NCBI GenBank assembly: GCA_965224245.1 | Contig: OZ245046.1 | Span: forward strand, 5,344,001 to 5,408,000 | Length of the DNA: 64,000 bases | Source: Candidatus Eiseniibacteriota bacterium | GTDB taxonomy: Bacteria > Eisenbacteria > RBG-16-71-46 > CAZAMP01 | Direction: 5' to 3' | Shown: positions 1 to 64,000 of the stretch, one piece after another | Position numbering within the stretch: position 1 is the first letter of the stretch | Layout of the letters: each line of letters opens with the position of its first letter | Translations under genes and position numbers: made by a program | Notes under the pieces: model-generated | Database searches by the model: none | What the model saw: only the letters and a program-made list of their open reading frames with translations | What the model was told of the DNA's origin: nothing

Positions 1-1
1 G

Positions 2-286
2 TCGTTCGTGAACGATCGCTGGGAGGTCGTGGTCGACTTCGCGACGACCGGCATGATCGAGTACAAGTGGACGGCGGACGCCGTCTGGACGGTACAGCAG
101 TTCGGTACCGACGGCGTCGGCAGCAACGCCGACAACATCACCTACGACATCGGCGCCGGCGCGCGCCGCGCTGACCACGTGTTCGCGTTCAACCCGGCCA
201 ACGGGCGAGGCTACCAGGCCGAGGGATCCACCCCGACGCTGGATGCCTCGTGGAGCCGGATCAAGGAGCTCTACGTCCACGAGTAG
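2..286 (+). CDS. 3' end of a hypothetical (probably exported) protein with the short C-terminal W-x-R-I-K-x2-Y tail; truncated by window start
   Basis: Frame is open from base 2 to TAG at 284-286; ends ...STPTLDASWSRIKELYVHE; followed by an intrinsic terminator. Confidence 0.75.
   Translation, partial: SFVNDRWEVVVDFATTGMIEYKWTADAVWTVQQFGTDGVGSNADNITYDIGAGARRADHVFAFNPANGRGYQAEGSTPTLDASWSRIKELYVHE
233..286 (+). other. Short C-terminal motif, copy 1 (PTLDASWSRIKELYVHE*)
   Basis: Matches the tail at the C-terminus of four other proteins in the window. Confidence 0.7.
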
Positions 287-309
287 AGGCTCACCGGCTC
301 GAATTCGAC

Positions 310-346
310 GTGGCGGAGCGCTACGATGTGGCGCTCCGCCATTTTT
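310..346 (+). terminator. Rho-independent terminator
   Basis: GTGGCGGAGCGCTAC-gat-GTGGCGCTCCGCCAT stem followed by TTTT, 23 nt after the stop at 286. Confidence 0.85.
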
Positions 347-389
347 GTGCCGCAAACCGTCGCGTCCCGAGAGCCCGGGAGTCCGTCAG

Positions 390-1664
390 ATGTCGCGTTC
401 CGAGATCCGTATTCCCATCACGGCGCCGCGCTGGGTGCGCGACGGTTTCGTCTACGAGGCCTTCCCCCGTTGCCACGGCCCTCGCGGCACGCTCGACGAC
501 GTCATCGACGATCTCGACCGGCTGCGGACGCTCGGCGTGCGCACGCTGTGGCTGATGCCGGTCCATCCGATCGGATGCGAGCGGCGCAAGGGGACGTGGG
601 GCTCGCCGTACGCCGTGCGCGACTACACGCGCGTGGATCCGCTCCTGGGCGGCGACGACGCGCTGATCCGGCTCGTCGAGCGCGCGCACGATCGGTCGAT
701 CCGTGTGATCGTCGACTGGGTGGCCAATCACGCTGCGTGGGACAACACGCTTCGCGAGCGTCACCCGGACTGGTTCCGGCGCAACGCGGCGGGCCGGCGA
801 CATCCCCCGGTTCCCGACTGGGACGACGTGATCGACCTCGACTACCGATCCCGCGCGCTTCGCGAGTACATGTCCGCCTGCATGATCGACTGGGTTCGCC
901 TTTTCGATCTCGACGGCTTTCGCTGCGACGTGGCGGCGATGATCCCCATGGACTTCTGGCGCGAGACGATCGCGCGCGCCGACATGGTGAAGCGGGATCT
1001 GTTCTGGCTGGCCGAGGCCGAGGGCCGGATCGTGCACGATCGGGCGTTTCACGCCACGTACGACTGGAGCCTGTACGGGGCGCTGGTCGAGGTCGCCCGC
1101 GGCCGGCGTCCCGCGGCCGACGTCGCGCGTGTGGTCGCGCGGAGCGAGCGCGAGCTTCCCGAGGGGGCGTTGCGACTCTCGTTCGTGGAGAACCACGACA
1201 AGACGCGCGCGGTCTCCGTGTTCGGGCTCCGACGTGCGCGCGCGGCTTTCGTGCTGACGATGTTCCTGCCCGGACTGCCACTGGTGTACGCGGGTCAGGA
1301 GCGAGGCGCCGAGGGGTGGACATCGATCTTCGAGCGCGGGCCGATCGACGGCGGCGACGCGGAGTGGGAGTCGGAGGTGGCCCGTCTGGCCGCCGTCCGG
1401 AGCGCGTCGCCCGCGCTGGCGGCCGGGTCGTTTCGACCGCTGGCGACGACCGAGCCCCGGTCGCTGGTCGCGTTCGAACGCGCCGGCGCCGGAGAGCGCA
1501 TCGTGTGCGTGGCCAACCTCGGCTCGCGTCCGGCGGCGCTCGTGCTGGAGGACGCCGCCGGCGGGCGCGACCTGATGACCGACACGACGATGACGCTCGA
1601 TCCGGGTCGCCCCGCCGTGCTCGCGCCGGATGAGGTGATCGCGGTCCGGCTCGGAGTCTCCTGA
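390..1664 (+). CDS. Alpha-amylase family glycoside hydrolase (GH13)
   Basis: GH13 regions: LWLMPVHP, GSPYAVRDY, DWVANH, DGFRCDVA (nucleophile), WLAE, FVENHD; ATG 390 after GGGAG. Confidence 0.9.
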   Translation: MSRSEIRIPITAPRWVRDGFVYEAFPRCHGPRGTLDDVIDDLDRLRTLGVRTLWLMPVHPIGCERRKGTWGSPYAVRDYTRVDPLLGGDDALIRLVERAHDRSIRVIVDWVANHAAWDNTLRERHPDWFRRNAAGRRHPPVPDWDDVIDLDYRSRALREYMSACMIDWVRLFDLDGFRCDVAAMIPMDFWRETIARADMVKRDLFWLAEAEGRIVHDRAFHATYDWSLYGALVEVARGRRPAADVARVVARSERELPEGALRLSFVENHDKTRAVSVFGLRRARAAFVLTMFLPGLPLVYAGQERGAEGWTSIFERGPIDGGDAEWESEVARLAAVRSASPALAAGSFRPLATTEPRSLVAFERAGAGERIVCVANLGSRPAALVLEDAAGGRDLMTDTTMTLDPGRPAVLAPDEVIAVRLGVS

Positions 1665-1739
1665 GGCTGCCGGGCGTCCCGCGGTCGTCCGCACCGACGC
1701 GTCGCCAGCGGCATCCACGCCTCGACTCGCGTCCCGCCT

Positions 1740-2087
1740 CTACGAGTTGACACAGGGCAGGCAGTCGAGGACGTCGATCCGCGTCGTCCGGCCCTCCTGG
1801 GTCTTCACGTCGAAGTCCTGGAACAGCGGCGGACCGCCCCCGTTCACGTAGGCGCGGAGCGTGTAGCGGCCCGGGGGCACGGTGAAGTCGGCGAGGCCGT
1901 CGGCGTCCGTGAGCGCTTCCAGGTCCAGCTCGACGACCTGGAGCCGCCGGTCGGGAAGTCCCTCGTCGTCCCAGTACACGAACACCTGGATGTGGCTGTC
2001 GTCCGGCGGCGTCTCGGTCGGGCTCTCGTCGCACGAGAGGCCCGCGATGCAGAGAGCCGCGGACATGACGATCGGGGTTACTCGCAT
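1740..2087 (-). CDS. Small lipoprotein with a transthyretin/carboxypeptidase-regulatory-like beta-sandwich
   Basis: GGAGGAGG RBS; MRVTPIVMSAALCIAGLS-C lipobox; TDADGLADF..PPGRYTLRA pattern. Confidence 0.7.
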   Translation of the reverse strand: MRVTPIVMSAALCIAGLSCDESPTETPPDDSHIQVFVYWDDEGLPDRRLQVVELDLEALTDADGLADFTVPPGRYTLRAYVNGGGPPLFQDFDVKTQEGRTTRIDVLDCLPCVNS

Positions 2088-2431
2088 CCGATCCTCCTCC
2101 CGCGTCGCTCCACCGCGCGACACGGCGATTCTAGCACCCGGCGTCTCTGGTACGAACGCCGCCACGAGGAGGTTCCCACGCTCACGATCAGCAACGCGTC
2201 CAGCTGATCGACCCGACCGACGCGCCACTCGGGTGCTCGACCCGGCGCGACGAACGACGATCGAATCCTCACATTTTCGTCCAACCGGTTACGGACGCGT
2301 CCGGCGCACGTACCATTGGCGGTGACGGTACGTCGATGCCGAGCCGCGCGGGGCACCCGGCCGGGCCCCGACCGTCCACCGCCGGCCGGTGGGTGCTCGA
2401 GCGCCGCTCTCGACCCAGCGGAGGAAGAGCC

Positions 2432-4705
2432 ATGGAACACGCACGGCCGAGCCCCGAACGGGTGACCCGTCGAGTCACCACGTCCGCCCTCGCGATCGGA
2501 GTCTCCTTTGCCCTCTGGCTCCTGACCGCCGCTCCTCCATCGCTCGCCGGCACGCGGTCCGACCTCGCCCGCCGGGCCGGGACGGCGCTCGAGTTCGTCG
2601 GCAGCTGGCCCTACGGTCCCACGTACGCGGTCGACGTGGACGCCGAGCGTGACCTGATCTTCATCGGCTCGGGCGGCGCGGTGCTCGTGCTCGACGGGAC
2701 CGATCGCACGAACCCCACGCTGATCACCGACGACGTCCGCACGGTCGGCCTCGTCGAGGATCTCTTCTACGACGCGGACGATCGCGACCTCTACGTGGCC
2801 GCTGGCGACGGTGGGCTCGAGATCTGGAACCTGGACACGCCTTCGGCGCCGGCGAGGCTGAGTCGCACCGAGGTGCTGTACGCCGACGTCGAGACACCTG
2901 TGCGCGAGGTGGACGTGTACGGCGAGTGCGCGGTCGTGGAGTGCTCGTGGGGGTACGTGCACTCGCTCGACGTGTCCGATCCGGCGAACCCCGTGCACGT
3001 GTCGCTGAACGGCACGATGGGGAACCCGTCACACGACATCTACGTGTCGCCGGATGGCCAGGCGCACACCACCGGCGCGCAGCGCTATCAGCGGCTCGAC
3101 ATCTCCACCGGCGGCGTGCTTCTCGGCTCCGGCGCGCACGACTTCACGTACGGTGCCGGCGCGGTCTACGGGACCGACGAGGTCGCGTACGTCAGCTACG
3201 AGGGCAATCTCTGGATTCTGGATCTGTTCGCACCCGGGTTCCCGGCCTGGAGCGTGACCGACGTGGACGGCATCGCCGACCTCGTCGTACACGATGGGAT
3301 CGCCTACATCATCAACGACGGCGGCCTTCACGTGTGGAACGTGACCGACCACCGGAACCCGTTCCACGTGGGCTCGACCGGCGGCAGCTATCTGGCCAGG
3401 AAGCTCGTGGTGGCCGAGGGGTACGCATACGTCGCCGAGAGCCACCTGGGCGTCCGCATCATCGAGATCGGCGACGGGACCGCGCCGGTGGAGGTGGGGC
3501 GATACCGGACGTTGTCGGTGACCTACGACACCGTGGTGCAGGGCGACCATGCCTATCTCGCACACGGCTCGGACGGCCTCATCGTCGTCGACCTGAGCGA
3601 TCCGACCCTCCCCGAGACCGCCGCCCAGCTCCCGTTCCTCGGCCCGAGCTACGACGTCACGCTCGACGGAGACCACGCCTACGTGGCCAACGTCGGTAGC
3701 GGGGTCAGCGTCGTCGACATCAGCGACCCGACGAACCCGGTGGAGGTGGGGCGGCACGACGCGTACAGCACCTATCGCATCGACGTCGCGAACGGGATGG
3801 CATACGTGGTGGAGTCCACGCCGTCGCCGGAGATCCTCCACGTGGTCGACGTGAGCGATCCCACCGCGCCCATCGAGCGGGGATCGCTCCACATGTACGA
3901 CTTCATCTGGGAGGTGTTCGTCGTCGGCGATCTCGTGTACGTGGCCAACGACGATCTCGGCCTTCGCATCGTCGATGCGTCGGACCCGGCCACGCCGAGG
4001 GTGATCGGCACCTACGCGGCGGGCAGCGTCCACGACGTGCAGGTCGTGGGGAGTCTCGCGCACGTGACGTCGGCCGAGTTCGGAGGCGGCTATCTCGTTC
4101 TCGACGTGACCGATCGCACGAGCCCATCGCTCGTCACGCTCTACAATCCGTCGGGCTGGCTGCACCCGTTCCACGTGGCGGTCGCCGGAGACGTGACGTA
4201 CCTGGGCGAACCGCAGGGTCTGCCCGGCATTCACGTCCTCGACGTGTCCGACGTCGAGAACCCGGTCGAGCTGGAGGAGATCGTTCCGCCGGGAGATCTG
4301 TTCAACCTCACCGCGGCGGGGAACCGTCTCTACGTGTCGGACGGCGCGGCGGGGGTCCAGATCTTCGTCAACGAGTCGGTGGTAGCGGTCGGCGAGGGTC
4401 CGGGCTCGGGAGCTCTGCACCCGGGTATTGCGCGCGTGTGGAATGCGCCGAGCCCGTTCGCGCCGTCGACGGCGTTCCGGATCGTTCCGCATGACCGTAT
4501 GGAGAACGCGCGGCTGGTGGTCTACGACGCGCTGGGGCGTGAGGTGAGACGGTTTCCGATCGGCGCGCTGCCGGCGTCGGGCGCGGAGATCGTCTGGGAC
4601 GGACGCGACGACGCGGGGCGCGTGTTACCCGCGGGGGTCTACTACTACCGTCTGGTTCACGCCGGCGGGAGGTCGGCGGCGCGCCGGACGATGATCATCC
4701 GATGA
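2432..4705 (+). CDS. Exported LVIVD-repeat (beta-propeller) protein with C-terminal FlgD-Ig/T9SS-CTD-like domain
   Basis: Signal peptide; many YAYVA..GL.IVDVSDP.NP repeats; C-terminus PSPF..LVVYDALGREVR..WDGRDDAGRVLPAGVYYYRL. Confidence 0.85.
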   Translation: MEHARPSPERVTRRVTTSALAIGVSFALWLLTAAPPSLAGTRSDLARRAGTALEFVGSWPYGPTYAVDVDAERDLIFIGSGGAVLVLDGTDRTNPTLITDDVRTVGLVEDLFYDADDRDLYVAAGDGGLEIWNLDTPSAPARLSRTEVLYADVETPVREVDVYGECAVVECSWGYVHSLDVSDPANPVHVSLNGTMGNPSHDIYVSPDGQAHTTGAQRYQRLDISTGGVLLGSGAHDFTYGAGAVYGTDEVAYVSYEGNLWILDLFAPGFPAWSVTDVDGIADLVVHDGIAYIINDGGLHVWNVTDHRNPFHVGSTGGSYLARKLVVAEGYAYVAESHLGVRIIEIGDGTAPVEVGRYRTLSVTYDTVVQGDHAYLAHGSDGLIVVDLSDPTLPETAAQLPFLGPSYDVTLDGDHAYVANVGSGVSVVDISDPTNPVEVGRHDAYSTYRIDVANGMAYVVESTPSPEILHVVDVSDPTAPIERGSLHMYDFIWEVFVVGDLVYVANDDLGLRIVDASDPATPRVIGTYAAGSVHDVQVVGSLAHVTSAEFGGGYLVLDVTDRTSPSLVTLYNPSGWLHPFHVAVAGDVTYLGEPQGLPGIHVLDVSDVENPVELEEIVPPGDLFNLTAAGNRLYVSDGAAGVQIFVNESVVAVGEGPGSGALHPGIARVWNAPSPFAPSTAFRIVPHDRMENARLVVYDALGREVRRFPIGALPASGAEIVWDGRDDAGRVLPAGVYYYRLVHAGGRSAARRTMIIR

Positions 4706-4764
4706 TGCGACGCGTTCGGGCGCCGAGCGGTGCCCGACCGTGTCTGCCCCGGGTGATCGAGCGC

Positions 4765-5208
4765 TCAGATCCAGCGCCGCACCCGCGTGCGGTACGTCAC
4801 CCACGCCTCTGGATGGGAGACGGCGAGCATGGCTTCCTCGTGCCGGATGAACGCGCGCTGCATGATGACCAGGAACACGATCCAGGGCAGGAGCGCGGCC
4901 ACCGAGCCCAGGATCCAGCCGAGTCCCAGGAGGATCATCACGAAGCCGAGGTACATCGGATTCCGGGACCAGCGAAAGGGGCCGGAGGTCACGAGGGTCG
5001 TGGATTCCTGGAACGGCTTCACGGTGGTCCGGTGGGTCTTGAAGAGGCCGTCCGCCCAGGCGAGAAGGCGGAGACCGACGGCGACCGGAAGTGCGCCGAG
5101 CCATCGCCAGGGTCCGGTGACGAGCTGGCGGAGGGGGCCGAGGAAATGAAGTCCCGCGACGAGTGCCACGAAGACGAAGAAGATCGCGGGCGGCATTGGA
5201 CGCTTCAT
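4765..5208 (-). CDS. Isoprenylcysteine carboxylmethyltransferase/PEMT family membrane protein
   Basis: LVTSGPFRWSRNPMYLG and EE..L......W..YR.RVRRWI signature; hydrophobic segments. Confidence 0.85.
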   Translation of the reverse strand: MKRPMPPAIFFVFVALVAGLHFLGPLRQLVTGPWRWLGALPVAVGLRLLAWADGLFKTHRTTVKPFQESTTLVTSGPFRWSRNPMYLGFVMILLGLGWILGSVAALLPWIVFLVIMQRAFIRHEEAMLAVSHPEAWVTYRTRVRRWI

Positions 5209-5305
5209 GTCGGATGCCCTCGAGGAATACCCGGGTATTGACGGGAGCGGCGGTGTCTCGTCGGAGGCGATCGCTAACGACCGTACCGCACGGCGGCGAA
5301 CGCCG

Positions 5306-5800
5306 TCACGTCGAGAACACGAACACGTCCCCCGGTGACCAGACGTGGTCCCGGGATGCGCGGTAGCCGCGGAGCCACGGCACGCCGTCGGCGCGGCGCA
5401 GGTAGAAGCCCTTCGGGGTCTCGTCGCCGTCGTCGAGCGGGGGTGATGCGACGGTGATCGAGCCGGGCGGTGCCCGGCCATGGGTCAGCGGACCGCCGTC
5501 GCCGCTCTCGCGCTGATCGGGGAGCTGCATGCGAAGATGAGGCGCCAGCTCGAGCGGGCACTCGGTGAGCGCTCGGTCGAGCGCCCGTGCGACGAGCTCT
5601 GCGTAGGTCGCTCCCTCGTAGAAGCCGAGCTCGGCCACGGAGATCGTCTCGATCTCCACGACACGGCGCCCGGGGAGCGTCGTGAACCGGGGGTCCTGAA
5701 GCAGAGCCTCGGCGGCGTCGTTCAGCTGAACGCCGTGCTCACGTAGCGCGGCGAGCAGCTCCGCTCCGCCTGTGCCGCCGATGGTGACGCTTCCCATCAT
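5306..5800 (-). CDS. Conserved hypothetical protein
   Basis: ATGA overlap with upstream gene; globular composition (ECPLELAPHLR, PKGFYLRR, WLRGY); function not recognised. Confidence 0.65.
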   Translation of the reverse strand: MMGSVTIGGTGGAELLAALREHGVQLNDAAEALLQDPRFTTLPGRRVVEIETISVAELGFYEGATYAELVARALDRALTECPLELAPHLRMQLPDQRESGDGGPLTHGRAPPGSITVASPPLDDGDETPKGFYLRRADGVPWLRGYRASRDHVWSPGDVFVFST

Positions 5801-6576
5801 TCCTCGGTCGACGTCTCGACGAGTATCGTCGGCTGCAACGAGGGCGGCGGCTCGAGCTCCCCGCCGAACGTCACCAGGATCTCCTCGAACCGTCCGGGCT
5901 CCCACCCGTTCCGGCTCACGAGCCACGTCTCCACGAACCTCGCCACCGCCAGACGCGCCTCCTCCCGGATCGCCCGGATGGCGCGGTCCGAACCGGCGCG
6001 CACGCCCAGCTCGTGGGTGATGCTCTGCTCGAGCTCCTCCAGGTTCTTCTGTCCGTCCCACCGTGCCCAGCCGGCCTGGGTCCGCTTCCGGACGCCCCGG
6101 GTATCGAACGCCACCGGCAGCGTGGGCCGAATGTCGGGTGCGACCACGGTGAGTCGATTTCCGTCGGCGGTCAGCCGCCACTCGTCGAGGAGATCGATGT
6201 GGTAGCGATACGTCGCCGGCACGTCGATCTCGGAGACCGTCGTTCCCAGCGGCAGCGTTCGGCCGAACATCTGAACGTTCGACGAGCGGCTGAAGTTCTC
6301 CGTGGCCGTGGCCGTTGCCACCTCGAGGAGGTTGCCGTCGGTGCCCTTCGCCTCCATCTCTCGAAAGACGGCGAAGGTCTGGATCACCTCCTCGGGATCG
6401 AAGGCGCTGGCGATCTCGACGGCGGTCTCACGGCCGGCGTCGATGCCCTGCTTCGCCAGCCAGATCCAGGACAGGAGCCCGATGAGTCCCGCGACGACGA
6501 GAACGACGAATGCCCAGAACAGGCTTCCTCTCCCCCGAACGGGTTCGGTCACGACGCCGGGACGTTCCTCGCTCAT
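5797..6576 (-). CDS. Single-pass membrane protein, DUF4230-like
   Basis: N-terminal TM helix, then beta-rich domain (ATYRYHIDL..LTVVAP) and helical tail typical of DUF4230. Confidence 0.6.
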   Translation of the reverse strand: MSEERPGVVTEPVRGRGSLFWAFVVLVVAGLIGLLSWIWLAKQGIDAGRETAVEIASAFDPEEVIQTFAVFREMEAKGTDGNLLEVATATATENFSRSSNVQMFGRTLPLGTTVSEIDVPATYRYHIDLLDEWRLTADGNRLTVVAPDIRPTLPVAFDTRGVRKRTQAGWARWDGQKNLEELEQSITHELGVRAGSDRAIRAIREEARLAVARFVETWLVSRNGWEPGRFEEILVTFGGELEPPPSLQPTILVETSTEE

Positions 6577-6739
6577 GCTCTCCCCTGGACTGATCTCGGT
6601 GTCCGCGATCAGGGGGAGAGTAAGCGGGATCGCCCCGAGGTCAAGCTCCGAAGCCCATGCGAGCGCGAGGGGGAGCGATGTCGCCTAGCCAGCGCGGCGA
6701 AACGTCTCGTACCTCTCCGCGATGAGCTCGGGCGACGGT

Positions 6740-7297
6740 TCACGGACGTGCCGACCAGGGCTCGATGGAGCCCACCACAAACGGGTCAAGATCTGAATCG
6801 ATCGCGGAGAGCACGCCTGAACAGATCTCTGCGTGCGTCAGCCACCGCGCGACAGCACCGGAACGCTCGAACCCCAGTATCACCCGCTGAAACCGCGTGT
6901 GCTCGAACCGCGGGAAGCGCAGGGTGCTCGTTGCTGCGTCGGGGTTTGCGTTCTGACTACCCAGAACCTGAACGAACCGCGAAGGGTGTCCGGCCTGACA
7001 CACGACCTCGGCGATCTTCGGGCCGAGGGTCTCATCATGCAGCCAGGCCACGACCAGCGTGGGAGGACCCACGTTGCGAACGTGCTCTCGCAGCGCGGAG
7101 AGGAACGTCGACGGCTCGGTCCAGTCGAGCGCGAGCAGATGCACCGACGTCGGTCTGTCGAGCAGACGAGCCGATACGTTCTGGAGGGAACGCTCCGTGC
7201 TCGCAACGAGCGTGATCTCGTCCGACTCCGTTGCCAGCTTCACGCTCGCGTCGGCGAGCATCCCGGTCCCACCGACGATCAGCGTGTGACGGTTCAT
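6740..7297 (-). CDS. Short Rossmann-fold (short-chain dehydrogenase-like) protein
   Basis: N-terminal LIVGGTGML; RWLTHAEIC.GV C-terminal motif; 4-nt overlap with the cysteine synthase stop. Confidence 0.7.
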   Translation of the reverse strand: MNRHTLIVGGTGMLADASVKLATESDEITLVASTERSLQNVSARLLDRPTSVHLLALDWTEPSTFLSALREHVRNVGPPTLVVAWLHDETLGPKIAEVVCQAGHPSRFVQVLGSQNANPDAATSTLRFPRFEHTRFQRVILGFERSGAVARWLTHAEICSGVLSAIDSDLDPFVVGSIEPWSARP

Positions 7298-8262
7298 GCC
7301 GGGTGTCCTGGCGAGACCTCACCGGCATCCGTGCCATGGAGACCCGTCGACAGGTACTTGAGTCCCGAGTCGCAGAGCAACGTCACGACCGTGCCATCGG
7401 GACCCAGACGCTCGGCCTCGCGAATCGCCGCGACGACGTTCGCTCCCGAGGACGTGCCGGCGAAGAGCGCCTCTTCTCTGGCCAGTCGCCGGGCCATGTC
7501 CATGGCGTCGGAGGTGGACACCATGTGCAGTCCATCGACGAGAGACGCATCCCACATCGGAGGAACGAAGCCGGGGCCGACGCCCTCGATCTCGTGCGGT
7601 CCCGCGTCTCCGCCGGACAGGACCGGAGACTCGGCCGGCTCGACGGCGATGATCTGCGTCGGGCCCCGCTCTCCGAGGACCCGCGCGACGCCGGTGATGC
7701 ACTGCGCGGTGCCGACCGACTGGACGAACGCGTCCGGGGGGGCGTCGAGCTGGCTCAGGATCTCCTCGGCCAGCGGGGCGTATCCCGCGGCGGCGTCCGG
7801 GTTGTTGAACTGGTCGGCGAAGAAGGCGCCCGGCGCGCGGGTCAGCTCGGAGGCGTGGGCGATCATGCGCTGGATCAGCTCCTTCGTCGTCCGGCCGCCA
7901 TCGCTCTCGATCTCGATCACGTCGGCCCCGAGGGCGCGCATGTGGTCGCGCTTCTCCTGGCTGAACGCGTCCGAGGTCACCACGGTGATGAGGTAGCCGC
8001 GGGCCGCGCAGACGAATGCGAGGGAGGTGCCGGTGCTGCCGCCGGTGTACTCGATGACGCGTCCACCGCGGGTGAGCCGTCCGGAGGCGGTGGCGCCGTC
8101 GATGACCGAGAGGGCCATCCGGTCCTTCATGCTTCCGGTGGGGTTGTGGTCCTCGGCCTTCACGAAGACCCGGGCGTACCCCTGGGGAACGACGCGTGTC
8201 AGCTCGATCAGGGGCGTGTTGCCGACGGACTCGAGGATTCCCGGGGCGGTATCGGTGCTCAC
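7294..8262 (-). CDS. cysK: PLP-dependent cysteine synthase family protein
   Basis: VGNTPLIEL, NPTGSMKDRMA (PLP lysine), DQFNNP, HEIEGVG, GTSSGAN, CDSGLKYLST; GTG start inferred. Confidence 0.85.
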   Translation of the reverse strand: MSTDTAPGILESVGNTPLIELTRVVPQGYARVFVKAEDHNPTGSMKDRMALSVIDGATASGRLTRGGRVIEYTGGSTGTSLAFVCAARGYLITVVTSDAFSQEKRDHMRALGADVIEIESDGGRTTKELIQRMIAHASELTRAPGAFFADQFNNPDAAAGYAPLAEEILSQLDAPPDAFVQSVGTAQCITGVARVLGERGPTQIIAVEPAESPVLSGGDAGPHEIEGVGPGFVPPMWDASLVDGLHMVSTSDAMDMARRLAREEALFAGTSSGANVVAAIREAERLGPDGTVVTLLCDSGLKYLSTGLHGTDAGEVSPGHPA

Positions 8263-8365
8263 GGCATGTCCCCGCTTCTCGGGCAAGTAGCGGCTAGATC
8301 TGCTCGACGTGCGAGTCTGACACATCCCCCGCGGGAAGACATCGGCAAGGACGCCGCTGACTCGT

Positions 8366-9100
8366 TCAATCCGCTCGTACCTCGGCCAGTCGCCTGACTG
8401 CGTACTCATCATCCCAGCACACCGCGGCCTCCCATGCAGCCGACGCTTGCGTCGCGACGTCGTACGCGTCGCCGTCCAGATCGGCGGCGTTGTGAGGCAG
8501 CGCCAGGTCGAGGTCGGGGACGTCGACGTGCGCCTCGTCCCAATCGATGAGCGCGACCCGGTCCGCGGTGATGCGGACGTTGCCCGCATTCGTCGGATTG
8601 CCGTGGACGACGCACGTCCGACGTCCGGCGAGTCGCCTCCATGCGGCTCGGCATCGAGCAACGCCCTCGGCCGGCATCGAGCCGAGATCGATCTTCGTCC
8701 CGGTCTCGGCCTGCAGGAGGTCGGTCGACGATCGCCAGCCCGGGCGCTGTGGCCAGCCCCGTGTCGCCTGGTGAAGCCGCCGGAGCGTGTCCGCCACGCG
8801 ACGCCAGTCGGCCTCGGTCTCGGGTGGCTCGCCCTCCACGCAGGTCATCACCACCAGGCCGCGGGCGAACAGCCGACCGTCCGTCGTCGGAATCGGGACA
8901 GGGACGGTGAAGCCTTCACGGTCGAGGTGCTGGAGGAGTTCGGTCTCCCATGTGAGGTCGGCGTCGCTCCTCGTACCGAGGCGAGCGACCGCGAGGCGTC
9001 CGTCGATGCGTACGCTCCACACGTCGTTGGCGACTCCGCCAGCGAGCGGCTCGATGCGAGTGACGGCATCACCCCACTGCTCGAGTGCATCCCACCCCAT
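8366..9100 (-). CDS. Aminoglycoside phosphotransferase/kinase-like protein
   Basis: GAGGAGGT RBS; LAGGVAN loop, VVHGNP..GN (catalytic Asp position reads N), LIDWDE. Confidence 0.8.
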   Translation of the reverse strand: MGWDALEQWGDAVTRIEPLAGGVANDVWSVRIDGRLAVARLGTRSDADLTWETELLQHLDREGFTVPVPIPTTDGRLFARGLVVMTCVEGEPPETEADWRRVADTLRRLHQATRGWPQRPGWRSSTDLLQAETGTKIDLGSMPAEGVARCRAAWRRLAGRRTCVVHGNPTNAGNVRITADRVALIDWDEAHVDVPDLDLALPHNAADLDGDAYDVATQASAAWEAAVCWDDEYAVRRLAEVRAD

Positions 9101-9222
9101 GGCGACCTCCTCGCGCTTCCTGACCCGGCTGCTCCGCCAGCCACGCAATCCGCTGCCCACCGGTTTCCGGCGAGGCCCGGCCGATCCTCGGAGCCGGCCG
9201 CCTGCCCCGGATCGCGCGGTCG

Positions 9223-9231
9223 TGCTAAACT
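9223..9231 (+). promoter_or_regulatory. Extended -10 promoter (TG-c-TAAACT) for the pheA leader
   Basis: TG at 9223-9224, TAAACT at 9226-9231, 6 nt before the leader ATG at 9238. Confidence 0.55.
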
Positions 9232-9237
9232 CCTTAC

Positions 9238-9339
9238 ATGCGCACCGAGTCGACCCATATGATCTACGCCTATCCGTACCCCCTGGCCGCGTATCGATTT
9301 ACGCGCGCAGAGGGCGGACGTTCGAGGCGTGTCGTGTAG
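9238..9339 (+). CDS. Putative attenuation leader peptide, Tyr/Phe-rich (MRTESTHMIYAYPYPLAAYRFTRAEGGRSRRVV)
   Basis: 33-codon ORF (below the ORF-track cutoff) with 4 Tyr and 1 Phe in 12 codons, directly before a terminator and pheA. Confidence 0.7.
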   Translation: MRTESTHMIYAYPYPLAAYRFTRAEGGRSRRVV

Positions 9340-9362
9340 GCCGAGCCGACAGGACCCACTCG

Positions 9363-9395
9363 AGAGCCCGTCCGATGATCCGGACGGGCTCTTTT
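9363..9395 (+). terminator. Attenuator terminator upstream of pheA
   Basis: Perfect 12-bp stem AGAGCCCGTCCG / CGGACGGGCTCT, 6-nt loop, short T run, ~40 nt before the pheA start. Confidence 0.8.
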
Positions 9396-9435
9396 CGTGA
9401 GCGCCCCGGATCCCGGACGGCCGAAGGAGCCCGAG

Positions 9436-10665
9436 ATGACCGACGATCGCCCCGACCGTAGCGACGAAGCGCCCCCCGCGCCATCCGACAGGTCCGGCGC
9501 CGCCCCGGGCGACGCCCCCGACGCCATCGACCTCGACGCGCTTCGGGCTGAGATCGACCGCCTCGACGAGAGCCTCCTCCGGACGCTCTCCGAGCGCCTC
9601 GGCATCTCCGAGCGCGTCGGTCGCTACAAGAGCCGCGAGACCTCCCGGGCCATCTTCGACCCCGAGCGCGAGCGCCAGCTCTTCACGGTCTGGGTCGAGC
9701 GCGCCCAGCAGATGGGCGTCTCCACGTACTTCGCCGGGCGCATCCTCCGCGAGGTGCTCGATTTCTCGCGCCGGTCCCAGGAGCCGATCCTGACCGAGGA
9801 CGAGAACGGCACCCGCACCGTCACCGTCGGCTACCAGGGCCTCCCGCACGCCTACAGCGAGATGGCCGCCCAGAAGCTCTTCGACGCCCGGAACGGCGGT
9901 CGGGCCGTCCGGAAGGGCTACCCCACGTTCGAGTCCGCGGTCCGGGCGCTCCGCGAGGAGCGTGTCGACTACGTCCTCCTCCCGGTCGAGAACTCCGCGG
10001 CCGGGCCGATCCCCGGCGTGGATCGTCTCCTGATGGCGCGCGACCTCTTCGTCGTCGACGAGGAGACCTGGGAGGTCGAGCACATCCTGGCCGCGCCCCC
10101 GGGCGCCACGATCGAGTCCTTGAAGGAGATCCGATCTCACCCGGCCGCGCTCTCGCAGTGCGAGGCGTTCCTCCAGGGGCTCCCCGGCGTGCGGGTCGAA
10201 CCGTGGTTCGATACCGCCGGCGCGGCCCGCGACGTCGCCCGCGCCGAGGACATCACCGTCGGCGCGATCTCCTCGCGCCAGGCTGCATTCGCGCACGGGC
10301 TCGACGTGCTGGCCAGTGACATCGGGGACGAGGCGCCCAACGTGACCCGCTTCCTCCTCGTCGGTCGCCAGATCGAGCTGCCCGACCCGCGCATCCCGGC
10401 GAAGACGTCGCTCCACGTGATCCTCGATCACAAGCAGGGCGCGCTGGCGCTCTTCCTGGGTGATCTGGCGCAGGGCGGCATCAACCTGACGCGGATCGAG
10501 AGCCGGCCGCAACCGAGGACGCCGGGGCGCTACCAGTTCTTCGTCGACGTGGAGGGCCGCGTGGACGTCGATCCGCTCGCCAGCGCGCTCGAGGCGGCCC
10601 GGGAGCACTGCCACGAGCTTCGCATCCTCGGCTCGTATCCGAGTCGACCGACGAACGCCGTGTAG
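9436..10665 (+). CDS. pheA: Bifunctional chorismate mutase/prephenate dehydratase (P-protein)
   Basis: AroQ domain (LRAEIDRLD..R..ERE), PDT motifs LPVENS, SHPAALSQC, NVTRF, ACT domain NLTRIESRP; AAGGAG RBS. Confidence 0.92.
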   Translation: MTDDRPDRSDEAPPAPSDRSGAAPGDAPDAIDLDALRAEIDRLDESLLRTLSERLGISERVGRYKSRETSRAIFDPERERQLFTVWVERAQQMGVSTYFAGRILREVLDFSRRSQEPILTEDENGTRTVTVGYQGLPHAYSEMAAQKLFDARNGGRAVRKGYPTFESAVRALREERVDYVLLPVENSAAGPIPGVDRLLMARDLFVVDEETWEVEHILAAPPGATIESLKEIRSHPAALSQCEAFLQGLPGVRVEPWFDTAGAARDVARAEDITVGAISSRQAAFAHGLDVLASDIGDEAPNVTRFLLVGRQIELPDPRIPAKTSLHVILDHKQGALALFLGDLAQGGINLTRIESRPQPRTPGRYQFFVDVEGRVDVDPLASALEAAREHCHELRILGSYPSRPTNAV

Positions 10666-10884
10666 GCGGACTACCGCCTCGAGCGCGAGACGAGTGCCGC
10701 GGTGAGCGTGACTCGGTGCGGACATGCGCGCCGGCGGTACGGGAAAGCCGAAGACGCGTCGGGGTTAGTCCCGATTTCGAGAGTGCGCGCGCACGTCGTC
10801 TAATCTGATCATCCGGTAATCACACGTGGCCCCGGTCGCGAGTACCCCCAACGCGCAGTCGAACACCGCGAGGCACGACCCGAG

Positions 10885-11418
10885 ATGAAACTTCCCAACA
10901 TCATCGTCGCCGGACTCGGAGACGTCGCCAGGCGCGACGCCGGCTTCGGTCCGAACGTGATCTGCGTGCTTCACTCGCTGTACGAGTTCGCCCCCAACGT
11001 GTCGGTCGTCGACGTCGGTGCGTCTCAGCTCGCCCTCGAGGCGTGCGTCCAGCAGGCCGACGTGCTCATCGCCGTCGACTCGATGGCCGCGCCCGGCCGG
11101 CTGGGGGAGATTCGAACGTACGCTCACGCCGAGTTCGACACGCCGGCCGCGCGCGCGGGGGGAAGCACCCCGGCGCCGCAGCTCGTCCGGGCGCTCGCCG
11201 AGGCCGATCGCGTGGGGCGGCTCCCGCACGAGATCGTGCTGATCGCGGCCGTCGTGGCCCGCACCGATGCGGGCACGGGGCTCAGCCAGGTGCTCCTGAA
11301 GTCCGTCCCGGTCGCCGTGGCCGAGGTCGCGCGGACGCTCGACCGGTTCGGCGTCCCCCTGGCGCGACGCGGCGAGACGCACTCGCATTCGCACTCGCAC
11401 GGCGCAACCGCCGCCTGA
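10885..11418 (+). CDS. Hydrogenase maturation protease-like protein (HybD/HyaD fold), degenerate, with HSHSHSH tail
   Basis: IIVAGLGD...DAGFG, VSVVDVG, ADVLIAVDS pattern of peptidase A31. Confidence 0.65.
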   Translation: MKLPNIIVAGLGDVARRDAGFGPNVICVLHSLYEFAPNVSVVDVGASQLALEACVQQADVLIAVDSMAAPGRLGEIRTYAHAEFDTPAARAGGSTPAPQLVRALAEADRVGRLPHEIVLIAAVVARTDAGTGLSQVLLKSVPVAVAEVARTLDRFGVPLARRGETHSHSHSHGATAA

Positions 11419-11576
11419 GCCGGCAAGACCCCGACCCCGCCCGTGAGTCGGCGTTTCCTGGACGTTTCGCCCCGGCCTCGTGGTGCCGTTTCGGTCCCGA
11501 GGCGATAGACGTTAGAATCCTCCTGCAAACCCACCGGCTTCTTGGTGGCCCAACCTCGACCGTACGGAGCGTTCCA

Positions 11577-12230
11577 TTGACGAGAACCCGGACGAACACC
11601 GTCGTCCGCGCCGGAGCGATCGCCGCCCGGGCGGCCGCGACGGCGGTCGTGCTCGCCGTCCTCGTGGCGGGGACATCGCAATCCCAGAACGTCGCCGACG
11701 CACCGTCGGCCACGGAAGGACACGACGTGATGAGCTTCCATGATCTCGACACGCGCACGCTCTCCGGCGAGGAGGTCTCGCTGGGCAGCTGGGCGGGCAA
11801 GGTCGCGCTGGTCGTCAACGTCGCCTCGAAGTGCGGCAACACGCCCCAGTACGCGAAGCTCCAGGCCCTCTACGAGGAGCTCCGGGAGGACGGCCTCGTC
11901 GTGCTCGGCTTCCCGTCGAACGACTTCAGGGGTCAGGAGCCCGGCACCGCCGAGGAGATCGCCGAGTTCTGTCGCGTCAACTACGGTGTGACGTTTCCTC
12001 TGTTCGAGAAGCGACACGTGGTGGGCGAGAAGAAGGACCCCGTGTACGCGTTCCTGACCCGCGAGCTTCCGGAGCCGACGTGGAACTTCACGAAGTACCT
12101 CGTCGGTCGCGACGGCCGGGTGCGCAACCGATTCGATCCGAAGACCCCGCCCGACGATCCCGCGCTCGTGGCCGAGATTCGCGAGGCGCTCGCCGCGCCC
12201 GTGATCGGGGCCGACGCGCACACCGACTGA
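11577..12230 (+). CDS. Glutathione peroxidase family protein (Cys type) with predicted signal peptide
   Basis: VVNVASKCG.TPQY, LGFPSNDF.GQEPG, WNFTKYLV; TTG start after GGAG gives a signal peptide; alternative ATG at 11730. Confidence 0.9.
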   Translation: MTRTRTNTVVRAGAIAARAAATAVVLAVLVAGTSQSQNVADAPSATEGHDVMSFHDLDTRTLSGEEVSLGSWAGKVALVVNVASKCGNTPQYAKLQALYEELREDGLVVLGFPSNDFRGQEPGTAEEIAEFCRVNYGVTFPLFEKRHVVGEKKDPVYAFLTRELPEPTWNFTKYLVGRDGRVRNRFDPKTPPDDPALVAEIREALAAPVIGADAHTD

Positions 12231-12265
12231 CACCCGTGCCCGACACCGATGGAGAGCCTCGTCCG

Positions 12266-15200
12266 ATGAGCACACGCCGCTGGCTCGTGGCCGCACTGGC
12301 ACCGGCCGTCTGCACCCTGTCCGCGTCCGCGGTGGATCTCGACGTGTTCGGACGCTGGGAGGCCTACGAGGCCCTCGACGTCAAGGCGCTCGACCAGGTC
12401 CACGACACGGCGCGCCCCGACTCTCCCGGAGATCTGATGGCGCTCTACTACGACGCCGAGCCGGACGGTCTCCGGCTGCGCATCGATCTCTTTCGATCGA
12501 GCCGCGTGCCGCTGCTGCCGATCGGGGCGCCGCTCCGCGTGACGGCGCGGCTCACGGTGGGGCGCGAGGCGACCACGCTCGAGGTCGATCTCGACGCGCC
12601 CGGAGCAGACGGGGCGTCCGGCGCGGACGGGTCGGAGCGCGTCCGTCTCCGTGACGGGAACGGACACGAGATCGTGGACGCGATCGGCGGATGGCGCCTC
12701 GATCGGGACCTCGGCGTGCTCGAGGTGTCGCTGGCGCTCCCGCCCGGCTTCGAGCGCGCGACCCTGGACGCGGCTCGCGCGAGCGGACGATTCCCCGCCG
12801 GCGCCGCGTACGCCGACGTGATGCGCTGGGCATGCGAGACCCACGCGACCCCGATCGAGATCCTCGTGACCACCGAGATCGACGGCGTCGTCATCGACAC
12901 GATCTCGGGCACCGAGGCCGCCCGGGGCGGGAGCCACAACATCGCCTTCGTCCACCACGGCAACCAGGGCATCACGTACTCCACGGTGCTCCGGGGCGAG
13001 CGCGGCGAGAGCCCGGGCCTGGAGTGCAGCGCCGCCAATCCCGACGACGGCTTCGACGAGCTCCTGGCCCTCCACGAGTGCACGGGCGTCCCCGGCGCCT
13101 TCCACCTCTCGGGCACGCTCCAGACGGCGGCCGAGTGGCACGACCCCACGTTCAACCAGTGGCTCGCCGACGGCGCCGCCGCCGGCTGGGCCGACATGAT
13201 CACGTCGGCCTACGGGCAGCACATCATGCCCTTCGCCCAGCACGCGATGAACGAGTGGGCGGTCAACGTCGAGGCCGACATGATCGACTGGCGTTACGAC
13301 TTCGTCCCGCGCGTGGCCTGGGTGCCCGAGCGCGTGTGGCTCGAGAGCCCCGACGCCGACGGCAACGGTATCGACGCCTCGTGCGGCGTCGTGGACCCCA
13401 CACTGGTCGACAACTGGCTCCAGCACGGCGTGGACGCGGTGATCCTCGACGACGCATGGCACATGGCCTACTACGACGGTCCGTTCGACGACCGGCAGGT
13501 CTACACGCTCTGGAACGGCCTCAGGGTGGTGCCGATCGACAACGACTTCGTGGGCGCGGTCAACCACGACTGGGGCGCCGCGTGGAACATGATCGTGGGC
13601 CTGTCGCCCGACGAGCTGATGGTCTACGGCAACGACTGGGAGTTCGCCGCCGAGGTGAGCCAGGGGGCCGACAACCCCGAGGCGCTCAACAACTACGTCA
13701 ACATCATCCTCCAGGCCCAGGCCAGCTCGGCCACCGTGCACGTGTGGCGGCTGACCGATGCGATCTACGAGCCCGCGTTCCAGTCCGGCACGGGCGGCAT
13801 CGTGGTGCAGAACGCCACGTATGGGCTTCTCGGCGCTCACGGCGGATACGGCGGGAGCTGCAACGGCTGGTACACCGACTGGGCCGGCTACGTGGGCCCG
13901 GACAACTCGGACGCCCACGATCCCAAGTGGGACTACGGCACGATCTGGAACAACGCGTGGACGAAGCTGTCGGGCGTGCCCTCCAACGACGTCTCCGAGG
14001 CCGGCTGGTACACGATGATGTCGATGCTGCACGAGACCGGCTGGCACGACGACGGCCAGATCTCGGGCTGGATCCACCACTACTCCAATCACATCAAGAA
14101 CGCGAACGTCTACGCCGAGGCGGCGCGCTGGGCGGGCGGTCTGTACGCCGAGAACGCGGGCGCGTTCCCGGCCGATCTCGACGAGGACGGGGTCGAGGAG
14201 CTCGTGATCTACAACGACCGCCTGTACGCCGTGTTCGAGAGCGTCGGGGGGCGCCTGGCCTGGATGTTCGCCAAGGGAATCGACCACGCCTATCCGGTCA
14301 TCGGCAACGATCCGGTGTACTGGGCCGACACGAACGGCGACTTCAACGAGACGAACCACGTGGCCACGCTCTCCGACGTGAGCGTGGGCGGTCGGGATCG
14401 TCAGTTCGATCTGTACGCGCTCGAGGTCATCGAGGGCATCGGCGACGACGTGTCGATCCGGCTCTCGCATCCCGACGTGTCGAAGACGATCTCGGCCAGC
14501 GTCGGCGATCCGTTCCTCCGCGTGCGCTACGACAACCGCGGCCAGGATACCTACGTGAAGTCCGGGTGGTCGCCGCACCTGACCTCGCTCATCTGGAGCG
14601 CCGACATGGAGCGCGTGTGGGGCGACGGCGGCACGTACTTCGGCTACCAGGACCCCAACACCAACGCCACGGGGGCGGTGGTGGCGGGCAGCGCCGGCGC
14701 CGCGCACAACGGGCAGTTCGAGCTGACGCTCCTCGGGGGCGACGAGCTCTACGCGGACGCGCCCTTCGAGGTGCTGCTGTACGGTGGCTACGCCTCGACG
14801 GCCGACGCATCCGATCACGTGGCCGAGCTGGAGGCGCTCGCGGCAGGACTCGTCGACGAGATCGGACCTCGGCCCCTGTCCGCGCTCTACTATCCCGGTC
14901 CGGACCGGCTCGTCGTGTTCACCGACCAGACGACCGCGATCGCCAGCGTCGACGTGACCGGCTTCGGCATCGACGCCGATGACGATGGTGTGGCCGAGGT
15001 CGGCATCGGCGGGGGATCCACGCTCCGGACGACGACCGACGGGCGCCGGTTCGAGATCGATCTCGAACCCGCGACCGCGTCGGCGCTGGAGGTGCTCACG
15101 GCGCCGGATCTCGAGCTCCTGGTGGCGGCCGGATCGATGGAGGACCTCGCGGGCAACGGCAACGACACGATCACGAACGCCGACGACGTGGCGCTCGTCC

Positions 15201-16219
15201 GACTTCCCGAGACGACGATCACGATCGACGGCTTCATCGATCCCGCCGAGTGGACGAGCGACACCCGCCGAGTGGACGATTACTGGGACTCGGGCTGGAC
15301 CACGTCGGCGCCGGCCGACACCAACGAGGTGCAGGCGCTCTTCTGCACCTGGGACGACACGTACCTGTATCTCGGCGTCCAGGGCAAGGTGTACGGCAAC
15401 AGCTGGATCCTGTACCTCGATACCGACCCCGGCGGCCCGAACGGCGAGGTGGACCTGACCGCCATCGACGCCTGGGAGCGGGGGGCGACGTTCTCGAGGC
15501 CCGGCTTCCGCGTGGACTGGCAGTACGGGTGCTACCAGCATCAGTCTCCGTTCGACACCGACGGCTTCTTCCGCGTGACGAGCCCGACGGCCGCCGTCGA
15601 CAACTCGTCCCTCGTGCAGAAGGCGTTCGACTCGATGCACGTGTACGGCGACGACGGCGGCAGCGAGCTGGCCATCCCCTGGGACGTCCTGTACGAGCTC
15701 GGACCGGGCGTCGTGCCCGCGAACGCGTCGATCGCGTTCGTGGCGTCGCTCTGCTGGGATCCCGAGCCTGCGGGCGAGCTGGGCGGCGACGTCGCGCCCG
15801 ACAACGTGTCCGCGGTGCTCCCCGAGGTGGACGGCGCGGTCGAGGTCGTCGTGGATGTGAACGGCGACGGGATCCCGGACGATCCCGGCCTCCTCGACGC
15901 CGGGGATGCGTCCGGTCCCGCGACCCGCCCCGGTGCGCGTCTGATCGATCGCGTGGCGCCCAATCCGCTCCGATCGGGTACGACGATCCAGTTCGCGTTC
16001 GACTCCCCCCGGGGCCGATCCGAGCGCGTGGCCGTGCGCGTGTTCGACGTGGCCGGCCGCCTCGTGGCCGATCTCTTCTCGGGGTCGCTCGAGCCGGGGC
16101 GTCACGAGATCCGCTGGGATCGCCGATCCGGTGACCGCGCGGTGCCCGCGGGCAGCTACCTCGTCCGGGTCGACGTCGGGGACCGCGTCGACGTAGGCAA
16201 GACGACCGTTCTCGACTGA
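12266..16219 (+). CDS. Large exported GH57-like glycoside hydrolase with DOMON/CBM9-like module and C-terminal FlgD-Ig/T9SS-CTD-like domain
   Basis: Signal peptide; FVHHGNQ, WVPERVW, YGNDWEF; DLDEDGVEELVIYND; ITIDG..WDDTYLYLGV; PNP..VFDVAGRLV..PAGSYLVRV. Confidence 0.75.
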   Translation: MSTRRWLVAALAPAVCTLSASAVDLDVFGRWEAYEALDVKALDQVHDTARPDSPGDLMALYYDAEPDGLRLRIDLFRSSRVPLLPIGAPLRVTARLTVGREATTLEVDLDAPGADGASGADGSERVRLRDGNGHEIVDAIGGWRLDRDLGVLEVSLALPPGFERATLDAARASGRFPAGAAYADVMRWACETHATPIEILVTTEIDGVVIDTISGTEAARGGSHNIAFVHHGNQGITYSTVLRGERGESPGLECSAANPDDGFDELLALHECTGVPGAFHLSGTLQTAAEWHDPTFNQWLADGAAAGWADMITSAYGQHIMPFAQHAMNEWAVNVEADMIDWRYDFVPRVAWVPERVWLESPDADGNGIDASCGVVDPTLVDNWLQHGVDAVILDDAWHMAYYDGPFDDRQVYTLWNGLRVVPIDNDFVGAVNHDWGAAWNMIVGLSPDELMVYGNDWEFAAEVSQGADNPEALNNYVNIILQAQASSATVHVWRLTDAIYEPAFQSGTGGIVVQNATYGLLGAHGGYGGSCNGWYTDWAGYVGPDNSDAHDPKWDYGTIWNNAWTKLSGVPSNDVSEAGWYTMMSMLHETGWHDDGQISGWIHHYSNHIKNANVYAEAARWAGGLYAENAGAFPADLDEDGVEELVIYNDRLYAVFESVGGRLAWMFAKGIDHAYPVIGNDPVYWADTNGDFNETNHVATLSDVSVGGRDRQFDLYALEVIEGIGDDVSIRLSHPDVSKTISASVGDPFLRVRYDNRGQDTYVKSGWSPHLTSLIWSADMERVWGDGGTYFGYQDPNTNATGAVVAGSAGAAHNGQFELTLLGGDELYADAPFEVLLYGGYASTADASDHVAELEALAAGLVDEIGPRPLSALYYPGPDRLVVFTDQTTAIASVDVTGFGIDADDDGVAEVGIGGGSTLRTTTDGRRFEIDLEPATASALEVLTAPDLELLVAAGSMEDLAGNGNDTITNADDVALVRLPETTITIDGFIDPAEWTSDTRRVDDYWDSGWTTSAPADTNEVQALFCTWDDTYLYLGVQGKVYGNSWILYLDTDPGGPNGEVDLTAIDAWERGATFSRPGFRVDWQYGCYQHQSPFDTDGFFRVTSPTAAVDNSSLVQKAFDSMHVYGDDGGSELAIPWDVLYELGPGVVPANASIAFVASLCWDPEPAGELGGDVAPDNVSAVLPEVDGAVEVVVDVNGDGIPDDPGLLDAGDASGPATRPGARLIDRVAPNPLRSGTTIQFAFDSPRGRSERVAVRVFDVAGRLVADLFSGSLEPGRHEIRWDRRSGDRAVPAGSYLVRVDVGDRVDVGKTTVLD

Positions 16220-16384
16220 GACGCCGTCCGTCACGCGGGCGGCGCCGCGGTCCACGCGGCGTCACGGCCGTTCCGGTCCCGCCGTCTCCGCGCCCGGTGT
16301 GCGATTCCGGCGCGCCGACCGGTCTCCCTTCCAGAGCCGCTTCCCGGGCGGCGAGTTCTCTTCGGAGAAGGAAGGGGGACGAGG

Positions 16385-17413
16385 ATGAGGTCGAGAGTCT
16401 CGATGCTCGTGTCGGTGGCCGTCGCCGCGTCGCTCGCGGCGGGCGACGCGCCGGCCGAGGTCGTCATCGAACCGGTCATGGGCGACGTCCAGCTCGACGT
16501 CGCCGAGGTGGAGTGCTCGGACTATCCATCGGGCTGCATGCTCTGCGTGAACGACGTCGACAACCCGGGTGACACCCGCCTGATCGTCGCGTGCGGGCAG
16601 CGGCTCCCCGGCGTCGCCACGTGGGCGAACGTTCAGGGCACCGTGCGCCCGTTCGTGGTGCTGGACGGCGTGGAGGTCACGCCGTCGCTGCTGCCGTTCG
16701 GCTCGCGCGTCCGGACCCGGCTGGGATGGCTCGATCGCGCGTATCCACCGAGCTGTCCCGGCGGCGTGCCCCCGGGGGTCACCTATGCGATCGGAGACGA
16801 TCCCACCCGCACCGTCACCGGTGACGGTGAGGCGACGGTCGAGGTCGACGCGGGGTTCGGGGACGTCATTCCGTTCACGTTCGACGTCTGCAGCCAGTTC
16901 GTGTGGTGGGGCGTGGGGTGCGACATCGCGGGCTCGCAGTCGTATCGATGGTCGTTCCTCGCGCCCGAGGTTCCGCGCGCGTTCGCGCTCGCGGCCGGCG
17001 ACGCCGAGCCGATCTCGCTGCCCGGGGACGGGATCCTGCTGGACGTCCTCGACTCACCGGGTGGAGCGGTCACGATCACGCGCGTCGACGCCGAGCCGCC
17101 GGCGGGGCCGGCGTTCGTCGGGGCGCCGGGGTACTGGGACGTCGAAACCGACATGCCCTCGGGGTCGTACTCGGCACGGGTCGAGCTGAGCTTCGACGTG
17201 GGGACGCTCCCCGCGGAGGCCGAGCCGTCGGAGCTGGTGATCGCGGTCTACGACCCGTCGCGGGATCGCTGGGAGTCGCTGGAGACGACGCTCGATCTGG
17301 ATCTCGGCCTGGCCGGTGCGACCACCGAGCGGCTGTCGATGTTCATCGTGACCATGCCGCCGGCGGTCCCGGTGGAGACGCTCTCGTGGGGATCGTTGAA
17401 GGCGACGTACTGA
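16385..17413 (+). CDS. Exported Cys-containing hypothetical protein with short C-terminal tail
   Basis: GAGG RBS; signal peptide; C-terminal beta domain (YDPSRDRWESLET..TERLSMF); ends PVETLSWGSLKATY. Confidence 0.8.
   Translation: MRSRVSMLVSVAVAASLAAGDAPAEVVIEPVMGDVQLDVAEVECSDYPSGCMLCVNDVDNPGDTRLIVACGQRLPGVATWANVQGTVRPFVVLDGVEVTPSLLPFGSRVRTRLGWLDRAYPPSCPGGVPPGVTYAIGDDPTRTVTGDGEATVEVDAGFGDVIPFTFDVCSQFVWWGVGCDIAGSQSYRWSFLAPEVPRAFALAAGDAEPISLPGDGILLDVLDSPGGAVTITRVDAEPPAGPAFVGAPGYWDVETDMPSGSYSARVELSFDVGTLPAEAEPSELVIAVYDPSRDRWESLETTLDLDLGLAGATTERLSMFIVTMPPAVPVETLSWGSLKATY
17369..17413 (+). other. Short C-terminal motif, copy 2 (PVETLSWGSLKATY*)
   Basis: Shared tail motif. Confidence 0.75.
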
Positions 17414-17449
17414 CGGTCTGCCGGAAGCGCGCGTCGGACGCGGACGCGA

Positions 17450-18754
17450 TCAGCCCTTGCGCGCCGTGACCTCGGCCAGCGACGCAGCGATGATCGTGCC
17501 GATCATCCCGAGCACGGCGAAGAAGAGGATCACGACGCGCGGGGAGATCGTCGCCGCGAGCGCGCCCAGCGTGCCGCTGGTCAGGAGCACGATGCCGATC
17601 AGGGTATTGGAGACCGCGACGTACGACGCCCGGCGGTCGCCGGACGCCATGTCCACGACATACGTCTTCCGCCCCACGCGAATACCCGTGTGTGCCAGCG
17701 AGAGCAGGAAGAAGAGCGCGGTGTAGACCCACCACACGTCGACGCTTCCGACCGCGAACGTGACGATGCCGACGATGGACGCCGCACCGCCGGCCACCGT
17801 CAGCGTGCGCCGGCTCGACCGGTCGGCCATGCGGCCCCAGACGAATCCGCTCAGCGCGGACGCGACGCTGCCCGCCACGAGGAACGCCGCGAACGTGCGC
17901 GTCGTGTCGTCGGCGGCGCTCCGGGCCAGGAGCACGTAGAACGGAACCGCCAGCACGGTGCTGGCCAGGAACCCGCGCGCGATCACGAACCGCCGGAACA
18001 CCGGATCCTCGGACAGGAGGCCGAGGCTGCCGAACGCGGCGCGGAGCGCGTTGGGCTCGTCGGTCGTCTCGCCGGGAAGCTCGCGCAGCCGACTCATCAC
18101 GAGCGCGGCCGCGAGCCAGAGCGTCCCGGCGACCGCGACCAGCGTCGCCAGCGCGCCGGTCGAGAACGTCTCGGTGCCGCCGCCCATCATCACGATGCCG
18201 AGCGCGGCCGTGAGGGCGCCGGCGATCGACGTCGCGAGCCCGGACAGACGTCCGCGGCGCGTGCGCGGGATCGTCTTGCCGAGAAGGTCCTTCGACGTCA
18301 CCGAGCAGACACCGCGGGCCAGACTGAACAGCGTCACCAGTCCGATCACGATCCAGCCGAAGCTCGCCCCGCGAAACGCCGTCGCAGCGATCGCGATCCC
18401 GATCACACACGCCCCCTGGCCGAGGGCGCCGCCGATCCAGAACGTCCTCCGGATCGGATGGCGGCGGACGATGCTCCCGATCGCGAGCTGCGGGACGAGC
18501 GCTCCGGCCTCGCGCAGTGGAACGATGAGCCCGATCAGTGACGGCGATGCGCCGAGGCCGGCCATCAGCCAGGAGAGCGACAGGCGCGGACTGGACAGCG
18601 TGTCGCCGAGCTTCGTCATCACCTGTGCGAGCGCCTGCGCGAGGAAGCTGGACGCGGCCACCTCGTGCGCGTCGGCCGGGATGTCCCCGTCATCCGGTGC
18701 GGGGGGCTCATCGTGGAAGAGCCGGTCGTACGTCCATCGCGCGAGCGTCGTCAC
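17450..18754 (-). CDS. MFS transporter
   Basis: About 12 hydrophobic segments; WGRMADRSSRR motif-A-like loop; GTG start inferred. Confidence 0.8.
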   Translation of the reverse strand: MTTLARWTYDRLFHDEPPAPDDGDIPADAHEVAASSFLAQALAQVMTKLGDTLSSPRLSLSWLMAGLGASPSLIGLIVPLREAGALVPQLAIGSIVRRHPIRRTFWIGGALGQGACVIGIAIAATAFRGASFGWIVIGLVTLFSLARGVCSVTSKDLLGKTIPRTRRGRLSGLATSIAGALTAALGIVMMGGGTETFSTGALATLVAVAGTLWLAAALVMSRLRELPGETTDEPNALRAAFGSLGLLSEDPVFRRFVIARGFLASTVLAVPFYVLLARSAADDTTRTFAAFLVAGSVASALSGFVWGRMADRSSRRTLTVAGGAASIVGIVTFAVGSVDVWWVYTALFFLLSLAHTGIRVGRKTYVVDMASGDRRASYVAVSNTLIGIVLLTSGTLGALAATISPRVVILFFAVLGMIGTIIAASLAEVTARKG

Positions 18755-18877
18755 ACGTGCGTCCCGTGGTGAGGCGTCATCCAGACTTTCGAGCCGGACC
18801 GAGCGGCCGCCGGCTCGACACCCGGCCCGGTCGAGCGCCCCAACGATACGGCCGGCGAACACCCGGCGGTAGGGCCA

Positions 18878-18927
18878 CGATCCGGGCGGATCCCTCCGGA
18901 TCCCTCCGGATTGCGCCGGATCCGGGC
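18878..18927. repeat. Five tandem 10-bp units (consensus GGATCCNKCC)
   Basis: CGATCCGGGC GGATCCCTCC GGATCCCTCC GGATTGCGCC GGATCCGGGC. Confidence 0.8.
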
Positions 18928-19159
18928 GAACCGCCGATGTTCTTGCCCGGCGGGCGAGTTCGAGGACCGGGGGTCCCCAGGGCCGCGGCGGAACGCCGCA
19001 TGGCATCGGTCAAGCCATTTGTCGTCAACGAGTTGGGCGATCGCCCGCGTGGGTCGAGCGATCGCCGAAAAACGACGTGTCCGCCCCGACGGGGTGGCTG
19101 AAATGGGCGATTCCCGACTGTATAACAGCTGTTCGACCAAGGAGTTAGGGGATTTTCGC

Positions 19160-19188
19160 CTGACGCAATAAGGGAAACCCGCTATACT
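19160..19188 (+). promoter_or_regulatory. Sigma70-type promoter for the 19287 gene
   Basis: CTGACG (19160-19165), 17-nt spacer, TATACT (19183-19188) in a locally AT-richer region. Confidence 0.55.
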
Positions 19189-19286
19189 ATGGGTCGTCTT
19201 TTTCCAGCACCGGTCCGTGCACCCCCCGCCATGCCTGGACACGCACGCTCGGTACAGCATCTGGCCCCCTCCCAAAAGGAGCCCGA

Positions 19287-21383
19287 ATGGACCCCCGTCG
19301 ATGTCTGCCCCTGGCTCTCGTGGCCGCGTTCGCCATCACGAGCAACGCCGTCGCCGAAGAGACCTGGGTCATCACGTCAGGACGCACCGCCATCCACCTA
19401 TACGAGGATCTGCTGAGCGACCTCGGCATCGCCGTGATCGACGTCGATGAGACCGCGGCCGATCCGACCGGCGCCCAGGCGCACATGGAGCCCCCGTTCT
19501 ACACGTTCGCGATCGACGAGGACTCGGGGCTCGAGTTCCGTTCGCAGGGTGGACGCTACATCAGCCGGAGCTTCGGCGCCGGTGAGCTCGAGCACCTCGG
19601 CGGCTTCCGCCTGCATCACGCCGGGTCCGGCTTCACCGCCGAGCTTCGCGACTTCGTGATCGACTACCGCCAGGGCGTCGACGGTCCCGGTGAGTGGGGT
19701 GTCCTCCGGGACTGGCTCTTCATGCGGGGCACGGCGAGCTCGACCCCGATGGTCGAGCTGTGGGACTCCGAGCCGGTGTTCCGCCGCGGCGAGCAGACGC
19801 TCCACATCTACAACCTGACGCTGCAGATGTCCGAGGAGATGGCGATCGCGCTCGGCCGCGAGGACCTCATCGAGCAGCCCATCGGATCGATGTACGTCGA
19901 GGGCGCCGCGCGGTTCGTCGAGGGTGTCTACGAAGATCCCCACGATCAGGAGCAGACGGCGGGCTCGGTGCTCGACGTCGAGCTCGGTCATCTCTACACG
20001 GTCACCTCGCTCGGCCACTCGGGGACGTATCCGAACGGGATCGCCGGCATCTCGATGTCCACGACGTCGTGCAATCCGGGTGACGTCGAGGTTCCGTGGG
20101 AAGCCCCGATGGACGAGGACCACCCGATCATCATGATGCAGTTCTATCGCATCAACGGCGACGGCCAGCTCGACCAGATCGGGACGTCGTGGGGCAAGCA
20201 CGGCTTTTACGCGCTGTCGTCCAACGAGTGCGGCTACGGCTGCTCGGGCACCGACGGCACCGCGCTCGGAGTGGGCTGCTCGGACACGTACGGCACCGGC
20301 AACAACGGCGACCGCTACTGGCTCGGACCTCGTGACGAGATCAACCCGTACACGGGTACCTGGACCTGCACCGGCTCGTTCTTCTCGGGCTATCAGCCGG
20401 ACTGCACGCGTCGCGAGAGCGGCAGCGGCTGGGGACCGACCGCGCACCGGCTGGAGACGCCGGACCAGGATCTCGGCAACCCGGACGCCACGTACTACTT
20501 CGAGGGCTACTACGTGGTCGTGGGTGACCAGGATCGCTCGAACAACATCATGCACCGTCGCTGCACCACGAGCTGGTCCGGTAGCAACTGGAACATCAAC
20601 GAGACCGGATCCCAGGTTCAGACGCCGATGATCATGACCTGGGGCGACCAGCAGACGCAGGTGAGCGGGGTCGACGACGGCATGGTGATCCTGTCGGTCA
20701 AGACCACCGACCTCGGCGGCGGCAACTTCCGCTACGACTACGCGCTGTTCAACCGCGACTCCGATCGCCAGATCCGCGAGTTCTCGGTGCCCATCGGCGA
20801 CGCGACGCTGTCCAACATGACGTTCCACGACTGGGACACCGACGACGGTCCGGCCTCGAACGACTGGACCGCGGCCATCGTCGGCAACGACGTCGTCTGG
20901 AGCACCGACGAGTATCCGTCCGAGGACGGCAACCCGCTCGTGTTCGGATACATGTTCTCGTTCAGCTTCGAGGCGGACCGTCCGCCGCTGCGCAGCGCGG
21001 CCACGCTCGGGTACTTCAAGCCCGGCACCGGCGAGTCGCTCACGGCCGACACGCAGGCACCGGCCGGCATCGTCGCGGTCGGCGACCCGACGCAGGGCCC
21101 GAACGTCGCGCAGCTCGGCGCGGCGCGCCCGAACCCGCTTCGTGCGGGGGCGACCACGATCAGCTTCGACATGTCGGCGCGCGCCGACGTGAGGCTGTCG
21201 ATCTACGACGCGCAGGGTCGCTTCGTCCGCTCGCTGATCGACGAGACGCGCTCGGTCGGACGTCACCAGGTCGAGTGGGACGGCCGTGACGCCTCCGGCG
21301 CGAGTGTCGGTGCGGGGGTGTACTACTACCGCCTCCAGGTGGGGGGCTACTCCACCGGCAAGTCGCTCGTCGTCGTCGACTAG
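19287..21383 (+). CDS. Exported Cys-rich protein of unknown function with C-terminal FlgD-Ig/T9SS-CTD-like domain
   Basis: AAGGAG RBS; signal peptide; core TTSCNPG..QIGTSWGKHGFYAL..LGVGCSDTY; C-terminus PNP..IYDAQGRFVRSL..WDGRDASGASVGAGVYYYRL. Confidence 0.85.
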   Translation: MDPRRCLPLALVAAFAITSNAVAEETWVITSGRTAIHLYEDLLSDLGIAVIDVDETAADPTGAQAHMEPPFYTFAIDEDSGLEFRSQGGRYISRSFGAGELEHLGGFRLHHAGSGFTAELRDFVIDYRQGVDGPGEWGVLRDWLFMRGTASSTPMVELWDSEPVFRRGEQTLHIYNLTLQMSEEMAIALGREDLIEQPIGSMYVEGAARFVEGVYEDPHDQEQTAGSVLDVELGHLYTVTSLGHSGTYPNGIAGISMSTTSCNPGDVEVPWEAPMDEDHPIIMMQFYRINGDGQLDQIGTSWGKHGFYALSSNECGYGCSGTDGTALGVGCSDTYGTGNNGDRYWLGPRDEINPYTGTWTCTGSFFSGYQPDCTRRESGSGWGPTAHRLETPDQDLGNPDATYYFEGYYVVVGDQDRSNNIMHRRCTTSWSGSNWNINETGSQVQTPMIMTWGDQQTQVSGVDDGMVILSVKTTDLGGGNFRYDYALFNRDSDRQIREFSVPIGDATLSNMTFHDWDTDDGPASNDWTAAIVGNDVVWSTDEYPSEDGNPLVFGYMFSFSFEADRPPLRSAATLGYFKPGTGESLTADTQAPAGIVAVGDPTQGPNVAQLGAARPNPLRAGATTISFDMSARADVRLSIYDAQGRFVRSLIDETRSVGRHQVEWDGRDASGASVGAGVYYYRLQVGGYSTGKSLVVVD

Positions 21384-21441
21384 ATGGCGCGGCGATCGAG
21401 GTCGCGCCGCCGGCGCGGCAGTGCGGCAAACGTCAGGTACC

Positions 21442-21476
21442 ACGGAGCTCGAGGCGACTCGGGCTCCGTTTTTCTT
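21442..21476 (+). terminator. Rho-independent terminator
   Basis: ACGGAGCTCGAG-gcga-CTCGGGCTCCGT stem with GNRA loop, followed by TTTTCTT. Confidence 0.85.
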
Positions 21477-21504
21477 GCCGGTCGTCCGGCGTCGGTCACG
21501 AGAC

Positions 21505-21570
21505 TCAGTCGGAGGCGCTACCGCGATAGAGCGCCTTGACGCGACTCCACGTGCTGACCTCGACGAGCGG
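21505..21570 (-). other. Short C-terminal motif, copy 3 (PLVEVSTWSRVKALYRGSASD*)
   Basis: Shared tail motif. Confidence 0.75.
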
Positions 21571-22209
21571 GTCGGCGCACGAGGTGCCGCAGGCCACGTG
21601 CCCGCCGGGGCCGTCGACCTCGACGTCGCCCCAGCCGAGGTGGGCCCGGCAGATCTCGAACGTGGTCGGCAGGCAGTCCGCGACCAGGGCGATGCCGCCG
21701 ATGCGGGGATCCCCGGCCGCGCGAAGGAAGCCCGGTCCCCCCGAGCGGACGCTGAAGAAGCCGATCTTCGTGACGCCGTCGTCGTTGTCGGTCACGAGAT
21801 AGCACCCGTCCGACCAGGTGACGGCGTTTCCGGAGCCCGACGCGGGCCACGCCACGGGCTCGACCTGGGGGATCTCGGAGCCTCCGGTGCACAGCGTCCA
21901 GCCGTACAGGTCCAGCGACGGGACGTACTCGATCCCGAACTGGATGCCGCCGATGCCTCCCGACACGCCCGGTCCCGCGCCGACCGGAACCCCGCCCACG
22001 ACGAGCTCGGCGAAGTTCGGCGTGAGCTCGCCGAGGTCGAGGATCTCGGCGTCGATGCGATCGCAGGCCAGGTTGCCGTCCGCGACGACCGAGTCGTTAC
22101 AGCCCGAATAGGATGGGGCGATGAACATGACGTCGATGGAGTAGCTGTCGACGGCGTGTGTCGTGCCGACGGCGATCGGGATCAGGAGAAACGCAAGGGG
22201 TGCCTTCAT
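21505..22209 (-). CDS. Exported Cys-rich hypothetical protein with short C-terminal tail; paralog of 61754-62485
   Basis: Signal peptide MKAPLAFLLIPIAVGTTHA; FGIEY..WPASGSG core; ends PLVEVSTWSRVKALYRGSASD. Confidence 0.8.
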   Translation of the reverse strand: MKAPLAFLLIPIAVGTTHAVDSYSIDVMFIAPSYSGCNDSVVADGNLACDRIDAEILDLGELTPNFAELVVGGVPVGAGPGVSGGIGGIQFGIEYVPSLDLYGWTLCTGGSEIPQVEPVAWPASGSGNAVTWSDGCYLVTDNDDGVTKIGFFSVRSGGPGFLRAAGDPRIGGIALVADCLPTTFEICRAHLGWGDVEVDGPGGHVACGTSCADPLVEVSTWSRVKALYRGSASD

Positions 22210-22283
22210 GCCTCGAAACCTCCAGCGGAGCAGGGCGAGCGGCATCATACCACCGGCACTCTTCCGTGCGCGGCGCGGTCGCA

Positions 22284-23390
22284 CTACGGCGTGTGGGGGC
22301 CCCGGCTCGATCGGCCGCCCGCCCACGTCGATCGACGGACCCGGTACACGTAGTGGTGCACCGGCACCGTGTACGCCCGCATCTCCTCGGGGAACTCGCC
22401 GGTGGCCTCGCCGACCCGGACACCTCCGACGGCCTCCTGCATCCGGATCGACGCGACGTTGGCCACGTTGGGGGTGGCCTCGACGCACTCGCAGTCGGTC
22501 TCCCGGAAGAGCGTGTCCACGAGAGCGCGCTTCACCTCCACGCCGTAGCGGTGGCCCCAGAACTCCGGGAGGAGCTTCACGTCGGTCGTTGACACGCCGT
22601 TTGCGTCGGGCAAGCGCATCGCGCACTCGCCGATCGCGACCCCCGAGGACCGGAGCGAGACGATCAGGAGCGCCCCGAAGGCCGACTCCGGCGGTGTCCG
22701 GAGCCTCGCCAGCACCTCGCCCCGCGTGATCGGGAGTCCGCGCGGGAAGCCGACGTGCACCATGACCTCGGGCGTCGTCCACAGTCGGTGGAGCACGTCC
22801 GCATCCCGGGGACCGGCGCGCCGGACGATCAGCCGCTCGGTCTCGAACACGACGTCACGCGGTGCGTCGGCCGCCGGGGACGGACCGGTCGCGCCGGGAG
22901 TCCCGGCAAACACGTCACGCTCGTCGATAACGATGGGGGTCGCCGGCGGCCCGGAGTTCATCAACGCCACGAGACGCTCCCCGAGGTCGCGGGGGACGAA
23001 GCGCTCGGTCGACGTGCGAACGTCGTCGGGTGACCACCAGCGAAACTCGCGGAACCGTGTCCGCTCGTCGGTCTCCATCGCGTCGATTGCCGGCGTGAAA
23101 GAACGGTGCACGGTTACCCGGAAGAAGCGCTCGCGCTCCACGTGCCGGTGGCCGCCCTCGTGACAGGTCCCGTGGCGCACCCAGACCTCGGGGCCCACGC
23201 TGGCGTCGGTGAGCCCGGTCTCCTCGGCGAGCTCGCGGACGAGCGCCGCGCGTGCGCTCTCGCCGGGCCGGATCCGACCGCCGGGCGTGATCCACAGGTC
23301 ACCGGAGGCGCCCCCGATGCGCATCAGCAGGATCGACCCCGACGGGGTCGTCAGGATCGCTCTCGCGGACACCGGGTCGTCGACAGTCAC
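22284..23390 (-). CDS. NUDIX hydrolase / GNAT (RimJ/RimL-like) N-acetyltransferase fusion
   Basis: Nudix box GGRIRPGESARAALVRELAEETGL; then FETERLIVRR..PEFWGHRYGVE..NVASIRMQEAVG; GGAGG before GTG 23390. Confidence 0.8.
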   Translation of the reverse strand: MTVDDPVSARAILTTPSGSILLMRIGGASGDLWITPGGRIRPGESARAALVRELAEETGLTDASVGPEVWVRHGTCHEGGHRHVERERFFRVTVHRSFTPAIDAMETDERTRFREFRWWSPDDVRTSTERFVPRDLGERLVALMNSGPPATPIVIDERDVFAGTPGATGPSPAADAPRDVVFETERLIVRRAGPRDADVLHRLWTTPEVMVHVGFPRGLPITRGEVLARLRTPPESAFGALLIVSLRSSGVAIGECAMRLPDANGVSTTDVKLLPEFWGHRYGVEVKRALVDTLFRETDCECVEATPNVANVASIRMQEAVGGVRVGEATGEFPEEMRAYTVPVHHYVYRVRRSTWAGGRSSRGPHTP

Positions 23391-23514
23391 GCGCGTCCTC
23401 CAGGCCTCGAGGGGGGCGGGGGTACGTGACACCTTACCTCGTTCACCGATGTCGCTCGACGCCCGTTCCCCCGGCCGCTCGACATCCCCACCGGGCGGGG
23501 ATAGCATCCGGCCC

Positions 23515-24114
23515 ATGGATCAGCTGAAAGCCTTTCTCGACGCCACCGAGAACCGACCGCCCCGGGACACGCTGGTGGCCGCGCTCGCCCTCGGGCCGCC
23601 GCCGGGCCGAGCGCTCGACCTGGGGTGCGGAGCGGGCTGTGACACGGTCGGGCTTCTCCGCCACGGGTACACCGTGACCGCCGTCGACGTGCATCCGGAC
23701 GCCGTGGCGCGGACCCGGGCGACCGTATCGCGCGCAGGAGACGAGCTCGACGACCGGCTCGATACCCGGGTGGCGTCGTACGCGTCGCTGGACGTCGGGC
23801 CCGGCGAGATCGCGCTGATCAACGCGAGCTTCTCCCTTCCGTTCTCCGAGCCGTCGGAGTTCGGTTCGACGTGGAATCGCTTCGCGACGTGGCTCGCGCC
23901 GGGCGGCTTCTTCGTCGGGCAGCTCTTCGGCGACCGGGACGAATGGAACGGACGCGAGGGAGCGCCGTCGACGTTTCAGACCCGGGCCGAGGTCGACCGG
24001 CTGGTGGCGCCGTATCGCGTTCGAATGCTGGACGAGGTGGAGCGCGACGGCGTGACCGCGATCGGGACCCCCAAGCACTGGCATGTCTTCCACCTCATCC
24101 TGGAGAAGCGGTAG
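23515..24114 (+). CDS. Class I SAM-dependent methyltransferase
   Basis: ALDLGCGAGCD motif I, VTAVD, LAPGGFFVGQLF. Confidence 0.85.
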   Translation: MDQLKAFLDATENRPPRDTLVAALALGPPPGRALDLGCGAGCDTVGLLRHGYTVTAVDVHPDAVARTRATVSRAGDELDDRLDTRVASYASLDVGPGEIALINASFSLPFSEPSEFGSTWNRFATWLAPGGFFVGQLFGDRDEWNGREGAPSTFQTRAEVDRLVAPYRVRMLDEVERDGVTAIGTPKHWHVFHLILEKR

Positions 24115-24160
24115 CCACGAGGCGGGCGCGACCCGGTGTACGCCACCCGAGGAACGCGCG

Positions 24161-24817
24161 TCACGCGGCGTCGCGGGGGAGCGGCCGCAGGAACATCCCC
24201 AGGAGCACGCAGAGATCGAGCGCGACCAGCCCGATGGAGAGCGATCGCGTCGAGCGGCGCAGGACGCCGAGCTGCTGCTGCTGCGTGGCCTCCGGAGGCA
24301 CGAGGGCGGGGTCCGCCGCCCAGGCCAGAAGCGCGTCGGTCTCGAGGTGTCGCCCCGGGCAGAGGGTGGCGTTGCAGTCCCGGTGCAGAGCCACCCGCGA
24401 GTCCGGAATCCCGTACCGCCGCTGCAAGGTCGCGACCGTGAACCCCATTGCCGACCTCAGACCGTCCGGAAACGGTGCATTCTCGTAGTCACCGACCACG
24501 CAGAGATGGATCGACAGCACGTTGCACGTCGATCGCGACGTGCCGACGCTCGGCAGCCAGTAGAGGAATCGCCGCGTGGGCTCCAGGTGACCCGCGGGGA
24601 TCTCCGTGGAGCCGTTCGACAGTACGAGGTGGTAGGCCGCCTCGCTCCAGCCGCGCTCGTGATGCACGCGCCGGATCGCATCCAGGTCTCCCGACGCGGT
24701 CGCCGAGTGGTGGATGACGATGCCCCGGTACCGAAGCGGTGGGAGGTACACGAGGATCAGGACGTTGAAGATGAGGAGCCCGAGCAGAATCCGGGTCAGC
24801 TTCGTCGACTCGAACAT
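24161..24817 (-). CDS. N-acetylmuramoyl-L-alanine amidase (Amidase_2/PGRP family) with N- and C-terminal hydrophobic helices
   Basis: IVIHHSAT, RGWSEAAYH, SIHLCVVGD, LHRD...TLCPG zinc-ligand pattern. Confidence 0.8.
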   Translation of the reverse strand: MFESTKLTRILLGLLIFNVLILVYLPPLRYRGIVIHHSATASGDLDAIRRVHHERGWSEAAYHLVLSNGSTEIPAGHLEPTRRFLYWLPSVGTSRSTCNVLSIHLCVVGDYENAPFPDGLRSAMGFTVATLQRRYGIPDSRVALHRDCNATLCPGRHLETDALLAWAADPALVPPEATQQQQLGVLRRSTRSLSIGLVALDLCVLLGMFLRPLPRDAA

Positions 24818-24884
24818 GGATACCCCACGCGCGCCCTCCCGCGGGACGCGGAAGCGTCCTCGCGCGCGTGTGCGCGCGCGAGGC

Positions 24885-25601
24885 TCACCCGCGCAGGAAC
24901 ACCCAGTAGCCGCTGAGGAGGACCAGGATGCCCAGGAGGAAGACGGTCACGACCATCCCGTACGTGGACACCAGCGGTCCCACGAATCCGAGCCACACAC
25001 CCGACGCCGCGCCCGTCACGTTGTCCAGTGCCTGACGGTAGCTGTCCGGGACGTCGAGCGCGAGGCGGCCCACGCCGTCCAGCTGCACGCCGAGCGCCGA
25101 CCCCACGATGAAGGCGACCAGTACGACGACGGCGATGCGGAGCACGATCCGGAACACACGCCGCCCGCGCCGGGGCTGCACCCAGCGCTTTCCGAGTCCG
25201 GACGGCGCCACGTCTCCGCGCTTGGGCTTCGGAGTGGCGGGGCCCCCGAGCGGCGTCCCCTTCAGCTTGCTCAGAAAGATGTAGTGACCGTGCCAGAGGC
25301 GGTCGAACTCCTCGCGCGTCCACGGCGTGCCGTCGTTCCCGGAGGCGAGCGACCGGTGTCGCTTCAAGAGGTCGGTGATCGCGTCGACCTCCCGGCGCAC
25401 CTCGGCGTCCAGCCCACGCGAGACGGTCTCCGGCAGGAACTGGAGTCGTGCCGCGATCTTCGCTTTCAGGGCCAGAAACGCGCGCTCCTGGCCCGCGGTG
25501 ACGGTGTCGCTGTCGAACGCCGCGATCGCGACATCGTGGTAACGCACCCACAGCCTTCTGAGCGCGCGGAGACGCAGCTTCGCACGCAACGACTGCAACA
25601 T
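24885..25601 (-). CDS. Hypothetical membrane protein in the pilus operon
   Basis: GGAGGGAG RBS; helical N-terminal domain and two C-terminal TM segments. Confidence 0.7.
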   Translation of the reverse strand: MLQSLRAKLRLRALRRLWVRYHDVAIAAFDSDTVTAGQERAFLALKAKIAARLQFLPETVSRGLDAEVRREVDAITDLLKRHRSLASGNDGTPWTREEFDRLWHGHYIFLSKLKGTPLGGPATPKPKRGDVAPSGLGKRWVQPRRGRRVFRIVLRIAVVVLVAFIVGSALGVQLDGVGRLALDVPDSYRQALDNVTGAASGVWLGFVGPLVSTYGMVVTVFLLGILVLLSGYWVFLRG

Positions 25602-25626
25602 GACGGGTCTCCCTCCGTTGCGGTCG

Positions 25627-26694
25627 TCACGACCGCACCAGGAACCTCGACTTCTCCGCATCCTGCAGACGCGAGATCACGTCGGCAGTGTGAACGACGC
25701 CATCGTTGTGCAGCTCCAGGAGCGCGTCGTCGAGCAGGACCATTCCGTCGGAGTAGCTGCTCGCGATGACGTTGTTGAGCTGGTGGACCTTGCCCTCGCG
25801 GATGAGGTTCGCCACCGAGTTGTTGACGAACAGGATCTCGCGGGCGGCGATCCGGCCGGCCTTGTCCCGACGACGAACCAGCACCTGCGAGATGACCGCC
25901 TTCAGCGTCAGGGCGAGCCGCGTCCGGATCTCGGCCTGATCCTGAACCGGGAACACGTCGATGATCCGGTTGATCGTCTTGGCCGCCGACTGCGTCGAGA
26001 GCGTGCTGATGACCAGGTTTCCGGTCTCCGCGGCCGTCAACGCGATCTCGATCGTCTCACGATCACGCATCTCACCGACGAATATGATGTGCGGCATCTG
26101 TCGAAGCGCGCTCCGGAGTCCGGTGATGTAGCTCTTCGTGTCGTGTCCGACCTCGCGCTGATTGATCAGGCACGTCTTCGAACGGAACGGGAACTCGATC
26201 GGATCCTCGATCGTGAGCACGTGCCGGGGGAAGTTGAATTCCGTGTTCAGGTACTCGAGGTACGCGGCCACGGTCGTCGACTTGCCCGCGCCGGTGGGGC
26301 CGGTGACCAGGATGAGACCGTTCGGGATCTGCACGAACCGCAGCAGCAGCTCCTGCGGGATCCCGATCTGCGTGTAGTGGGGCACCTCCAGCGGAACGAC
26401 GCGTAGGACCGCAGCGTCGGTGCCGGTCTTGCGGAAGACGCTGGCTCGGAAGCGGGCGAGGCCCTCGATCTCGGTGCCCATGTCCAGCTCCCAGTGCGTC
26501 TCGAACTCGGCGCGCTGGTGCTCGTCCATGAGACCGTACACCAGCTCGTGGGCCAGCTCGGGGGTGAGCACCTCGGCCGGCTCGTAGTGCTCGAGCACGC
26601 CGTGCACCTGATAGGTGACCGGCGCACCCGCCGCGATCATGATGTCCGACGCGCTGCGTCGAACGGCCTGGCGGAGTACGTCCTCGGTGGTCAT
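25627..26694 (-). CDS. pilT: PilT/PilU-family ATPase with atypical His box
   Basis: ASDIMI, RFRASVF, Walker A GPTGAGKSTT, TIEDPIEF, QREVG.DT, VGEMRD, ANLIREGK. Confidence 0.85.
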   Translation of the reverse strand: MTTEDVLRQAVRRSASDIMIAAGAPVTYQVHGVLEHYEPAEVLTPELAHELVYGLMDEHQRAEFETHWELDMGTEIEGLARFRASVFRKTGTDAAVLRVVPLEVPHYTQIGIPQELLLRFVQIPNGLILVTGPTGAGKSTTVAAYLEYLNTEFNFPRHVLTIEDPIEFPFRSKTCLINQREVGHDTKSYITGLRSALRQMPHIIFVGEMRDRETIEIALTAAETGNLVISTLSTQSAAKTINRIIDVFPVQDQAEIRTRLALTLKAVISQVLVRRRDKAGRIAAREILFVNNSVANLIREGKVHQLNNVIASSYSDGMVLLDDALLELHNDGVVHTADVISRLQDAEKSRFLVRS

Positions 26695-28061
26695 GGCGTC
26701 GAAGACTCCTCTGTCGCACCGGCTGCCGATCCACCGGATCCCATCGGGGGTGCGGTCGGTGCATCCGCACCCTCGTCGCCGACGATCCGCGGCGTGATCT
26801 CGATGATCAGGTCCATCTGCTGCTTCTCGGTACGGCGGTGCTGGAACAGGTGCCCGAGGATCGGGATGCTCCCCAGGAGCGGCACCTTCTTCACCGAGGA
26901 GCGCTCCTCCTCGCTCAGGAGACCGCCGAGGTAGATCGTCTCGCCGTCTCTCACGCGAACCAGGGTCCGTGCGCGCCGGGTGGACGTCTGGGGCAGATCG
27001 TCGTCGGGGCCGACGAAGGCGACGATGCGCGACACCTCGGGCTCCACCAGCGTCGTGATGAAGCCGTCGCCGGTCACTCGCGGGGTGATGCGGAGACGTA
27101 CGCCGACGTCGATCTTCTCCAGCTGAACCGTCTGCAGAACGCCGCCCGTGCCGGGGCTCTGGAGCGAGGTGATCACCACGGGGACCGTGTCGCCGGCGAA
27201 GATCTCGGCCGACTCGCCGTCGATCGTGACCACGCGGGTATTCGACAGCAGCGAGGCCTGTCCGTTCGTCAGGAGCAGGTCGACCGCCACCTCGTAGGCC
27301 TCGACCTGACGATGGAACCGACCCGAGGCGCCACCCAGCTGGTAGTAGTCGAGCTCTTCGGGGAGGGCGTCGGCGCTGGAGATGCCCGGATCTCCCTCGG
27401 TGAAGATCCCCGTCCACTTCGTCAGCTTCTCCCAGTCGACCCCGATCTCCTCCAGGGCGGAGGTGTTGACCTCGATCAGACGGGCCTCCAGCTGTACCTG
27501 GGTCGGCTTCCGATCCAGCTCGCTCACCGTGGCCACCGCGTGCTCGATGGCCGACTGCGGAGCCCGCATGAAGACGCGGTTGGTCTTGGTCTGCGCTTCC
27601 ACCGACGGTGTGAAGATCTCGAGGGCCTTGGCCACGTCGACCGCCTCGGCGTACTCGAGCTCGAAGACGTGAGAGGTGAGCCCGGTCTGCGTGGCGAGCT
27701 CGGCCGGCTCGGCCACGAGGATCGAGTTGCCCACCCGCTCGTAGCCGAGTCCGGACGCGCGGCACACGACGTTGAGCGCCTCCTCGAACGGCGTGTCACG
27801 AAGTCGGATCGAGATCGTGCGCCCCTGGACCGCCTGCCCGGTCGCGATGTTCAGTCCGCTGCGTTGCGCGAGGATCTGCAGGATCTCGAACACCGCGGTG
27901 CTGTCCGCCGTGAGGCTGATCAGACTCGCCTCGGACGTGGGTTCTGACTCCCCGGCGACCACGGTCGCCGGTGGGACCAGCGTGAGCGTAGCCAGGGTGG
28001 CCGCGATCGTCGGGAGCACCATGCTCACGGCACTTCGACCACCGGCGAACTTCGAGATCAT
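26691..28061 (-). CDS. pilQ: Secretin (PilQ/GspD family), short form without AMIN domains
   Basis: Signal peptide; N0 and N3 domains; QVQLEARLIEV, VGVRLRITPRV, KVPLLGSIPILGHLF, LIIEITPRIV; GAAGGAG RBS. Confidence 0.88.
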   Translation of the reverse strand: MISKFAGGRSAVSMVLPTIAATLATLTLVPPATVVAGESEPTSEASLISLTADSTAVFEILQILAQRSGLNIATGQAVQGRTISIRLRDTPFEEALNVVCRASGLGYERVGNSILVAEPAELATQTGLTSHVFELEYAEAVDVAKALEIFTPSVEAQTKTNRVFMRAPQSAIEHAVATVSELDRKPTQVQLEARLIEVNTSALEEIGVDWEKLTKWTGIFTEGDPGISSADALPEELDYYQLGGASGRFHRQVEAYEVAVDLLLTNGQASLLSNTRVVTIDGESAEIFAGDTVPVVITSLQSPGTGGVLQTVQLEKIDVGVRLRITPRVTGDGFITTLVEPEVSRIVAFVGPDDDLPQTSTRRARTLVRVRDGETIYLGGLLSEEERSSVKKVPLLGSIPILGHLFQHRRTEKQQMDLIIEITPRIVGDEGADAPTAPPMGSGGSAAGATEESSTP

Positions 28062-28075
28062 TGCGAGTGACTCCT

Positions 28076-28555
28076 TCAGGATCCGAGGACGAGTCGTCGT
28101 GACCCGTTGGTAACCGTGGCCGACGTCGGCGTGACGTCTCTCACGGTCCATCCTCTGAACGTCTCACCTATGCGCAGCCACCCCGAGGTGACGTCGCCCA
28201 ACGTCAGCTGAATGCTCGGGCTGACGGTGTCGTACAGGAGCGCGCGCAACGTGGGATCGGGTACGACGACCGGCAGCTCCACACGGGGCGCCGGCCGCTT
28301 CTTCTTCACCGGGGGTCGGGGCGGCGGCTGGAACGGATCCCGCGTGTCGACACGCGCCGACGCGATCAGGCTGTCCCGGAGCGCCAGCTCCTCGAGACCA
28401 TCACGAGCCGGTGCCTCGAGCGCGGGCAATGCGTCGCTCTTGACCGAGAGCACCGCCGCGATCGTGGTCTCGAATCGAAGACACAGAACGACGACCGCCG
28501 CGATGGCGACGGCGAACGCCAGCCACTGAGGTCGTTCCTGGGTCGAGATCGCCAT
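28076..28555 (-). CDS. PilP/GspC-like alignment protein
   Basis: Position between pilO and secretin; TM helix, RDPF motif, Pro-rich linker, HR-like beta domain (LRIGETFRGWTV). Confidence 0.6.
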   Translation of the reverse strand: MAISTQERPQWLAFAVAIAAVVVLCLRFETTIAAVLSVKSDALPALEAPARDGLEELALRDSLIASARVDTRDPFQPPPRPPVKKKRPAPRVELPVVVPDPTLRALLYDTVSPSIQLTLGDVTSGWLRIGETFRGWTVRDVTPTSATVTNGSRRLVLGS

Positions 28556-29079
28556 CACATGGCCTCCGCGCTGACCGGGTCGTAGATCGAGATGTTGAAG
28601 CGGTTCTCGACCGACCGGCTGTCCGCACGCTTGACGACGAGCGCGTCGATGCTGGCCAGCCGCGCGCCCTCCTCCAGCATGCGGACGAAGTCGAGCGTGC
28701 GTTCGTAGCTGCCCTGAAGTCGGACCGTGAAGCGCGCCCGCCGGTACGATCCGATGCGGCCCGAGTCGCCGGCGGTGAGCTCGAGCTGCGTGAGCCGAGC
28801 GGCCTTGACCATCGAGGCCACGTAGGTCAGGGGATCCTCGCCGGTCAGGGTCGCCAGCTGGGTCAGATCGTCCACCTCCAGGAACTGCGCGAGCCGCTTG
28901 CTCCGTCGTTCCCGCTCGCTGGCCTCGGTCAGCTTCTCGAGGAGCTCCGCACGCTGAGCGGCCAGGCGCTTCACCGTCCGGAGCTGAGGCTGCGTGAAGG
29001 CGACGTCGATGACGGCACAGGCCACGAGCGGCAGGACGATGGCGACGAGAGCGCGTATGGGGATGAGCTGCCTGGACAT
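28555..29079 (-). CDS. pilO: PilO-like protein
   Basis: TM + coiled coil + ferredoxin-like domain (VRLQGSY...LDFVRMLE); synteny. Confidence 0.7.
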   Translation of the reverse strand: MSRQLIPIRALVAIVLPLVACAVIDVAFTQPQLRTVKRLAAQRAELLEKLTEASERERRSKRLAQFLEVDDLTQLATLTGEDPLTYVASMVKAARLTQLELTAGDSGRIGSYRRARFTVRLQGSYERTLDFVRMLEEGARLASIDALVVKRADSRSVENRFNISIYDPVSAEAM

Positions 29080-29080
29080 G

Positions 29081-29647
29081 TCATCCTCCGTCCCGACCCG
29101 CCGGGGTCGCTCGGCAAGAGATCTCGAACTCGCTGTCGGATCCGCCCTTCAGCACGCCGAGGGTGACGCTGGGAAACACACGTGCGATCCGTCGATCCTC
29201 TCGCAGCGCCTCCATGAACGCCGACACGTCCTCGACCGACGTCCGGTCACGATCGACTCGACCTTCGATCGACAGGGTCGCGGGTGACTTCCGCCACGCC
29301 GCCGAGCCCGACACCCGTTCGAGCCGCATCGACGTGCCGACGTTCGTCGCGATCGCGGCGAGAGCCGGGGACCAGTCCACTCGACCGGCCCGGAGCTCGA
29401 GCACCTCGCCGGCCAGCGCGATCTCCGGATGCGCCGAGGGCGTCGACTCGACCCGACTCGACAGGCGCTCGATGGCCGTTCTCAGCGTTCGCGCCTGCTC
29501 GTTCAGGAGCACACCGCTGAGGGCCAGCGAGAACGCCAGAAGCACCTCGACCGTGACCAGCGCCAGGACCGCGGTTCGTCGCGCCGCGTTCCGGCGTCCA
29601 CGAAGCCGGTTCTCGGCGAACTCGGGATAGAAGTTGATCCTATACAA
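29081..29647 (-). CDS. pilN: PilN-like protein
   Basis: N-terminal INF (INLL-like PilM-binding) motif, TM, coiled coil, LSIEG..VSAFMEAL. Confidence 0.7.
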   Translation of the reverse strand: MYRINFYPEFAENRLRGRRNAARRTAVLALVTVEVLLAFSLALSGVLLNEQARTLRTAIERLSSRVESTPSAHPEIALAGEVLELRAGRVDWSPALAAIATNVGTSMRLERVSGSAAWRKSPATLSIEGRVDRDRTSVEDVSAFMEALREDRRIARVFPSVTLGVLKGGSDSEFEISCRATPAGRDGG

Positions 29648-30623
29648 CGGGGTCGTCCCACCACCTGCACAGTCCGCAAGCTACTACGAAGCGTGATCCA
29701 CACTCCGACACGTCGTGATATCCAACCCCCGACTCGCCGACCTCCTCGAGGGGGTCGAGCCCGGAGACGGGTTGCTCTAACTTCTGTCGGAGGAAATCGA
29801 GGGAACCTGAGAGCAAGCTCCCACCGCCGATCAAGAACACCGCTCCGACCTCCTGCCGGTGCCGGCCGCGGTAGAACGTCATGGTCTCCTCGGTGCGACG
29901 GGCGACCCCGGACAGGAACGCGTCCACGCTGGTTCCGTTCTCGGTGGCCGCGGACCCGGGGCCGATGTGTCGACTCAGGAAGCCGGCGTCCCGATGAGCG
30001 ATGTGAATGGACGTCTGGCGACCGCCGACGTCCAGGACCGCGATCGCCTCGTCTCCACGCCCGGCCCCGGACGCGATCGCCTGGTTCAGCGCCGACAGTG
30101 GCTCCAGATCCACGACCTCCGGCTCGAGCCCGGCGCCCGCCAGCACGCTCACCGCGAAGTCGCGCCGCGCCCTGGGGATCGCCGCGAACAGGGCCCGGCT
30201 CTGCGGCGGCAGGCCATCGGCTCCGTCGGACGTGCGGCCGAGCAGCTGCGACGTCACCAGCGGGGTGTCCATGTCGTCCAGATCGAGGTGCTTCTTGGCC
30301 TCGAACCGCGTCGACGCCTGAAGCTCCTTCGCGTCGACGGGGGGGATGACCACCTCGCGCACGCGGACGTCCGCGCCGCCGACGGCGACGGCGACGTGCC
30401 CCAGGTCCCGCTTCACGAGGCCTAGACGCTGAAGGACCGTGCGCAGCGCCTCGGTCGCGCGCTCGGTGTCGGTTCCGGACCCGTCGACGTTCCACTCCTC
30501 GAGGCCGACGTGCGAGATGCGTTCGAGCCTGGACGTCCCCTCGGCACGCACGAGCTTGACGCCGACCGTGCCCAGGTCGATCCCCGTGCGGACTCCCGAA
30601 CCGCGTCCCATCATTCGAAACAA
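29640..30623 (-). CDS. pilM: PilM (actin/FtsA-like) pilus assembly protein
   Basis: GIDLGTVGVKLV, AVLDVGG..T, FLIGGGS..G, FVVACGLC; GAGGAGG RBS before TTG. Confidence 0.85.
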   Translation of the reverse strand: MFRMMGRGSGVRTGIDLGTVGVKLVRAEGTSRLERISHVGLEEWNVDGSGTDTERATEALRTVLQRLGLVKRDLGHVAVAVGGADVRVREVVIPPVDAKELQASTRFEAKKHLDLDDMDTPLVTSQLLGRTSDGADGLPPQSRALFAAIPRARRDFAVSVLAGAGLEPEVVDLEPLSALNQAIASGAGRGDEAIAVLDVGGRQTSIHIAHRDAGFLSRHIGPGSAATENGTSVDAFLSGVARRTEETMTFYRGRHRQEVGAVFLIGGGSLLSGSLDFLRQKLEQPVSGLDPLEEVGESGVGYHDVSECGSRFVVACGLCRWWDDPVV

Positions 30624-30633
30624 CCCGACCTCC

Positions 30634-31959
30634 TCAGCTGCTTGCGCTGGGCATCTCCCGCCACTTGAGAACGCGAAGCGTTCCCGAGACCCCGTCGGCC
30701 CAGTCGTCGACCAGGTATCCGGGAAGATGCTCGATGAATCCCCTGTCGAACACGATGTGCGGCGATCCGGTGCTGTTCCAGTCCCCGAGCACGACGAACG
30801 CCCCGTAGAGCTCGAAGTTGGAGTTCACACCGACGACGTCCCTCGTGATGTAGATGAGGGCCGGATAGTCCGGCGAGCCGATCTGCGTGTGCGAGCCGCC
30901 CACCTTCTGGAAGTCGCGAGCGATGAGCGCGATGCCGCGGTAGGGCTCGAAGATGATCTGGCGAACGGTCGTGAGGCCTCCCATCCAGAAGGCCTCGTCC
31001 GAGCGCTGCTCCTCGGTGACTCCGGTGAAGCGCGCGTTGACGATCGTGGCATTCACGACGGTCGAGCTCGAACCGTCGAAGATCAGGTTCGCGGTCGCGT
31101 TGACCCCGGGAGGATCGATCGCCGCCGCCTCGCCGAAGTTGACCACGACCGCGACGTCCCCGGCCGTGCGTCTGAACACACCCGTCGCGTCGTCGAAGTA
31201 GTGCTGGATCTCGGCGTGACTGTCGAAGTCGAAGGTGAACAGCTCCTGGCCGGCGTTGTAGCTCGTGACGTCGACGAGGCTGTCCCCGAGGGCGGTCGTG
31301 ATGTCGATCCCGTCGCGATCGAAGATGCGTGCCTGTGCCGTTCCCCCGATCCGGGTACCCCGGACGTAGTAGTACGTCGCGTCGGGGAAGTGGTCGGGGT
31401 CGGTGTAGATCGGGGGCGGGGTCACCTCGAAGTCCGACGTGTAGTCGCCACACGTGAGGTGGACGTCCGACGGGCCGAAATCGGCATCCCCGACCACGTG
31501 GGCGGTGCCCTCGAGGCAGAAGTCTCCGCCGACGTCGGCGTCGCCGAGGACGAGTATCCCCAGCCCGTAGGCGGTGGGCGGAACCACCGCGAAGACCTCG
31601 ATGGCTCGCCTGGCGATGCCGACCCGCCCGGTGGAGAGGACGTGCACGACGTCCTCGGCTCCCGGATACGTGGTGTCGGTCACCGCCACGTCGTAGGTGC
31701 CGGCACCCAGCGAATCCGCCGACCATCCATCGCGCCACGTCCGGTCCTCGAGGAACTTGCCGCGGGTGCGCTCCAGTCCGGCATCGGCCAGATAGAACGC
31801 GCTGCTCGAGTTCTGGCGATAGATGGCCCCCTTGGTCTCGTATGCGGAGACGGCGAAGAAGGACATCCCCATGAGCACGATGACCAGCGTGAACACCACG
31901 ACGGTCACGAGCGCGTAGCCGCCATCGCCACCGGCGGTCGTTCGACGAGGGGTGGTCAT
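30634..31959 (-). CDS. PilX/GspK-like large minor pilin
   Basis: G|YALVTVV class III signal lacking Glu5; AFYLADAGLE. Confidence 0.75.
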   Translation of the reverse strand: MTTPRRTTAGGDGGYALVTVVVFTLVIVLMGMSFFAVSAYETKGAIYRQNSSSAFYLADAGLERTRGKFLEDRTWRDGWSADSLGAGTYDVAVTDTTYPGAEDVVHVLSTGRVGIARRAIEVFAVVPPTAYGLGILVLGDADVGGDFCLEGTAHVVGDADFGPSDVHLTCGDYTSDFEVTPPPIYTDPDHFPDATYYYVRGTRIGGTAQARIFDRDGIDITTALGDSLVDVTSYNAGQELFTFDFDSHAEIQHYFDDATGVFRRTAGDVAVVVNFGEAAAIDPPGVNATANLIFDGSSSTVVNATIVNARFTGVTEEQRSDEAFWMGGLTTVRQIIFEPYRGIALIARDFQKVGGSHTQIGSPDYPALIYITRDVVGVNSNFELYGAFVVLGDWNSTGSPHIVFDRGFIEHLPGYLVDDWADGVSGTLRVLKWREMPSASS

Positions 31960-31973
31960 CTCGAGGTCCTTCT

Positions 31974-32456
31974 CTAGAATTCGAAGCTCTGGTTACGGAT
32001 CGCCGCGCGCGTCTTTCCGCCGACGCGAAATCCGTACGAGTCCTCGAACTCGACCGTGATCGTCAGACTCGTGGTGTCGTCGTCCGCGTCGCATCGAAAG
32101 CGGGTACAGACGCGGTCCACGAGGTTGATTCCGTCTTCCTGAAGCCGGTACTGACCCCCGACGAGCGCCGCCCGGTAGGTGTGGACCAGCGCGCCGGTCT
32201 CGTCGTAGGTGCTGAACTCGGTGGAGTCGACGACGGCGATCGTCCTGGCCGCCCGGATCGATCTGGCCATCCACTCGAGAGCCTCGGTCGTGTTCTGCTG
32301 GAGAACCGCCTTGTCGTGTCCGGAGCGCCAGGACGACTGGCTGGACAGAACGATCCGGCCCAGCACCAGGACGACGAAGAGTCCGATCACCAGCGCGACG
32401 GTCAGCTCCACGAGCGTGTAGCCGCGGTGGGCGCGACGGGGCGCCGGCGTCGTCAT
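31974..32456 (-). CDS. PilW/GspJ-like minor pilin
   Basis: RG|YTLVELTVALVI prepilin motif; M.RSIR.A. Confidence 0.75.
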   Translation of the reverse strand: MTTPAPRRAHRGYTLVELTVALVIGLFVVLVLGRIVLSSQSSWRSGHDKAVLQQNTTEALEWMARSIRAARTIAVVDSTEFSTYDETGALVHTYRAALVGGQYRLQEDGINLVDRVCTRFRCDADDDTTSLTITVEFEDSYGFRVGGKTRAAIRNQSFEF

Positions 32457-32869
32457 GGCATTCCTCGCGCCAGGATCGTCGTGGTCGACAGGTCCCGGGT
32501 GATGCTCGAGCCACCGACCAGGGCGCTCCAGCTGACGGTCACCCCGACCGTGGTGGTCTGATCTTCCGGAGTGCCGGCGGTCACCTCGTGGGAGACGACG
32601 TACGGTCGGTTGTCGACCACCAGGGTGGTGTCGGTTCCGTCCAGCAGCGGAAGGTCGTCATAGCGGAAGTCTCGCCGGATCCCGTCCAGACGAGCCTGAG
32701 CGACCTCGGTGGCCTTCCGCCGATCCTCCTCGTAGCCCAGCTGTCGCCGTCCACGGCTGTAGATCTGGGCCAGCCCGAAGAAGACGATGAGAAGCAGCAC
32801 GGCCGCGATGAGAATCTCGAACAGCGTGAAGCCGCCGTCCGATCGCCGACGCGGGGAACTTCGCCTCAT
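32453..32869 (-). CDS. PilV/GspI-like minor pilin
   Basis: GG|FTLFEILIA prepilin motif; A.EVAQARLD; VTVSW. Confidence 0.75.
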   Translation of the reverse strand: MRRSSPRRRSDGGFTLFEILIAAVLLLIVFFGLAQIYSRGRRQLGYEEDRRKATEVAQARLDGIRRDFRYDDLPLLDGTDTTLVVDNRPYVVSHEVTAGTPEDQTTTVGVTVSWSALVGGSSITRDLSTTTILARGMP

Positions 32870-32902
32870 CTGACCGCTCGCTTCCGATGAACGTGAGGCA
32901 CC

Positions 32903-32924
32903 GGGGCGAGGGTTCCCCCGCCCC
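32903..32924 (-). other. GC-rich stem-loop between pilA and the minor pilins
   Basis: Minus strand GGGGCGGGG-GAA-CCCTCGCCCC, no U tail. Confidence 0.5.
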
Positions 32925-32940
32925 AGGGCACCTCGACTCA

Positions 32941-33375
32941 CTACAGTCCGGTCACGACCGGTGCCTGTCCGTTCGAGTTGATGTTGGGTATCGTCACCAC
33001 CAGCGTGACACCCTCCATCTTTCCGCCCGGGATGCCGGTCGCCGTGATCACGAGCGCGGTCGATGTCGCGTCGGCGCCGCCGCCGCCGGTGATCGCGTAG
33101 TTGAACTCCGCGCTCGGGTTCAGGTCCACGATTCCACCCGCGCCCGCGGGCCACGTGGGATTGCCGGCCGCGTCCTGGTTCTCCTGCGCCCAGGCCTTCG
33201 ACGCGGTGACGATCTCGCCGATGCGTCCCGTGGCCTCGGAGATGCGCGCGTTCTTGATGTACTTGCCGTAGATCGGGATCGCGATGGCGGCGAGGATGCC
33301 GACGACCACGACCACGACCATGAGCTCGATCATGGTGAAGCCCTTCCGACCGGGCCTGCGACGGTAACGGAGCAT
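32941..33375 (-). CDS. pilA: Type IVa major pilin
   Basis: KG|FTMIELMVVVVVVGILAAIAIP.Y..Y...AR.SEA; AGGAGG RBS. Confidence 0.85.
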   Translation of the reverse strand: MLRYRRRPGRKGFTMIELMVVVVVVGILAAIAIPIYGKYIKNARISEATGRIGEIVTASKAWAQENQDAAGNPTWPAGAGGIVDLNPSAEFNYAITGGGGADATSTALVITATGIPGGKMEGVTLVVTIPNINSNGQAPVVTGL

Positions 33376-33463
33376 GTCAAGACCTCCTGTTGCCCGAGTA
33401 GTCGGGCGCCCTGTTTCCAGTCGTTGCGGCATCGAATCGTGCGCCGCGCTCGCCTGCAAAACG

Positions 33464-34708
33464 CTAGTAGTTGTATCCACCCTTCATGATTGCGTCGCCG
33501 AGCTGGAAGATCGGCAGGAACATTGCGACCACGATGATTCCGATCAGACCACCCACGAGGATGATCATGAGCGGCTCGATGAGCGACGAGATGGAGTGCA
33601 CGGAGGCTTCCACCTGCCGGTCGTAGAAGTCCGACGATTTGATCAACATCGCATCGAGGTTGCCGGCGTCCTCGCCGGTCGCCATCAGCTGAAGCGTCAT
33701 CTCCGGGAACGCGCCGGAAGCGCGAAACGACTCGGTGATGCCTCGACCGGACGCGATGCGCTCCTTCGCGTCGCCGATCGCCCGGGCGACGACGGAGTTG
33801 CCGGCCGCTCCCTTGACCAGCTCGAGGGCCTCCAGGATGGGGAGGCCACTGGCCAGCAGAATGCCGAACGTCCGGGCGAACCGGCTCATGACCGACTTGC
33901 GGACGATCGGTCCGAAGATCGGGAGCCTCAGGAGAGCCGCGTCCATGGCGTACCGCCCCCCACGCGTCCGGATCAGGAGTCCGAACACCAGGACGATCCC
34001 GACCGCCGCCGCGATGGACAGAAGCGCGTTCGACCGGATGAAGTTGGAGGCGACCACGATCTTCTGCGTCAGCAGCGGCAGCTCCTGTCCGAAGTCGGCG
34101 TAGATGTCCGCGAACGTGGGGACGATCTTGAGCAGGAGGAAGAGCGTGACGAGGATCGCGAAGCCGAGGACCATCACCGGGTACGCGAGCGCGGCACGGA
34201 CCTTGGTACGGATCGCGTCGACCTTCTCCAGGTAGACGGCCAGCTGATCGACGATCTGCTCCATCGTCCCCGCCCGCTCGCCGGCGCGGATCATGCTCAG
34301 GTACATGCGGCCGAACGCTTCCGGATGGCTGCCCATCGCGTCCGACAGGCTCTCGCCGCGCTCGATCCGGAGCGCGATGTCGTCGAGTGCCCGCGCGAGC
34401 ACGGGGCTGGTGGTGTCGCCGGCGAGTCCACGCAGCCCGCGCACGAGCGGCAGCCCGGCCTCCAGGACCGTGGCGAACTGCCGGCTGAACAGCGCCAGCT
34501 CGCGCGTACCAACCCGGCCGAACGAGATTCCGGCCAGCCGCTTCTGCCAGGTCTGCTGCGATCGACCGCCCGTGTCCTCGGCGAGATGCAGGACCGCCAG
34601 ACCCTGCGCGTGCAGCTGGCTCACGGCGTCGTCGATGGTGTTCCCCTGAAGGAACCCGCTGACTTCCTCGCCCTGCTGACTGCGTGCTACGTAGGCAAAA
34701 CTACCCAT
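33464..34708 (-). CDS. pilC: Type IV pilus platform protein (PilC/GspF)
   Basis: FSRQFATVLEAGLPL, MIRAGERAG, LIEPLMI..GIIVVAMFLPIF. Confidence 0.92.
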   Translation of the reverse strand: MGSFAYVARSQQGEEVSGFLQGNTIDDAVSQLHAQGLAVLHLAEDTGGRSQQTWQKRLAGISFGRVGTRELALFSRQFATVLEAGLPLVRGLRGLAGDTTSPVLARALDDIALRIERGESLSDAMGSHPEAFGRMYLSMIRAGERAGTMEQIVDQLAVYLEKVDAIRTKVRAALAYPVMVLGFAILVTLFLLLKIVPTFADIYADFGQELPLLTQKIVVASNFIRSNALLSIAAAVGIVLVFGLLIRTRGGRYAMDAALLRLPIFGPIVRKSVMSRFARTFGILLASGLPILEALELVKGAAGNSVVARAIGDAKERIASGRGITESFRASGAFPEMTLQLMATGEDAGNLDAMLIKSSDFYDRQVEASVHSISSLIEPLMIILVGGLIGIIVVAMFLPIFQLGDAIMKGGYNY

Positions 34709-34736
34709 CGGATCCTCGTCGTTTCCGCGTTTCCGA

Positions 34737-36557
34737 TCAGTCGTCGCTCGAGCAGACGCGCACGACCTCTTCCAGCGTGGTCGTGCCCTCTCGAACCTTC
34801 TCGAGCCCGGCGTTGCGAAGGGTCGTCATTCCCTGCTGAAGGGCCAGCTCCCGGATCTCACCCGCCGGCCGTCCGTCGGCGATGAGCTGTCGCAGCCCCG
34901 GTGTCATCGTCATCCGTTCGATGATCGCGATCCGCCCCCGGTAGCCGCGTCCCTTGCAGGCGGCGCAGCCCTTGCCCCGGAGAAACCGCATGGGTTCACC
35001 GTTCGACGTGATCAGCTCGTGATCGCGAACGGCGAACCGCATCTCCTCGCTCGGCTCGTACTCCTCCAGGCAGTGCTCACAGCTTCGCCGGATGAGCCGC
35101 TGCGCCGCGACCATCGTGAGGGCGCTGGCGGCCATGAACGGCTCGATGCCCATCGAGACGAGACGCGTCGCCGTCGTGGGTGCGTCGTTCGCGTGAATCG
35201 TGCTGAAGACCATGTGCCCGGTCAGCGCCGCGCGAATGGCGATGTCGGCCGTCTCCTGGTCGCGGATCTCACCGACCATGATCACGTCGGGATCCTGACG
35301 GAGGAACGAGCGGAGCGCCGTGGCGAACGTGAGGCCCTTGCGCACGTTGACGGGCACCTGGTTGATGCGCGAGATCTGGTACTCGACGGGATCCTCGACG
35401 GTCGTGATGTTGATCGCGTCGCTACGAAGCTCGAGCAAGCTGGCGTACAGCGTCGTGGTCTTGCCGGACCCCGTGGGGCCGGAGAGAAGCACCATCCCGT
35501 ACGGATGGTGAATCGCGTCCACGAACGCGCGGTGATCGGCCTCCGAGAAGCCGAGATCCCGCAGCGAGAAGCTGAAGTTGGTCTTGTCGAGAAGACGCAG
35601 CACGAGCTTCTGCCCGTGGAGGGTCGGGATCGCCGAGACGCGGATGTCGACCTCGCGACCGCGGCTCCGGTGCGTGAACCGACCGTCCTGAGCCATGCGT
35701 CGCTCGGCGATGTCCATGTCGGCGAGGATCTTGATGCGGCTGGCGGCGCCGGTGTAGACGGCCTTCGGCGGCGTCAGCGCGTCGTAGAGGAGCCCGTCCA
35801 CCCGGTATCGGATGACCAGCTCGTGCTCCTGTGGCTCGACGTGGATGTCCGTTGCGCGTTCCTGGAGGGCCTGCGTGATGATCTGATCCACGAGGTGGAT
35901 GACGCCCGCGTCCTGTGCGTGGCGCTGGGCTTCGTCCTCGTCCGGCTCGTCGCCGATGCTGACGATCTCGATCTCGTCGATCACCTCGTCGATCAGCCGG
36001 GTCACCGTGCGGGAGCTCTCGATGAGGGCGTACTTGCTCTCGCGTGCCTCGTCGAGCACGTGGGCCGGCGCGATCAGGATCTCGAGCCCGAGGTCGGCTC
36101 GCGTCGCGACGCGCTGAAGGTGGTCGAGCGTCTCCACGTCGAGGGGGTCTTGCATCGCCACCGTGAGCGTGCCGTCGTCGACGCGTACGGGGAGCAGCCC
36201 GTGGCGTCGAGCCACGTCGAGCGAGATCAGCTCCAGCGCAGCGGGCTGAACCTCGTCCTGCGCGGGATCGAACAGCCGGTGGCCGAGCTGCTGCGAGAGC
36301 ACCTCGAGCACGTCGTGTTCGGAGATGTATCCCTGGCGCTTGAGGATCTCGCCGACGCGCTCACGCGTTCCGGATTGCTCCGAGAGCGCATCCTCGAGCT
36401 GCGAGGCCGAGATGCGTCCGCGCGTGACGAGCAGCTTTCCGATTGGGCTGAGCTTCGACACCTGTCCTTCCACCCCGACCACGACGTCGGCGGCGGGCGC
36501 CGACGCTTCGAGCCGGTTCTCGGGTGAGCCAACGTCCGATTTGCCGCTATCGCCCAC
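34737..36557 (-). CDS. pilB: Type IV pilus assembly ATPase (PilB/GspE) with N-terminal MshEN-like domain
   Basis: ATDIHVEP, QDGR, GPTGSGKTTT, TVEDPVEY, LRQDPDVIMVGEIRD, GHMVFSTIH, CEHC/CAAC. Confidence 0.92.
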   Translation of the reverse strand: MGDSGKSDVGSPENRLEASAPAADVVVGVEGQVSKLSPIGKLLVTRGRISASQLEDALSEQSGTRERVGEILKRQGYISEHDVLEVLSQQLGHRLFDPAQDEVQPAALELISLDVARRHGLLPVRVDDGTLTVAMQDPLDVETLDHLQRVATRADLGLEILIAPAHVLDEARESKYALIESSRTVTRLIDEVIDEIEIVSIGDEPDEDEAQRHAQDAGVIHLVDQIITQALQERATDIHVEPQEHELVIRYRVDGLLYDALTPPKAVYTGAASRIKILADMDIAERRMAQDGRFTHRSRGREVDIRVSAIPTLHGQKLVLRLLDKTNFSFSLRDLGFSEADHRAFVDAIHHPYGMVLLSGPTGSGKTTTLYASLLELRSDAINITTVEDPVEYQISRINQVPVNVRKGLTFATALRSFLRQDPDVIMVGEIRDQETADIAIRAALTGHMVFSTIHANDAPTTATRLVSMGIEPFMAASALTMVAAQRLIRRSCEHCLEEYEPSEEMRFAVRDHELITSNGEPMRFLRGKGCAACKGRGYRGRIAIIERMTMTPGLRQLIADGRPAGEIRELALQQGMTTLRNAGLEKVREGTTTLEEVVRVCSSDD

Positions 36558-36854
36558 CCATCGCCACGTGATGCGGCGTGAAGGGACGACGGACGAACTC
36601 CACCAAGTTGAAGATCGTGCACTTCGTCGCGGTTCTAGAGCTTCGATGGTGAAATCAGCCGGAGTCGCCCGTCACGCCCCGGGGGATGGGCCGGTCTCCG
36701 CCGGGGGGCGGGTGCGGCCGGTCGCCATGGATGGGGCAACGGCGTGCACAAGGCACTGATCGAACGGAAGTTGGCGGTGTCGGTCATCCGAGGCGGGCCG
36801 AACGGTCGAGATGAGCCGTCTCGATCCGATCGGCGGTTCGGAATCCGACGTGGG

Positions 36855-38084
36855 CTACCGGTTCCCGTTCGCCATCCTCGAGGACTCGGGGTCGCGTCTG
36901 AGCCGCGCCATGCCCACGATCCCGATGATCGGTCCGATCGCGAGCATCGGAAACACCCACGACCAGCCGACGCGATCCACGAGCGTCGGCACGACGTTGA
37001 TCGTGACCATCGTCAACAGGAACCCGAGGCTCGTCTGGAGGGTCAGCGCCGTCCCCACGTACCGCGGGTCGGCCAGCTCACTGACCGCGGCGCTGAACTG
37101 TCCGCTGTCGGCGACCACGGCGATGCCCCACACGATGCAGAGGACGGTGAGCGCGATCGGTGACGAGAAGAGCGCGCCCACGAGCAACGCACACGTCCCC
37201 GATATGGCCAGGCTGGCGATCGTCGTCGTCGTGCGTCCGATGCGGTCGGCGAGCCACCCTGCCACGACGCACCCGATACCGCCGGACGCGATCGTGGCGA
37301 AGCCGGCCAGACGCGCGGCCGTCAGGCCGAGCCCGCGGGCATCGTAGCTGGCGATCAGGAAGATCGGCGTCCACGTCCACATCGCGTAGAGCTCCCACAT
37401 GTGCCCGAGGTACCCGATGTTGGCCAGTCGCGTGGGCCGATGGGAGAACGCCCGCGTGGCGTACCGCCAGTCGAACGGCGCGGACGTCCCGAGGTGCGGT
37501 CCCGCGCGCACGAGCACCAGCACGATCAGGCCGCCCGCGGCGGCCAGCGCCGACGACGTCCGGAGCACCAGCGGCCAGGGCGGGATGCCGGCCGCTCCGA
37601 GAACGGGCACCGCGTTCAGGAAGTGGGGCAGAGCGCTCCCGACGGCGAGCGCCCCGATCAGGATGCCGATGCCGAAGCCGCGATCGTCCCGACACCACGA
37701 CGCGATCAGCTTCATGCCCGGCGGATAGACGCCGGCCAGCGTCACGCCCGTGACGAAACGCAGCACCATCACCGCCCCGAGCGACGCGTCGGACACGGTG
37801 ATCGCCGCGTTGGCGCCCGCACCGACGAGGGCGGAGACGCCGATCAGCCGCGTGGGAGGGATGCGATCGGCGAGGTTCAGGACCGCACTGACGAGCGCGC
37901 CGCACACGAACCCGAGCTGCACCGTCATCGTCAGCCACGAGGCTTGTCCCGGCGAGAGCTGCCAGGCGTCGCGGAGCTGCGGCACCACCGCCGATGCCGA
38001 GAACCAGAGCCCCATGGCCAGGAGCTCGGCCAGGGCCAGGAATCCGACGTTCAGCCACTTGGCGTTGGAGGCGAAGCGCGACAT
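36855..38084 (-). CDS. MFS transporter
   Basis: LWFSASAV, VQLGF, LADR, YPPGMK, GYLGHMWELYAMW, ADSGQFS. Confidence 0.88.
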   Translation of the reverse strand: MSRFASNAKWLNVGFLALAELLAMGLWFSASAVVPQLRDAWQLSPGQASWLTMTVQLGFVCGALVSAVLNLADRIPPTRLIGVSALVGAGANAAITVSDASLGAVMVLRFVTGVTLAGVYPPGMKLIASWCRDDRGFGIGILIGALAVGSALPHFLNAVPVLGAAGIPPWPLVLRTSSALAAAGGLIVLVLVRAGPHLGTSAPFDWRYATRAFSHRPTRLANIGYLGHMWELYAMWTWTPIFLIASYDARGLGLTAARLAGFATIASGGIGCVVAGWLADRIGRTTTTIASLAISGTCALLVGALFSSPIALTVLCIVWGIAVVADSGQFSAAVSELADPRYVGTALTLQTSLGFLLTMVTINVVPTLVDRVGWSWVFPMLAIGPIIGIVGMARLRRDPESSRMANGNR

Positions 38085-38217
38085 GCGCGCGAGAGTACAT
38101 CTCTCGAGCGGTTTCTGGACGTGGAAATTCGACCGAGGCGCAGCCGATCACCGTGGGCGGCGATGCCGACTCTCGCGGGCATGCGCACCACGTCCCCGAC
38201 ACCGGCCGTGTCGTCCG

Positions 38218-39474
38218 TCAGCCGGCGGCGCCGGCGTTCCTCCGGAGGATGTGGTCCACGAGGTGCTCCGCGTCGCCACCGACCCCGGCGACCAGACCCG
38301 AGACCCGGCGTCGCAGCCAGACGAACCCCAGGCAGTACAGTCCCGGCACGTCGCAGACGCCGTCTTCATGCCGTGGGCGTCCGCGATCGTCGAGGAGCGA
38401 CGGGTCGAGGAACCCGAGGTCGGGTCCGAAGCCGGTCGCCCAGATGACCGAGCGGATCGGGTCCCGATCGAGATCCACCGATCGCACCGCCGCCATGTCC
38501 GCGAGCCCGCCGTACGGGGCTTCTCCGGGCTCCGGCTCCGCCGGAGGCGCGTCGATGTTCGCGGACTCGATGAAGCCGTCGATCATCTTCCTCGTCCGTG
38601 CAGCCACCGCGTCGGCGTGCGCGACGTTCGTGGTCAGATCGTCTCCGATCTCGAGCGTGCGACCGCTGGCACCGGTCATGCGCCCGAGCAACCGCACGCC
38701 GTCGCGCGCGAGCTGCTGAAGGCTCACCGTGTGGCCTCCGTGGGTTCCGGACGTCTGGGGCTGCGGTGCGTGGACATCGGCGGGGTTCTCCAGGTCGGCG
38801 GGGCGCTGCTCGCCCAAGCGGGCCATGATCATCCACTCGAACACGTCCTTGCCCCGGTACCGGCGTGGCATCCGTCCCACCGCGCTCGTGCACAGATACA
38901 CGGTGCGACCCGCCTCGACGAGATCCTCGGCGATCTGGACGCCGCTCTGGGCGGAGCCGACGACGAGCACGGCGCCGTCGGGCAACCGATCGGACGACCG
39001 GTACTCCCCGGCGTGGAGCTGCGCGACGTCGTCGGGTAGCGAGGCCGCCACCGGGGGACGCCGGGGCGCGTTCTGGTCGCCGCAGCACAGCACGACGTTG
39101 TGCGCACGCCACGATCCGCGCTCGGTCTCCACGTCGAGCTCGCCGCCCCGGATCGCGACACGCGTGACGCGTACGCCCTCCTCGACCGGAAGCGAGTGAC
39201 GCTTCGCGTACGCCTCGAAGTAGCTCACCAGCGATGGAGCCGAGGAGAACCCGAGCGGCTCGTTTCCGTCGTACCGATCACCGGGCAGGAGGTTGAACGC
39301 GTTCGGGGTGTTCAGGCGAAACGACTCCCATCGCTGGGCACGCCAGCTCTGGCCCAGGCGCTCTCGCTCGAGAACGGCGTGGTCGACGTCGGCTTTCTGA
39401 AGGCAGCGGCTCATGGCCAGCCCCGCCTGTCCGGCTCCGATGACCACGGTGTTCGTCGTGCGGGTCTCGGCCAT
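38218..39474 (-). CDS. Flavin-containing monooxygenase-like oxidoreductase
   Basis: VIGAGQAG (FAD), LHAGEY, VVGSAQSG (NADPH), VIWATGF; AAGGAG RBS. Confidence 0.85.
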   Translation of the reverse strand: MAETRTTNTVVIGAGQAGLAMSRCLQKADVDHAVLERERLGQSWRAQRWESFRLNTPNAFNLLPGDRYDGNEPLGFSSAPSLVSYFEAYAKRHSLPVEEGVRVTRVAIRGGELDVETERGSWRAHNVVLCCGDQNAPRRPPVAASLPDDVAQLHAGEYRSSDRLPDGAVLVVGSAQSGVQIAEDLVEAGRTVYLCTSAVGRMPRRYRGKDVFEWMIMARLGEQRPADLENPADVHAPQPQTSGTHGGHTVSLQQLARDGVRLLGRMTGASGRTLEIGDDLTTNVAHADAVAARTRKMIDGFIESANIDAPPAEPEPGEAPYGGLADMAAVRSVDLDRDPIRSVIWATGFGPDLGFLDPSLLDDRGRPRHEDGVCDVPGLYCLGFVWLRRRVSGLVAGVGGDAEHLVDHILRRNAGAAG

Positions 39475-39600
39475 GGACAGCTCCTTCACCGGAGGATCGT
39501 GGATGACGTGCGGCACGTCGAGACGGCACGTGATGCGTGCGTGTGCGGGACCTCGAGACGACACAGTGAACCACGCGAGAGCCGCCGCGTCACGTCGCCG

Positions 39601-41580
39601 CTACTCGTACAGCCAGTCTGCGATCGCTCGCATGAGGTCGCGGAGCTCGTCCGGCTGCGTCTCGGCGATGCGCCAGAGCTCGGTGCCGATCCAGACGATC
39701 TTGCCGCTGGCCGAGCCGGTCACCGGCAGCACGCGCACCGCGACCGGCTGACCCTGGAACGGGGAGCCGAACGGCGTTCCGCAGACCGAGGCGGGATCGT
39801 CGGCCCACGCCCAGGAGTTCGAGACGTGCGTGTACAGGGGCTCGACGTACGGGTCGTCCAGCGGCGGGTCGCCGACCGGGCCCTCGGCGTGCGATCCGAG
39901 CGGGTTGTGGTAGCCCTCGGTCCACGACTCCTTCCAGATCGCGGCCTGCGCGGGGTCGTAGCCGGTCGGGTCGAGAGCCCCCTCGGGGAAGCCGAGCGAG
40001 AGGGCGGCACCGGTCGCCTCCAGACCGACGATCCCGGCGCACGGGAAGCCGAGCGCCGGCGCGGTGCCGCGAGCCACCCGATCCAGCTTCACGCGCAGCC
40101 GGAGGTGATCCCAGACGAACGTGCCCGGTCCGAAGTTGGGGTCGGCGAACGGGGGCAGGTCCGGAATGTACGCGGAGGACGACGGGTAGAAGTCGCCGAG
40201 CATGGCGCCGATGGTGTTGCGGCCCCAGACGACCAGGTTGCCGCCGCCGCGCACGTAGATGCTCAGCCAGTCTCCGTGCTCGGCGAACGGGCTCGGATCG
40301 GTGAACCGTCCCATCAACGAGCCGCTCCCGCCGGCCGCCACGTTCCAGAACAGCGTCCGGAAGCGCGCGAGGAGACTCAGCTCGACATCGTGAAGCGCGG
40401 ACAGCTCGATGCATTCGTCCGGCGTGACGTGGGCGTCCAGCAGTGCGAGCTCGTCGCCGTCGAGGTACGGCTCCACGGCGTAGGCGATGAGGTCGCGGAG
40501 AACGGCGTCCTGGTCGCAGTCCCGCACGCCCGCGGCGACGTAGTCGTCGACGAGAAGCGCGGGGCGATCGAACGGAAGTGCGATGATCTCCAGCGTGAGC
40601 ACGAGCTCGCTCTGGTGGGCCTCGTCGTCGCGCTCGTCCCGTCCTTGCAGCGTGACGACGACCTCGTTCCCGACGGCGGACTCGGGGATGTCGAAGTCGA
40701 TCTCCTGCGGGTCGCCCCACTCGGACCACTCTCCGTCGCACCCGTCGCACGCGATGCGAATGCGTGATGGTCCCGGATCGTAGCCGTACCAGTCGGCGTC
40801 GATCTGCCAGGTGAACGTCAGCGGAAGACCCTCGGGTATCTCGATCCTGTACGACGTCGAGCCGGGACCTCCTTCGAGGGTGCCGTACCCGTTGTCGAGC
40901 AGGATGTACGGTGCGGCAGGGAGGCTCGGAACGACGCCGAGCCGGGTCACGTTGCCTTCGACCCCCGCGCTCGCGATCGCGAACGCGTCGGCCGGCGTGA
41001 CGTGGCCCTTCTCGTCCACCGCCCGGACGGCGAGCGCGTAGGCGCCGGCCGGAAGATCGGTGAAGACCATCTCGCTCTCCGGGTACAGATCGTCGAGATG
41101 AGGCCACCAGTCGGTCTCGTAGTAGTGATCGTTCGACACCAGCGGTGGGAACGGCTCGCCGGGCTCGGGCTCCTCCACGGCGAAGCCACCCGGGATCAGG
41201 AGGTTCGGCCGGCGGATGTCGGAGGTTCCGCCCGGGAGTGTGTGCAGGAGGAAGCTCAGGACGAGATCGTCGGGGTGAGAGATGTCCGGGCCGATCAGCT
41301 TGAGCTGGTATCCGACGATGGGAACCTCTCCGGCGGGGACCGGGCTCCACTGCACGCGGAACGATGAGGGAACCTGCGCTCGTTCGAACTCGCCCGCCGT
41401 GGCGCGGACCGGTCGTGTGATCACGGCCGCGGGTGCGTCGACGGTGCGGTCCGGCGTGATCAGCTCGCCGAGCTCGTTCGAGACCGGAGACCCGGGCTCG
41501 TCACAGGACGTGGTCAGCGCGAGCAGCGATGCGGCGGCGAGGATCGGTCCACCGCCGGCGAGCATGTGGGCGTAGCGCAT
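39601..41580 (-). CDS. Large lipoprotein of unknown function
   Basis: GAGGAGG RBS; lipobox LLALTTS-C; FN3-like segment (LPAGAYALAVRAVDEKG); C-terminal alpha/beta domain (LLVDDY, YVRGGGNLVVWG). Confidence 0.75.
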   Translation of the reverse strand: MRYAHMLAGGGPILAAASLLALTTSCDEPGSPVSNELGELITPDRTVDAPAAVITRPVRATAGEFERAQVPSSFRVQWSPVPAGEVPIVGYQLKLIGPDISHPDDLVLSFLLHTLPGGTSDIRRPNLLIPGGFAVEEPEPGEPFPPLVSNDHYYETDWWPHLDDLYPESEMVFTDLPAGAYALAVRAVDEKGHVTPADAFAIASAGVEGNVTRLGVVPSLPAAPYILLDNGYGTLEGGPGSTSYRIEIPEGLPLTFTWQIDADWYGYDPGPSRIRIACDGCDGEWSEWGDPQEIDFDIPESAVGNEVVVTLQGRDERDDEAHQSELVLTLEIIALPFDRPALLVDDYVAAGVRDCDQDAVLRDLIAYAVEPYLDGDELALLDAHVTPDECIELSALHDVELSLLARFRTLFWNVAAGGSGSLMGRFTDPSPFAEHGDWLSIYVRGGGNLVVWGRNTIGAMLGDFYPSSSAYIPDLPPFADPNFGPGTFVWDHLRLRVKLDRVARGTAPALGFPCAGIVGLEATGAALSLGFPEGALDPTGYDPAQAAIWKESWTEGYHNPLGSHAEGPVGDPPLDDPYVEPLYTHVSNSWAWADDPASVCGTPFGSPFQGQPVAVRVLPVTGSASGKIVWIGTELWRIAETQPDELRDLMRAIADWLYE

Positions 41581-41766
41581 CACGACCTCCTCACGCGGGA
41601 GGGTGAGGGTCCCCGGCGACATCCAGAACGCTATCGCACATCCCGTCGATGGCTCAATGTGTTTCTGCCCGCCCGCGGGTCATCGTGTAGAATCGCGCTT
41701 CGAGACGCCGCGATGGGGTGCGGCTACGGGGCCGTGGGGTCCGAGTCGGACACGAGGAGTTGCGAT

Positions 41767-41997
41767 GTGAGCCACGTCTCCCGCTGGGTCGGCACGATCA
41801 CCCTGACGACCGCGACGCTGGGCCTCGCCTCCGCCGCCGACCTCGAGATGCACGACATCGGCGGGTTCTCGGTGCTCGGCCGCACGGGGACCTACCCCGA
41901 CGGTGTCTCCGGAATCTCCATGTCCACCACCATCTGCAACGGGGGCGCCGACGCCGTCCCGTGGCAGGCGATGCCGTTCGACGATCGCGCGTCGTGA
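41767..41997 (+). pseudogene. Truncated paralog of the core domain of 19287-21383
   Basis: GAGGAG RBS, signal peptide, then LGRTGTYPDGVSGISMSTTICNGG..VPW (vs LGHSGTYPNGIAGISMSTTSCNPG..VPW); stops after 76 aa. Confidence 0.7.
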
Positions 41998-42019
41998 CGA
42001 TCAGACGATCGCGCGTCGT
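41980..42019. repeat. 16-bp direct repeat with a partial third copy
   Basis: GACGATCGCGCGTCGT-GACGATCA-GACGATCGCGCGTCGT. Confidence 0.8.
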
Positions 42020-42024
42020 ACCGG

Positions 42025-44256
42025 TCACGAGAGGGTCAGGCGTTTCGCGTCGGCGTCCGCGTCGACGTCCACGACCACGTGGCCGCCTCCCGCATACTTT
42101 CCGAAGAGAACCTCTTCGGTGAGCGGACGCTTGATGTGCTCGTCGATCACGCGCGAGAGCGGTCGGGCGCCGAAGGCCGGCTCGTAGCCCTCCTTCGCGA
42201 GCCACGTGCGTGCGGCGTCGGTCAGCTCCAGCGTCACCTTCTTCTCGGCCAGCTGCGCGCCGAGCTGACGGATGAACTTGTCCACGATCAGGCCCATCAC
42301 CATCGGGTCGAGCGCGTCGAACGATAGCCGCGCGTCCAGGCGATTGCGGAACTCGGGGCTGAAGAGCCGCTCGACCGCCTTCTGGTCGGCACCGTCCGGT
42401 GAGCCGCCGCCGAACCCGACCTTGCGCTGCGCCATCTCACGAGCGCCCACGTTCGAGCTCATCAGGATGATGACGTTGCGGAGGTCGGCCTCCTTGCCAT
42501 TGGCGTCGGTCAACGTGCCGTGGTCCATGATCTGAAGGAGGATGTTGAACACCTCGGGGTGCGCCTTCTCGATCTCGTCCAGGAGCAGCACCGCGTGCGG
42601 GGTCTTGGATACGGCCTCGGTCAGGAGTCCGCCCTGCTCGTGACCGACGTATCCAGGTGGCGCGCCGACCAGGCGCGAGACCGTATGCCGCTCCATGTAC
42701 TCGGACATGTCGAAGCGCAGGAACGAGATTCCGAGCACCTCGGCCAGCTGCCTGGCCATCTCGGTCTTGCCCACCCCGGTGGGGCCGGTCAGCAGGAACG
42801 AGCCGACCGGCTTCTCGGGCTCGCGCAGCCCGGCCCGCGCCACCTTGATCGCGGACACGAGGGTCTCGATGGCCCGGTCCTGTCCGAAGATGACCTTCTT
42901 GAGCTCGCTCTCCAGGCTCTTCAAGCGGTCGCGGTCGGAGCCCTGCACGCGCTTCGGCGGGATCTGCGCCATCGTGGCCAGGACGACCTCGATGTCGCGC
43001 ACGCCGACCATCCTCTTGCCGGTGAGCGCCGCGTTGGAGCCGGCCTCGTCGATCAGATCGATCGCCTTGTCGGGAAGCTTGTGGTCGCGCAGGTGCCGCG
43101 CCGCCAGCGTCACCGCCTGCTCGATGGCCGGGCGCGTGTACCGGACCCCGTGGTGCGCCTCGTAGCGGGGCTTGAGGCCCATCAGGATCTGCACCGCCTC
43201 GGCGTGCGACGGCTCGCGGATCTCGACCTTCTGGAAGCGCCGCGACAGCGCGCGGTCGCGCTCGAAGTGCTGCCGGTACTCGGGCCACGTGGTGGCGCCG
43301 ATGCATCGGAGGTGTCCGCTCTCCAGGGCGGGCTTCAAGAGGTTGGACGCGTCCATGGAGCCCGAGCCGGCGGCGCCGGCGCCGACCAGCGTGTGGATCT
43401 CGTCGATGAAGAGGATCGGGCGCTCGAGCGCCTCCATGGCCTTCAGCACCGCCTTGAGGCGGTTCTCGAAGTCGCCGCGATAGCGGCTGCCGGCGAGCAC
43501 GGCGCCGAGATCCAGCCGGTAGATCTCGGTGTCGGCGAGCGGGGCCGGCACGTCGCCCGACGCGATCCGAGCCGCGAGCCCCTCCAGCATCGCCGTCTTG
43601 CCGACGCCGGGATCGCCCACGTACACCGGGTTGTTCTTCTGCTTGCGCTGGAGGATGCGGAACGTCCGCTCCATCTCCTGCTCGCGGCCGATGATCGGCT
43701 CGACCGCGCCGGCGCGCGCCAGCTCGGTGACGTTCGTGGTGAACGCCTGGAGCGGATCGCCCTCGGCCCCCTCGTCGTCGAGGCCGGGATCCCCGAACGG
43801 CGCGCCGGGGTCGGTCGGCTCGAGCTTGGAGACGCCGTGAGCCAGGTAGCTGACCACGTCGAGCCGCGTGACGCCGTGGCCCTCGAGCACGGTGACGGCG
43901 TACGAGTCGTTCTCGTCGAAGATCGCGACCAGCACCGACGTGGCCGTGACCTCGGTCTTGCCCGCGCCCTCGGAGTGGGCCACCGCGCGGGCGATGGCGC
44001 GCTGGAAGCCGCGCGTCGGCATGGGCTCGCGTCGCTCGGCCTCGGGAAGCGACTCGATCTGATCGTCGAGGTACACCTCGAGGTCGCGCTTGATCGCGCG
44101 CACGTTGCCGCCTGCGTGGCGGATCACGTCGGCGGTCTCCTCGTCGAGGAGCAGCGCGTACAGGAGGTGCTCGAGCCCGGCGTACTCGTGACCCTTCGTG
44201 GCCGCCTCGGTCACCGCGACCGACAGGGAGATCTGCAAGTCTTCAGAGAGTGTCAT
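42025..44256 (-). CDS. clpA: ATP-dependent Clp protease ATP-binding subunit ClpA
   Basis: Clp N domain, two AAA modules ([16 protein letters not shown]), VGF ClpP-docking loop, no M domain; coupled to clpS. Confidence 0.95.
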
Positions 44257-44567
44257 TCCGGCTCCGCCGTCACTTTGAGCGGCATCTCGGCGTCCTGTGC
44301 CTCCTGGGTGACGGCCGCGACCTTGGTCTCGGCGACGTCACGTGGATAGCGGCCGGCGACGCCGATCCCCTTGTGATGTACCTGCAGCATCACGTGCGTC
44401 GCCTCGGCGCCGGTCTTCTGGAAGTGCTTCATCAAGACGTGAATGACGAAGTCCATCGTCGTGAAGTCGTCGTTGTGCAGGAGCACCTTCCACAGGCGCG
44501 CCCGCTTGGTCTTTCGTCGCGTCCTGGCGACCAGCTCGTCGCCCGACTTCGGCGTCGATGACATCAC
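44253..44567 (-). CDS. clpS: Clp protease adaptor ClpS
   Basis: KVLLHNDDFTTMDFV, MLQVHHKG, AETKV, PLKVT. Confidence 0.95.
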   Translation of the reverse strand: MMSSTPKSGDELVARTRRKTKRARLWKVLLHNDDFTTMDFVIHVLMKHFQKTGAEATHVMLQVHHKGIGVAGRYPRDVAETKVAAVTQEAQDAEMPLKVTAEPE

Positions 44568-44994
44568 GCTCCGTTACGGTACGTTATCGACCGTCGGATT
44601 GATACGTTTGCCTCGGCTGGCCCCGTCGTCGTCGCGACCCATCCGTCGACGGATCGCAGAACCGCCGATCGGCCGAGAAGTTCCGTCGGAGCCGCTCGGG
44701 GGGACGTCAGGACCGGTCGCCACCGCGTGATCGTTCCCGGGCCGACCCCGATGAGTCTAGCAGCGGGCGCGGTTCGACGCATCGCTCCGGCAGGGGCCTC
44801 CCGGACGTGGAGCCGGGTCCGACGACGTCACCACTCCGAACGGTACGCGTCCACCCAGTCCCAGACGGACGTCGACTCGAGGACTCGGTGGCGCCCGTGG
44901 CCCGCCGATGCGGCTCTACCTCACGGTCCGCACGACGCACGCCGTTTACGCCTGGCGACGCGTGCACGGGAGTCCGCGGCTCGACGCCGCGTGC

Positions 44995-46083
<1,089 letters not shown>

Positions 46084-46089
46084 GGGCTC

Positions 46090-46593
46090 CTACTCGGCGG
46101 CCTCCGGCTGCCGGCCGGCCAGCTCGGTGTCGATCATCAGAAGCGCCGCGCTGGAGTCGGCCGCGAGCTTCATGCGCTGGACGATCCGGTCGACCGAGGC
46201 CTCTTCCTCGACCTGCTCCTCGACGAACCACCGGAGGAAGGTCTCGGTGGGGTTGTCGCGATCGTCCTTGGCCTGGTTCACCAGATCGTTGATGAGCGAC
46301 GAGATGTGCCGCTCGTGGGCCAGGGCGGCCTCGGCCGCGGCCAGGGGCGACTCCCACGTCTTCGGCGGCGCGCCGATCGCGCCGAGCTCGATCTTGCCGC
46401 CGCGGTCGAGCACGAACTCGAAGATCTTCATCGCGTGGATGTGCTCTTCCTGGGCCTGCATGTCGAGCCAGTGGGCGAACCCGTCCAGGTTCAGGTCCTG
46501 AAAGTACCCCTGCATCTGGCGGTATACGTAGAACGACTCGAATTCGGCCGTGATCTGCTTGTTGAGCGCCTTCTCCATCGCGGCACCGAGCAT
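46090..46593 (-). CDS. ftnA: Non-heme ferritin
   Basis: LNKQITAEFES..Y, QAQEEHIHAMK, HE, FLRWFVEEQVEEE ferroxidase pattern. Confidence 0.92.
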   Translation of the reverse strand: MLGAAMEKALNKQITAEFESFYVYRQMQGYFQDLNLDGFAHWLDMQAQEEHIHAMKIFEFVLDRGGKIELGAIGAPPKTWESPLAAAEAALAHERHISSLINDLVNQAKDDRDNPTETFLRWFVEEQVEEEASVDRIVQRMKLAADSSAALLMIDTELAGRQPEAAE

Positions 46594-47161
46594 GGGGGTA
46601 CCTCTCCTTTCGATCGGTCGTCCGGCCTGTTGGTCAGGGCCGCCTACCATAGCGCGTATCCGATTCGGCTTCCACTAAATGCATGTCCCGAGCGGCGTTG
46701 CGAAAGCCGAACTGGTGTCGGGAGTCCACCGCCGGACGGAGGCACGCCCGGCCGGGGTCGGTCGGCGGCCGGCGGCACCGAGGGACGTAATGTCAAGCGA
46801 GAGCGCGGCATCGACCGGACGACGGCCGATAACGACGTCCGAGAGGTTGCGTGTGGCTCCGGCGACACCGTATCCTCGTCCGGCGTCACCCGGACCGTCC
46901 ATTCACGCTTCCGGGACCGCCCCGGGCGAACCCAACAGCATGCTTCTCGGTTTGATCGACGTGCCGGTCGGGCTCCACGCAGCCGGCCGTGCGCGCGCGA
47001 GATCGTGCTCCGGCAACGGCTCGCGCCGACACGAGGCTCGGGACACAGATTCACATGACGAGTTCGCGTGGCGTCTCTGTTCGGCTCCGAGGCCGATCGC
47101 ACGGGCAGGGCGATCGACCCACGACGAGCCCCCGGGACCCGCGCCGACGAAAGGACGATCG

Positions 47162-48286
47162 ATGCCCTTGAAGAAAATCGGGACCTACGCGGTCCAGCAT
47201 CTTCAGGTGCTCGACGAGAACGGCAAGCTCGACGAGACGCTCGAGCCCGAACTCTCGACCGAGCAGCTCCTGACGCTCTACCGGAGCATGCTCCTGGCCC
47301 GTCGCGCCGACGAACGCCAGCTGAAGCTCCAGCGTCAGGGGCGCATGGGCACGTTCGGTCCGTGTACCGGCCAGGAGGCCGCGGTGTGCGCACCGGCCCT
47401 GGCGATGACGAAGGACGACTGGTTCGTCGGGGCGTTTCGCGAGATCGGCGCCCGCCTCATGCGGGGAGTCACCCTCGACGAGGAGTACCTGTTCTGGAAC
47501 GGCTTCGAGGAGGGCAACGTCACCGACGGGGCCCACCGGACGCTCCCGAACGCCGTCATCGTGGCCTCGCAGACGCTCCACGCGGTCGGCATCGCGTACG
47601 CGATGAAGCTCCGGGGCGAGAAGTCGGCCGTCGCCTGCTTCTTCGGCGACGGTGCCACCTCGCAGGGCGACTTCTACGAGGCGCTCAACTTCGCCTCGGT
47701 ATGGCAGGTGCCGTGCGTCTTCTTCTGCTGCAACAACCAGTGGGCGATCTCGGTCCCCCGCGCGAAGCAGACGCGATCGAAGACCCTCGCCCAGAAGGCG
47801 ATCGCGGCCGAGGTCCCATGCCTTCAGGTGGACGGCAACGACGCGCTGGCCATGTACCGCGCCGCCGACGAGGCGTTCACGCGGGCCCGCGACGGCGGCG
47901 GCCCCACGCTCATCGAGGCCGTCACGTTTCGACTGATGATGCACACCACGGCCGACGATCCGACGAAGTACCGCGAGAAGGCCGTCGAGGAGGAGTGGTG
48001 GCGAAAGGACCCGCTCCCGCGCTTCGAGGGCTACCTGCAGGACAAGGGCGTGCTGACCGACGCGATCAAGGCCGACTACGAGGCCGAGATCAAGGCCGAG
48101 GTCGACGCGGCGGTGGCCACGCTCGAGTCCCGCGACGACTTCAAGCCCGACGCGCCGTTCGACCACGTCTTCGGCACCAAGCACGCGGTCATCGAGGAGC
48201 AGCGCCAGGAGTTCCTGGCCCAGCTGGCCGAGGAGCAGGCGGCCGCGAGCACGCCGCCCGCGTCGAAGGAGACGGCCCATGCCTAA
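47162..48286 (+). CDS. pdhA: 2-oxoacid (probably pyruvate) dehydrogenase E1 alpha
   Basis: LQRQGRMG, GQEA, TPP motif GDGATSQGDF..NNQWAIS, HTTADDP. Confidence 0.9.
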   Translation: MPLKKIGTYAVQHLQVLDENGKLDETLEPELSTEQLLTLYRSMLLARRADERQLKLQRQGRMGTFGPCTGQEAAVCAPALAMTKDDWFVGAFREIGARLMRGVTLDEEYLFWNGFEEGNVTDGAHRTLPNAVIVASQTLHAVGIAYAMKLRGEKSAVACFFGDGATSQGDFYEALNFASVWQVPCVFFCCNNQWAISVPRAKQTRSKTLAQKAIAAEVPCLQVDGNDALAMYRAADEAFTRARDGGGPTLIEAVTFRLMMHTTADDPTKYREKAVEEEWWRKDPLPRFEGYLQDKGVLTDAIKADYEAEIKAEVDAAVATLESRDDFKPDAPFDHVFGTKHAVIEEQRQEFLAQLAEEQAAASTPPASKETAHA

Positions 48287-49259
48287 GCTGAACATGGTGC
48301 AGGCGCTGAACATGGCGCTCGATCACGAGATGGCCTCCGACGACAGCGTGGTCCTCCTGGGCGAGGACATCGGTCCCAACGGTGGGGTCTTCCGCGTGAC
48401 CGAGGGGCTCCACGCGAAGTACGGCGAGGCGCGCGTCATGGACACCCCGCTGGCCGAGTCCGGAATCCTCGGCACCGCCATCGGCATGTCCATGGCGGGT
48501 CTCAGGCCGGTCGCCGAGATGCAGTTCTCGGGCTTCTCGTACCTGATGTTCCACCAGCTCGAGGGCAACGCGTCGCGATACCGCTCGCGCACGCACGGGC
48601 GCTACACGTGCCCGCTGGTCGTGCGCATGCCGTACGGCGGCGGGGTGCGCGCGCTCGAGCACCACTCCGAGAGCCGCGAGGCCACGTACGGGCACGTGCC
48701 GGGGGTGAAGGTGATCGCGCCGTCCACGCCGCGCAACGCGAAGGCGCTCCTCCTGGCCGCCATCCGCGACCCCGACCCGGTCGTGTTCATGGAGCCCAAG
48801 CACTCCTACCGCGCGTTCCGCGAGGAGGTGCCCGAGACCGACGAGGTCATGGACATCGGCGTCTCGCATCTCGTCGAGCAGGGGCGCGACATCACGGTGG
48901 TCTCGTGGGGCTCGATGATGCGTCCCACGCTGGAGGCCGTGCACGGGGTCAAGCACGACCGCGGCATCGGGGTGGACCTGATCGACGTGCTGACCGTCTC
49001 ACCTCTCGACTCGGACACCATCATCGAGTCGGTCAAGAAGACCGGACGGTGCGTGGTCGTCCAGGAGGCGCCGCGCTCGCTGAGCGTCTCGGCCGAGATC
49101 ATCGCGCGGATCAACGACAAGGTCCTCATGTATCTCGAGGCGCCGGTGCGACGGGTCACCCACTACGACGTGGTCACGCCGAACTTCGGCCGCGAGAAGA
49201 TGTACCTGCCCAACGCGCGGCGGATCCGGAAGGCGATCGAGGAGACGCTCGACTTCTGA
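48279..49259 (+). CDS. pdhB: 2-oxoacid dehydrogenase E1 beta
   Basis: GEDIG.NGGVFRVT, DTPLAESG, EMQF, EHHSES. Confidence 0.92.
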   Translation: MPKLNMVQALNMALDHEMASDDSVVLLGEDIGPNGGVFRVTEGLHAKYGEARVMDTPLAESGILGTAIGMSMAGLRPVAEMQFSGFSYLMFHQLEGNASRYRSRTHGRYTCPLVVRMPYGGGVRALEHHSESREATYGHVPGVKVIAPSTPRNAKALLLAAIRDPDPVVFMEPKHSYRAFREEVPETDEVMDIGVSHLVEQGRDITVVSWGSMMRPTLEAVHGVKHDRGIGVDLIDVLTVSPLDSDTIIESVKKTGRCVVVQEAPRSLSVSAEIIARINDKVLMYLEAPVRRVTHYDVVTPNFGREKMYLPNARRIRKAIEETLDF

Positions 49260-49574
49260 GGGCGAGACGACCCCGGTCGCGACCGGCGACCGGGAGCGTC
49301 GCGTGACCGGACACCGGCTTCGAGCGCCGTCCCATCCCGGTCGGCCGACCGGTGATTTTCGCGTAGGTGTTTGCACGACTTCGGTTTACAATGGCCGCCA
49401 CTGGATTGCGACCCGTCGGCGTGGAGCGCCGGCCCGCACCCGGGTCGACCGCGCCCGCATCCAACGCCATACTCCAGACCGTATCCCGTCGGCCCCGTCG
49501 CGAGAGGCCGATCGACTCAGAGCCCGGCATGATGGCCGGGGCCCGGCACAGTCGCCGGGGCTGGGAGGACTCAC

Positions 49575-50990
49575 GTGTTCGAATTCAAGCTTCCCGATCT
49601 CGGCGAAGGTGTCGCCGAGGGCGAGATCCTGAAGTGGTACGTCGACGTCGGCGGTGACATCGGCGAGGACGATCCCCTGGTCGACATCGAGACCGACAAG
49701 GCGGCCGTGACGATCCCGTCGCCGCGCGCGGGCAAGATCGCGTCGGTGGCCGGTGGCGTCGGAGACACCGTCGAGGTCGGCGACGTGCTGGTCACGATCG
49801 ACGAGTCCAGCGCGGGAGCGTCGACCGCCCCGTCCGAGTCCGCCCCGTCCGAGGACTCCCCCGAGCCGGCGTCGAGCCCATCGGCCGCCGCGCCGGACGG
49901 CGCCTCCAAGACGCAGGCGCCGAGCCTGCCGCCGGCCCACGCGCCCGCACCGAAATCGGCGACTCCGGCGCCGAGCGCGAGTCGGCCGTCCAGTCCGCTG
50001 GCGTCGCCGGCGGCCGCCAACGCGGCGCCACCCCGGCGGAACGGGGGTCCCGTGCCCGCGGCTCCGGCGACGCGCCGGCTCGCGCGCGAGCTGGGGATCG
50101 ATCTCTCGATGGTGCAGGGAACCGGTCCCGGCGGCCGGGTGACCGCCGAGGACGTCCGTCTCTACGCCGAGGGCGGCATCGCGACCATGGCGCCGTCCAC
50201 CCCGCCGCCGCCGATGGGCGAGTCGGCCGTGCCCGCCGACGGCCAGAGCGCCATCCCGTACTACGAGCTCGAGGAGATGCCGACGTTCGAGCAGTACGGT
50301 CCGGTGGAGCGCGTCGCGCTCCGATCGATCCGTCGCAAGGTCGCCAAGAAGATGGTGACGTCGATGGTGACGGTCCCGCACGTGGCCCACATGGACGACG
50401 CGGACGTGACCGAGCTCGAGGCCTACCGTACGCGTCTGAAGGCACAGGGGGGCGCGTCGGTGACGCTGATGGCGTTCGTCATGAAGTCGGTGGCCTCGTC
50501 GATGAAGCGCTACCCGATGATGAACGCATCGATCGATCCGTACCGGGGCGAGCTCGTCTACAAGGGCTACGTGAACGTGGGCTTCGCGGCCGATACGCCG
50601 CGGGGACTCCTCGTGCCCGTGGTCAAGAACGCCGATCGGCTGAGCGTGGTCGAGCTCTCCGCCGAGATCAGGCGGCTGGCCGAGGCCGCGCGCGAGGGGA
50701 CGATCGACGTCTCCGATCTCCAGGGCGGCACGTTCACGATCACCAACGTCGGCTCGCTGGGCGGCAAGTACGTGATCCCGACGATCAACTACCCCGAGTC
50801 GGCCATTCTCGGCATGGGGCGCACCGCGGACGAGGTCGTCGTGCGGGATGGCGACATCGTCGTGCGCAAGATCACGCCGCTGTGCATCACGTACGACCAT
50901 CGAATCGCCGACGGCGCGGATGGGGCGCGGTTCATGAACGAGCTGGTGCGCCATCTCTCCGATCCGATCAGCATGCTGGCCGCGATCTAA
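49575..50990 (+). CDS. pdhC: Dihydrolipoamide acyltransferase E2 (one lipoyl domain)
   Basis: ETDKA lipoyl lysine, PATRRLARELG PSBD, DHRIADG; GGAGG before GTG. Confidence 0.92.
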   Translation: MFEFKLPDLGEGVAEGEILKWYVDVGGDIGEDDPLVDIETDKAAVTIPSPRAGKIASVAGGVGDTVEVGDVLVTIDESSAGASTAPSESAPSEDSPEPASSPSAAAPDGASKTQAPSLPPAHAPAPKSATPAPSASRPSSPLASPAAANAAPPRRNGGPVPAAPATRRLARELGIDLSMVQGTGPGGRVTAEDVRLYAEGGIATMAPSTPPPPMGESAVPADGQSAIPYYELEEMPTFEQYGPVERVALRSIRRKVAKKMVTSMVTVPHVAHMDDADVTELEAYRTRLKAQGGASVTLMAFVMKSVASSMKRYPMMNASIDPYRGELVYKGYVNVGFAADTPRGLLVPVVKNADRLSVVELSAEIRRLAEAAREGTIDVSDLQGGTFTITNVGSLGGKYVIPTINYPESAILGMGRTADEVVVRDGDIVVRKITPLCITYDHRIADGADGARFMNELVRHLSDPISMLAAI

Positions 50991-51007
50991 CGCCGGAGGA
51001 CCGCACC

Positions 51008-52444
<1,437 letters not shown>

Positions 52445-52545
52445 TGGAGCCGTCGGCCGTCGCCGCCGCCGGCGGCGACGCGAAGGCGGCCCTCGGGCGC
52501 CGCGCCCGCCCGGTCGCGCGCCGCGCCTCGGGCGTGGGCTGACCC

Positions 52546-53211
52546 GTGTCGCTCGACGTTCGTCCCTACGATCTCGACGACGATCTGGTCGACGCTACCT
52601 CGGCGGACGGCCGTCCCCGCGTGAGGGTGGCCCGGCCCGAGGCCGTGACGGTGGTCCTCGGACGGGGCAGCGATCCCGACGTCGAGCTGGACGTGGGCGC
52701 GTGTCGGCGGCTCGGGCTCGACATCCGCCGTCGTCGCGGCGGTGGGTGCGCGGTCGTCCTGGATCCCGGGAATCTGATCGTCTCGGTGGCCCTGCCCATC
52801 CCCGGGCTCACGCGTATCCGGTCGACGTTCGAAGCGCTCACGTCGATGCTGATCCAGGCGCTGGCCACGGCGGGCCTCGACGGCGTCGAGTCGGACGGCG
52901 TCTCCGATCTCGTCCTCGCCGATCGCAAGGTGTCGGGCTCGTGCGTGCACCGCAAGCTGGGGCTCTTCTACTACTCGGCGACGCTTCTGGTGGATCCGGA
53001 TCTCGAGGTCGTGACCGCGGCGCTCCGCCACCCCCCGCGCGAGCCCGCGTACCGGCGCGGACGTCCGCACGCGGCGTTCATGGGACGGCTCGCGGCTGCG
53101 CCCGCCGGGGCGGACCGGGGCCCACGCGATCCCGAGTCCACCCGGCACGCGATCGCCCGATCCGTGCGGGCCACGTTCACCGGCGAGCGCCTCGGCGCGC
53201 TCTCGACCTGA
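52546..53211 (+). CDS. Lipoate-protein ligase / octanoyltransferase family protein
   Basis: RRRGGGCAV.LDPGN, RKVSGS, ATLL; follows lpdA. Confidence 0.8.
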   Translation: MSLDVRPYDLDDDLVDATSADGRPRVRVARPEAVTVVLGRGSDPDVELDVGACRRLGLDIRRRRGGGCAVVLDPGNLIVSVALPIPGLTRIRSTFEALTSMLIQALATAGLDGVESDGVSDLVLADRKVSGSCVHRKLGLFYYSATLLVDPDLEVVTAALRHPPREPAYRRGRPHAAFMGRLAAAPAGADRGPRDPESTRHAIARSVRATFTGERLGALST

Positions 53212-53222
53212 AGGGAGGACCG

Positions 53223-53705
53223 ATGCACACGTCCCACGCGCTCCTGGACATCCACACCCGTGCGCACGACAGCCTGTCCCGGCTGATGACGCACTGCCAC
53301 CTGCTCACCGGCGACGAGATCGACCGCGAGCTGGACGGGTTCGGCTATCCCACCGTGCGCCTTCAGCTCCATCACGAGATCACCGGCGAGCGGTACTGGG
53401 TCAGCGTTCTCGAGGACCGCATGAACGCCGACGAGAACGACGCCGACTATCCGACCGTCGCGTCCCTCGAGGCGTATCGGGAGGAGGTCGCCGCCGTCAC
53501 GCGTGCGTACCTTGCCGCGGCGTCGGTGGACGAGCTCAACACGCCACGGGCAATGCGCACGTGGGGCGGCCGTGAGCCCGTGCTGATTCCCGCTCACGTC
53601 GTCATGCGAACGATGACGCATCTCTATCATCACCAGGGACAGATCCTGGCGATGTGTCGCCTCCTCGGAAAGCCGGCCTCGAAGATGGACTATCCCATCG
53701 AGTGA
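53223..53705 (+). CDS. DinB family protein
   Basis: GGAGG RBS; TVRLQLHH..E.YW and HLYHHQGQ His triad. Confidence 0.85.
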   Translation: MHTSHALLDIHTRAHDSLSRLMTHCHLLTGDEIDRELDGFGYPTVRLQLHHEITGERYWVSVLEDRMNADENDADYPTVASLEAYREEVAAVTRAYLAAASVDELNTPRAMRTWGGREPVLIPAHVVMRTMTHLYHHQGQILAMCRLLGKPASKMDYPIE

Positions 53706-53835
53706 CCGATCGTGGCGGCGTGTGCCGGCCACCCGAGCCTCGGTCGGATGAGAGGGGCGTCGGCGCGCGACCGACCGGGTGTGTTAGGCTCGTGATCCGT
53801 CCCGGACGGACCTCGCGCAACGTCGGAGAACAGAC

Positions 53836-54939
53836 ATGCGACTCGGACCCACCGGCGCCTCGCTCGCGCGCGCCTCGGTGGCGATCTCCATCGCGATGAT
53901 CCCGATCGCGTCGCCGGCGATCGCGGAGATCCTCCTCGTCCGTCCCGACGGCACGGGCGATCACCCGACGATCCAGGCCGCGCTGGACGCGTCCCATCCC
54001 AGCGACATCATCGAGCTGGCCGACGGCATCTTCCGCGGTCCCGGCAATCGGGACGTCACGACGTCCGGCCAGAGCGCCACCCTCGTTCGTTCCGCGAGCG
54101 GAGATCCGAGCGCCTGCGTGATCGAGTGCGACGGGAGTCCCGCCGAGCCGCACCGCGCGTTTCTCGTCGTGGACGACTCGCTGTGGCTGGTGGGGGTGAC
54201 GATCCGGGGCGGCTACGCGAACGACCTCTTCGGAGGGGGCGCGATCGCGTCGCTGTCGTCCTGGCTACCCCTGGACGACTGCCGCTTCGTGGGCAACGAG
54301 TCCGCGACCGCGGGCGGCGCGCTGTCGATCATCGGGGAGACCGACTCGTTTCTGTCCGCCGAGCTCGCCGACTGCGTGTTCACCGGAAACCGAGCGGCAC
54401 GCGGCGGCGCGATCGCGGTCCAGGCGACCCCCACGATCGAGCGGTGCGTGATCACGGGCAACGTGGCCACCGAGTACGGCGGCGCGATCTTCGGAACGCG
54501 AACCGGAGCCGTGCGCGAGACGACGCTGGCAGGCAATCTCGGGGGCGTGGCCGGAGGGGGCGTTTACGTGACGGAATCGGTCGACGTCTTCCGGACGATC
54601 TTCTGGGCGAACTGCGCGCCGACCGGGGCGAGCGTGCAGCTCGAGGGGCCGGCGCGCGGGGGCGGCCGCATTCGTTGCTCGATCGTCCGGGCCGAGGACG
54701 TGGTCGGCGGCGTGGCCATCGACGACACGGACCGGGACGAGAATCCGCTCCTCTGCGATCCCCGGGCGTGTTCGGAGGCTCCGACCGACGCCGGCGACGC
54801 GGCGCTCGACGCCGCGTCGGTGTGCGTGGCCGAGCGGAGCCCGTGCGGCGAACGAATCGGCGCGCGTGGCGTCGCATGCTCGGGGACGACACCCGTTCTC
54901 CGGACGAGCTGGACTCGGATCAAGGCGTGCTACCGCTGA
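53836..54939 (+). CDS. Exported right-handed beta-helix (pectin-lyase-like) protein with short C-terminal tail
   Basis: Signal peptide; PTIQAALD; repeated F.GN.A..GGAI; NPLLC..SPC..IGA.G..C; ends PVLRTSWTRIKACYR. Confidence 0.85.
   Translation: MRLGPTGASLARASVAISIAMIPIASPAIAEILLVRPDGTGDHPTIQAALDASHPSDIIELADGIFRGPGNRDVTTSGQSATLVRSASGDPSACVIECDGSPAEPHRAFLVVDDSLWLVGVTIRGGYANDLFGGGAIASLSSWLPLDDCRFVGNESATAGGALSIIGETDSFLSAELADCVFTGNRAARGGAIAVQATPTIERCVITGNVATEYGGAIFGTRTGAVRETTLAGNLGGVAGGGVYVTESVDVFRTIFWANCAPTGASVQLEGPARGGGRIRCSIVRAEDVVGGVAIDDTDRDENPLLCDPRACSEAPTDAGDAALDAASVCVAERSPCGERIGARGVACSGTTPVLRTSWTRIKACYR
54892..54939 (+). other. Short C-terminal motif, copy 4 (PVLRTSWTRIKACYR*)
   Basis: Shared tail motif. 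Confidence 0.75.
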
Positions 54940-55027
54940 GTGGCGGGGCGACCGTTCATCGGACGTCGCCGTTCGAGCGGCTCGCGCGTGGCCGCTCGGG
55001 GAGCTGGCCGGCCCTGCTCGTCCCGGA

Positions 55028-55507
55028 TCACTGAAGGCCCGGCGGGTGCCCCAGGAGCCGACGCAGGATGCCCAGCTGACCGGTGTGGTACGTCTCGTGG
55101 AAGCAGAGCCCGACGAGCTGCTCGCCGCGCGTGGATCTGCCGTCCGGTGACGGCTCGTCGAATCGCGCCTCGCCGAATCCCGGAAGCACTTCGCCGAGCC
55201 GCCGCGTCGACACCGCCAGGTCGGCCAACATCTTCTCCACCTCGTGAACGCCCGGTCCTGCCTCGACGACGTTGGCGCTTCCGCGAACGTAGCGTGCCTT
55301 CTCCTCGTCGGACCAGATCGGCTCCAGCTCCACCAGCGCGTGCATCGGGTTTCGATGGAACACGATGTGGCCGAGGATCCAGTTGACGGTGTTGCCTCCC
55401 GGCTTCGGCGCGACCAGAGCCTCGGCGTCGGTGATGCCGTGCATGTTCCTGTCGATCGCGAACTCGTTGTATCGGAGCAGCGTTCGCACCTGTTCGGCCG
55501 TCGTCAT
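55028..55507 (-). CDS. DinB family protein
   Basis: AGGAGG RBS; NTVNWILGH and HETYHTGQ. Confidence 0.85.
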   Translation of the reverse strand: MTTAEQVRTLLRYNEFAIDRNMHGITDAEALVAPKPGGNTVNWILGHIVFHRNPMHALVELEPIWSDEEKARYVRGSANVVEAGPGVHEVEKMLADLAVSTRRLGEVLPGFGEARFDEPSPDGRSTRGEQLVGLCFHETYHTGQLGILRRLLGHPPGLQ

Positions 55508-55626
55508 CGGGACACCTCCTGCCGCCCCGACCGGCCCGGGGGCGGCTCGTTGACCGGCTCGGCGCCGGTTCAGTACGCTTTCCGTCCTCGATCCGGCACC
55601 GACCCCGAAGCACGAGGAGGCGAGCC

Positions 55627-57324
55627 GTGTGCTCGATTCTGGCCCTGTTCGAGCTCGCCGCCGACGCGGCGTCTCTTCGCCCGACGGTCCTCGAGCTGTC
55701 GCGCCGGATGCGGCACCGCGGCCCCGACTGGAGCGGCGTGGAGACCCGGCCGGACGCCATCCTGGCCCACGAACGCCTGTCGATCGTCGACGTGGTGCAC
55801 GGCGCACAGCCACTGGTGAGCGACGACGAGACCCGGATCCTGGCCGTGAACGGCGAGATCTACAACCATCGCGAGCTCCGGTCCGGACTGTCCCGGCCGT
55901 ACGCGTTTCGCACCGAGTCCGACTGCGAGGTCATCCTTCCGTTGTACGCCGAGCGCGGCACGGAGTTTCTGAACGACCTCAACGGCATCTTCGCGTTCGC
56001 GCTCTACGACGACGCGCGAAAGCGGTACGTCATTGCCCGCGATCCGATTGGCGTGGTCCCGCTCTACACCGGTCGCGACGAACGCGGGCAGCTCTACGTG
56101 GCCTCCGAGATGAAGGCGTTGATCGGCGTGTGTCGCACGATCGAGGACTTTCCGCCCGGTCACGTCTGGGACTCCGAGGTCGGGGAGCCGCGTCCATATT
56201 ACGCCCCCGTGTGGCGGGAGTACGAGGCCGTTCGCGGCGTGGACGCCGACGTGGATCGCCTCCGGCGCTCGCTGGAGGATGCGGTCAAGCGCCAGCTCAT
56301 GTGTGACGTCCCCTACGGCGTGTTGCTCTCGGGCGGGCTCGATTCGTCGCTGGTGAGCGCGCTGGCGGCCCGGCACACGCGCCGCCGGGTCGAGGAGGAC
56401 GAGCAGAGCGAGGCCTGGTTCCCGAGACTCCACTCGTTCGCGATCGGTCTCGAGGGCTCCCCCGATCTGGCGGCCGCTCGACGGGCCGCCGAGGCGATCG
56501 AGAGCGTCCATCACGAGCTTCACTTCACGGTGCAGGAGGGGCTGGATGCGCTCTCGGATGTGATCCATCACATCGAGACGTTCGACGTGACCACGGTCCG
56601 GGCCTCGACGCCGATGTACCTGATGGCCCGCCGCATCAAGGCGATGGGCATCAAGATGGTGCTCTCGGGCGAGGGTGCCGACGAGATCTTCGGCGGGTAC
56701 CTGTACTTCCACAAGGCGCCGAGCCCCGAGGAGTTCCACGCCGAGACGGTGCGCAAGCTCGACAAGCTCTACAAGTTCGACTGCCTCCGGGCCAACAAGT
56801 CGATGGCCGCCTGGGGTGTCGAGGCCCGCGTCCCCTTCCTGGATCGCGCGTTCCTCGACGTGGCCATGGGCTTCGACGCCGCGCACAAGATGGCCCGCAC
56901 GTCCGACGGCCGGCCCCGGATCGAGAAGCACGTGCTGCGTGAGGCCTTCGACGGCGAGGCGCTGCTTCCGCGCGAGATCCTGTGGCGGCAGAAGGAGCAG
57001 TTCTCCGACGGCGTCGGCTACTCGTGGATCGATTCGCTCCGCGCGTTCGCCGAGTCGCGAATCGGGGACGACGACTTCGCCCGCGCGCACCATCGCTTCC
57101 CGCAGAACACGCCGGCCACGAAGGAGGCGTACCTCTATCGCGAGATGTTCGAGCGGCACTTCCCGGGCACGGCGGCGGTGGACGTGATCCCCGAGGGACC
57201 GTCGATCGCGTGCTCGACGCCGACGGCGATCGCGTGGGATGCGTCGTTCCGGGATCATGCGGATCCGTCCGGCAGGGCCGTGCGGGGGGTGCATGTGGAT
57301 GCTTATCGGTCCGGGGACTCCTGA
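55627..57324 (+). CDS. asnB: Asparagine synthetase B (glutamine-hydrolysing)
   Basis: N-terminal Cys, HRGPDWSG, NGEIYNH, LSGGLDSS, SGEGADE, DPSGRAV. Confidence 0.95.
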   Translation: MCSILALFELAADAASLRPTVLELSRRMRHRGPDWSGVETRPDAILAHERLSIVDVVHGAQPLVSDDETRILAVNGEIYNHRELRSGLSRPYAFRTESDCEVILPLYAERGTEFLNDLNGIFAFALYDDARKRYVIARDPIGVVPLYTGRDERGQLYVASEMKALIGVCRTIEDFPPGHVWDSEVGEPRPYYAPVWREYEAVRGVDADVDRLRRSLEDAVKRQLMCDVPYGVLLSGGLDSSLVSALAARHTRRRVEEDEQSEAWFPRLHSFAIGLEGSPDLAAARRAAEAIESVHHELHFTVQEGLDALSDVIHHIETFDVTTVRASTPMYLMARRIKAMGIKMVLSGEGADEIFGGYLYFHKAPSPEEFHAETVRKLDKLYKFDCLRANKSMAAWGVEARVPFLDRAFLDVAMGFDAAHKMARTSDGRPRIEKHVLREAFDGEALLPREILWRQKEQFSDGVGYSWIDSLRAFAESRIGDDDFARAHHRFPQNTPATKEAYLYREMFERHFPGTAAVDVIPEGPSIACSTPTAIAWDASFRDHADPSGRAVRGVHVDAYRSGDS

Positions 57325-57374
57325 GGTCGGGGCGTTCGTACGGTGGGCACTCCCGGCTTTTCGGGGCGCGTTTC

Positions 57375-57518
57375 GGGGGCGACGGGGGTGGTGTCGTCTG
57401 CGCTCCGGCTGACGGCGTCGCCCTGCGACCGGTGGGGGGCATCATTCAGTGCGGGAGCGGCTTCGGGGGACACTCGTGTCGCATCAGTCGCTCCGACGAC
57501 ACCACCCCCGCCGCCCCC
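57375..57518 (+). repeat. ~144-bp REP/MITE-like palindromic element, copy A
   Basis: Terminal inverted repeats of 24 bp with one mismatch (perfect core CGGGGGTGGTGTCGTC, 57383-57398 / 57495-57510); homologous to copy B. Confidence 0.8.
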
Positions 57519-57756
57519 TCCGCGATCGAGGTCGGGGGCGCTTCCCGGTGCGTCGAGCGCGTGGGCATGTGACCCGCGCTTCGTCTCGTGGGTGTCGGGG
57601 AACGTGGCCACTTGCATCCACGAGCGGGTGTTACGGCACGGGGTTGGTGTGTCGTAGAATCACGCGTGCTGGGCGAGCGCCTGGGGGCATCAGCGCAGGC
57701 TCGCGTGTTCAGGTGGTGTCGGTCTCTGGGTCGCCGCCAGGCTCCGGCTTCGCCCG

Positions 57757-59013
57757 ATGGGAGAAGGCCATGGCTCGGCGCGCGTGGATGCGTGGGCTGG
57801 TCACGTGACGTTCGCACTGCCCGCCACGCCACGGGCCGACACGATCTCGGTTCCCGACTACGCGTCACTCACCGATGCTCTCGCGGCCGCCGCGTCCGGC
57901 GACACCGTCCTGGTCACGGCCGAGACCGTGCACGTCACGACCGATCAGATCGACATCCCGGCAGGTGTATGTCTCCGGAGCCTCAACGGCCGGGACGCGC
58001 ACACGATCTACGTGCCCCAGTACGGCATCAAGTTCGCCCCGGACGTGACGGACCCGGAACCCAGCATCCCCGAGGGGTTCACGATCCACGACGCCACCTC
58101 GGGTGCCTCGGTGAAGTTCCGCAACAATCCCGACGCGAGAGCCCTCGACAATCGCATCGTCAGCCTGGCAGGAGGTGCGTTTTCGGTCGGCGGCGGCGGG
58201 GGCGTCATTCACGGCAACGAGATGCTCTGTGCTCCTTTCGCCCTCGATCGGGCCCTGGACATCAATACCGGCGCCGAGACGTACCTCGAGATCTCATCCA
58301 ACGTGATCCTCTGCCCGGGTCTCGGTCTGTCCGTGTATGACGAAAAGGTAGGTTCCGCCTACGTCGAGTTCAGAAACAACACGATCGTTCACCCCGGCTA
58401 CGTCACGCAGGCCTGCAGCTGGTCCTTCGTGGACGACGTGATCGTGGTGTCCCACAACATCCTCTATGGGTTCTGGATCGACTGCTATGACCTGAGCGGC
58501 GGCGCAAGTGGCTTCAGCATGGACTACAACTGCATCTGGTTCTCGGGCTCGAGTCCTGAAACCGACTGTGATCTCTATTCTTGGCCCGGCAACTTCGAGG
58601 CGGATCCGCTCTTCTGTGACATCTCGGGACCGTCCTCGCTCGACCTCCGCCTCCGGCCCGACTCCCCGTGCCTCCACGGCGGCGAAGGGGGCTCCCTCAT
58701 CGGCGCTCTGGGTGCGGGCTGTGGCGTGGTCCACGTCGACGAAGCCGGCCGCGCGGCCACGAGTCTCGGTCTTCGTGTCATACCGGCTCCGGTGGTCGGA
58801 CGCGCATCCATCGCCTTCGACGAATCGCACGCCGGACGCTCCGCCTTCATCACGATCTACGACGTGACGGGCCGTCTCGTCGTCGAGCTCGAAGCCGAAC
58901 ACTCTCCCGTCACCTGGATCCGACGTGGCAAGGACGGTACCCCAGGTGTGTACTTCGTCGAGCTCAGAGCCAGCACGGGCGCCCGGAACGTCCAGCGAAT
59001 CGTCGCCAGATGA
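57757..59013 (+). CDS. Beta-helix exported-type protein with C-terminal FlgD-Ig/T9SS-CTD-like domain; probable frameshift in the signal peptide
   Basis: DYASLTDAL, NNTI, DYNCIW, GNFEADPLFC..DSPC..LIGALGAGC, IYDVTGRLV..PGVYFVEL; best RBS/ATG (57770) is out of frame. Confidence 0.7.
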   Translation: MGEGHGSARVDAWAGHVTFALPATPRADTISVPDYASLTDALAAAASGDTVLVTAETVHVTTDQIDIPAGVCLRSLNGRDAHTIYVPQYGIKFAPDVTDPEPSIPEGFTIHDATSGASVKFRNNPDARALDNRIVSLAGGAFSVGGGGGVIHGNEMLCAPFALDRALDINTGAETYLEISSNVILCPGLGLSVYDEKVGSAYVEFRNNTIVHPGYVTQACSWSFVDDVIVVSHNILYGFWIDCYDLSGGASGFSMDYNCIWFSGSSPETDCDLYSWPGNFEADPLFCDISGPSSLDLRLRPDSPCLHGGEGGSLIGALGAGCGVVHVDEAGRAATSLGLRVIPAPVVGRASIAFDESHAGRSAFITIYDVTGRLVVELEAEHSPVTWIRRGKDGTPGVYFVELRASTGARNVQRIVAR

Positions 59014-59131
59014 GTCCACCACAAACCGAGACCCGGCCTCGAAGCGGCACCGACCACGCACTGGAATGCGCTGGCGGTTGCCGTAGCACATCGAGTTCAT
59101 CGCGAAGGCCGACAAAGCGGCCTCCCACACA

Positions 59132-59274
59132 GGGCCGGCGAGGGTGGGGCCGGAGTCGCGACTTGTGCGACACATGTGTGCCCCGAAGCCGCTCCCGCAC
59201 TAAATGATGCCCCCAACTGGTCGCAGGACGACGCCGGCAGCCGGAGCGACGTAGCGCTCCACCCTCGACGACCC
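59132..59274 (-). repeat. ~140-bp REP/MITE-like palindromic element, copy B (inverted relative to A)
   Basis: Reverse complement reads CGCTCCGGCTGCCGGCGTCGTCCTGCGACCAGTTGGGGGCATCATTTAGTGCGGGAGCGGCTTCGGGG, nearly identical to 57401-57468. Confidence 0.8.
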
Positions 59275-59415
59275 GGCACTCGATGGCACGAGACCCGATC
59301 CGCCGTGGCGCCGGCACTTGCCGTCCGGTAGCATTCGTCCGTTCCCGCCCGTCGATACCCCCGCGGCGAACGTCGGTCGACGCGTCGCGATCCCCGAGAG
59401 GAGAGCTCGCCAGCC

Positions 59416-60558
59416 ATGGGCATCCTGGACTTCATTCGCGAAGAACTCATCGAGGTCATCGAGTGGACCGACGACTCGCGCGACGTGATCGTCCACCGGT
59501 TTCCCGACGAGGACGCGGCCATCAAGCGCGGCGCGCAGCTCATCGTGCGCGAGTCGCAGACCGCGCAGTTCGTCTACCTCGGGGAGTTCGGCGACACGTT
59601 CGGACCGGGCAAGCACACGCTGACCACCGAGAACATCCCCGTGCTCACGCGGCTCAAGTCGTGGAAATACGGGCTCACGTCGCCGTTCAAGGCTGACGTG
59701 TACTTCGTCAACACGCGGCTCTTCACCGGGCAGAAGTGGGGCACGTCGAATCCGATCATGATGCGCGACGAGGACTTCGGCATCGTCCGGGCCCGGGCGT
59801 TCGGCACCTACGACTTCCACGTGACCGATCCCAGGACGTTCCTGAAGGAGGTCTCGGGCTCCGATCACACGTTCCGGATCGACGAGTTCGCCGACACGAT
59901 GCGCTCTCGAATCGTGAGCATCTTCTCCGAGGCGCTGGCGCAGTCCGGCATCCCGGTGCTGGACGTGGCCAAGCAGTACAACGAGCTCGGACAGGCGCTG
60001 TTGCCGCTGATCAACCCCACGATCGGCACGATGTACGGGCTCGAGCTCGACACCTTCGTGGTCGAGAACGTCTCGTTGCCGCCGGCGGTGGAGGAGGCGA
60101 TCGACAAGCGGTCCAGCATGGCGGCCGTCGGCGATCTGAACGACTACGTGAAGTTCCAGATGGCGCAGGGCATGCAGACCGGTGGCGGCGGCGCAGGAGG
60201 CATGGCCACCGAGATGGCGGTCGGCTTCGCGATCGCGCAGCAGATGATGCAGCAGCAGGGCGGCGCGCTGGCACCGGGGACGACTCCCCAGGTGCCGGGT
60301 GCGGCGGGTCCGATCGGAGCCGGAGCGGCCGGAGCGGCCGGCGGTGCGGCAGCTGGCATCGCGTCGCCTCCCGGCTCGGGCGCCCCCGGGGTGCCCGGCA
60401 TCCCCGAGGTCTTGACGCCCGCACAGGTCGCCGACGCCCTCGGCGTCACCGAGGCGGACGTGATGTCGATCATCGAGTCCGGTGAGCTGAGCGCGAAGAA
60501 GATCGGCTCGGCGTACCGGATCAAGCGCTCGGCGCTGGAGGCCTTCCTCGCGGACTGA
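59416..60558 (+). CDS. SPFH/Band-7 (YdjI-like) protein with C-terminal excisionase-like HTH
   Basis: EVIEW, QLIVRESQ.A.F, GPGKHTL.TENIP, SPFKADVYFVNT, KWGT.NP; C-terminus LTPAQVADALGV..I.SGEL.A.KIG..YRI. Confidence 0.85.
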   Translation: MGILDFIREELIEVIEWTDDSRDVIVHRFPDEDAAIKRGAQLIVRESQTAQFVYLGEFGDTFGPGKHTLTTENIPVLTRLKSWKYGLTSPFKADVYFVNTRLFTGQKWGTSNPIMMRDEDFGIVRARAFGTYDFHVTDPRTFLKEVSGSDHTFRIDEFADTMRSRIVSIFSEALAQSGIPVLDVAKQYNELGQALLPLINPTIGTMYGLELDTFVVENVSLPPAVEEAIDKRSSMAAVGDLNDYVKFQMAQGMQTGGGGAGGMATEMAVGFAIAQQMMQQQGGALAPGTTPQVPGAAGPIGAGAAGAAGGAAAGIASPPGSGAPGVPGIPEVLTPAQVADALGVTEADVMSIIESGELSAKKIGSAYRIKRSALEAFLAD

Positions 60559-60565
60559 GGACACG

Positions 60566-61696
60566 ATGGCACCCGAGGATCCCACCCGGACCCCCGATCG
60601 GCCCGACGCCACGATCCGCGCCATCGAGCGCGATGCGTGTCCGGCGTGTGGGGCTGAGGCCACGTGGAATCCGACGAAGGTGGCGCTCGTGTGTCCCTAC
60701 TGCGGGACCGAGGCCCCGGGCGAGCGAGACCTCACGACGGGCCGGGTGCGCGAGATCGATCTGGCGTCGGCGCTTCGCGAGATCCCCGACGCGCTTCGCG
60801 GGTGGAAGGCCGAGAAGCGCGCGGTGCGCTGCCGGAGCTGCCAGGCGGTCTCGATCTTCGATCCCGAGCGCGTGGCCCAGCGCTGCGAGTTTTGCGGCTC
60901 TCCCGAGATCGTCGACTACGACGAGATCAAGTCGCCGCTCCGTCCCCAGAGCATCCTGCCGTTCACGGTCGACGAGGCGCGCGTGCGCGAGTCGATCCGG
61001 AGGTGGTACCGGAGCAAGTGGCTCGCGCCCAGCGCGCTCAAGAACCGGGCGCTCCTCGACACCGTCCGTGGCGTATACTTGCCGTACTGGACGTTCGACG
61101 CCAGCGTGCGCGCGAGCTGGGACGCGGATGCGGGCCACTACTACTACACGAACGAGACGGCTCGTGACTCCAGCGGCAAGCAGGTCGTGCGCCGGGTGCG
61201 ACACACGCGCTGGCAGCACGCGTCGGGGCGACTGGAGCATTTCTTCGACGACGAGCCGGTGCCGGCGTCGACGGGGGTGCACCCGGATCTCCTGCGCGAC
61301 ATCGAGCCGTTTCCCGGTGACGATCTCGTTCCGTACGACACGGCGTTCCTGTCGGGCTTCGTGGTGGAGCACTATCAGGTCGTCCTGATCGACGCGTACC
61401 GGCAGGCGCGCGAGTCGATGGATCGCAAGCTCGAGGCGTTCTGCGCGCGGCAGGTTCCCGGCGACACGTACCGGAATCTCCGCGTGCAGGCCGACTACGG
61501 GGGCGAGACGTTCAAGCACATGCTCGTCCCGGTGTGGCTCCTCACGTACCGGTACGGCGCGGAGACGTTCCAGGTGGTCGTGAACGGACACACCGGTGAG
61601 ATCGCCGGGGAGTACCCGCGAAGCGCGGTCAAGATCGCCGTCCTGATCCTGGCGGCGCTCGTGCTCGTGACCGTGGTGGCGCTCGTGTCGAAGTGA
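60566..61696 (+). CDS. Multi zinc-ribbon protein with C-terminal TM helix
   Basis: CPAC, CPYC, CRSC, CEFC pairs; GVYLPYWTFD; LVPVW..Y; VNGHTGEI.G.YP. Confidence 0.8.
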   Translation: MAPEDPTRTPDRPDATIRAIERDACPACGAEATWNPTKVALVCPYCGTEAPGERDLTTGRVREIDLASALREIPDALRGWKAEKRAVRCRSCQAVSIFDPERVAQRCEFCGSPEIVDYDEIKSPLRPQSILPFTVDEARVRESIRRWYRSKWLAPSALKNRALLDTVRGVYLPYWTFDASVRASWDADAGHYYYTNETARDSSGKQVVRRVRHTRWQHASGRLEHFFDDEPVPASTGVHPDLLRDIEPFPGDDLVPYDTAFLSGFVVEHYQVVLIDAYRQARESMDRKLEAFCARQVPGDTYRNLRVQADYGGETFKHMLVPVWLLTYRYGAETFQVVVNGHTGEIAGEYPRSAVKIAVLILAALVLVTVVALVSK

Positions 61697-61753
61697 CCCC
61701 GGAGCCGTCGCGCCCGTCTGGTGACCGGGGTCGAGCCGCCGACAGGAGGAGGG

Positions 61754-62485
61754 ATGCATCTCGAGCGACTCGCGCGACATGCGTACCCGATCGCCGCGCT
61801 CGTCTGGCTCACGGCCGCGGCGCACGCGGGTTCCCACGCCGCCGACGAGACCCCGCGGCTGTTGCTGCACTGGCCCACGGACGACTACGTGGGGCCGTGC
61901 ACCGAAGGCTTCGTGCCCGAGACCTGTGGCGACATGGACCCCAACACCCGGTACTCCGGACCGTTCTTCAACGGCTGGACCCTGGCCGCGCTCGATCTAC
62001 CCGAGCACCTGGCGTCGTACGAGCCACCGATCCGGGAGCTGTGGTTCGGCATCGAGTACGACGGCATCTTCTTCGACCAGGTCTGTCGCGTGGACGAGCT
62101 CGTGGGCACGGACGGAATCGAGGCACCGCCGTGGCCCGAGAGTGGAAGCGGCGTGACGCTGCGCTACGCCGCGCCCATCCTCGACGACGACGGCGACGGA
62201 CTGGTCCCGATCTGGGGCATGACGTTCCAGCCGCACTCGCAGGATCCAGCGGGCGATGCGCGACTGCGGATCGTGCCGCATCCCGTCCGGGAGACGGTCG
62301 GCTTCGTCGGCGGTGACGGGAACGAGTACCTGATCTGCGAAGACGTCCTCCCGATCCTGGATCTCCAGCTGTCCGAGACCGACCCGACCGGGAACGGTAC
62401 CAACCGATGCGAGGCGGGGTGCGCCACGCCGGTCCGATCCACGTCGTGGGCCCGGATTCGCTCGGCGTACCGGGTGCCGCAATAG
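61754..62485 (+). CDS. Exported Cys-containing hypothetical protein with short C-terminal tail; paralog of 21505-22209
   Basis: AGGAGGAGG RBS; signal peptide ending AAAHA; FGIEY..WPESGSG; ends PVRSTSWARIRSAYRVPQ. Confidence 0.8.
   Translation: MHLERLARHAYPIAALVWLTAAAHAGSHAADETPRLLLHWPTDDYVGPCTEGFVPETCGDMDPNTRYSGPFFNGWTLAALDLPEHLASYEPPIRELWFGIEYDGIFFDQVCRVDELVGTDGIEAPPWPESGSGVTLRYAAPILDDDGDGLVPIWGMTFQPHSQDPAGDARLRIVPHPVRETVGFVGGDGNEYLICEDVLPILDLQLSETDPTGNGTNRCEAGCATPVRSTSWARIRSAYRVPQ
62429..62485 (+). other. Short C-terminal motif, copy 5 (PVRSTSWARIRSAYRVPQ*)
   Basis: Shared tail motif. Confidence 0.75.
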
Positions 62486-62513
62486 GGACACGCGGGCGCC
62501 CGATCGCGCGAGG

Positions 62514-62702
62514 CTAGCCGCGGCGCTTCTTCAGGTTGGCCAGGAGCAGCGTCAAGAGCCCCAGCAGGAACTCGTCGGCGAAGGGGATGACGTCCGGCAC
62601 CAGGAGGTCGACGACGAACACCACCGCCGTCACCAGGAACAGCTGCGGGTAGCGGAGATCCCTGGCGAACCTCCCGATGATCGTGTCCACGGGTCCTCGC
62701 AT
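62514..62702 (-). CDS. Small membrane protein (DUF6116-like)
   Basis: LRYPQLF..VDLLVPD.IPFADE.LLGL.TLL; 4 nt downstream of the pyk stop. Confidence 0.7.
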   Translation of the reverse strand: MRGPVDTIIGRFARDLRYPQLFLVTAVVFVVDLLVPDVIPFADEFLLGLLTLLLANLKKRRG

Positions 62703-62706
62703 GGCA

Positions 62707-63999
62707 CTATCCGATCTTCACGAGGCGCAGGAGATTCGACGCCTCGACCTGGGGTGCGTCGCCGGCCACGATCACGATCGAGTCCCCCGACCGGACCAGG
62801 CGTGCGCGCCGGAGCTCCGACACGCCGTCGTTCATCATGCGATACGTGTCGTCGGTCACCGAGAGCGGAATGGTCCGCGTGTTCCAGCTCAGGGCCAGGC
62901 GCCGCCGGACGTGCTCGAACGGCGTGAACGCGATGATGCCCATGTCGGGGCGATGCCGCGCGATCAGGCGTACCGTTCCGCCGCGCAGCGTGAACACGAC
63001 GATCCACTTTGCGTTCGCGCGCTCGGCCAGATCGACCGCCGCATGCACGATCGCCTCCTTCGGATTGCCGTGCAGCGCATCGGCCGCCTGTGCCGGACGC
63101 GGCCGGAAGTGCCCGGTCCGCCGGATCTCGTCCTCGGTCTCCTGGGCCACGCGTGACAGGGTCCGAACGGCCTCCACCGGATACGACCCGGTCGCCGTCT
63201 CACCCGAGAGCATCACGGCGTCGGTGCCGTCGAAGATCGCGTTGGACACGTCGGAGACCTCGGCCCGCGTCGGAAACGCCGAGTGCACCATCGACTCCAG
63301 CATCTGCGTGGCCGTGATCGTGAGGCGCCCGCGCTGGCGGGCGCGCCGGAGGATCGTCTTCTGCCACAGCGGTACCTTCTCCAGCGAGAGCTCCACGCCG
63401 AGATCGCCGCGGGCCACCATCACGCCGTCGGTCGCCTCCAGGATGGCGTCGAGGTCGTCCAGCGCGCGTGGCTTCTCCAGCTTCGCGATGATCAGCGGGC
63501 GCGGCGGGACGCGTCGCTTCACGTCGGGATCGCTCGCGTGCTTCGTGGCCGGGAGTCGGCGATCGACCACACGCCGGAGCCGAGCGATGTCGCCCGCGGT
63601 CTGGACGAACGACAGCGCGATGAAGTCGGCGCCCTGCTCGAGCGCGAAGGACGCGTCGCGCCGGTCCTTTCGCGTGGGGATCTCGACCGACAGCACGCGC
63701 CCCGGAACGTTCACGCCGGCCCGGGGCTTGAGTGGACCGCCGCGCTCGATCTTCACGTCGACGCCGTCGTCGTCGACCGCATGTACGTGCGCGGTGATCT
63801 TGCCGTCGTCGAAGAGCACGTCGTCGCCGACCTCGAGGTCGCGTCCCAGCGTCGGAAAGTCCACGACCACGCGATCGGATGTGGACTGACCGCTCCCGAA
63901 CGCCAGGCGGACGATCGAGCCCCGCCGGAGCACCGGGTGCTCGTCCGACGCGTTGGCGCGCGTCCGGATCTTGGGACCTTGAAGATCGATCAGGATGCC
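62707..63999 (-). CDS. pyk: Pyruvate kinase (5' end outside the window)
   Basis: DLQGPKIR, IIAKLEK, MVARGDLGVE, TATQMLESM, DAVMLSGETA.G.YP. Confidence 0.95.
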   Translation of the reverse strand, partial: GILIDLQGPKIRTRANASDEHPVLRRGSIVRLAFGSGQSTSDRVVVDFPTLGRDLEVGDDVLFDDGKITAHVHAVDDDGVDVKIERGGPLKPRAGVNVPGRVLSVEIPTRKDRRDASFALEQGADFIALSFVQTAGDIARLRRVVDRRLPATKHASDPDVKRRVPPRPLIIAKLEKPRALDDLDAILEATDGVMVARGDLGVELSLEKVPLWQKTILRRARQRGRLTITATQMLESMVHSAFPTRAEVSDVSNAIFDGTDAVMLSGETATGSYPVEAVRTLSRVAQETEDEIRRTGHFRPRPAQAADALHGNPKEAIVHAAVDLAERANAKWIVVFTLRGGTVRLIARHRPDMGIIAFTPFEHVRRRLALSWNTRTIPLSVTDDTYRMMNDGVSELRRARLVRSGDSIVIVAGDAPQVEASNLLRLVKIG

Positions 64000-64000
64000 G

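What the first reader, a model, noticed from the sequence alone, without database searches (positions are those of the whole stretch)
233..62485. Short C-terminal tail P-[VTL]-x3-4-[ST]-W-x-[RS]-[ILV]-[KR]-x2-Y shared by five scattered exported proteins: candidate protein sorting signal
Seen: five dispersed genes end in the same motif: PTLDASWSRIKELYVHE (233-286), PVETLSWGSLKATY (17369-17413), PLVEVSTWSRVKALYRGSASD (21505-21570, minus), PVLRTSWTRIKACYR (54892-54939) and PVRSTSWARIRSAYRVPQ (62429-62485). All four complete genes have a Sec-type signal peptide, their passenger regions belong to at least three different folds, and no cytoplasmic protein in the window has the tail. W, I/L/V and Y sit at i, i+3 and i+7 with basic residues between, consistent with a short amphipathic helix. 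Known: C-terminal tags on unrelated exported proteins typify sorting systems (LPXTG, PEP-CTERM, GlyGly-CTERM, MYXO-CTERM, T9SS CTD). This tail lacks the TM helix of the sortase/exosortase/rhombosortase tags and is far shorter than a T9SS CTD. Inference: it is a recognition, cleavage or anchoring signal for a secretion or surface-attachment system. I recall similar tails in FCB-related candidate phyla but know of no characterised machinery.
Basis: partly seen in the sequence, partly recalled or inferred. Interest (0 to 1): 0.9.

Follow-up and report, generated by a model that had tools for sequence, protein, structure and literature searches.

The report
Short terminal tag on exported proteins
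Five scattered exported proteins in this window end in the same roughly 18-residue peptide, which also ends many unrelated exported proteins in Fibrobacter-, Ignavibacteria-, Gemmatimonas- and Eisenbacteria-like bacteria, matches no family model searched here, and looks like an undescribed address or docking label.

Summary
Even the loosest form, W-x2-[ILVM]-[KR]-x2-[YF], occurs 5 times in all six frames of the window, each 0-6 residues before a stop. Shuffles gave 0.94 hits on average and never 5.

The tail belongs to a large family. A tail profile found 1455 cluster representatives at E<=0.001 among 1.84 billion proteins.

Consensus: C-x-P-V-P-V-E-x-[ST]-[ST]-W-G-x-[IV]-K-A-L-[YF]-R-end.

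- Carriers are Sec-type exported (71 of 75) and diverse (80 passengers, 51 BLAST clusters).
- In the beta-helix family the tail and a T9SS-type C-terminal domain replace each other at the same junction.
- AlphaFold2 gives a floppy linker plus a short, low-confidence helix in two unrelated carriers.
- Pfam, NCBIfam and PDB searches found no match to the tail.
- Twelve of the 150 best hits carry extra copies, internal, tandem or just after the signal peptide.

I therefore favour a docking/address peptide over a strictly C-terminal cleaved signal. The receptor or machinery is unknown.

The parts
233..286 (+). Tail 1 (PTLDASWSRIKELYVHE + stop) of a carrier cut by the window edge (2-286)
   Evidence: Translation; motif scan (3 residues to stop); tail HMM 16.9 bits
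16385..17413 (+). Carrier 2 (342 aa) with a signal-peptide-like N-terminus and no family hit; its tail PVETLSWGSLKATY + stop lies at 17369-17413
   Evidence: 0 residues to stop; 18.8 bits; no Pfam or NCBIfam family; Atlas gave only weak leads. It lies 166 bp downstream of a 1462-aa protein with a FlgD_ig C-terminal domain.
21505..22248 (-). Carrier 3 (247 or 234 aa; start 22248 or 22209); its tail PLVEVSTWSRVKALYRGSASD + stop lies at 21505-21570
   Evidence: 6 residues to stop; 23.0 bits; the GC3 profile places the true start near residue 180 of the long ORF
53836..54939 (+). Carrier 4 (367 aa): signal peptide, right-handed beta-helix with Chlamydia-PMP repeats, Cys cap, then the tail PVLRTSWTRIKACYR + stop at 54892-54939
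   Evidence: Pfam Chlam_PMP and Beta_helix; AlphaFold2 mean pLDDT 84.2, residues 350-356 below 50, helix 359-365; (11.0 bits); junction analysis
61754..62485 (+). Carrier 5 (243 aa from 61754) of a family of hypothetical proteins; its tail PVRSTSWARIRSAYRVPQ + stop lies at 62429-62485
   Evidence: 4 residues to stop; 14.0 bits; 243-aa form on record; Atlas neighbours are unnamed clusters, commonest phylum Krumholzibacteriota

Best explanation
The five tails are copies of a widespread, so far unannotated short linear peptide tag of Sec-exported proteins in FCB-type bacteria.

Anatomy: a flexible linker, often following one or two cysteines; then P-V-(P)-V-E; two or three residues; an [ST][ST] cap; and a 9-residue unit W-G-x-[IVL]-[KR]-A-L-[YF]-R that normally ends the protein. 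The window's organism uses a looser dialect: S/T/A instead of G, Y instead of F, and 0-6 extra residues.

Shown:
- The tag is conserved across phyla.
- It sits on dozens of unrelated passenger domains.
- It co-occurs with N-terminal export signals.
- It is not part of the passenger fold.
- It is interchangeable with a T9SS-type C-terminal domain at the same junction.

Inferred: the tag is an address or docking peptide. After Sec export it is bound by a conserved, lineage-specific envelope receptor (a protein, less likely a membrane surface), folding on binding. This fixes where the passenger ends up, either held at the envelope or cell surface or handed to an export route, as an alternative to the T9SS domain. 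Because extra copies work internally, in tandem and at the mature N-terminus, recognition needs the peptide itself and not a free carboxyl end, and several copies would add avidity.
For: Reality and specificity in the window.

133 of 134 unique matches lie at the end of a long ORF. The P-V-E stretch, which was not in the pattern, is conserved: E at W-4 in 92 of 166, V at W-5 in 80 of 166. 1455 representatives at E<=0.001 among 1.84 billion proteins.

Terminal position without demanding a stop: 17 of 20 credible non-seed motif hits in the loci lie 0-9 residues from a stop. The last motif lies within 3 residues of the end in 138 of 150 best profile hits and within 4-10 in 9.

Export: 71 of 75 complete carriers from the loci have a hydrophobic, basic N-terminus, as do 73 of 89 M-start profile hits of 120 aa or more.

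Modularity: 80 passengers fall into 51 BLASTP clusters. Pfam hit 12 of 75 carriers, with Beta_helix, CHRD, LTD, Cleaved_Adhesin, NHL, InhA-like MAM, DUF7451 and DUF4440.

Swap with the T9SS-type domain: after the same Cys cap, 14 beta-helix homologues (P0004 included) have 18-22 residues that are the tail. Seven have 102-182 residues bearing NPF..T.I.F-type C-terminal-domain motifs. Two have 1-4 residues.

Not folded onto the passenger: AlphaFold2 on a beta-helix carrier and on a beta-sandwich carrier both give a low-pLDDT linker and a 4-7 residue helix.

Positional freedom: 12 of 150 hits have credible extra copies.

Lineage restriction: every named locus title is from the lineages tallied in the full report, and none is from Proteobacteria, Firmicutes or Actinobacteria.
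Against: - No receptor or machinery was identified. Neighbours of carriers are housekeeping genes or other secreted proteins.
- Localisation, binding and cleavage are untested.
- The swap with a T9SS-type domain is shown for one passenger family only. A second family could not be examined: the word-based search on P0005 found only itself, and there were no swap pairs in the loci.
- Tail helicity rests on low-confidence AlphaFold2 segments. The hydrophobic moment does not differ from shuffles, and a beta periodicity scores as well (0.58 at 170 degrees against 0.51 at 100 degrees).
- Internal copies come mostly from one repeated-domain family and could be leftovers of recent duplications.
- The genome scan used a pattern that demanded a stop and the consensus residues, and it stopped at 130 rows, so its taxonomic picture is a sample.
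Confidence: 0.5

Rival explanations
1. Secretion signal proper: the tail is a minimal C-terminal signal read by an outer-membrane translocon (the T9SS through a lineage-specific adaptor, or an unknown system) and possibly removed near P-V-E.
For: The tail replaces a T9SS-type C-terminal domain at the same junction. Tail genomes also encode T9SS-type C-terminal-domain proteins: 4 in the window, and neighbours in 11 of the loci longer than 1.5 kb. Position is strongly C-terminal (147 of 150). Passenger types are typical of surface or secreted proteins. The conserved P-V-E could be a processing site.
Against: Credible copies occur just after the signal peptide, between domains and in tandem (12 of 150), which is unusual for translocation signals. 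No classical T9SS model group (Flavobacteriia, Bacteroides, Porphyromonas) is named among the 130 loci; there are only 4 loci titled 'Bacteroidetes/Bacteroidia'. From recall, not tested here: T9SS export needs a folded domain of about 60-100 aa.
Confidence: 0.22
2. Lipid anchor: the 9-residue unit is a short basic amphipathic helix that sticks exported proteins to an anionic membrane leaflet without any protein receptor, in the manner of the MinD or PBP5 membrane-targeting helices (recalled examples).
For: W, I/V, L and Y/F fall on one side of a helical wheel, with K and R flanking it (read from the consensus). AlphaFold2 draws a short helix on a floppy linker. Multiple copies and either terminus are tolerated. 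K is replaced by R in some tails.
Against: The hydrophobic moment is not above shuffles (29% of shuffles reach it). Nine residues is very short. Conservation of G at W+1, A at W+5 and the acidic P-V-E stretch across phyla is more than lipid binding should need.
Confidence: 0.15
3. Processing or turnover signal: the motif marks sites where a periplasmic protease cuts (releasing units of repeated-domain proteins) or a tail-specific protease starts degradation.
For: The motif lies at the end of each unit in two- and three-unit proteins (P0085, P0108 and others). The linker is flexible and holds a conserved P-V-E.
Against: There is no reason for 51 or more unrelated passenger groups across several phyla to keep a degradation tag. 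Most carriers have a single unit. No protease is linked to carriers in the neighbourhoods examined.
Confidence: 0.06
4. No common function: chance resemblance, or the end of one shared folded domain.
For: P0003 and P0005 share weak similarity beyond the tail.
Against: Shuffles never give 5 hits. An HMM built from other genomes picks out exactly the five tails. There are 51 passenger clusters. Two different folds carry the same detached tail.
Confidence: 0.01

Closest known systems
T9SS C-terminal sorting domains (Pfam Por_Secre_tail PF18962, FlgD_ig PF13860; NCBIfam TIGR04183)
   Same: Sits at the C-terminus of Sec-exported, mostly surface-type passengers in FCB lineages. In the beta-helix family it occupies the same junction as such a domain. 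It co-occurs with them in the same genomes.
   Different: 16-20 residues instead of about 70-100. No beta-sandwich. No HMM match. The tail HMM gives no score on the window's four C-terminal-domain proteins. Copies can be internal or N-terminal.
Tripartite sortase-type tags (LPXTG, PEP-CTERM, GlyGly-CTERM, MYXO-CTERM, IPTL-CTERM)
   Same: A short conserved C-terminal signature shared by many unrelated exported proteins of a lineage, with a small motif (here P-V-E) ahead of the distal part.
   Different: No transmembrane helix: the highest 15-residue hydropathy mean is 1.18 in 166 tails. There is no NCBIfam hit even at E<=10 on tail-only queries. The tag is not bound to the C-terminus.
Non-covalent docking or anchoring modules (dockerins, choline-binding repeats, SLH) - what it may work like
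   Same: A modular appendage on diverse exported passengers, mostly terminal, sometimes duplicated or placed at the other end, as expected of a binding module.
   Different: Those are folded modules or repeats of 20-70 residues with known ligands (recalled). Here there is a single 9-residue unit plus linker, no ligand is known, and there is no sequence similarity.
Short membrane-targeting amphipathic helices (MinD, FtsA, PBP5 C-termini; recalled)
   Same: Very short, terminal, rich in basic and aromatic residues, and unstructured until bound.
   Different: Those act on the cytoplasmic face, or are longer (PBP5). The tail's amphipathicity is statistically unproven, and its non-hydrophobic positions are unusually conserved.

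Membership tests
T9SS type A C-terminal domain / FlgD_ig | Match to PF18962, PF13860 or TIGR04183 | tested here: not met
   No such hit on the 5 window carriers, on 75 carriers from the loci or on 15 tail-only queries. Four other window proteins do match.
T9SS type A C-terminal domain / FlgD_ig | Folded Ig-like beta-sandwich of about 70-100 residues at the C-terminus | tested here: not met
   Only 18-22 residues follow the passenger cap. AlphaFold2 shows a linker plus a 4-7 residue helix.
PEP-CTERM / LPXTG / GlyGly-CTERM / MYXO-CTERM type tags | Signature motif followed by a transmembrane helix and a basic cluster | tested here: not met
   Highest 15-residue Kyte-Doolittle mean in 166 tails is 1.18, median 0.19. 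No NCBIfam model hit at E<=10.
BAM beta-signal of outer-membrane beta-barrels | Aromatic residue as the very last residue, on a beta-barrel protein (definition recalled) | tested here: not met
   The residue after [YF] is R in 147 of 166 tails. The modelled passengers are a beta-helix and a beta-sandwich.
Lpp-type covalent peptidoglycan attachment | C-terminal lysine used for cross-linking (definition recalled) | tested here: not met
   Position W+8 is R in 127 and K in 5 of 150 hits. The internal K is replaced by R in P0005 and P0011.
Amphipathic membrane-targeting helix | Helical hydrophobic moment clearly above that of the same composition shuffled | tested here: inconclusive
   0.51 against 0.40 +/- 0.18; 29% of shuffles reach it; the beta periodicity gives 0.58. 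The AlphaFold2 helix has low confidence.
C-terminal protein-sorting signal in general | Restricted to the C-terminus of proteins with an N-terminal export signal, on unrelated passengers | tested here: inconclusive
   Export signal: 71 of 75 and 73 of 89. Unrelated passengers: yes. C-terminal in 147 of 150, but 12 of 150 have further credible copies elsewhere.
C-terminal protein-sorting signal in general | A dedicated processing or transport machinery co-distributed with the tag | not testable with these tools
   No whole genomes were available for phylogenetic profiling. Neighbourhoods gave no candidate.

The most novel reading that the evidence does not exclude
FCB-type bacteria other than the classical Bacteroidia have a second, undescribed envelope protein-targeting system. 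An unknown receptor or translocon reads a roughly 18-residue peptide (P-V-E ... [ST]-W-G-x-[IV]-K-A-L-[YF]-R) and uses it, instead of a T9SS C-terminal domain, to place many otherwise unrelated proteins on or beyond the outer membrane.
Probability: 0.35. Interest if true: 0.9.

Novelty: new variant of a known kind. Interest (0 to 1): 0.78.

Why it matters
Shared terminal tags are how sortases, exosortases, rhombosortases and the T9SS were recognised or extended (recalled). This tag is abundant: 5 genes in 64 kb here, and 1455 cluster representatives at a strict threshold. It spans several poorly known phyla plus culturable Melioribacteraceae and Fibrobacteraceae, and no name was found for it in the family libraries and literature searched.

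A tail HMM would immediately improve annotation of many 'hypothetical' exported proteins. It would define a sub-secretome in Eisenbacteria, Krumholzibacteria, Latescibacteria, Gemmatimonadota and their relatives, and give a direct handle (phylogenetic profiling, peptide pull-down) for finding the partner. Because the tag alternates with T9SS domains on the same passengers, it also bears on how these bacteria choose between surface routes.

Tried and rejected
Tail alignments were made from DNA references instead.
2. Family libraries on the carriers and on tail-only pieces gave nothing on the tail. PF22842, precomputed for several homologues, does not track the tail: it is also present on P0022, P0041, P0017 and P0033, which have none.
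3. A PDB profile search gave 0 hits at E<=10.
4. Six full-text literature searches were run, on motif strings, on FCB phyla with sorting or T9SS terms, and on general sorting-tag terms. Only listings and abstract openings were seen, none concerned this motif, and no paper was opened.
5. Gene neighbourhoods of carriers were examined for a machinery. They held only T9SS-domain proteins and housekeeping genes: MatE, Maf, isocitrate dehydrogenase, Rex-like and STAS proteins.
6. A ClpA search to name the window's organism was inconclusive. The nearest named relatives are Acidobacteriota/Thermoanaerobaculia at 64-69% identity, while the relatives of P0004 are named Eisenbacteria.
7. The word-based homologue search on P0005 found only itself.
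8. A search for tail-versus-C-terminal-domain swaps among the loci ORFs found none.
9. Atlas look-ups of P0002 and P0005 gave unnamed clusters. One weak lead, Cohesin on 16% of a cluster at score 0.86, was not followed up.
10. No complex prediction was run, because there was no defensible partner to test.
11. Rejected readings: truncated T9SS domain, transmembrane sortase tag, BAM beta-signal and Lpp-like lysine anchor (see the membership tests).


Full report
THE OBSERVATION

Each returned the same five places and nothing else, 0-6 residues from a stop.

As a control I shuffled residues within stop-to-stop segments 1000 times. The loose motif then appeared 0.94 times on average and never five times. 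It fell within six residues of a stop 0.07 times on average, at most twice.

Two gene models need correction. The ORF 21505-22782(-) is coding only from about residue 180, as the GC3 profile shows, so the start is 22248 or 22209. The gene ending at 62485 is on record as starting at 61754.

The N-termini of the four complete carriers read as Sec-type signal peptides. That was judged by eye, since no predictor was available.

THE WINDOW

GC content is 66-71%. Pfam annotation of 45 further ORFs shows:
- housekeeping genes: 2-oxoacid dehydrogenase complex, ClpS/ClpA, PheA, pyruvate kinase, asparagine synthase;
- a type II secretion / type IV pilus-like operon on the minus strand (26691-36557: secretin, PilM-like, pseudopilins, GspF, GspE);
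- four exported proteins ending in T9SS-type C-terminal domains, FlgD_ig or Por_Secre_tail (2336-4705, 11831-16219, 19287-21383, 57757-59013).

The organism therefore uses the classical FCB C-terminal domain as well as the short tail.

I could not name the organism. Named relatives of P0004 are Candidatus Eisenbacteria, whereas named relatives of its ClpA are Acidobacteriota at 64-69% identity. The source contig is 6,451,234 bases long.

THE TAIL IS A WIDESPREAD FAMILY

Among 49 homologues of the beta-helix carrier P0004 (50 rows including the query itself), 13 end in the loose motif and 3 more in one-residue variants. Others end in a T9SS-type domain.

I scanned one genome per species (GTDB set) with one degenerate DNA pattern for [ST]-W-G-x-h-K-A-L-[FY]-R-stop. 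By my own estimate of about 37 bits, roughly 9 chance matches were expected.

Of 134 distinct matches, 133 lie at the end of a long ORF; one (L031) is a 16-residue ORF and probably chance. Residues that the pattern did not specify are conserved: E at W-4 in 92 of 166 tails, V at W-5 in 80, P/A/S at W-6 in 137, and cysteines enriched at W-9 to W-11.

My tally of locus titles:

| Group named in title | Loci |
|---|---|
| Eisenbacteria | 20 |
| Ignavibacteria/Melioribacteraceae (incl. cultured Rosettibacter primus, a Melioribacter roseus MAG) | 13 |
| Krumholzibacteria | 9 |
| Fibrobacteraceae | 8 |
| Latescibacteria | 7 |
| Gemmatimonadota | 5 |
| 'Bacteroidetes/Bacteroidia' | 4 |
| Zixibacteria | 2 |
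| Effluviviaceae | 1 |
| No group name | 61 |

No title names Proteobacteria, Firmicutes, Actinobacteria, Flavobacteriia or Bacteroides. NCBI taxonomy places Rosettibacter in the FCB group. It does not place Krumholzibacteriota or Effluviviacota there, and the Eisenbacteria look-up returned only a list of names. That the other candidate phyla belong to the FCB radiation is my recollection.

A profile of 131 tail 32-mers (A3) was run against 1.84 billion cluster representatives. It gave 1455 proteins at E<=0.001 and none at E<=1e-10, as expected for so short a motif.

An HMM built only from tails of other genomes ranks the five window tails first in the window, at 23.0-11.0 bits against 7.3 for the next hit. 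They are therefore members of this family, in a looser dialect.

PROPERTIES OF CARRIERS

- Export. Of 75 complete carriers from the loci, 71 have a basic, hydrophobic N-terminus by a crude rule, a 10-residue Kyte-Doolittle mean of at least 2.0. Of 89 profile hits that start with M and have 120 residues or more, 73 do, and 7 also have a lipobox-like cysteine.
- Diversity. With tails trimmed, 80 passengers (75 plus the window's five) fall into 51 BLASTP clusters, the largest with 11 members. Pfam recognises only 12 of 75: five Beta_helix and one each of CHRD, lamin-tail domain, Cleaved_Adhesin, NHL propeller, InhA-like MAM, DUF7451 and DUF4440. It never matches the tail.
- Annotation. Public names of ten carriers looked up are 'hypothetical protein' or, once, 'CHRD domain-containing protein'.
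- Neighbourhoods. Neighbours are housekeeping genes or other secreted proteins. In Melioribacteraceae a 130-aa signal peptide + beta-sandwich + tail protein sits conserved next to Maf, with MatE on the other side in most loci. In Zixibacteria-like loci a 135-146-aa carrier sits between Rex-like and STAS/anti-sigma genes. No machinery candidate emerged.

POSITION IN THE PROTEIN

Two tests did not demand a stop.

In the six-frame translation of the fetched loci (657,318 residues), the loose motif hit 22 places beyond the seeds. Two are artefacts. Of the 20 others, 17 lie 0-9 residues from a stop and 3 do not: two homologous membrane proteins and one other.

In the 150 best profile hits, the last motif ends within 3 residues of the C-terminus in 138, within 4-10 in 9 and further away in 3.

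However, 12 of the 150 carry credible extra copies:
- two- and three-unit proteins in which each roughly 190-residue unit ends in the motif (P0085, P0087, P0094, P0105, P0152, P0178, P0108);
- proteins with one copy directly after the signal peptide and one at the end (P0076, P0077, P0081);
- tandem copies at the end (P0075, P0188).

The second units have no signal peptide of their own, so these are not fused gene calls. The motif is thus strongly but not strictly C-terminal.

STRUCTURE

AlphaFold2 was run on P0004 with 21 aligned relatives (mean pLDDT 84.2). It gives a right-handed beta-helix, residues 350-356 below pLDDT 50, and a helix at 359-365 in blocks of pLDDT 53-60.

For the Rosettibacter carrier with 11 relatives (mean pLDDT 82.5), it gives a signal helix, a beta-sandwich (residues 22-113) whose blocks are mostly above pLDDT 90, then a tail falling from 69 to 51 with a four-residue helix. 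In two unrelated folds, the tail hangs off a flexible linker and is not part of the domain.

None of 166 tails has a segment hydrophobic enough for a membrane span; the highest 15-residue mean is 1.18. The helical hydrophobic moment is 0.51, not distinguishable from shuffles at 0.40 +/- 0.18, and a beta periodicity gives 0.58. 'Amphipathic helix' therefore remains a reasonable reading of the consensus, not a result.

THE SWAP WITH T9SS-TYPE DOMAINS

In the beta-helix family the passenger ends in a cysteine cap (SPC...G[ALV]...C). After that cap:
- 14 proteins (P0004 included) have 18-22 residues, which are the tail;
- two have the tail after a longer linker (33 and 49 residues);
- seven have 102-182 residues bearing the NPF..T.I.F motifs of T9SS-type domains;
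- two stop within 1-4 residues.

The tail and the T9SS-type domain are thus alternative modules at one junction. I could show this for this family only (searches gave nothing for others).

HOW IT MOST LIKELY WORKS

Shown: a conserved, modular, mostly terminal peptide on exported proteins. It is lineage-restricted, detached from the fold, and interchangeable with a known sorting domain.

Inferred: it is an address or docking peptide bound by a conserved envelope partner that decides where the passenger ends up. I prefer docking to a classical cleaved secretion signal for two reasons. Copies function away from the C-terminus and in multiples, as binding modules do. And polar and small positions (G, A, P-V-E) are conserved across phyla, which argues for a protein partner rather than lipid.

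My odds are 0.5 for this reading, 0.22 for a true translocation signal (possibly T9SS-linked), 0.15 for a receptor-free membrane anchor, 0.06 for a processing or turnover mark, 0.01 for no common function, and the remaining 0.06 for something else.

COMPARISON WITH WHAT IS KNOWN

The tail fails the defining tests for a T9SS C-terminal domain, for sortase, exosortase and rhombosortase tags, for the BAM beta-signal and for an Lpp-like lysine anchor (see the membership tests).

No model in Pfam-A (2025 copy) or NCBIfam 20.0 matches it, and no PDB chain carries it. Six full-text searches found no mention; I saw only listings and abstract openings and opened no paper. Subscription journals, and paper supplements (none opened here), could still hold a description.

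VERDICT

This is a new variant of a known kind of feature, a shared terminal tag of exported proteins, with unknown machinery. Interest is high because it is abundant, phylum-spanning, unannotated and directly testable.

Noticed in passing
window 2336-4705(+), 11831-16219(+), 19287-21383(+), 57757-59013(+): Four large exported proteins end in T9SS-type C-terminal domains (FlgD_ig, or a weak Por_Secre_tail match); one carries LVIVD repeats. Three of the five tail genes lie within about 3 kb of one of them.
   Followed up: partly
window 26691-36557(-): A type II secretion / type IV pilus-like operon: secretin, T2SS-M-like, PilM-like, PilX_N protein, three N-methyl pseudopilins, GspF and GspE. 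No link to the tail was found or tested.
   Followed up: no
P0075, P0076, P0077, P0081, P0085, P0087, P0094, P0105, P0108, P0152, P0178, P0188 (one search hits): One lipoprotein-like family with a unit of about 190 residues carries the motif at the end of every unit, directly after the signal peptide, or up to four times in tandem. This is the main evidence that a free C-terminus is not needed.
   Followed up: partly
L025, L026, L029, L034, L040, L047, L070, L072, L075: In Melioribacteraceae the only hits are one conserved 130-150-aa protein (signal peptide, beta-sandwich, invariant TWGSIKALFR). It sits upstream of Maf, with MatE on its other side in most loci. This is a culturable entry point for experiments.
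   Followed up: partly
L019-L022 (one contig), L113-L115, L060/L061, L068: Tandem arrays of two to five small paralogous tail-bearing genes, each with its own signal peptide.
   Followed up: no
tails in general, positions W-9 to W-11: Cysteines are enriched just upstream of the P-V-E stretch: C at W-10 in 31 of 166 tails, and at W-9 in 47 of 150 hits. They often occur as a C-x-C or C-x3-C pair, suggesting a disulfide that closes the passenger before the flexible tail.
   Followed up: no
window 243-1664(+) versus 2-286(+): The longest ORF of the alpha-amylase-family gene overlaps the end of tail gene 1 by 44 bases. Its real start is probably further downstream, for example the ATG at 326.
   Followed up: no
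window 21505-22782(-) and 22284-23516(-): The upstream 170-180 codons of the long ORF of carrier 3 are the out-of-frame shadow of the NUDIX/GNAT gene: position-1 GC is 0.92-0.96 there.
   Followed up: yes
P0005 (window 61754-62485): Language-model neighbours are unnamed clusters commonest in Krumholzibacteriota. One cluster at score 0.86 has the Cohesin family on 16% of its members. This is only a weak lead, but of interest if the tail is a docking peptide.
   Followed up: no

Follow-up and report, generated by a model that had tools for sequence, protein, structure and literature searches.

About 120 proteins, most of them unrelated and with N-termini that resemble signal peptides, carry a C-terminal module of about 15 residues, the W tail. 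These make up about 2% of the genes of a Candidatus Eiseniibacteriota genome that also encodes 476 proteins with a T9SS C-terminal domain (CTD). The W tail stands where paralogous proteins have a CTD, and it replaced the CTD or was replaced by it several times. Because of this shared position and the several switches, the peptide, an uncatalogued tag, looks like an undescribed address label; no description of it was found in a literature search mostly outside subscription journals. Our preferred reading, to which we give slightly less than an even chance, is that small secreted proteins carry the W tail in the T9SS CTD slot as a compact sorting signal, which can be removed and is handled by parts of the T9SS.

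A first-pass annotation of the window, the 64,000-nucleotide stretch of DNA analyzed here, had paired two beta-helix genes, A and B, as a tail swap at one junction. Both open reading frames, with their Cys boxes, caps and tails, were found where it had placed them. The features of interest in the window are these:

16403..17413, + strand: W-tail gene directly 3' of a CTD gene (12266-16219).
21505..22209, - strand: W-tail gene with Leu for Pro at W-6, adjoining a CTD gene (19287-21383).
53836..54939, + strand: gene A, 367 aa, with a Sec-type signal peptide, right-handed beta-helix, Cys box and W tail (Chlam_PMP/POMP repeats, weak Beta_helix match; model mean pLDDT 77).
53836..53925, + strand: signal peptide of A, residues 1-30, ending A-I-A (read from sequence and alignment).
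53926..54735, + strand: beta-helix passenger of A, including the PTIQAALD cap helix (model; fold match).
54736..54879, + strand: Cys box of A, residues 301-348, closing the passenger (profile comparison).
54889..54936, + strand: W tail of A, with linker motif T-P-V (352-354) followed by S-W-x-x-I-K-x-x-Y-R.
55028..55507, - strand: DinB-family gene, unrelated, between A and B.
55627..57324, + strand: asparagine synthase (glutamine-hydrolysing), unrelated, between A and B.
57757..59013, + strand: gene B, with beta-helix, Cys box, linker and T9SS type A CTD (model mean pLDDT 83.6).
57770..57808, + strand: 12-codon frame after a GGAG site, resembling the first half of a signal peptide.
58597..58722, + strand: Cys box of B, residues 281-322 (profile comparison).
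58723..58749, + strand: linker of B; its V-H-V (Cys+3 to Cys+5) lines up in register with T-P-V in W tails.
58783..59010, + strand: T9SS type A C-terminal domain of B (TIGR04183; structure matches).
61754..62485, + strand: third W-tail gene nearby, its passenger unrelated and without a Pfam or NCBIfam match.

After its Cys box, A ends in C348-SGTTPVLRTSWTRIKACYR, with a tail helix at residues 359-366 in a low-confidence region of the model. B continues from C322-GVVHVDEAG into a domain of 86 aa that scores 23.7 bits with TIGR04183, above its cut-off of 23, and 20.7 bits with PF18962, below its cut-off of 27, bearing out the FlgD/T9SS-like CTD of about 85 residues that had been proposed for it. 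The CTD model matches T9SS CTDs of known structure, namely those of PorZ, PorU and mirolase and of the substrates bound to the translocon in 8GLK/8GL8, and has the Ig-like fold seen in PorZ/PorU/RgpB (5M11, rmsd 2.4; 8QB1; 6ZA2; 8GLK; 8GL8). This CTD is of T9SS type A. The start of B is less regular. The protein is 418 aa long from the ATG at 57757 or 402 aa from the GTG at 57805, and no convincing signal peptide is read from the annotated start. Signal-like residues are split over two frames, the frame at 57770-57808 being out of frame with B and its stop overlapping the GTG at 57805, so that the signal peptide of B looks frameshifted. An assembly error as the cause found no support, with no indel at this place in assembled contigs of runs X1-X3 (two samples, all from one study, with X1 and X2 possibly taken from the source sample itself). 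A shared-word homologue search for B returned only B itself; among 38 full-length relatives, 31 carry a CTD, three a W tail and four neither.

The models of A and B are both right-handed beta-helices with an N-terminal cap helix. The best fold match of A, in a structure search with its model, is Rhombotarget A (9CDU, E=3.3e-4), by its name presumably a rhombosortase target. That the two passengers are homologous, as the first-pass annotation held, is upheld at long range and not in direct comparison: pairwise BLASTP gave E=1.1, while profile-profile alignment with hhalign gave 99.6% (E=2.3e-24, 259 columns), and 97.9% with the Cys box removed. Started from tail-less A, jackhmmer reached B in round 3 (E=1.6e-11); started from B, it did not reach A. 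These profile comparisons indicate that the passengers are real but distant homologues, recognizable at profile level only. The pair is not itself a swap, because A and B belong to different subfamilies and share only this profile-level homology. On the passenger tree they lie on opposite sides of the sole well-supported split, with B inside a 25-row clade in which every member has a CTD. A and B are ordinary distant paralogs.

Switching is seen in the family as a whole. Tail types interleave on the passenger tree, and a single W clade was rejected in two trees (AU p=0.002 and 0.0002); repeated switching is what the first-pass annotation had named as support for modularity. Tail type changes 8 times among 31 paralogs, and 11 times among 64 rows against about 20.5 when shuffled; it is inherited within subfamilies. 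Both ends occur, at one and the same junction, in at least four further passenger families; in two of these the genes form adjacent pairs, one pair being 52% identical. The two ends are mutually exclusive, the annotation's other test of modularity: none of 126 W open reading frames bears a CTD, and none of 114 family open reading frames at 80 GTDB loci has both. Switching, exclusivity and the common junction register support the idea of modules; to call them interchangeable, as the annotation did, is too strong because of the inheritance within subfamilies, the all-CTD clade of B, and a W cargo that is size-limited and Cys-rich.

The register is set by a linker motif, [TVI]-[P/G/S/A/D]-V, that opens both the W tail and the CTD. 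It occurs in 53 of 70 W members and 76 of 100 CTD members (shuffles gave 36.7 and 46.4, with none of 500 as high), and Val peaks at Cys+5 in both. As far as sequence can tell, the common motif leans towards the same machinery for both ends. It resembles, by analogy, the cut site of PorU. CTD linkers here mostly carry V/L/I at the position that is S/T/N/D in the P. gingivalis site, and proline, which occupies W-6 in 110 of the 118 tails of this genome, is unfavorable next to a protease cut site; for these two reasons the cut site is an analogy only. The PorU site is given as a polar or acidic residue plus a small residue, with low specificity, in PMC5445135, and this low specificity weakens any inference from the linker motif. 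Likened in this way, the motif would leave the Trp helix on the side to be discarded. Proline as a universal block to cleavage was rejected: it is present in 5 of 29 orthologous tails and also in 7 of 76 CTD linkers. An obligatory role for Lys as a transpeptidation acceptor is likewise unlikely, with Arg in its place in 12 of 102 tails.

The tail itself is strongly tied to protein ends. Of the occurrences of a Pro-free tail motif, 118 fall within the final 30 residues of called genes and 12 lie elsewhere, an enrichment of about 120-fold, and the tail DNA pattern has 87 matches against one for a reversed control. Trp was kept in 100 of 100 tails even when the search did not require it; the Val-to-Trp spacing is fixed within this lineage, and the protein ends 8-26 residues past the Trp. 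Two conserved W proteins retain the tail in all 29 complete orthologs, in which W-6 is D in 8, G in 6, A in 5, P in 5, S in 2, K in 2 and H in 1, close to the S/A/G/D make-up of CTD linkers and to the polar or acidic plus small residues given for the PorU site. One might argue that the tail is left over from CTD genes that were truncated, or that it is a pattern arisen by chance that sorts nothing, given that it opens with the CTD linker motif and that there is one hybrid, L192 (1 of 128 long-spacer tails), where the tail lies in the linker slot directly before a CTD. The C-terminal enrichment, the retention in all 29 orthologs, in genomes with few tails, and the occurrence across the phylum have largely refuted this already, and we regard it as almost certainly wrong. 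Pfam and NCBIfam searches with A, the gene at 61721 and 40 other W proteins gave no model that covers the tail, and an ESM Atlas search with the tail gave a single, uninformative match at 0.78. Recent DNA transplant of tails among unrelated passengers was rejected, the best of 6871 pairs sharing 38 of 48 bases.

W cargo is small and rich in Cys. None of 115 W passengers exceeds 600 aa, compared with 213 of 439 CTD passengers, and Cys content is 2.6% against 0.9%. No Pfam match was found for 30 of 40 W proteins. Passenger domains include those usual on surface proteins (LTD, DNRLRE, choice-of-anchor X, Calx-beta, GEVED, Omp28), and some W passengers are of typical periplasmic type (multihaem cytochrome c, an AhpC/TSA protein, a PD40 propeller). 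The latter would suit an amphipathic tether at the membrane or LPS surface, comparable to the C-terminal helices of PBP5, MinD and FtsA, in which case a CTD-to-W switch would relocate a surface protein to the envelope. The tail helix is indeed amphipathic (mean hydrophobic moment 0.36) and basic (+1.9), but its interfacial partition energy is only about -1.2 kcal/mol over eight residues, its Trp is not swapped for Phe or Leu in any of 100 tails, and tethering to lipid would not call for a conserved linker motif at a fixed distance. We consider a tether distinctly improbable. A hydropathy scan found no downstream transmembrane segment in any of the 115 W proteins.

CTD genes adjoin W genes in 50 of 230 neighbor slots, where about 9% would be expected, and same-passenger homologs in Planctomycetota-labelled genomes have, by eye, dockerin-like C-terminal tails. 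Both observations fit an uncleaved docking peptide that would plug small proteins onto a CTD-bearing carrier or surface scaffold for co-secretion or display, like dockerins or the type B CTD with PorP. The invariant Trp, its fixed spacing from Val and the restriction to small cargo point the same way, and Pro at W-6 could block cleavage. Against docking, the Trp helix comes after the linker motif, in the part that PorU would remove; Pro is absent from 24 of the 29 orthologous tails; and inspection by eye of 302 W-gene neighbors revealed no recurrent partner family beyond kinases, sigma factors and transposases. The PorP/SprF family gave one weak match under the cut-off and none over it, with a silent control. 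Docking is in our judgement rather unlikely.

SprA, PorV and PorU are present in this genome. PorU scores 469 bits (cut-off 420), PorV passes the family model and falls under the equivalog cut-off, and phmmer finds one C25 peptidase. GldL, GldM and GldN gave no match here, with controls equally silent. SprA was found in 51 of 52 relatives, and PorU-like matches in all 52 (42 over the cut-off). Since the tail, SprA, PorU and secretins are near-universal in the phylum, co-occurrence is non-discriminating. Family f6 was rejected as a tail-less lineage, its appearance reflecting low copy number and a Pro-free variant, with 16 of 18 residual matches, and all 29 orthologs, true tails; subtraction of PorV paralogs is uninformative because it was built on f6 being tail-less. 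Genome G126, labelled Acidobacteriota, was rejected as tail-positive and SprA-negative. Its six matches lie on short contigs, two also with CTD-like matches, and 15 relatives have 0-1 tail matches each, so that they are probably mis-binned contigs.

An address for a parallel route, such as a type II-like secretin system or a dedicated, unrecognized outer-membrane channel for small disulfide-rich cargo, would account for the size cap and the Cys content. Secretins are available (three here, at least one in 53 of 53 genomes), seven PorV-family genes exceed the cut-off, and two uncharacterized barrels, a 1071-aa SprA-like protein and an Omp85 protein, are conserved beside porU-porV. Such a route leaves the in-register, T9SS-type linker motif unexplained, and type II systems are not known to recognize a linear terminal peptide. 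No candidate reader gene tracks the tail among the genomes compared, and no tail-loss lineage was found. We rate this route as improbable.

In the T9SS reading that we prefer, W cargo would be exported by Sec and form its disulfides in the periplasm. The short helix S/T-W-x-x-I-K-x-x-Y would then bind a protein groove in T9SS-related machinery, perhaps on a PorV-family barrel or adaptor, and the cargo would cross the outer membrane via SprA, to be cut at the linker by PorU and released or anchored. Several points speak against this reading: the size cap, which SprA would not demand; the proline at W-6 and the CTD linker residues noted above; the lack of GldL, GldM and GldN matches, with silent controls; the unlikeness of the tail to the folded T9SS signals; and genome G117 (91% complete, 220 contigs), with 64 tail matches and no SprA match. 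A broader proposal, which we put forward as possible but tentative, is that Eisenbacteria and related phyla have a T9SS without the known GldKLMN motor and with two signal classes: the folded CTD would serve cargo of any size and the 15-residue peptide small cargo rich in disulfides, and PorU would cut off either one at the common linker motif. With the W tag defined, a large set of secreted proteins from uncultured phyla could be flagged for annotation.

Among known systems, the LPXTG, PEP-CTERM, GlyGly-CTERM and MYXO-CTERM signals, described as tripartite in 10.1101/2023.06.07.544157, are likewise short and C-terminal, and a single genome has many of them, on unrelated proteins that bear signal peptides; the W tail differs in that no transmembrane helix follows its motif and that we could find no enzyme dedicated to it. 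The T9SS type B CTD (TIGR04131), a domain of more than 200 residues on very large cargo with PorP/SprF partners and probably uncleaved, going by PMC10202324, is also a second signal class beside type A; here, no PorP gene passed the cut-off (control silent). The fold common to the A and B passengers is that of parallel beta-helix proteins (PF13229, Chlam_PMP/POMP repeats; 9CDU, the PL6 lyase 7DMK, Pel9A 1RU4), with just 11-18% identity to the matches, and on these models adhesin or glycan-binding roles may be as likely as lyase activity. Dockerins are modular C-terminal docking elements with F-hand calcium loops and a duplicated helix; the W tail is likewise a modular C-terminal element on diverse passengers, but lacks both features, and no scaffold was identified.

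The T9SS type A CTD (TIGR04183/PF18962; FlgD_ig PF13860) is a 7-stranded sandwich, whereas the W tail has about 15 residues with one short predicted helix, is matched by no CTD model and is confined to cargo below 600 aa. According to PMC11285876, the characterized signals of the T9SS form folded beta-sandwiches (67-88 residues from the cut site) for which an intact fold is essential; the W tail bears no resemblance to them. It nevertheless fills the same slot on homologous passengers, shares the opening linker motif and is found in genomes that encode SprA, PorV and PorU. Should the T9SS turn out to read it, the accepted view that the signal domain must be folded would fall, and the natural tail-swap pair of adjacent genes, together with a 15-residue tag, makes the question directly testable.

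The two beta-helix genes of the window, G000:C1:5344001-5408000, belong to a host genome of 6.9 Mb that is 97% complete, and most named relatives of gene A carry the label Candidatus Eisenbacteria. The features are as follows:

53836-54939: gene A, 367 aa, beta-helix passenger ending in the W tail, a C-terminal tryptophan peptide of ~15 residues
Between A and B: a DinB-family gene and an asparagine synthase
57757-59013: gene B, 418 aa, beta-helix passenger ending in a T9SS CTD
25627-36557, minus strand: type IV pilus/type II secretion-like cluster with two ATPases, a secretin, PilM, pilins and PilC/GspF

Re-reading of both ORFs confirmed the sequence features described in the first-pass annotation, in which similar passengers carry either the short tail or the CTD at the same junction. 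Structure models predicted a right-handed beta-helix for A and for B, with matches to solved beta-helix structures at 11-18% identity. The last 86 residues of B passed TIGR04183 and matched solved T9SS CTDs structurally. A terminates in T-P-V-x3-S-W-x-x-I-K-x-x-Y-R, which was modelled with low confidence as a short helix. The proposed kinship of the passengers was upheld at a distance: BLASTP of A against B was not significant (E=1.1), and jackhmmer from tail-less A recovered 60 ORFs (28 CTD, 18 W, 14 other) and reached B at 1.6e-11, while the search from tail-less B did not reach A. A-family and B-family profiles aligned at 99.6% over 259 columns (E=2.3e-24); once the Cys box, the Cys-rich passenger end, was removed, the figure was 97.9%. 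By these comparisons, A and B are genuine paralogs, though remote ones.

Gene B seems to have its signal peptide divided between two frames: a 12-codon stretch at 57770-57808 resembles a signal but is not in frame with the remainder of the gene; relatives of B have ~23 residues ahead of the mature start. Contigs from sequencing runs X1-X3 (two samples, one study) agree with the window and contain no indel at 57770-57808, so the split is not an obvious assembly error. B may have lost efficient export, and its N-terminus has no bearing on the family-level result. Passenger-family paralogs are likewise split over frames at G000:C1:39963-40476, 4838871-4840292 and 4938065-4939219, indicating that frameshifted copies are common in the family. 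A 5014-aa CTD protein (G000:C1:1238737-1253814) has many tandem beta-helix/Cys-box units of the A/B type, with 34 matched stretches.

Across the genome, a position matrix scored 126 ORFs above 20, 121 of them with the match within 30 residues of the stop, and a self-built CTD profile recovered 476 ORFs. None of the 126 W ORFs carried a CTD, which bears out the predicted mutual exclusivity. Because the seed set had required Pro, the count was redone with a Pro-free pattern in 4988 self-called genes, giving 118 terminal and 12 internal matches; Pro occupied W-6, six residues before the tail Trp, in 110 of the 118. Trp was present in 100/100 tails when the pattern did not demand it. With checked gene starts from a self-made gene caller, signal-peptide-like N-termini (hydropathy rule) occurred in 87/115 W, 303/439 CTD and 1601/4434 other genes, and none of the 115 W proteins had a TM segment further along. 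The median W passenger was 212 aa long and all stayed within 600 aa, a length passed by 213/439 CTD passengers; among relatives of B, 12 W proteins were at most 518 aa and 20/82 CTD proteins exceeded 650 aa. One W ORF in L058 spans at most 1086 aa, measured stop to stop. In 40 W proteins drawn at random from the 98 outside the A/B passenger family, 30 had no Pfam match and no model covered the tail. Literature searches, made largely outside subscription journals, found no description of it. The W tail is a real, uncatalogued C-terminal module. Two tails lie on a multihaem cytochrome c (L323, G000:C1:712130-712771) and an AhpC/TSA protein (L326, G000:C1:4156967-4157389), which hints from sequence at redox proteins among the cargo.

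The expectation that tail type had switched repeatedly was borne out on passenger trees. A paralog tree was restricted to the 31 rows with Cys box and tail in direct contact (18 W, 13 CTD); 15 CTD rows with intervening domains, 13 rows lacking a tail and a single short W fragment were left out. This tree required 8 tail changes vs 10.2 when shuffled (55/500 shuffles were as low) and rejected a single W clade (p=0.0019); its branches are mostly long and unsupported, and the lone starred split, which parts A from B, forces just 2 changes. Adding 33 relatives of B gave 11 changes vs ~20.5 shuffled, at least 3 of them forced, placed B within an all-CTD clade of 25 and again rejected one W clade (p=0.0002, with the bootstrap not fully settled). 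Both trees thus indicate inheritance within subfamilies plus repeated switches. At least four further passenger families have W and CTD ends at the same junction; among them are two adjacent W/CTD gene pairs, C1:4291911-4295094, whose members share 52% identity across 324 aa, and C1:1439552-1441766. Across 80 GTDB loci, 41 ORFs of the passenger family ended in a W tail and 37 in a CTD; a further 26 were other or partial and 10 were open, and no ORF had both ends. There was no sign of a recent transplant of tail DNA. Five W-tailed relatives of B (P0073, P0091, P0099, P0104, P0145) have a longer spacer and a CTD-like linker ahead of the Trp helix, and may be young CTD-to-W switches. The W tail is very probably a module for sorting or docking that takes the place of the CTD.

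The W-tail pattern was present in 110/121 genomes of the phylum, a tally that includes the unpublished genome G015, which enters into no other result given here, and all 11 blanks fell in family f6. Tail loss in f6 was considered and rejected, as low copy number and a Pro-free variant explain the blanks. In f6 orthologs of two conserved W proteins the tail was kept in 29/29 complete ORFs, all with Val or Thr five residues ahead of Trp, and W-6 was D, G, A, S, K or H in 24/29. A W protein with a lamin-tail domain adjoins smpB (L371:5225-5875, G000:C1:3204225-3204875); it occurs in 20/21 f6 genomes, nearly always in single copy, and keeps its tail in all 19 complete copies, making it part of the core W cargo and well suited as a test substrate. 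A functionless remnant is a scarcely credible reading of the tail. An amphipathic membrane tether, comparable to those of PBP5, MinD and FtsA, for which the helix partition energy was computed at about -1.2 kcal/mol, is improbable.

The genome carries SprA, the T9SS translocon, and has PorU, the sortase, next to a PorV-family (shuttle) gene; seven PorV-family genes exceeded the cut-off, and phmmer found a single C25 peptidase. GldL, GldM and GldN had no match in the genome, and the controls were likewise silent. At L007:3919-17925 (G000:C1:2561916-2575925), the genes after porU and porV encode two DUF5683 proteins, an NHL protein, a protein of 1071 aa that weakly resembles SprA, and one of Omp85/POTRA type. 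The porU-porV pair recurred in 18/18 fetched loci; 17 of these also had a DUF5683 gene and 14 the SprA-like gene, the others reaching the locus end. The genes following the pair may be unrecognized T9SS parts. At L370:5894-11377 (G000:C1:4765894-4771377), a PorV-family gene with a FlgD domain, which has a ~50% identical counterpart in genus g13, precedes a TPR protein of 1015 aa and an ExbB/ExbD pair, a candidate energiser for a genome in which GldLM had no match. Two further PorV-family genes (L008, L009) adjoin TonB-dependent receptors and CTD-like proteins.

Among relatives, SprA was found in 51/52, PorU-like matches in 52/52 and secretins in 53/53, so that co-occurrence fits T9SS and is compatible with a secretin route too. 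An address for a parallel channel is, in our view, a rather unlikely role for the tail. Five genomes reached via named loci had both W tails and SprA; three SprA-lacking genomes, labelled Acidobacteriota or Planctomycetota, gave 6, 3 (control 2) and 0 tail matches.

Downstream of the last Cys, the favoured residues are alike in W and CTD members: Thr at +3, Pro or a small residue at +4, and Val at +5. This linker motif was present in 53/70 W and 76/100 CTD members, exceeding all 500 shuffles. A long-spacer W pattern, which we take to be Poribacteria-type, was terminal in 127 of the 128 metagenome matches listed; at L192, the only hybrid among them, it directly abuts a T9SS-type CTD. The best-supported reading, still a tentative one, is that the W tail would be a mini-signal that T9SS-related parts recognise and that can be removed. 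It leaves the size limit of W cargo unexplained, and easy cleavage is made less likely by the Pro that most of the genome's W tails contain. Docking to a carrier or scaffold, the tail then acting as a binding peptide comparable to a dockerin, is possible and on balance doubtful.

Against a T9SS mini-signal, known T9SS signals are folded domains whose intact fold is described as essential (PMC11285876). By analogy, we infer that the linker motif may be a cleavage site from which the Trp helix is removed. The P. gingivalis PorU site pairs a polar or acidic residue with a small one, and its specificity is called low (PMC5445135); if the linker motif were a PorU site, the Trp helix would lie on the discarded side, like a signal.
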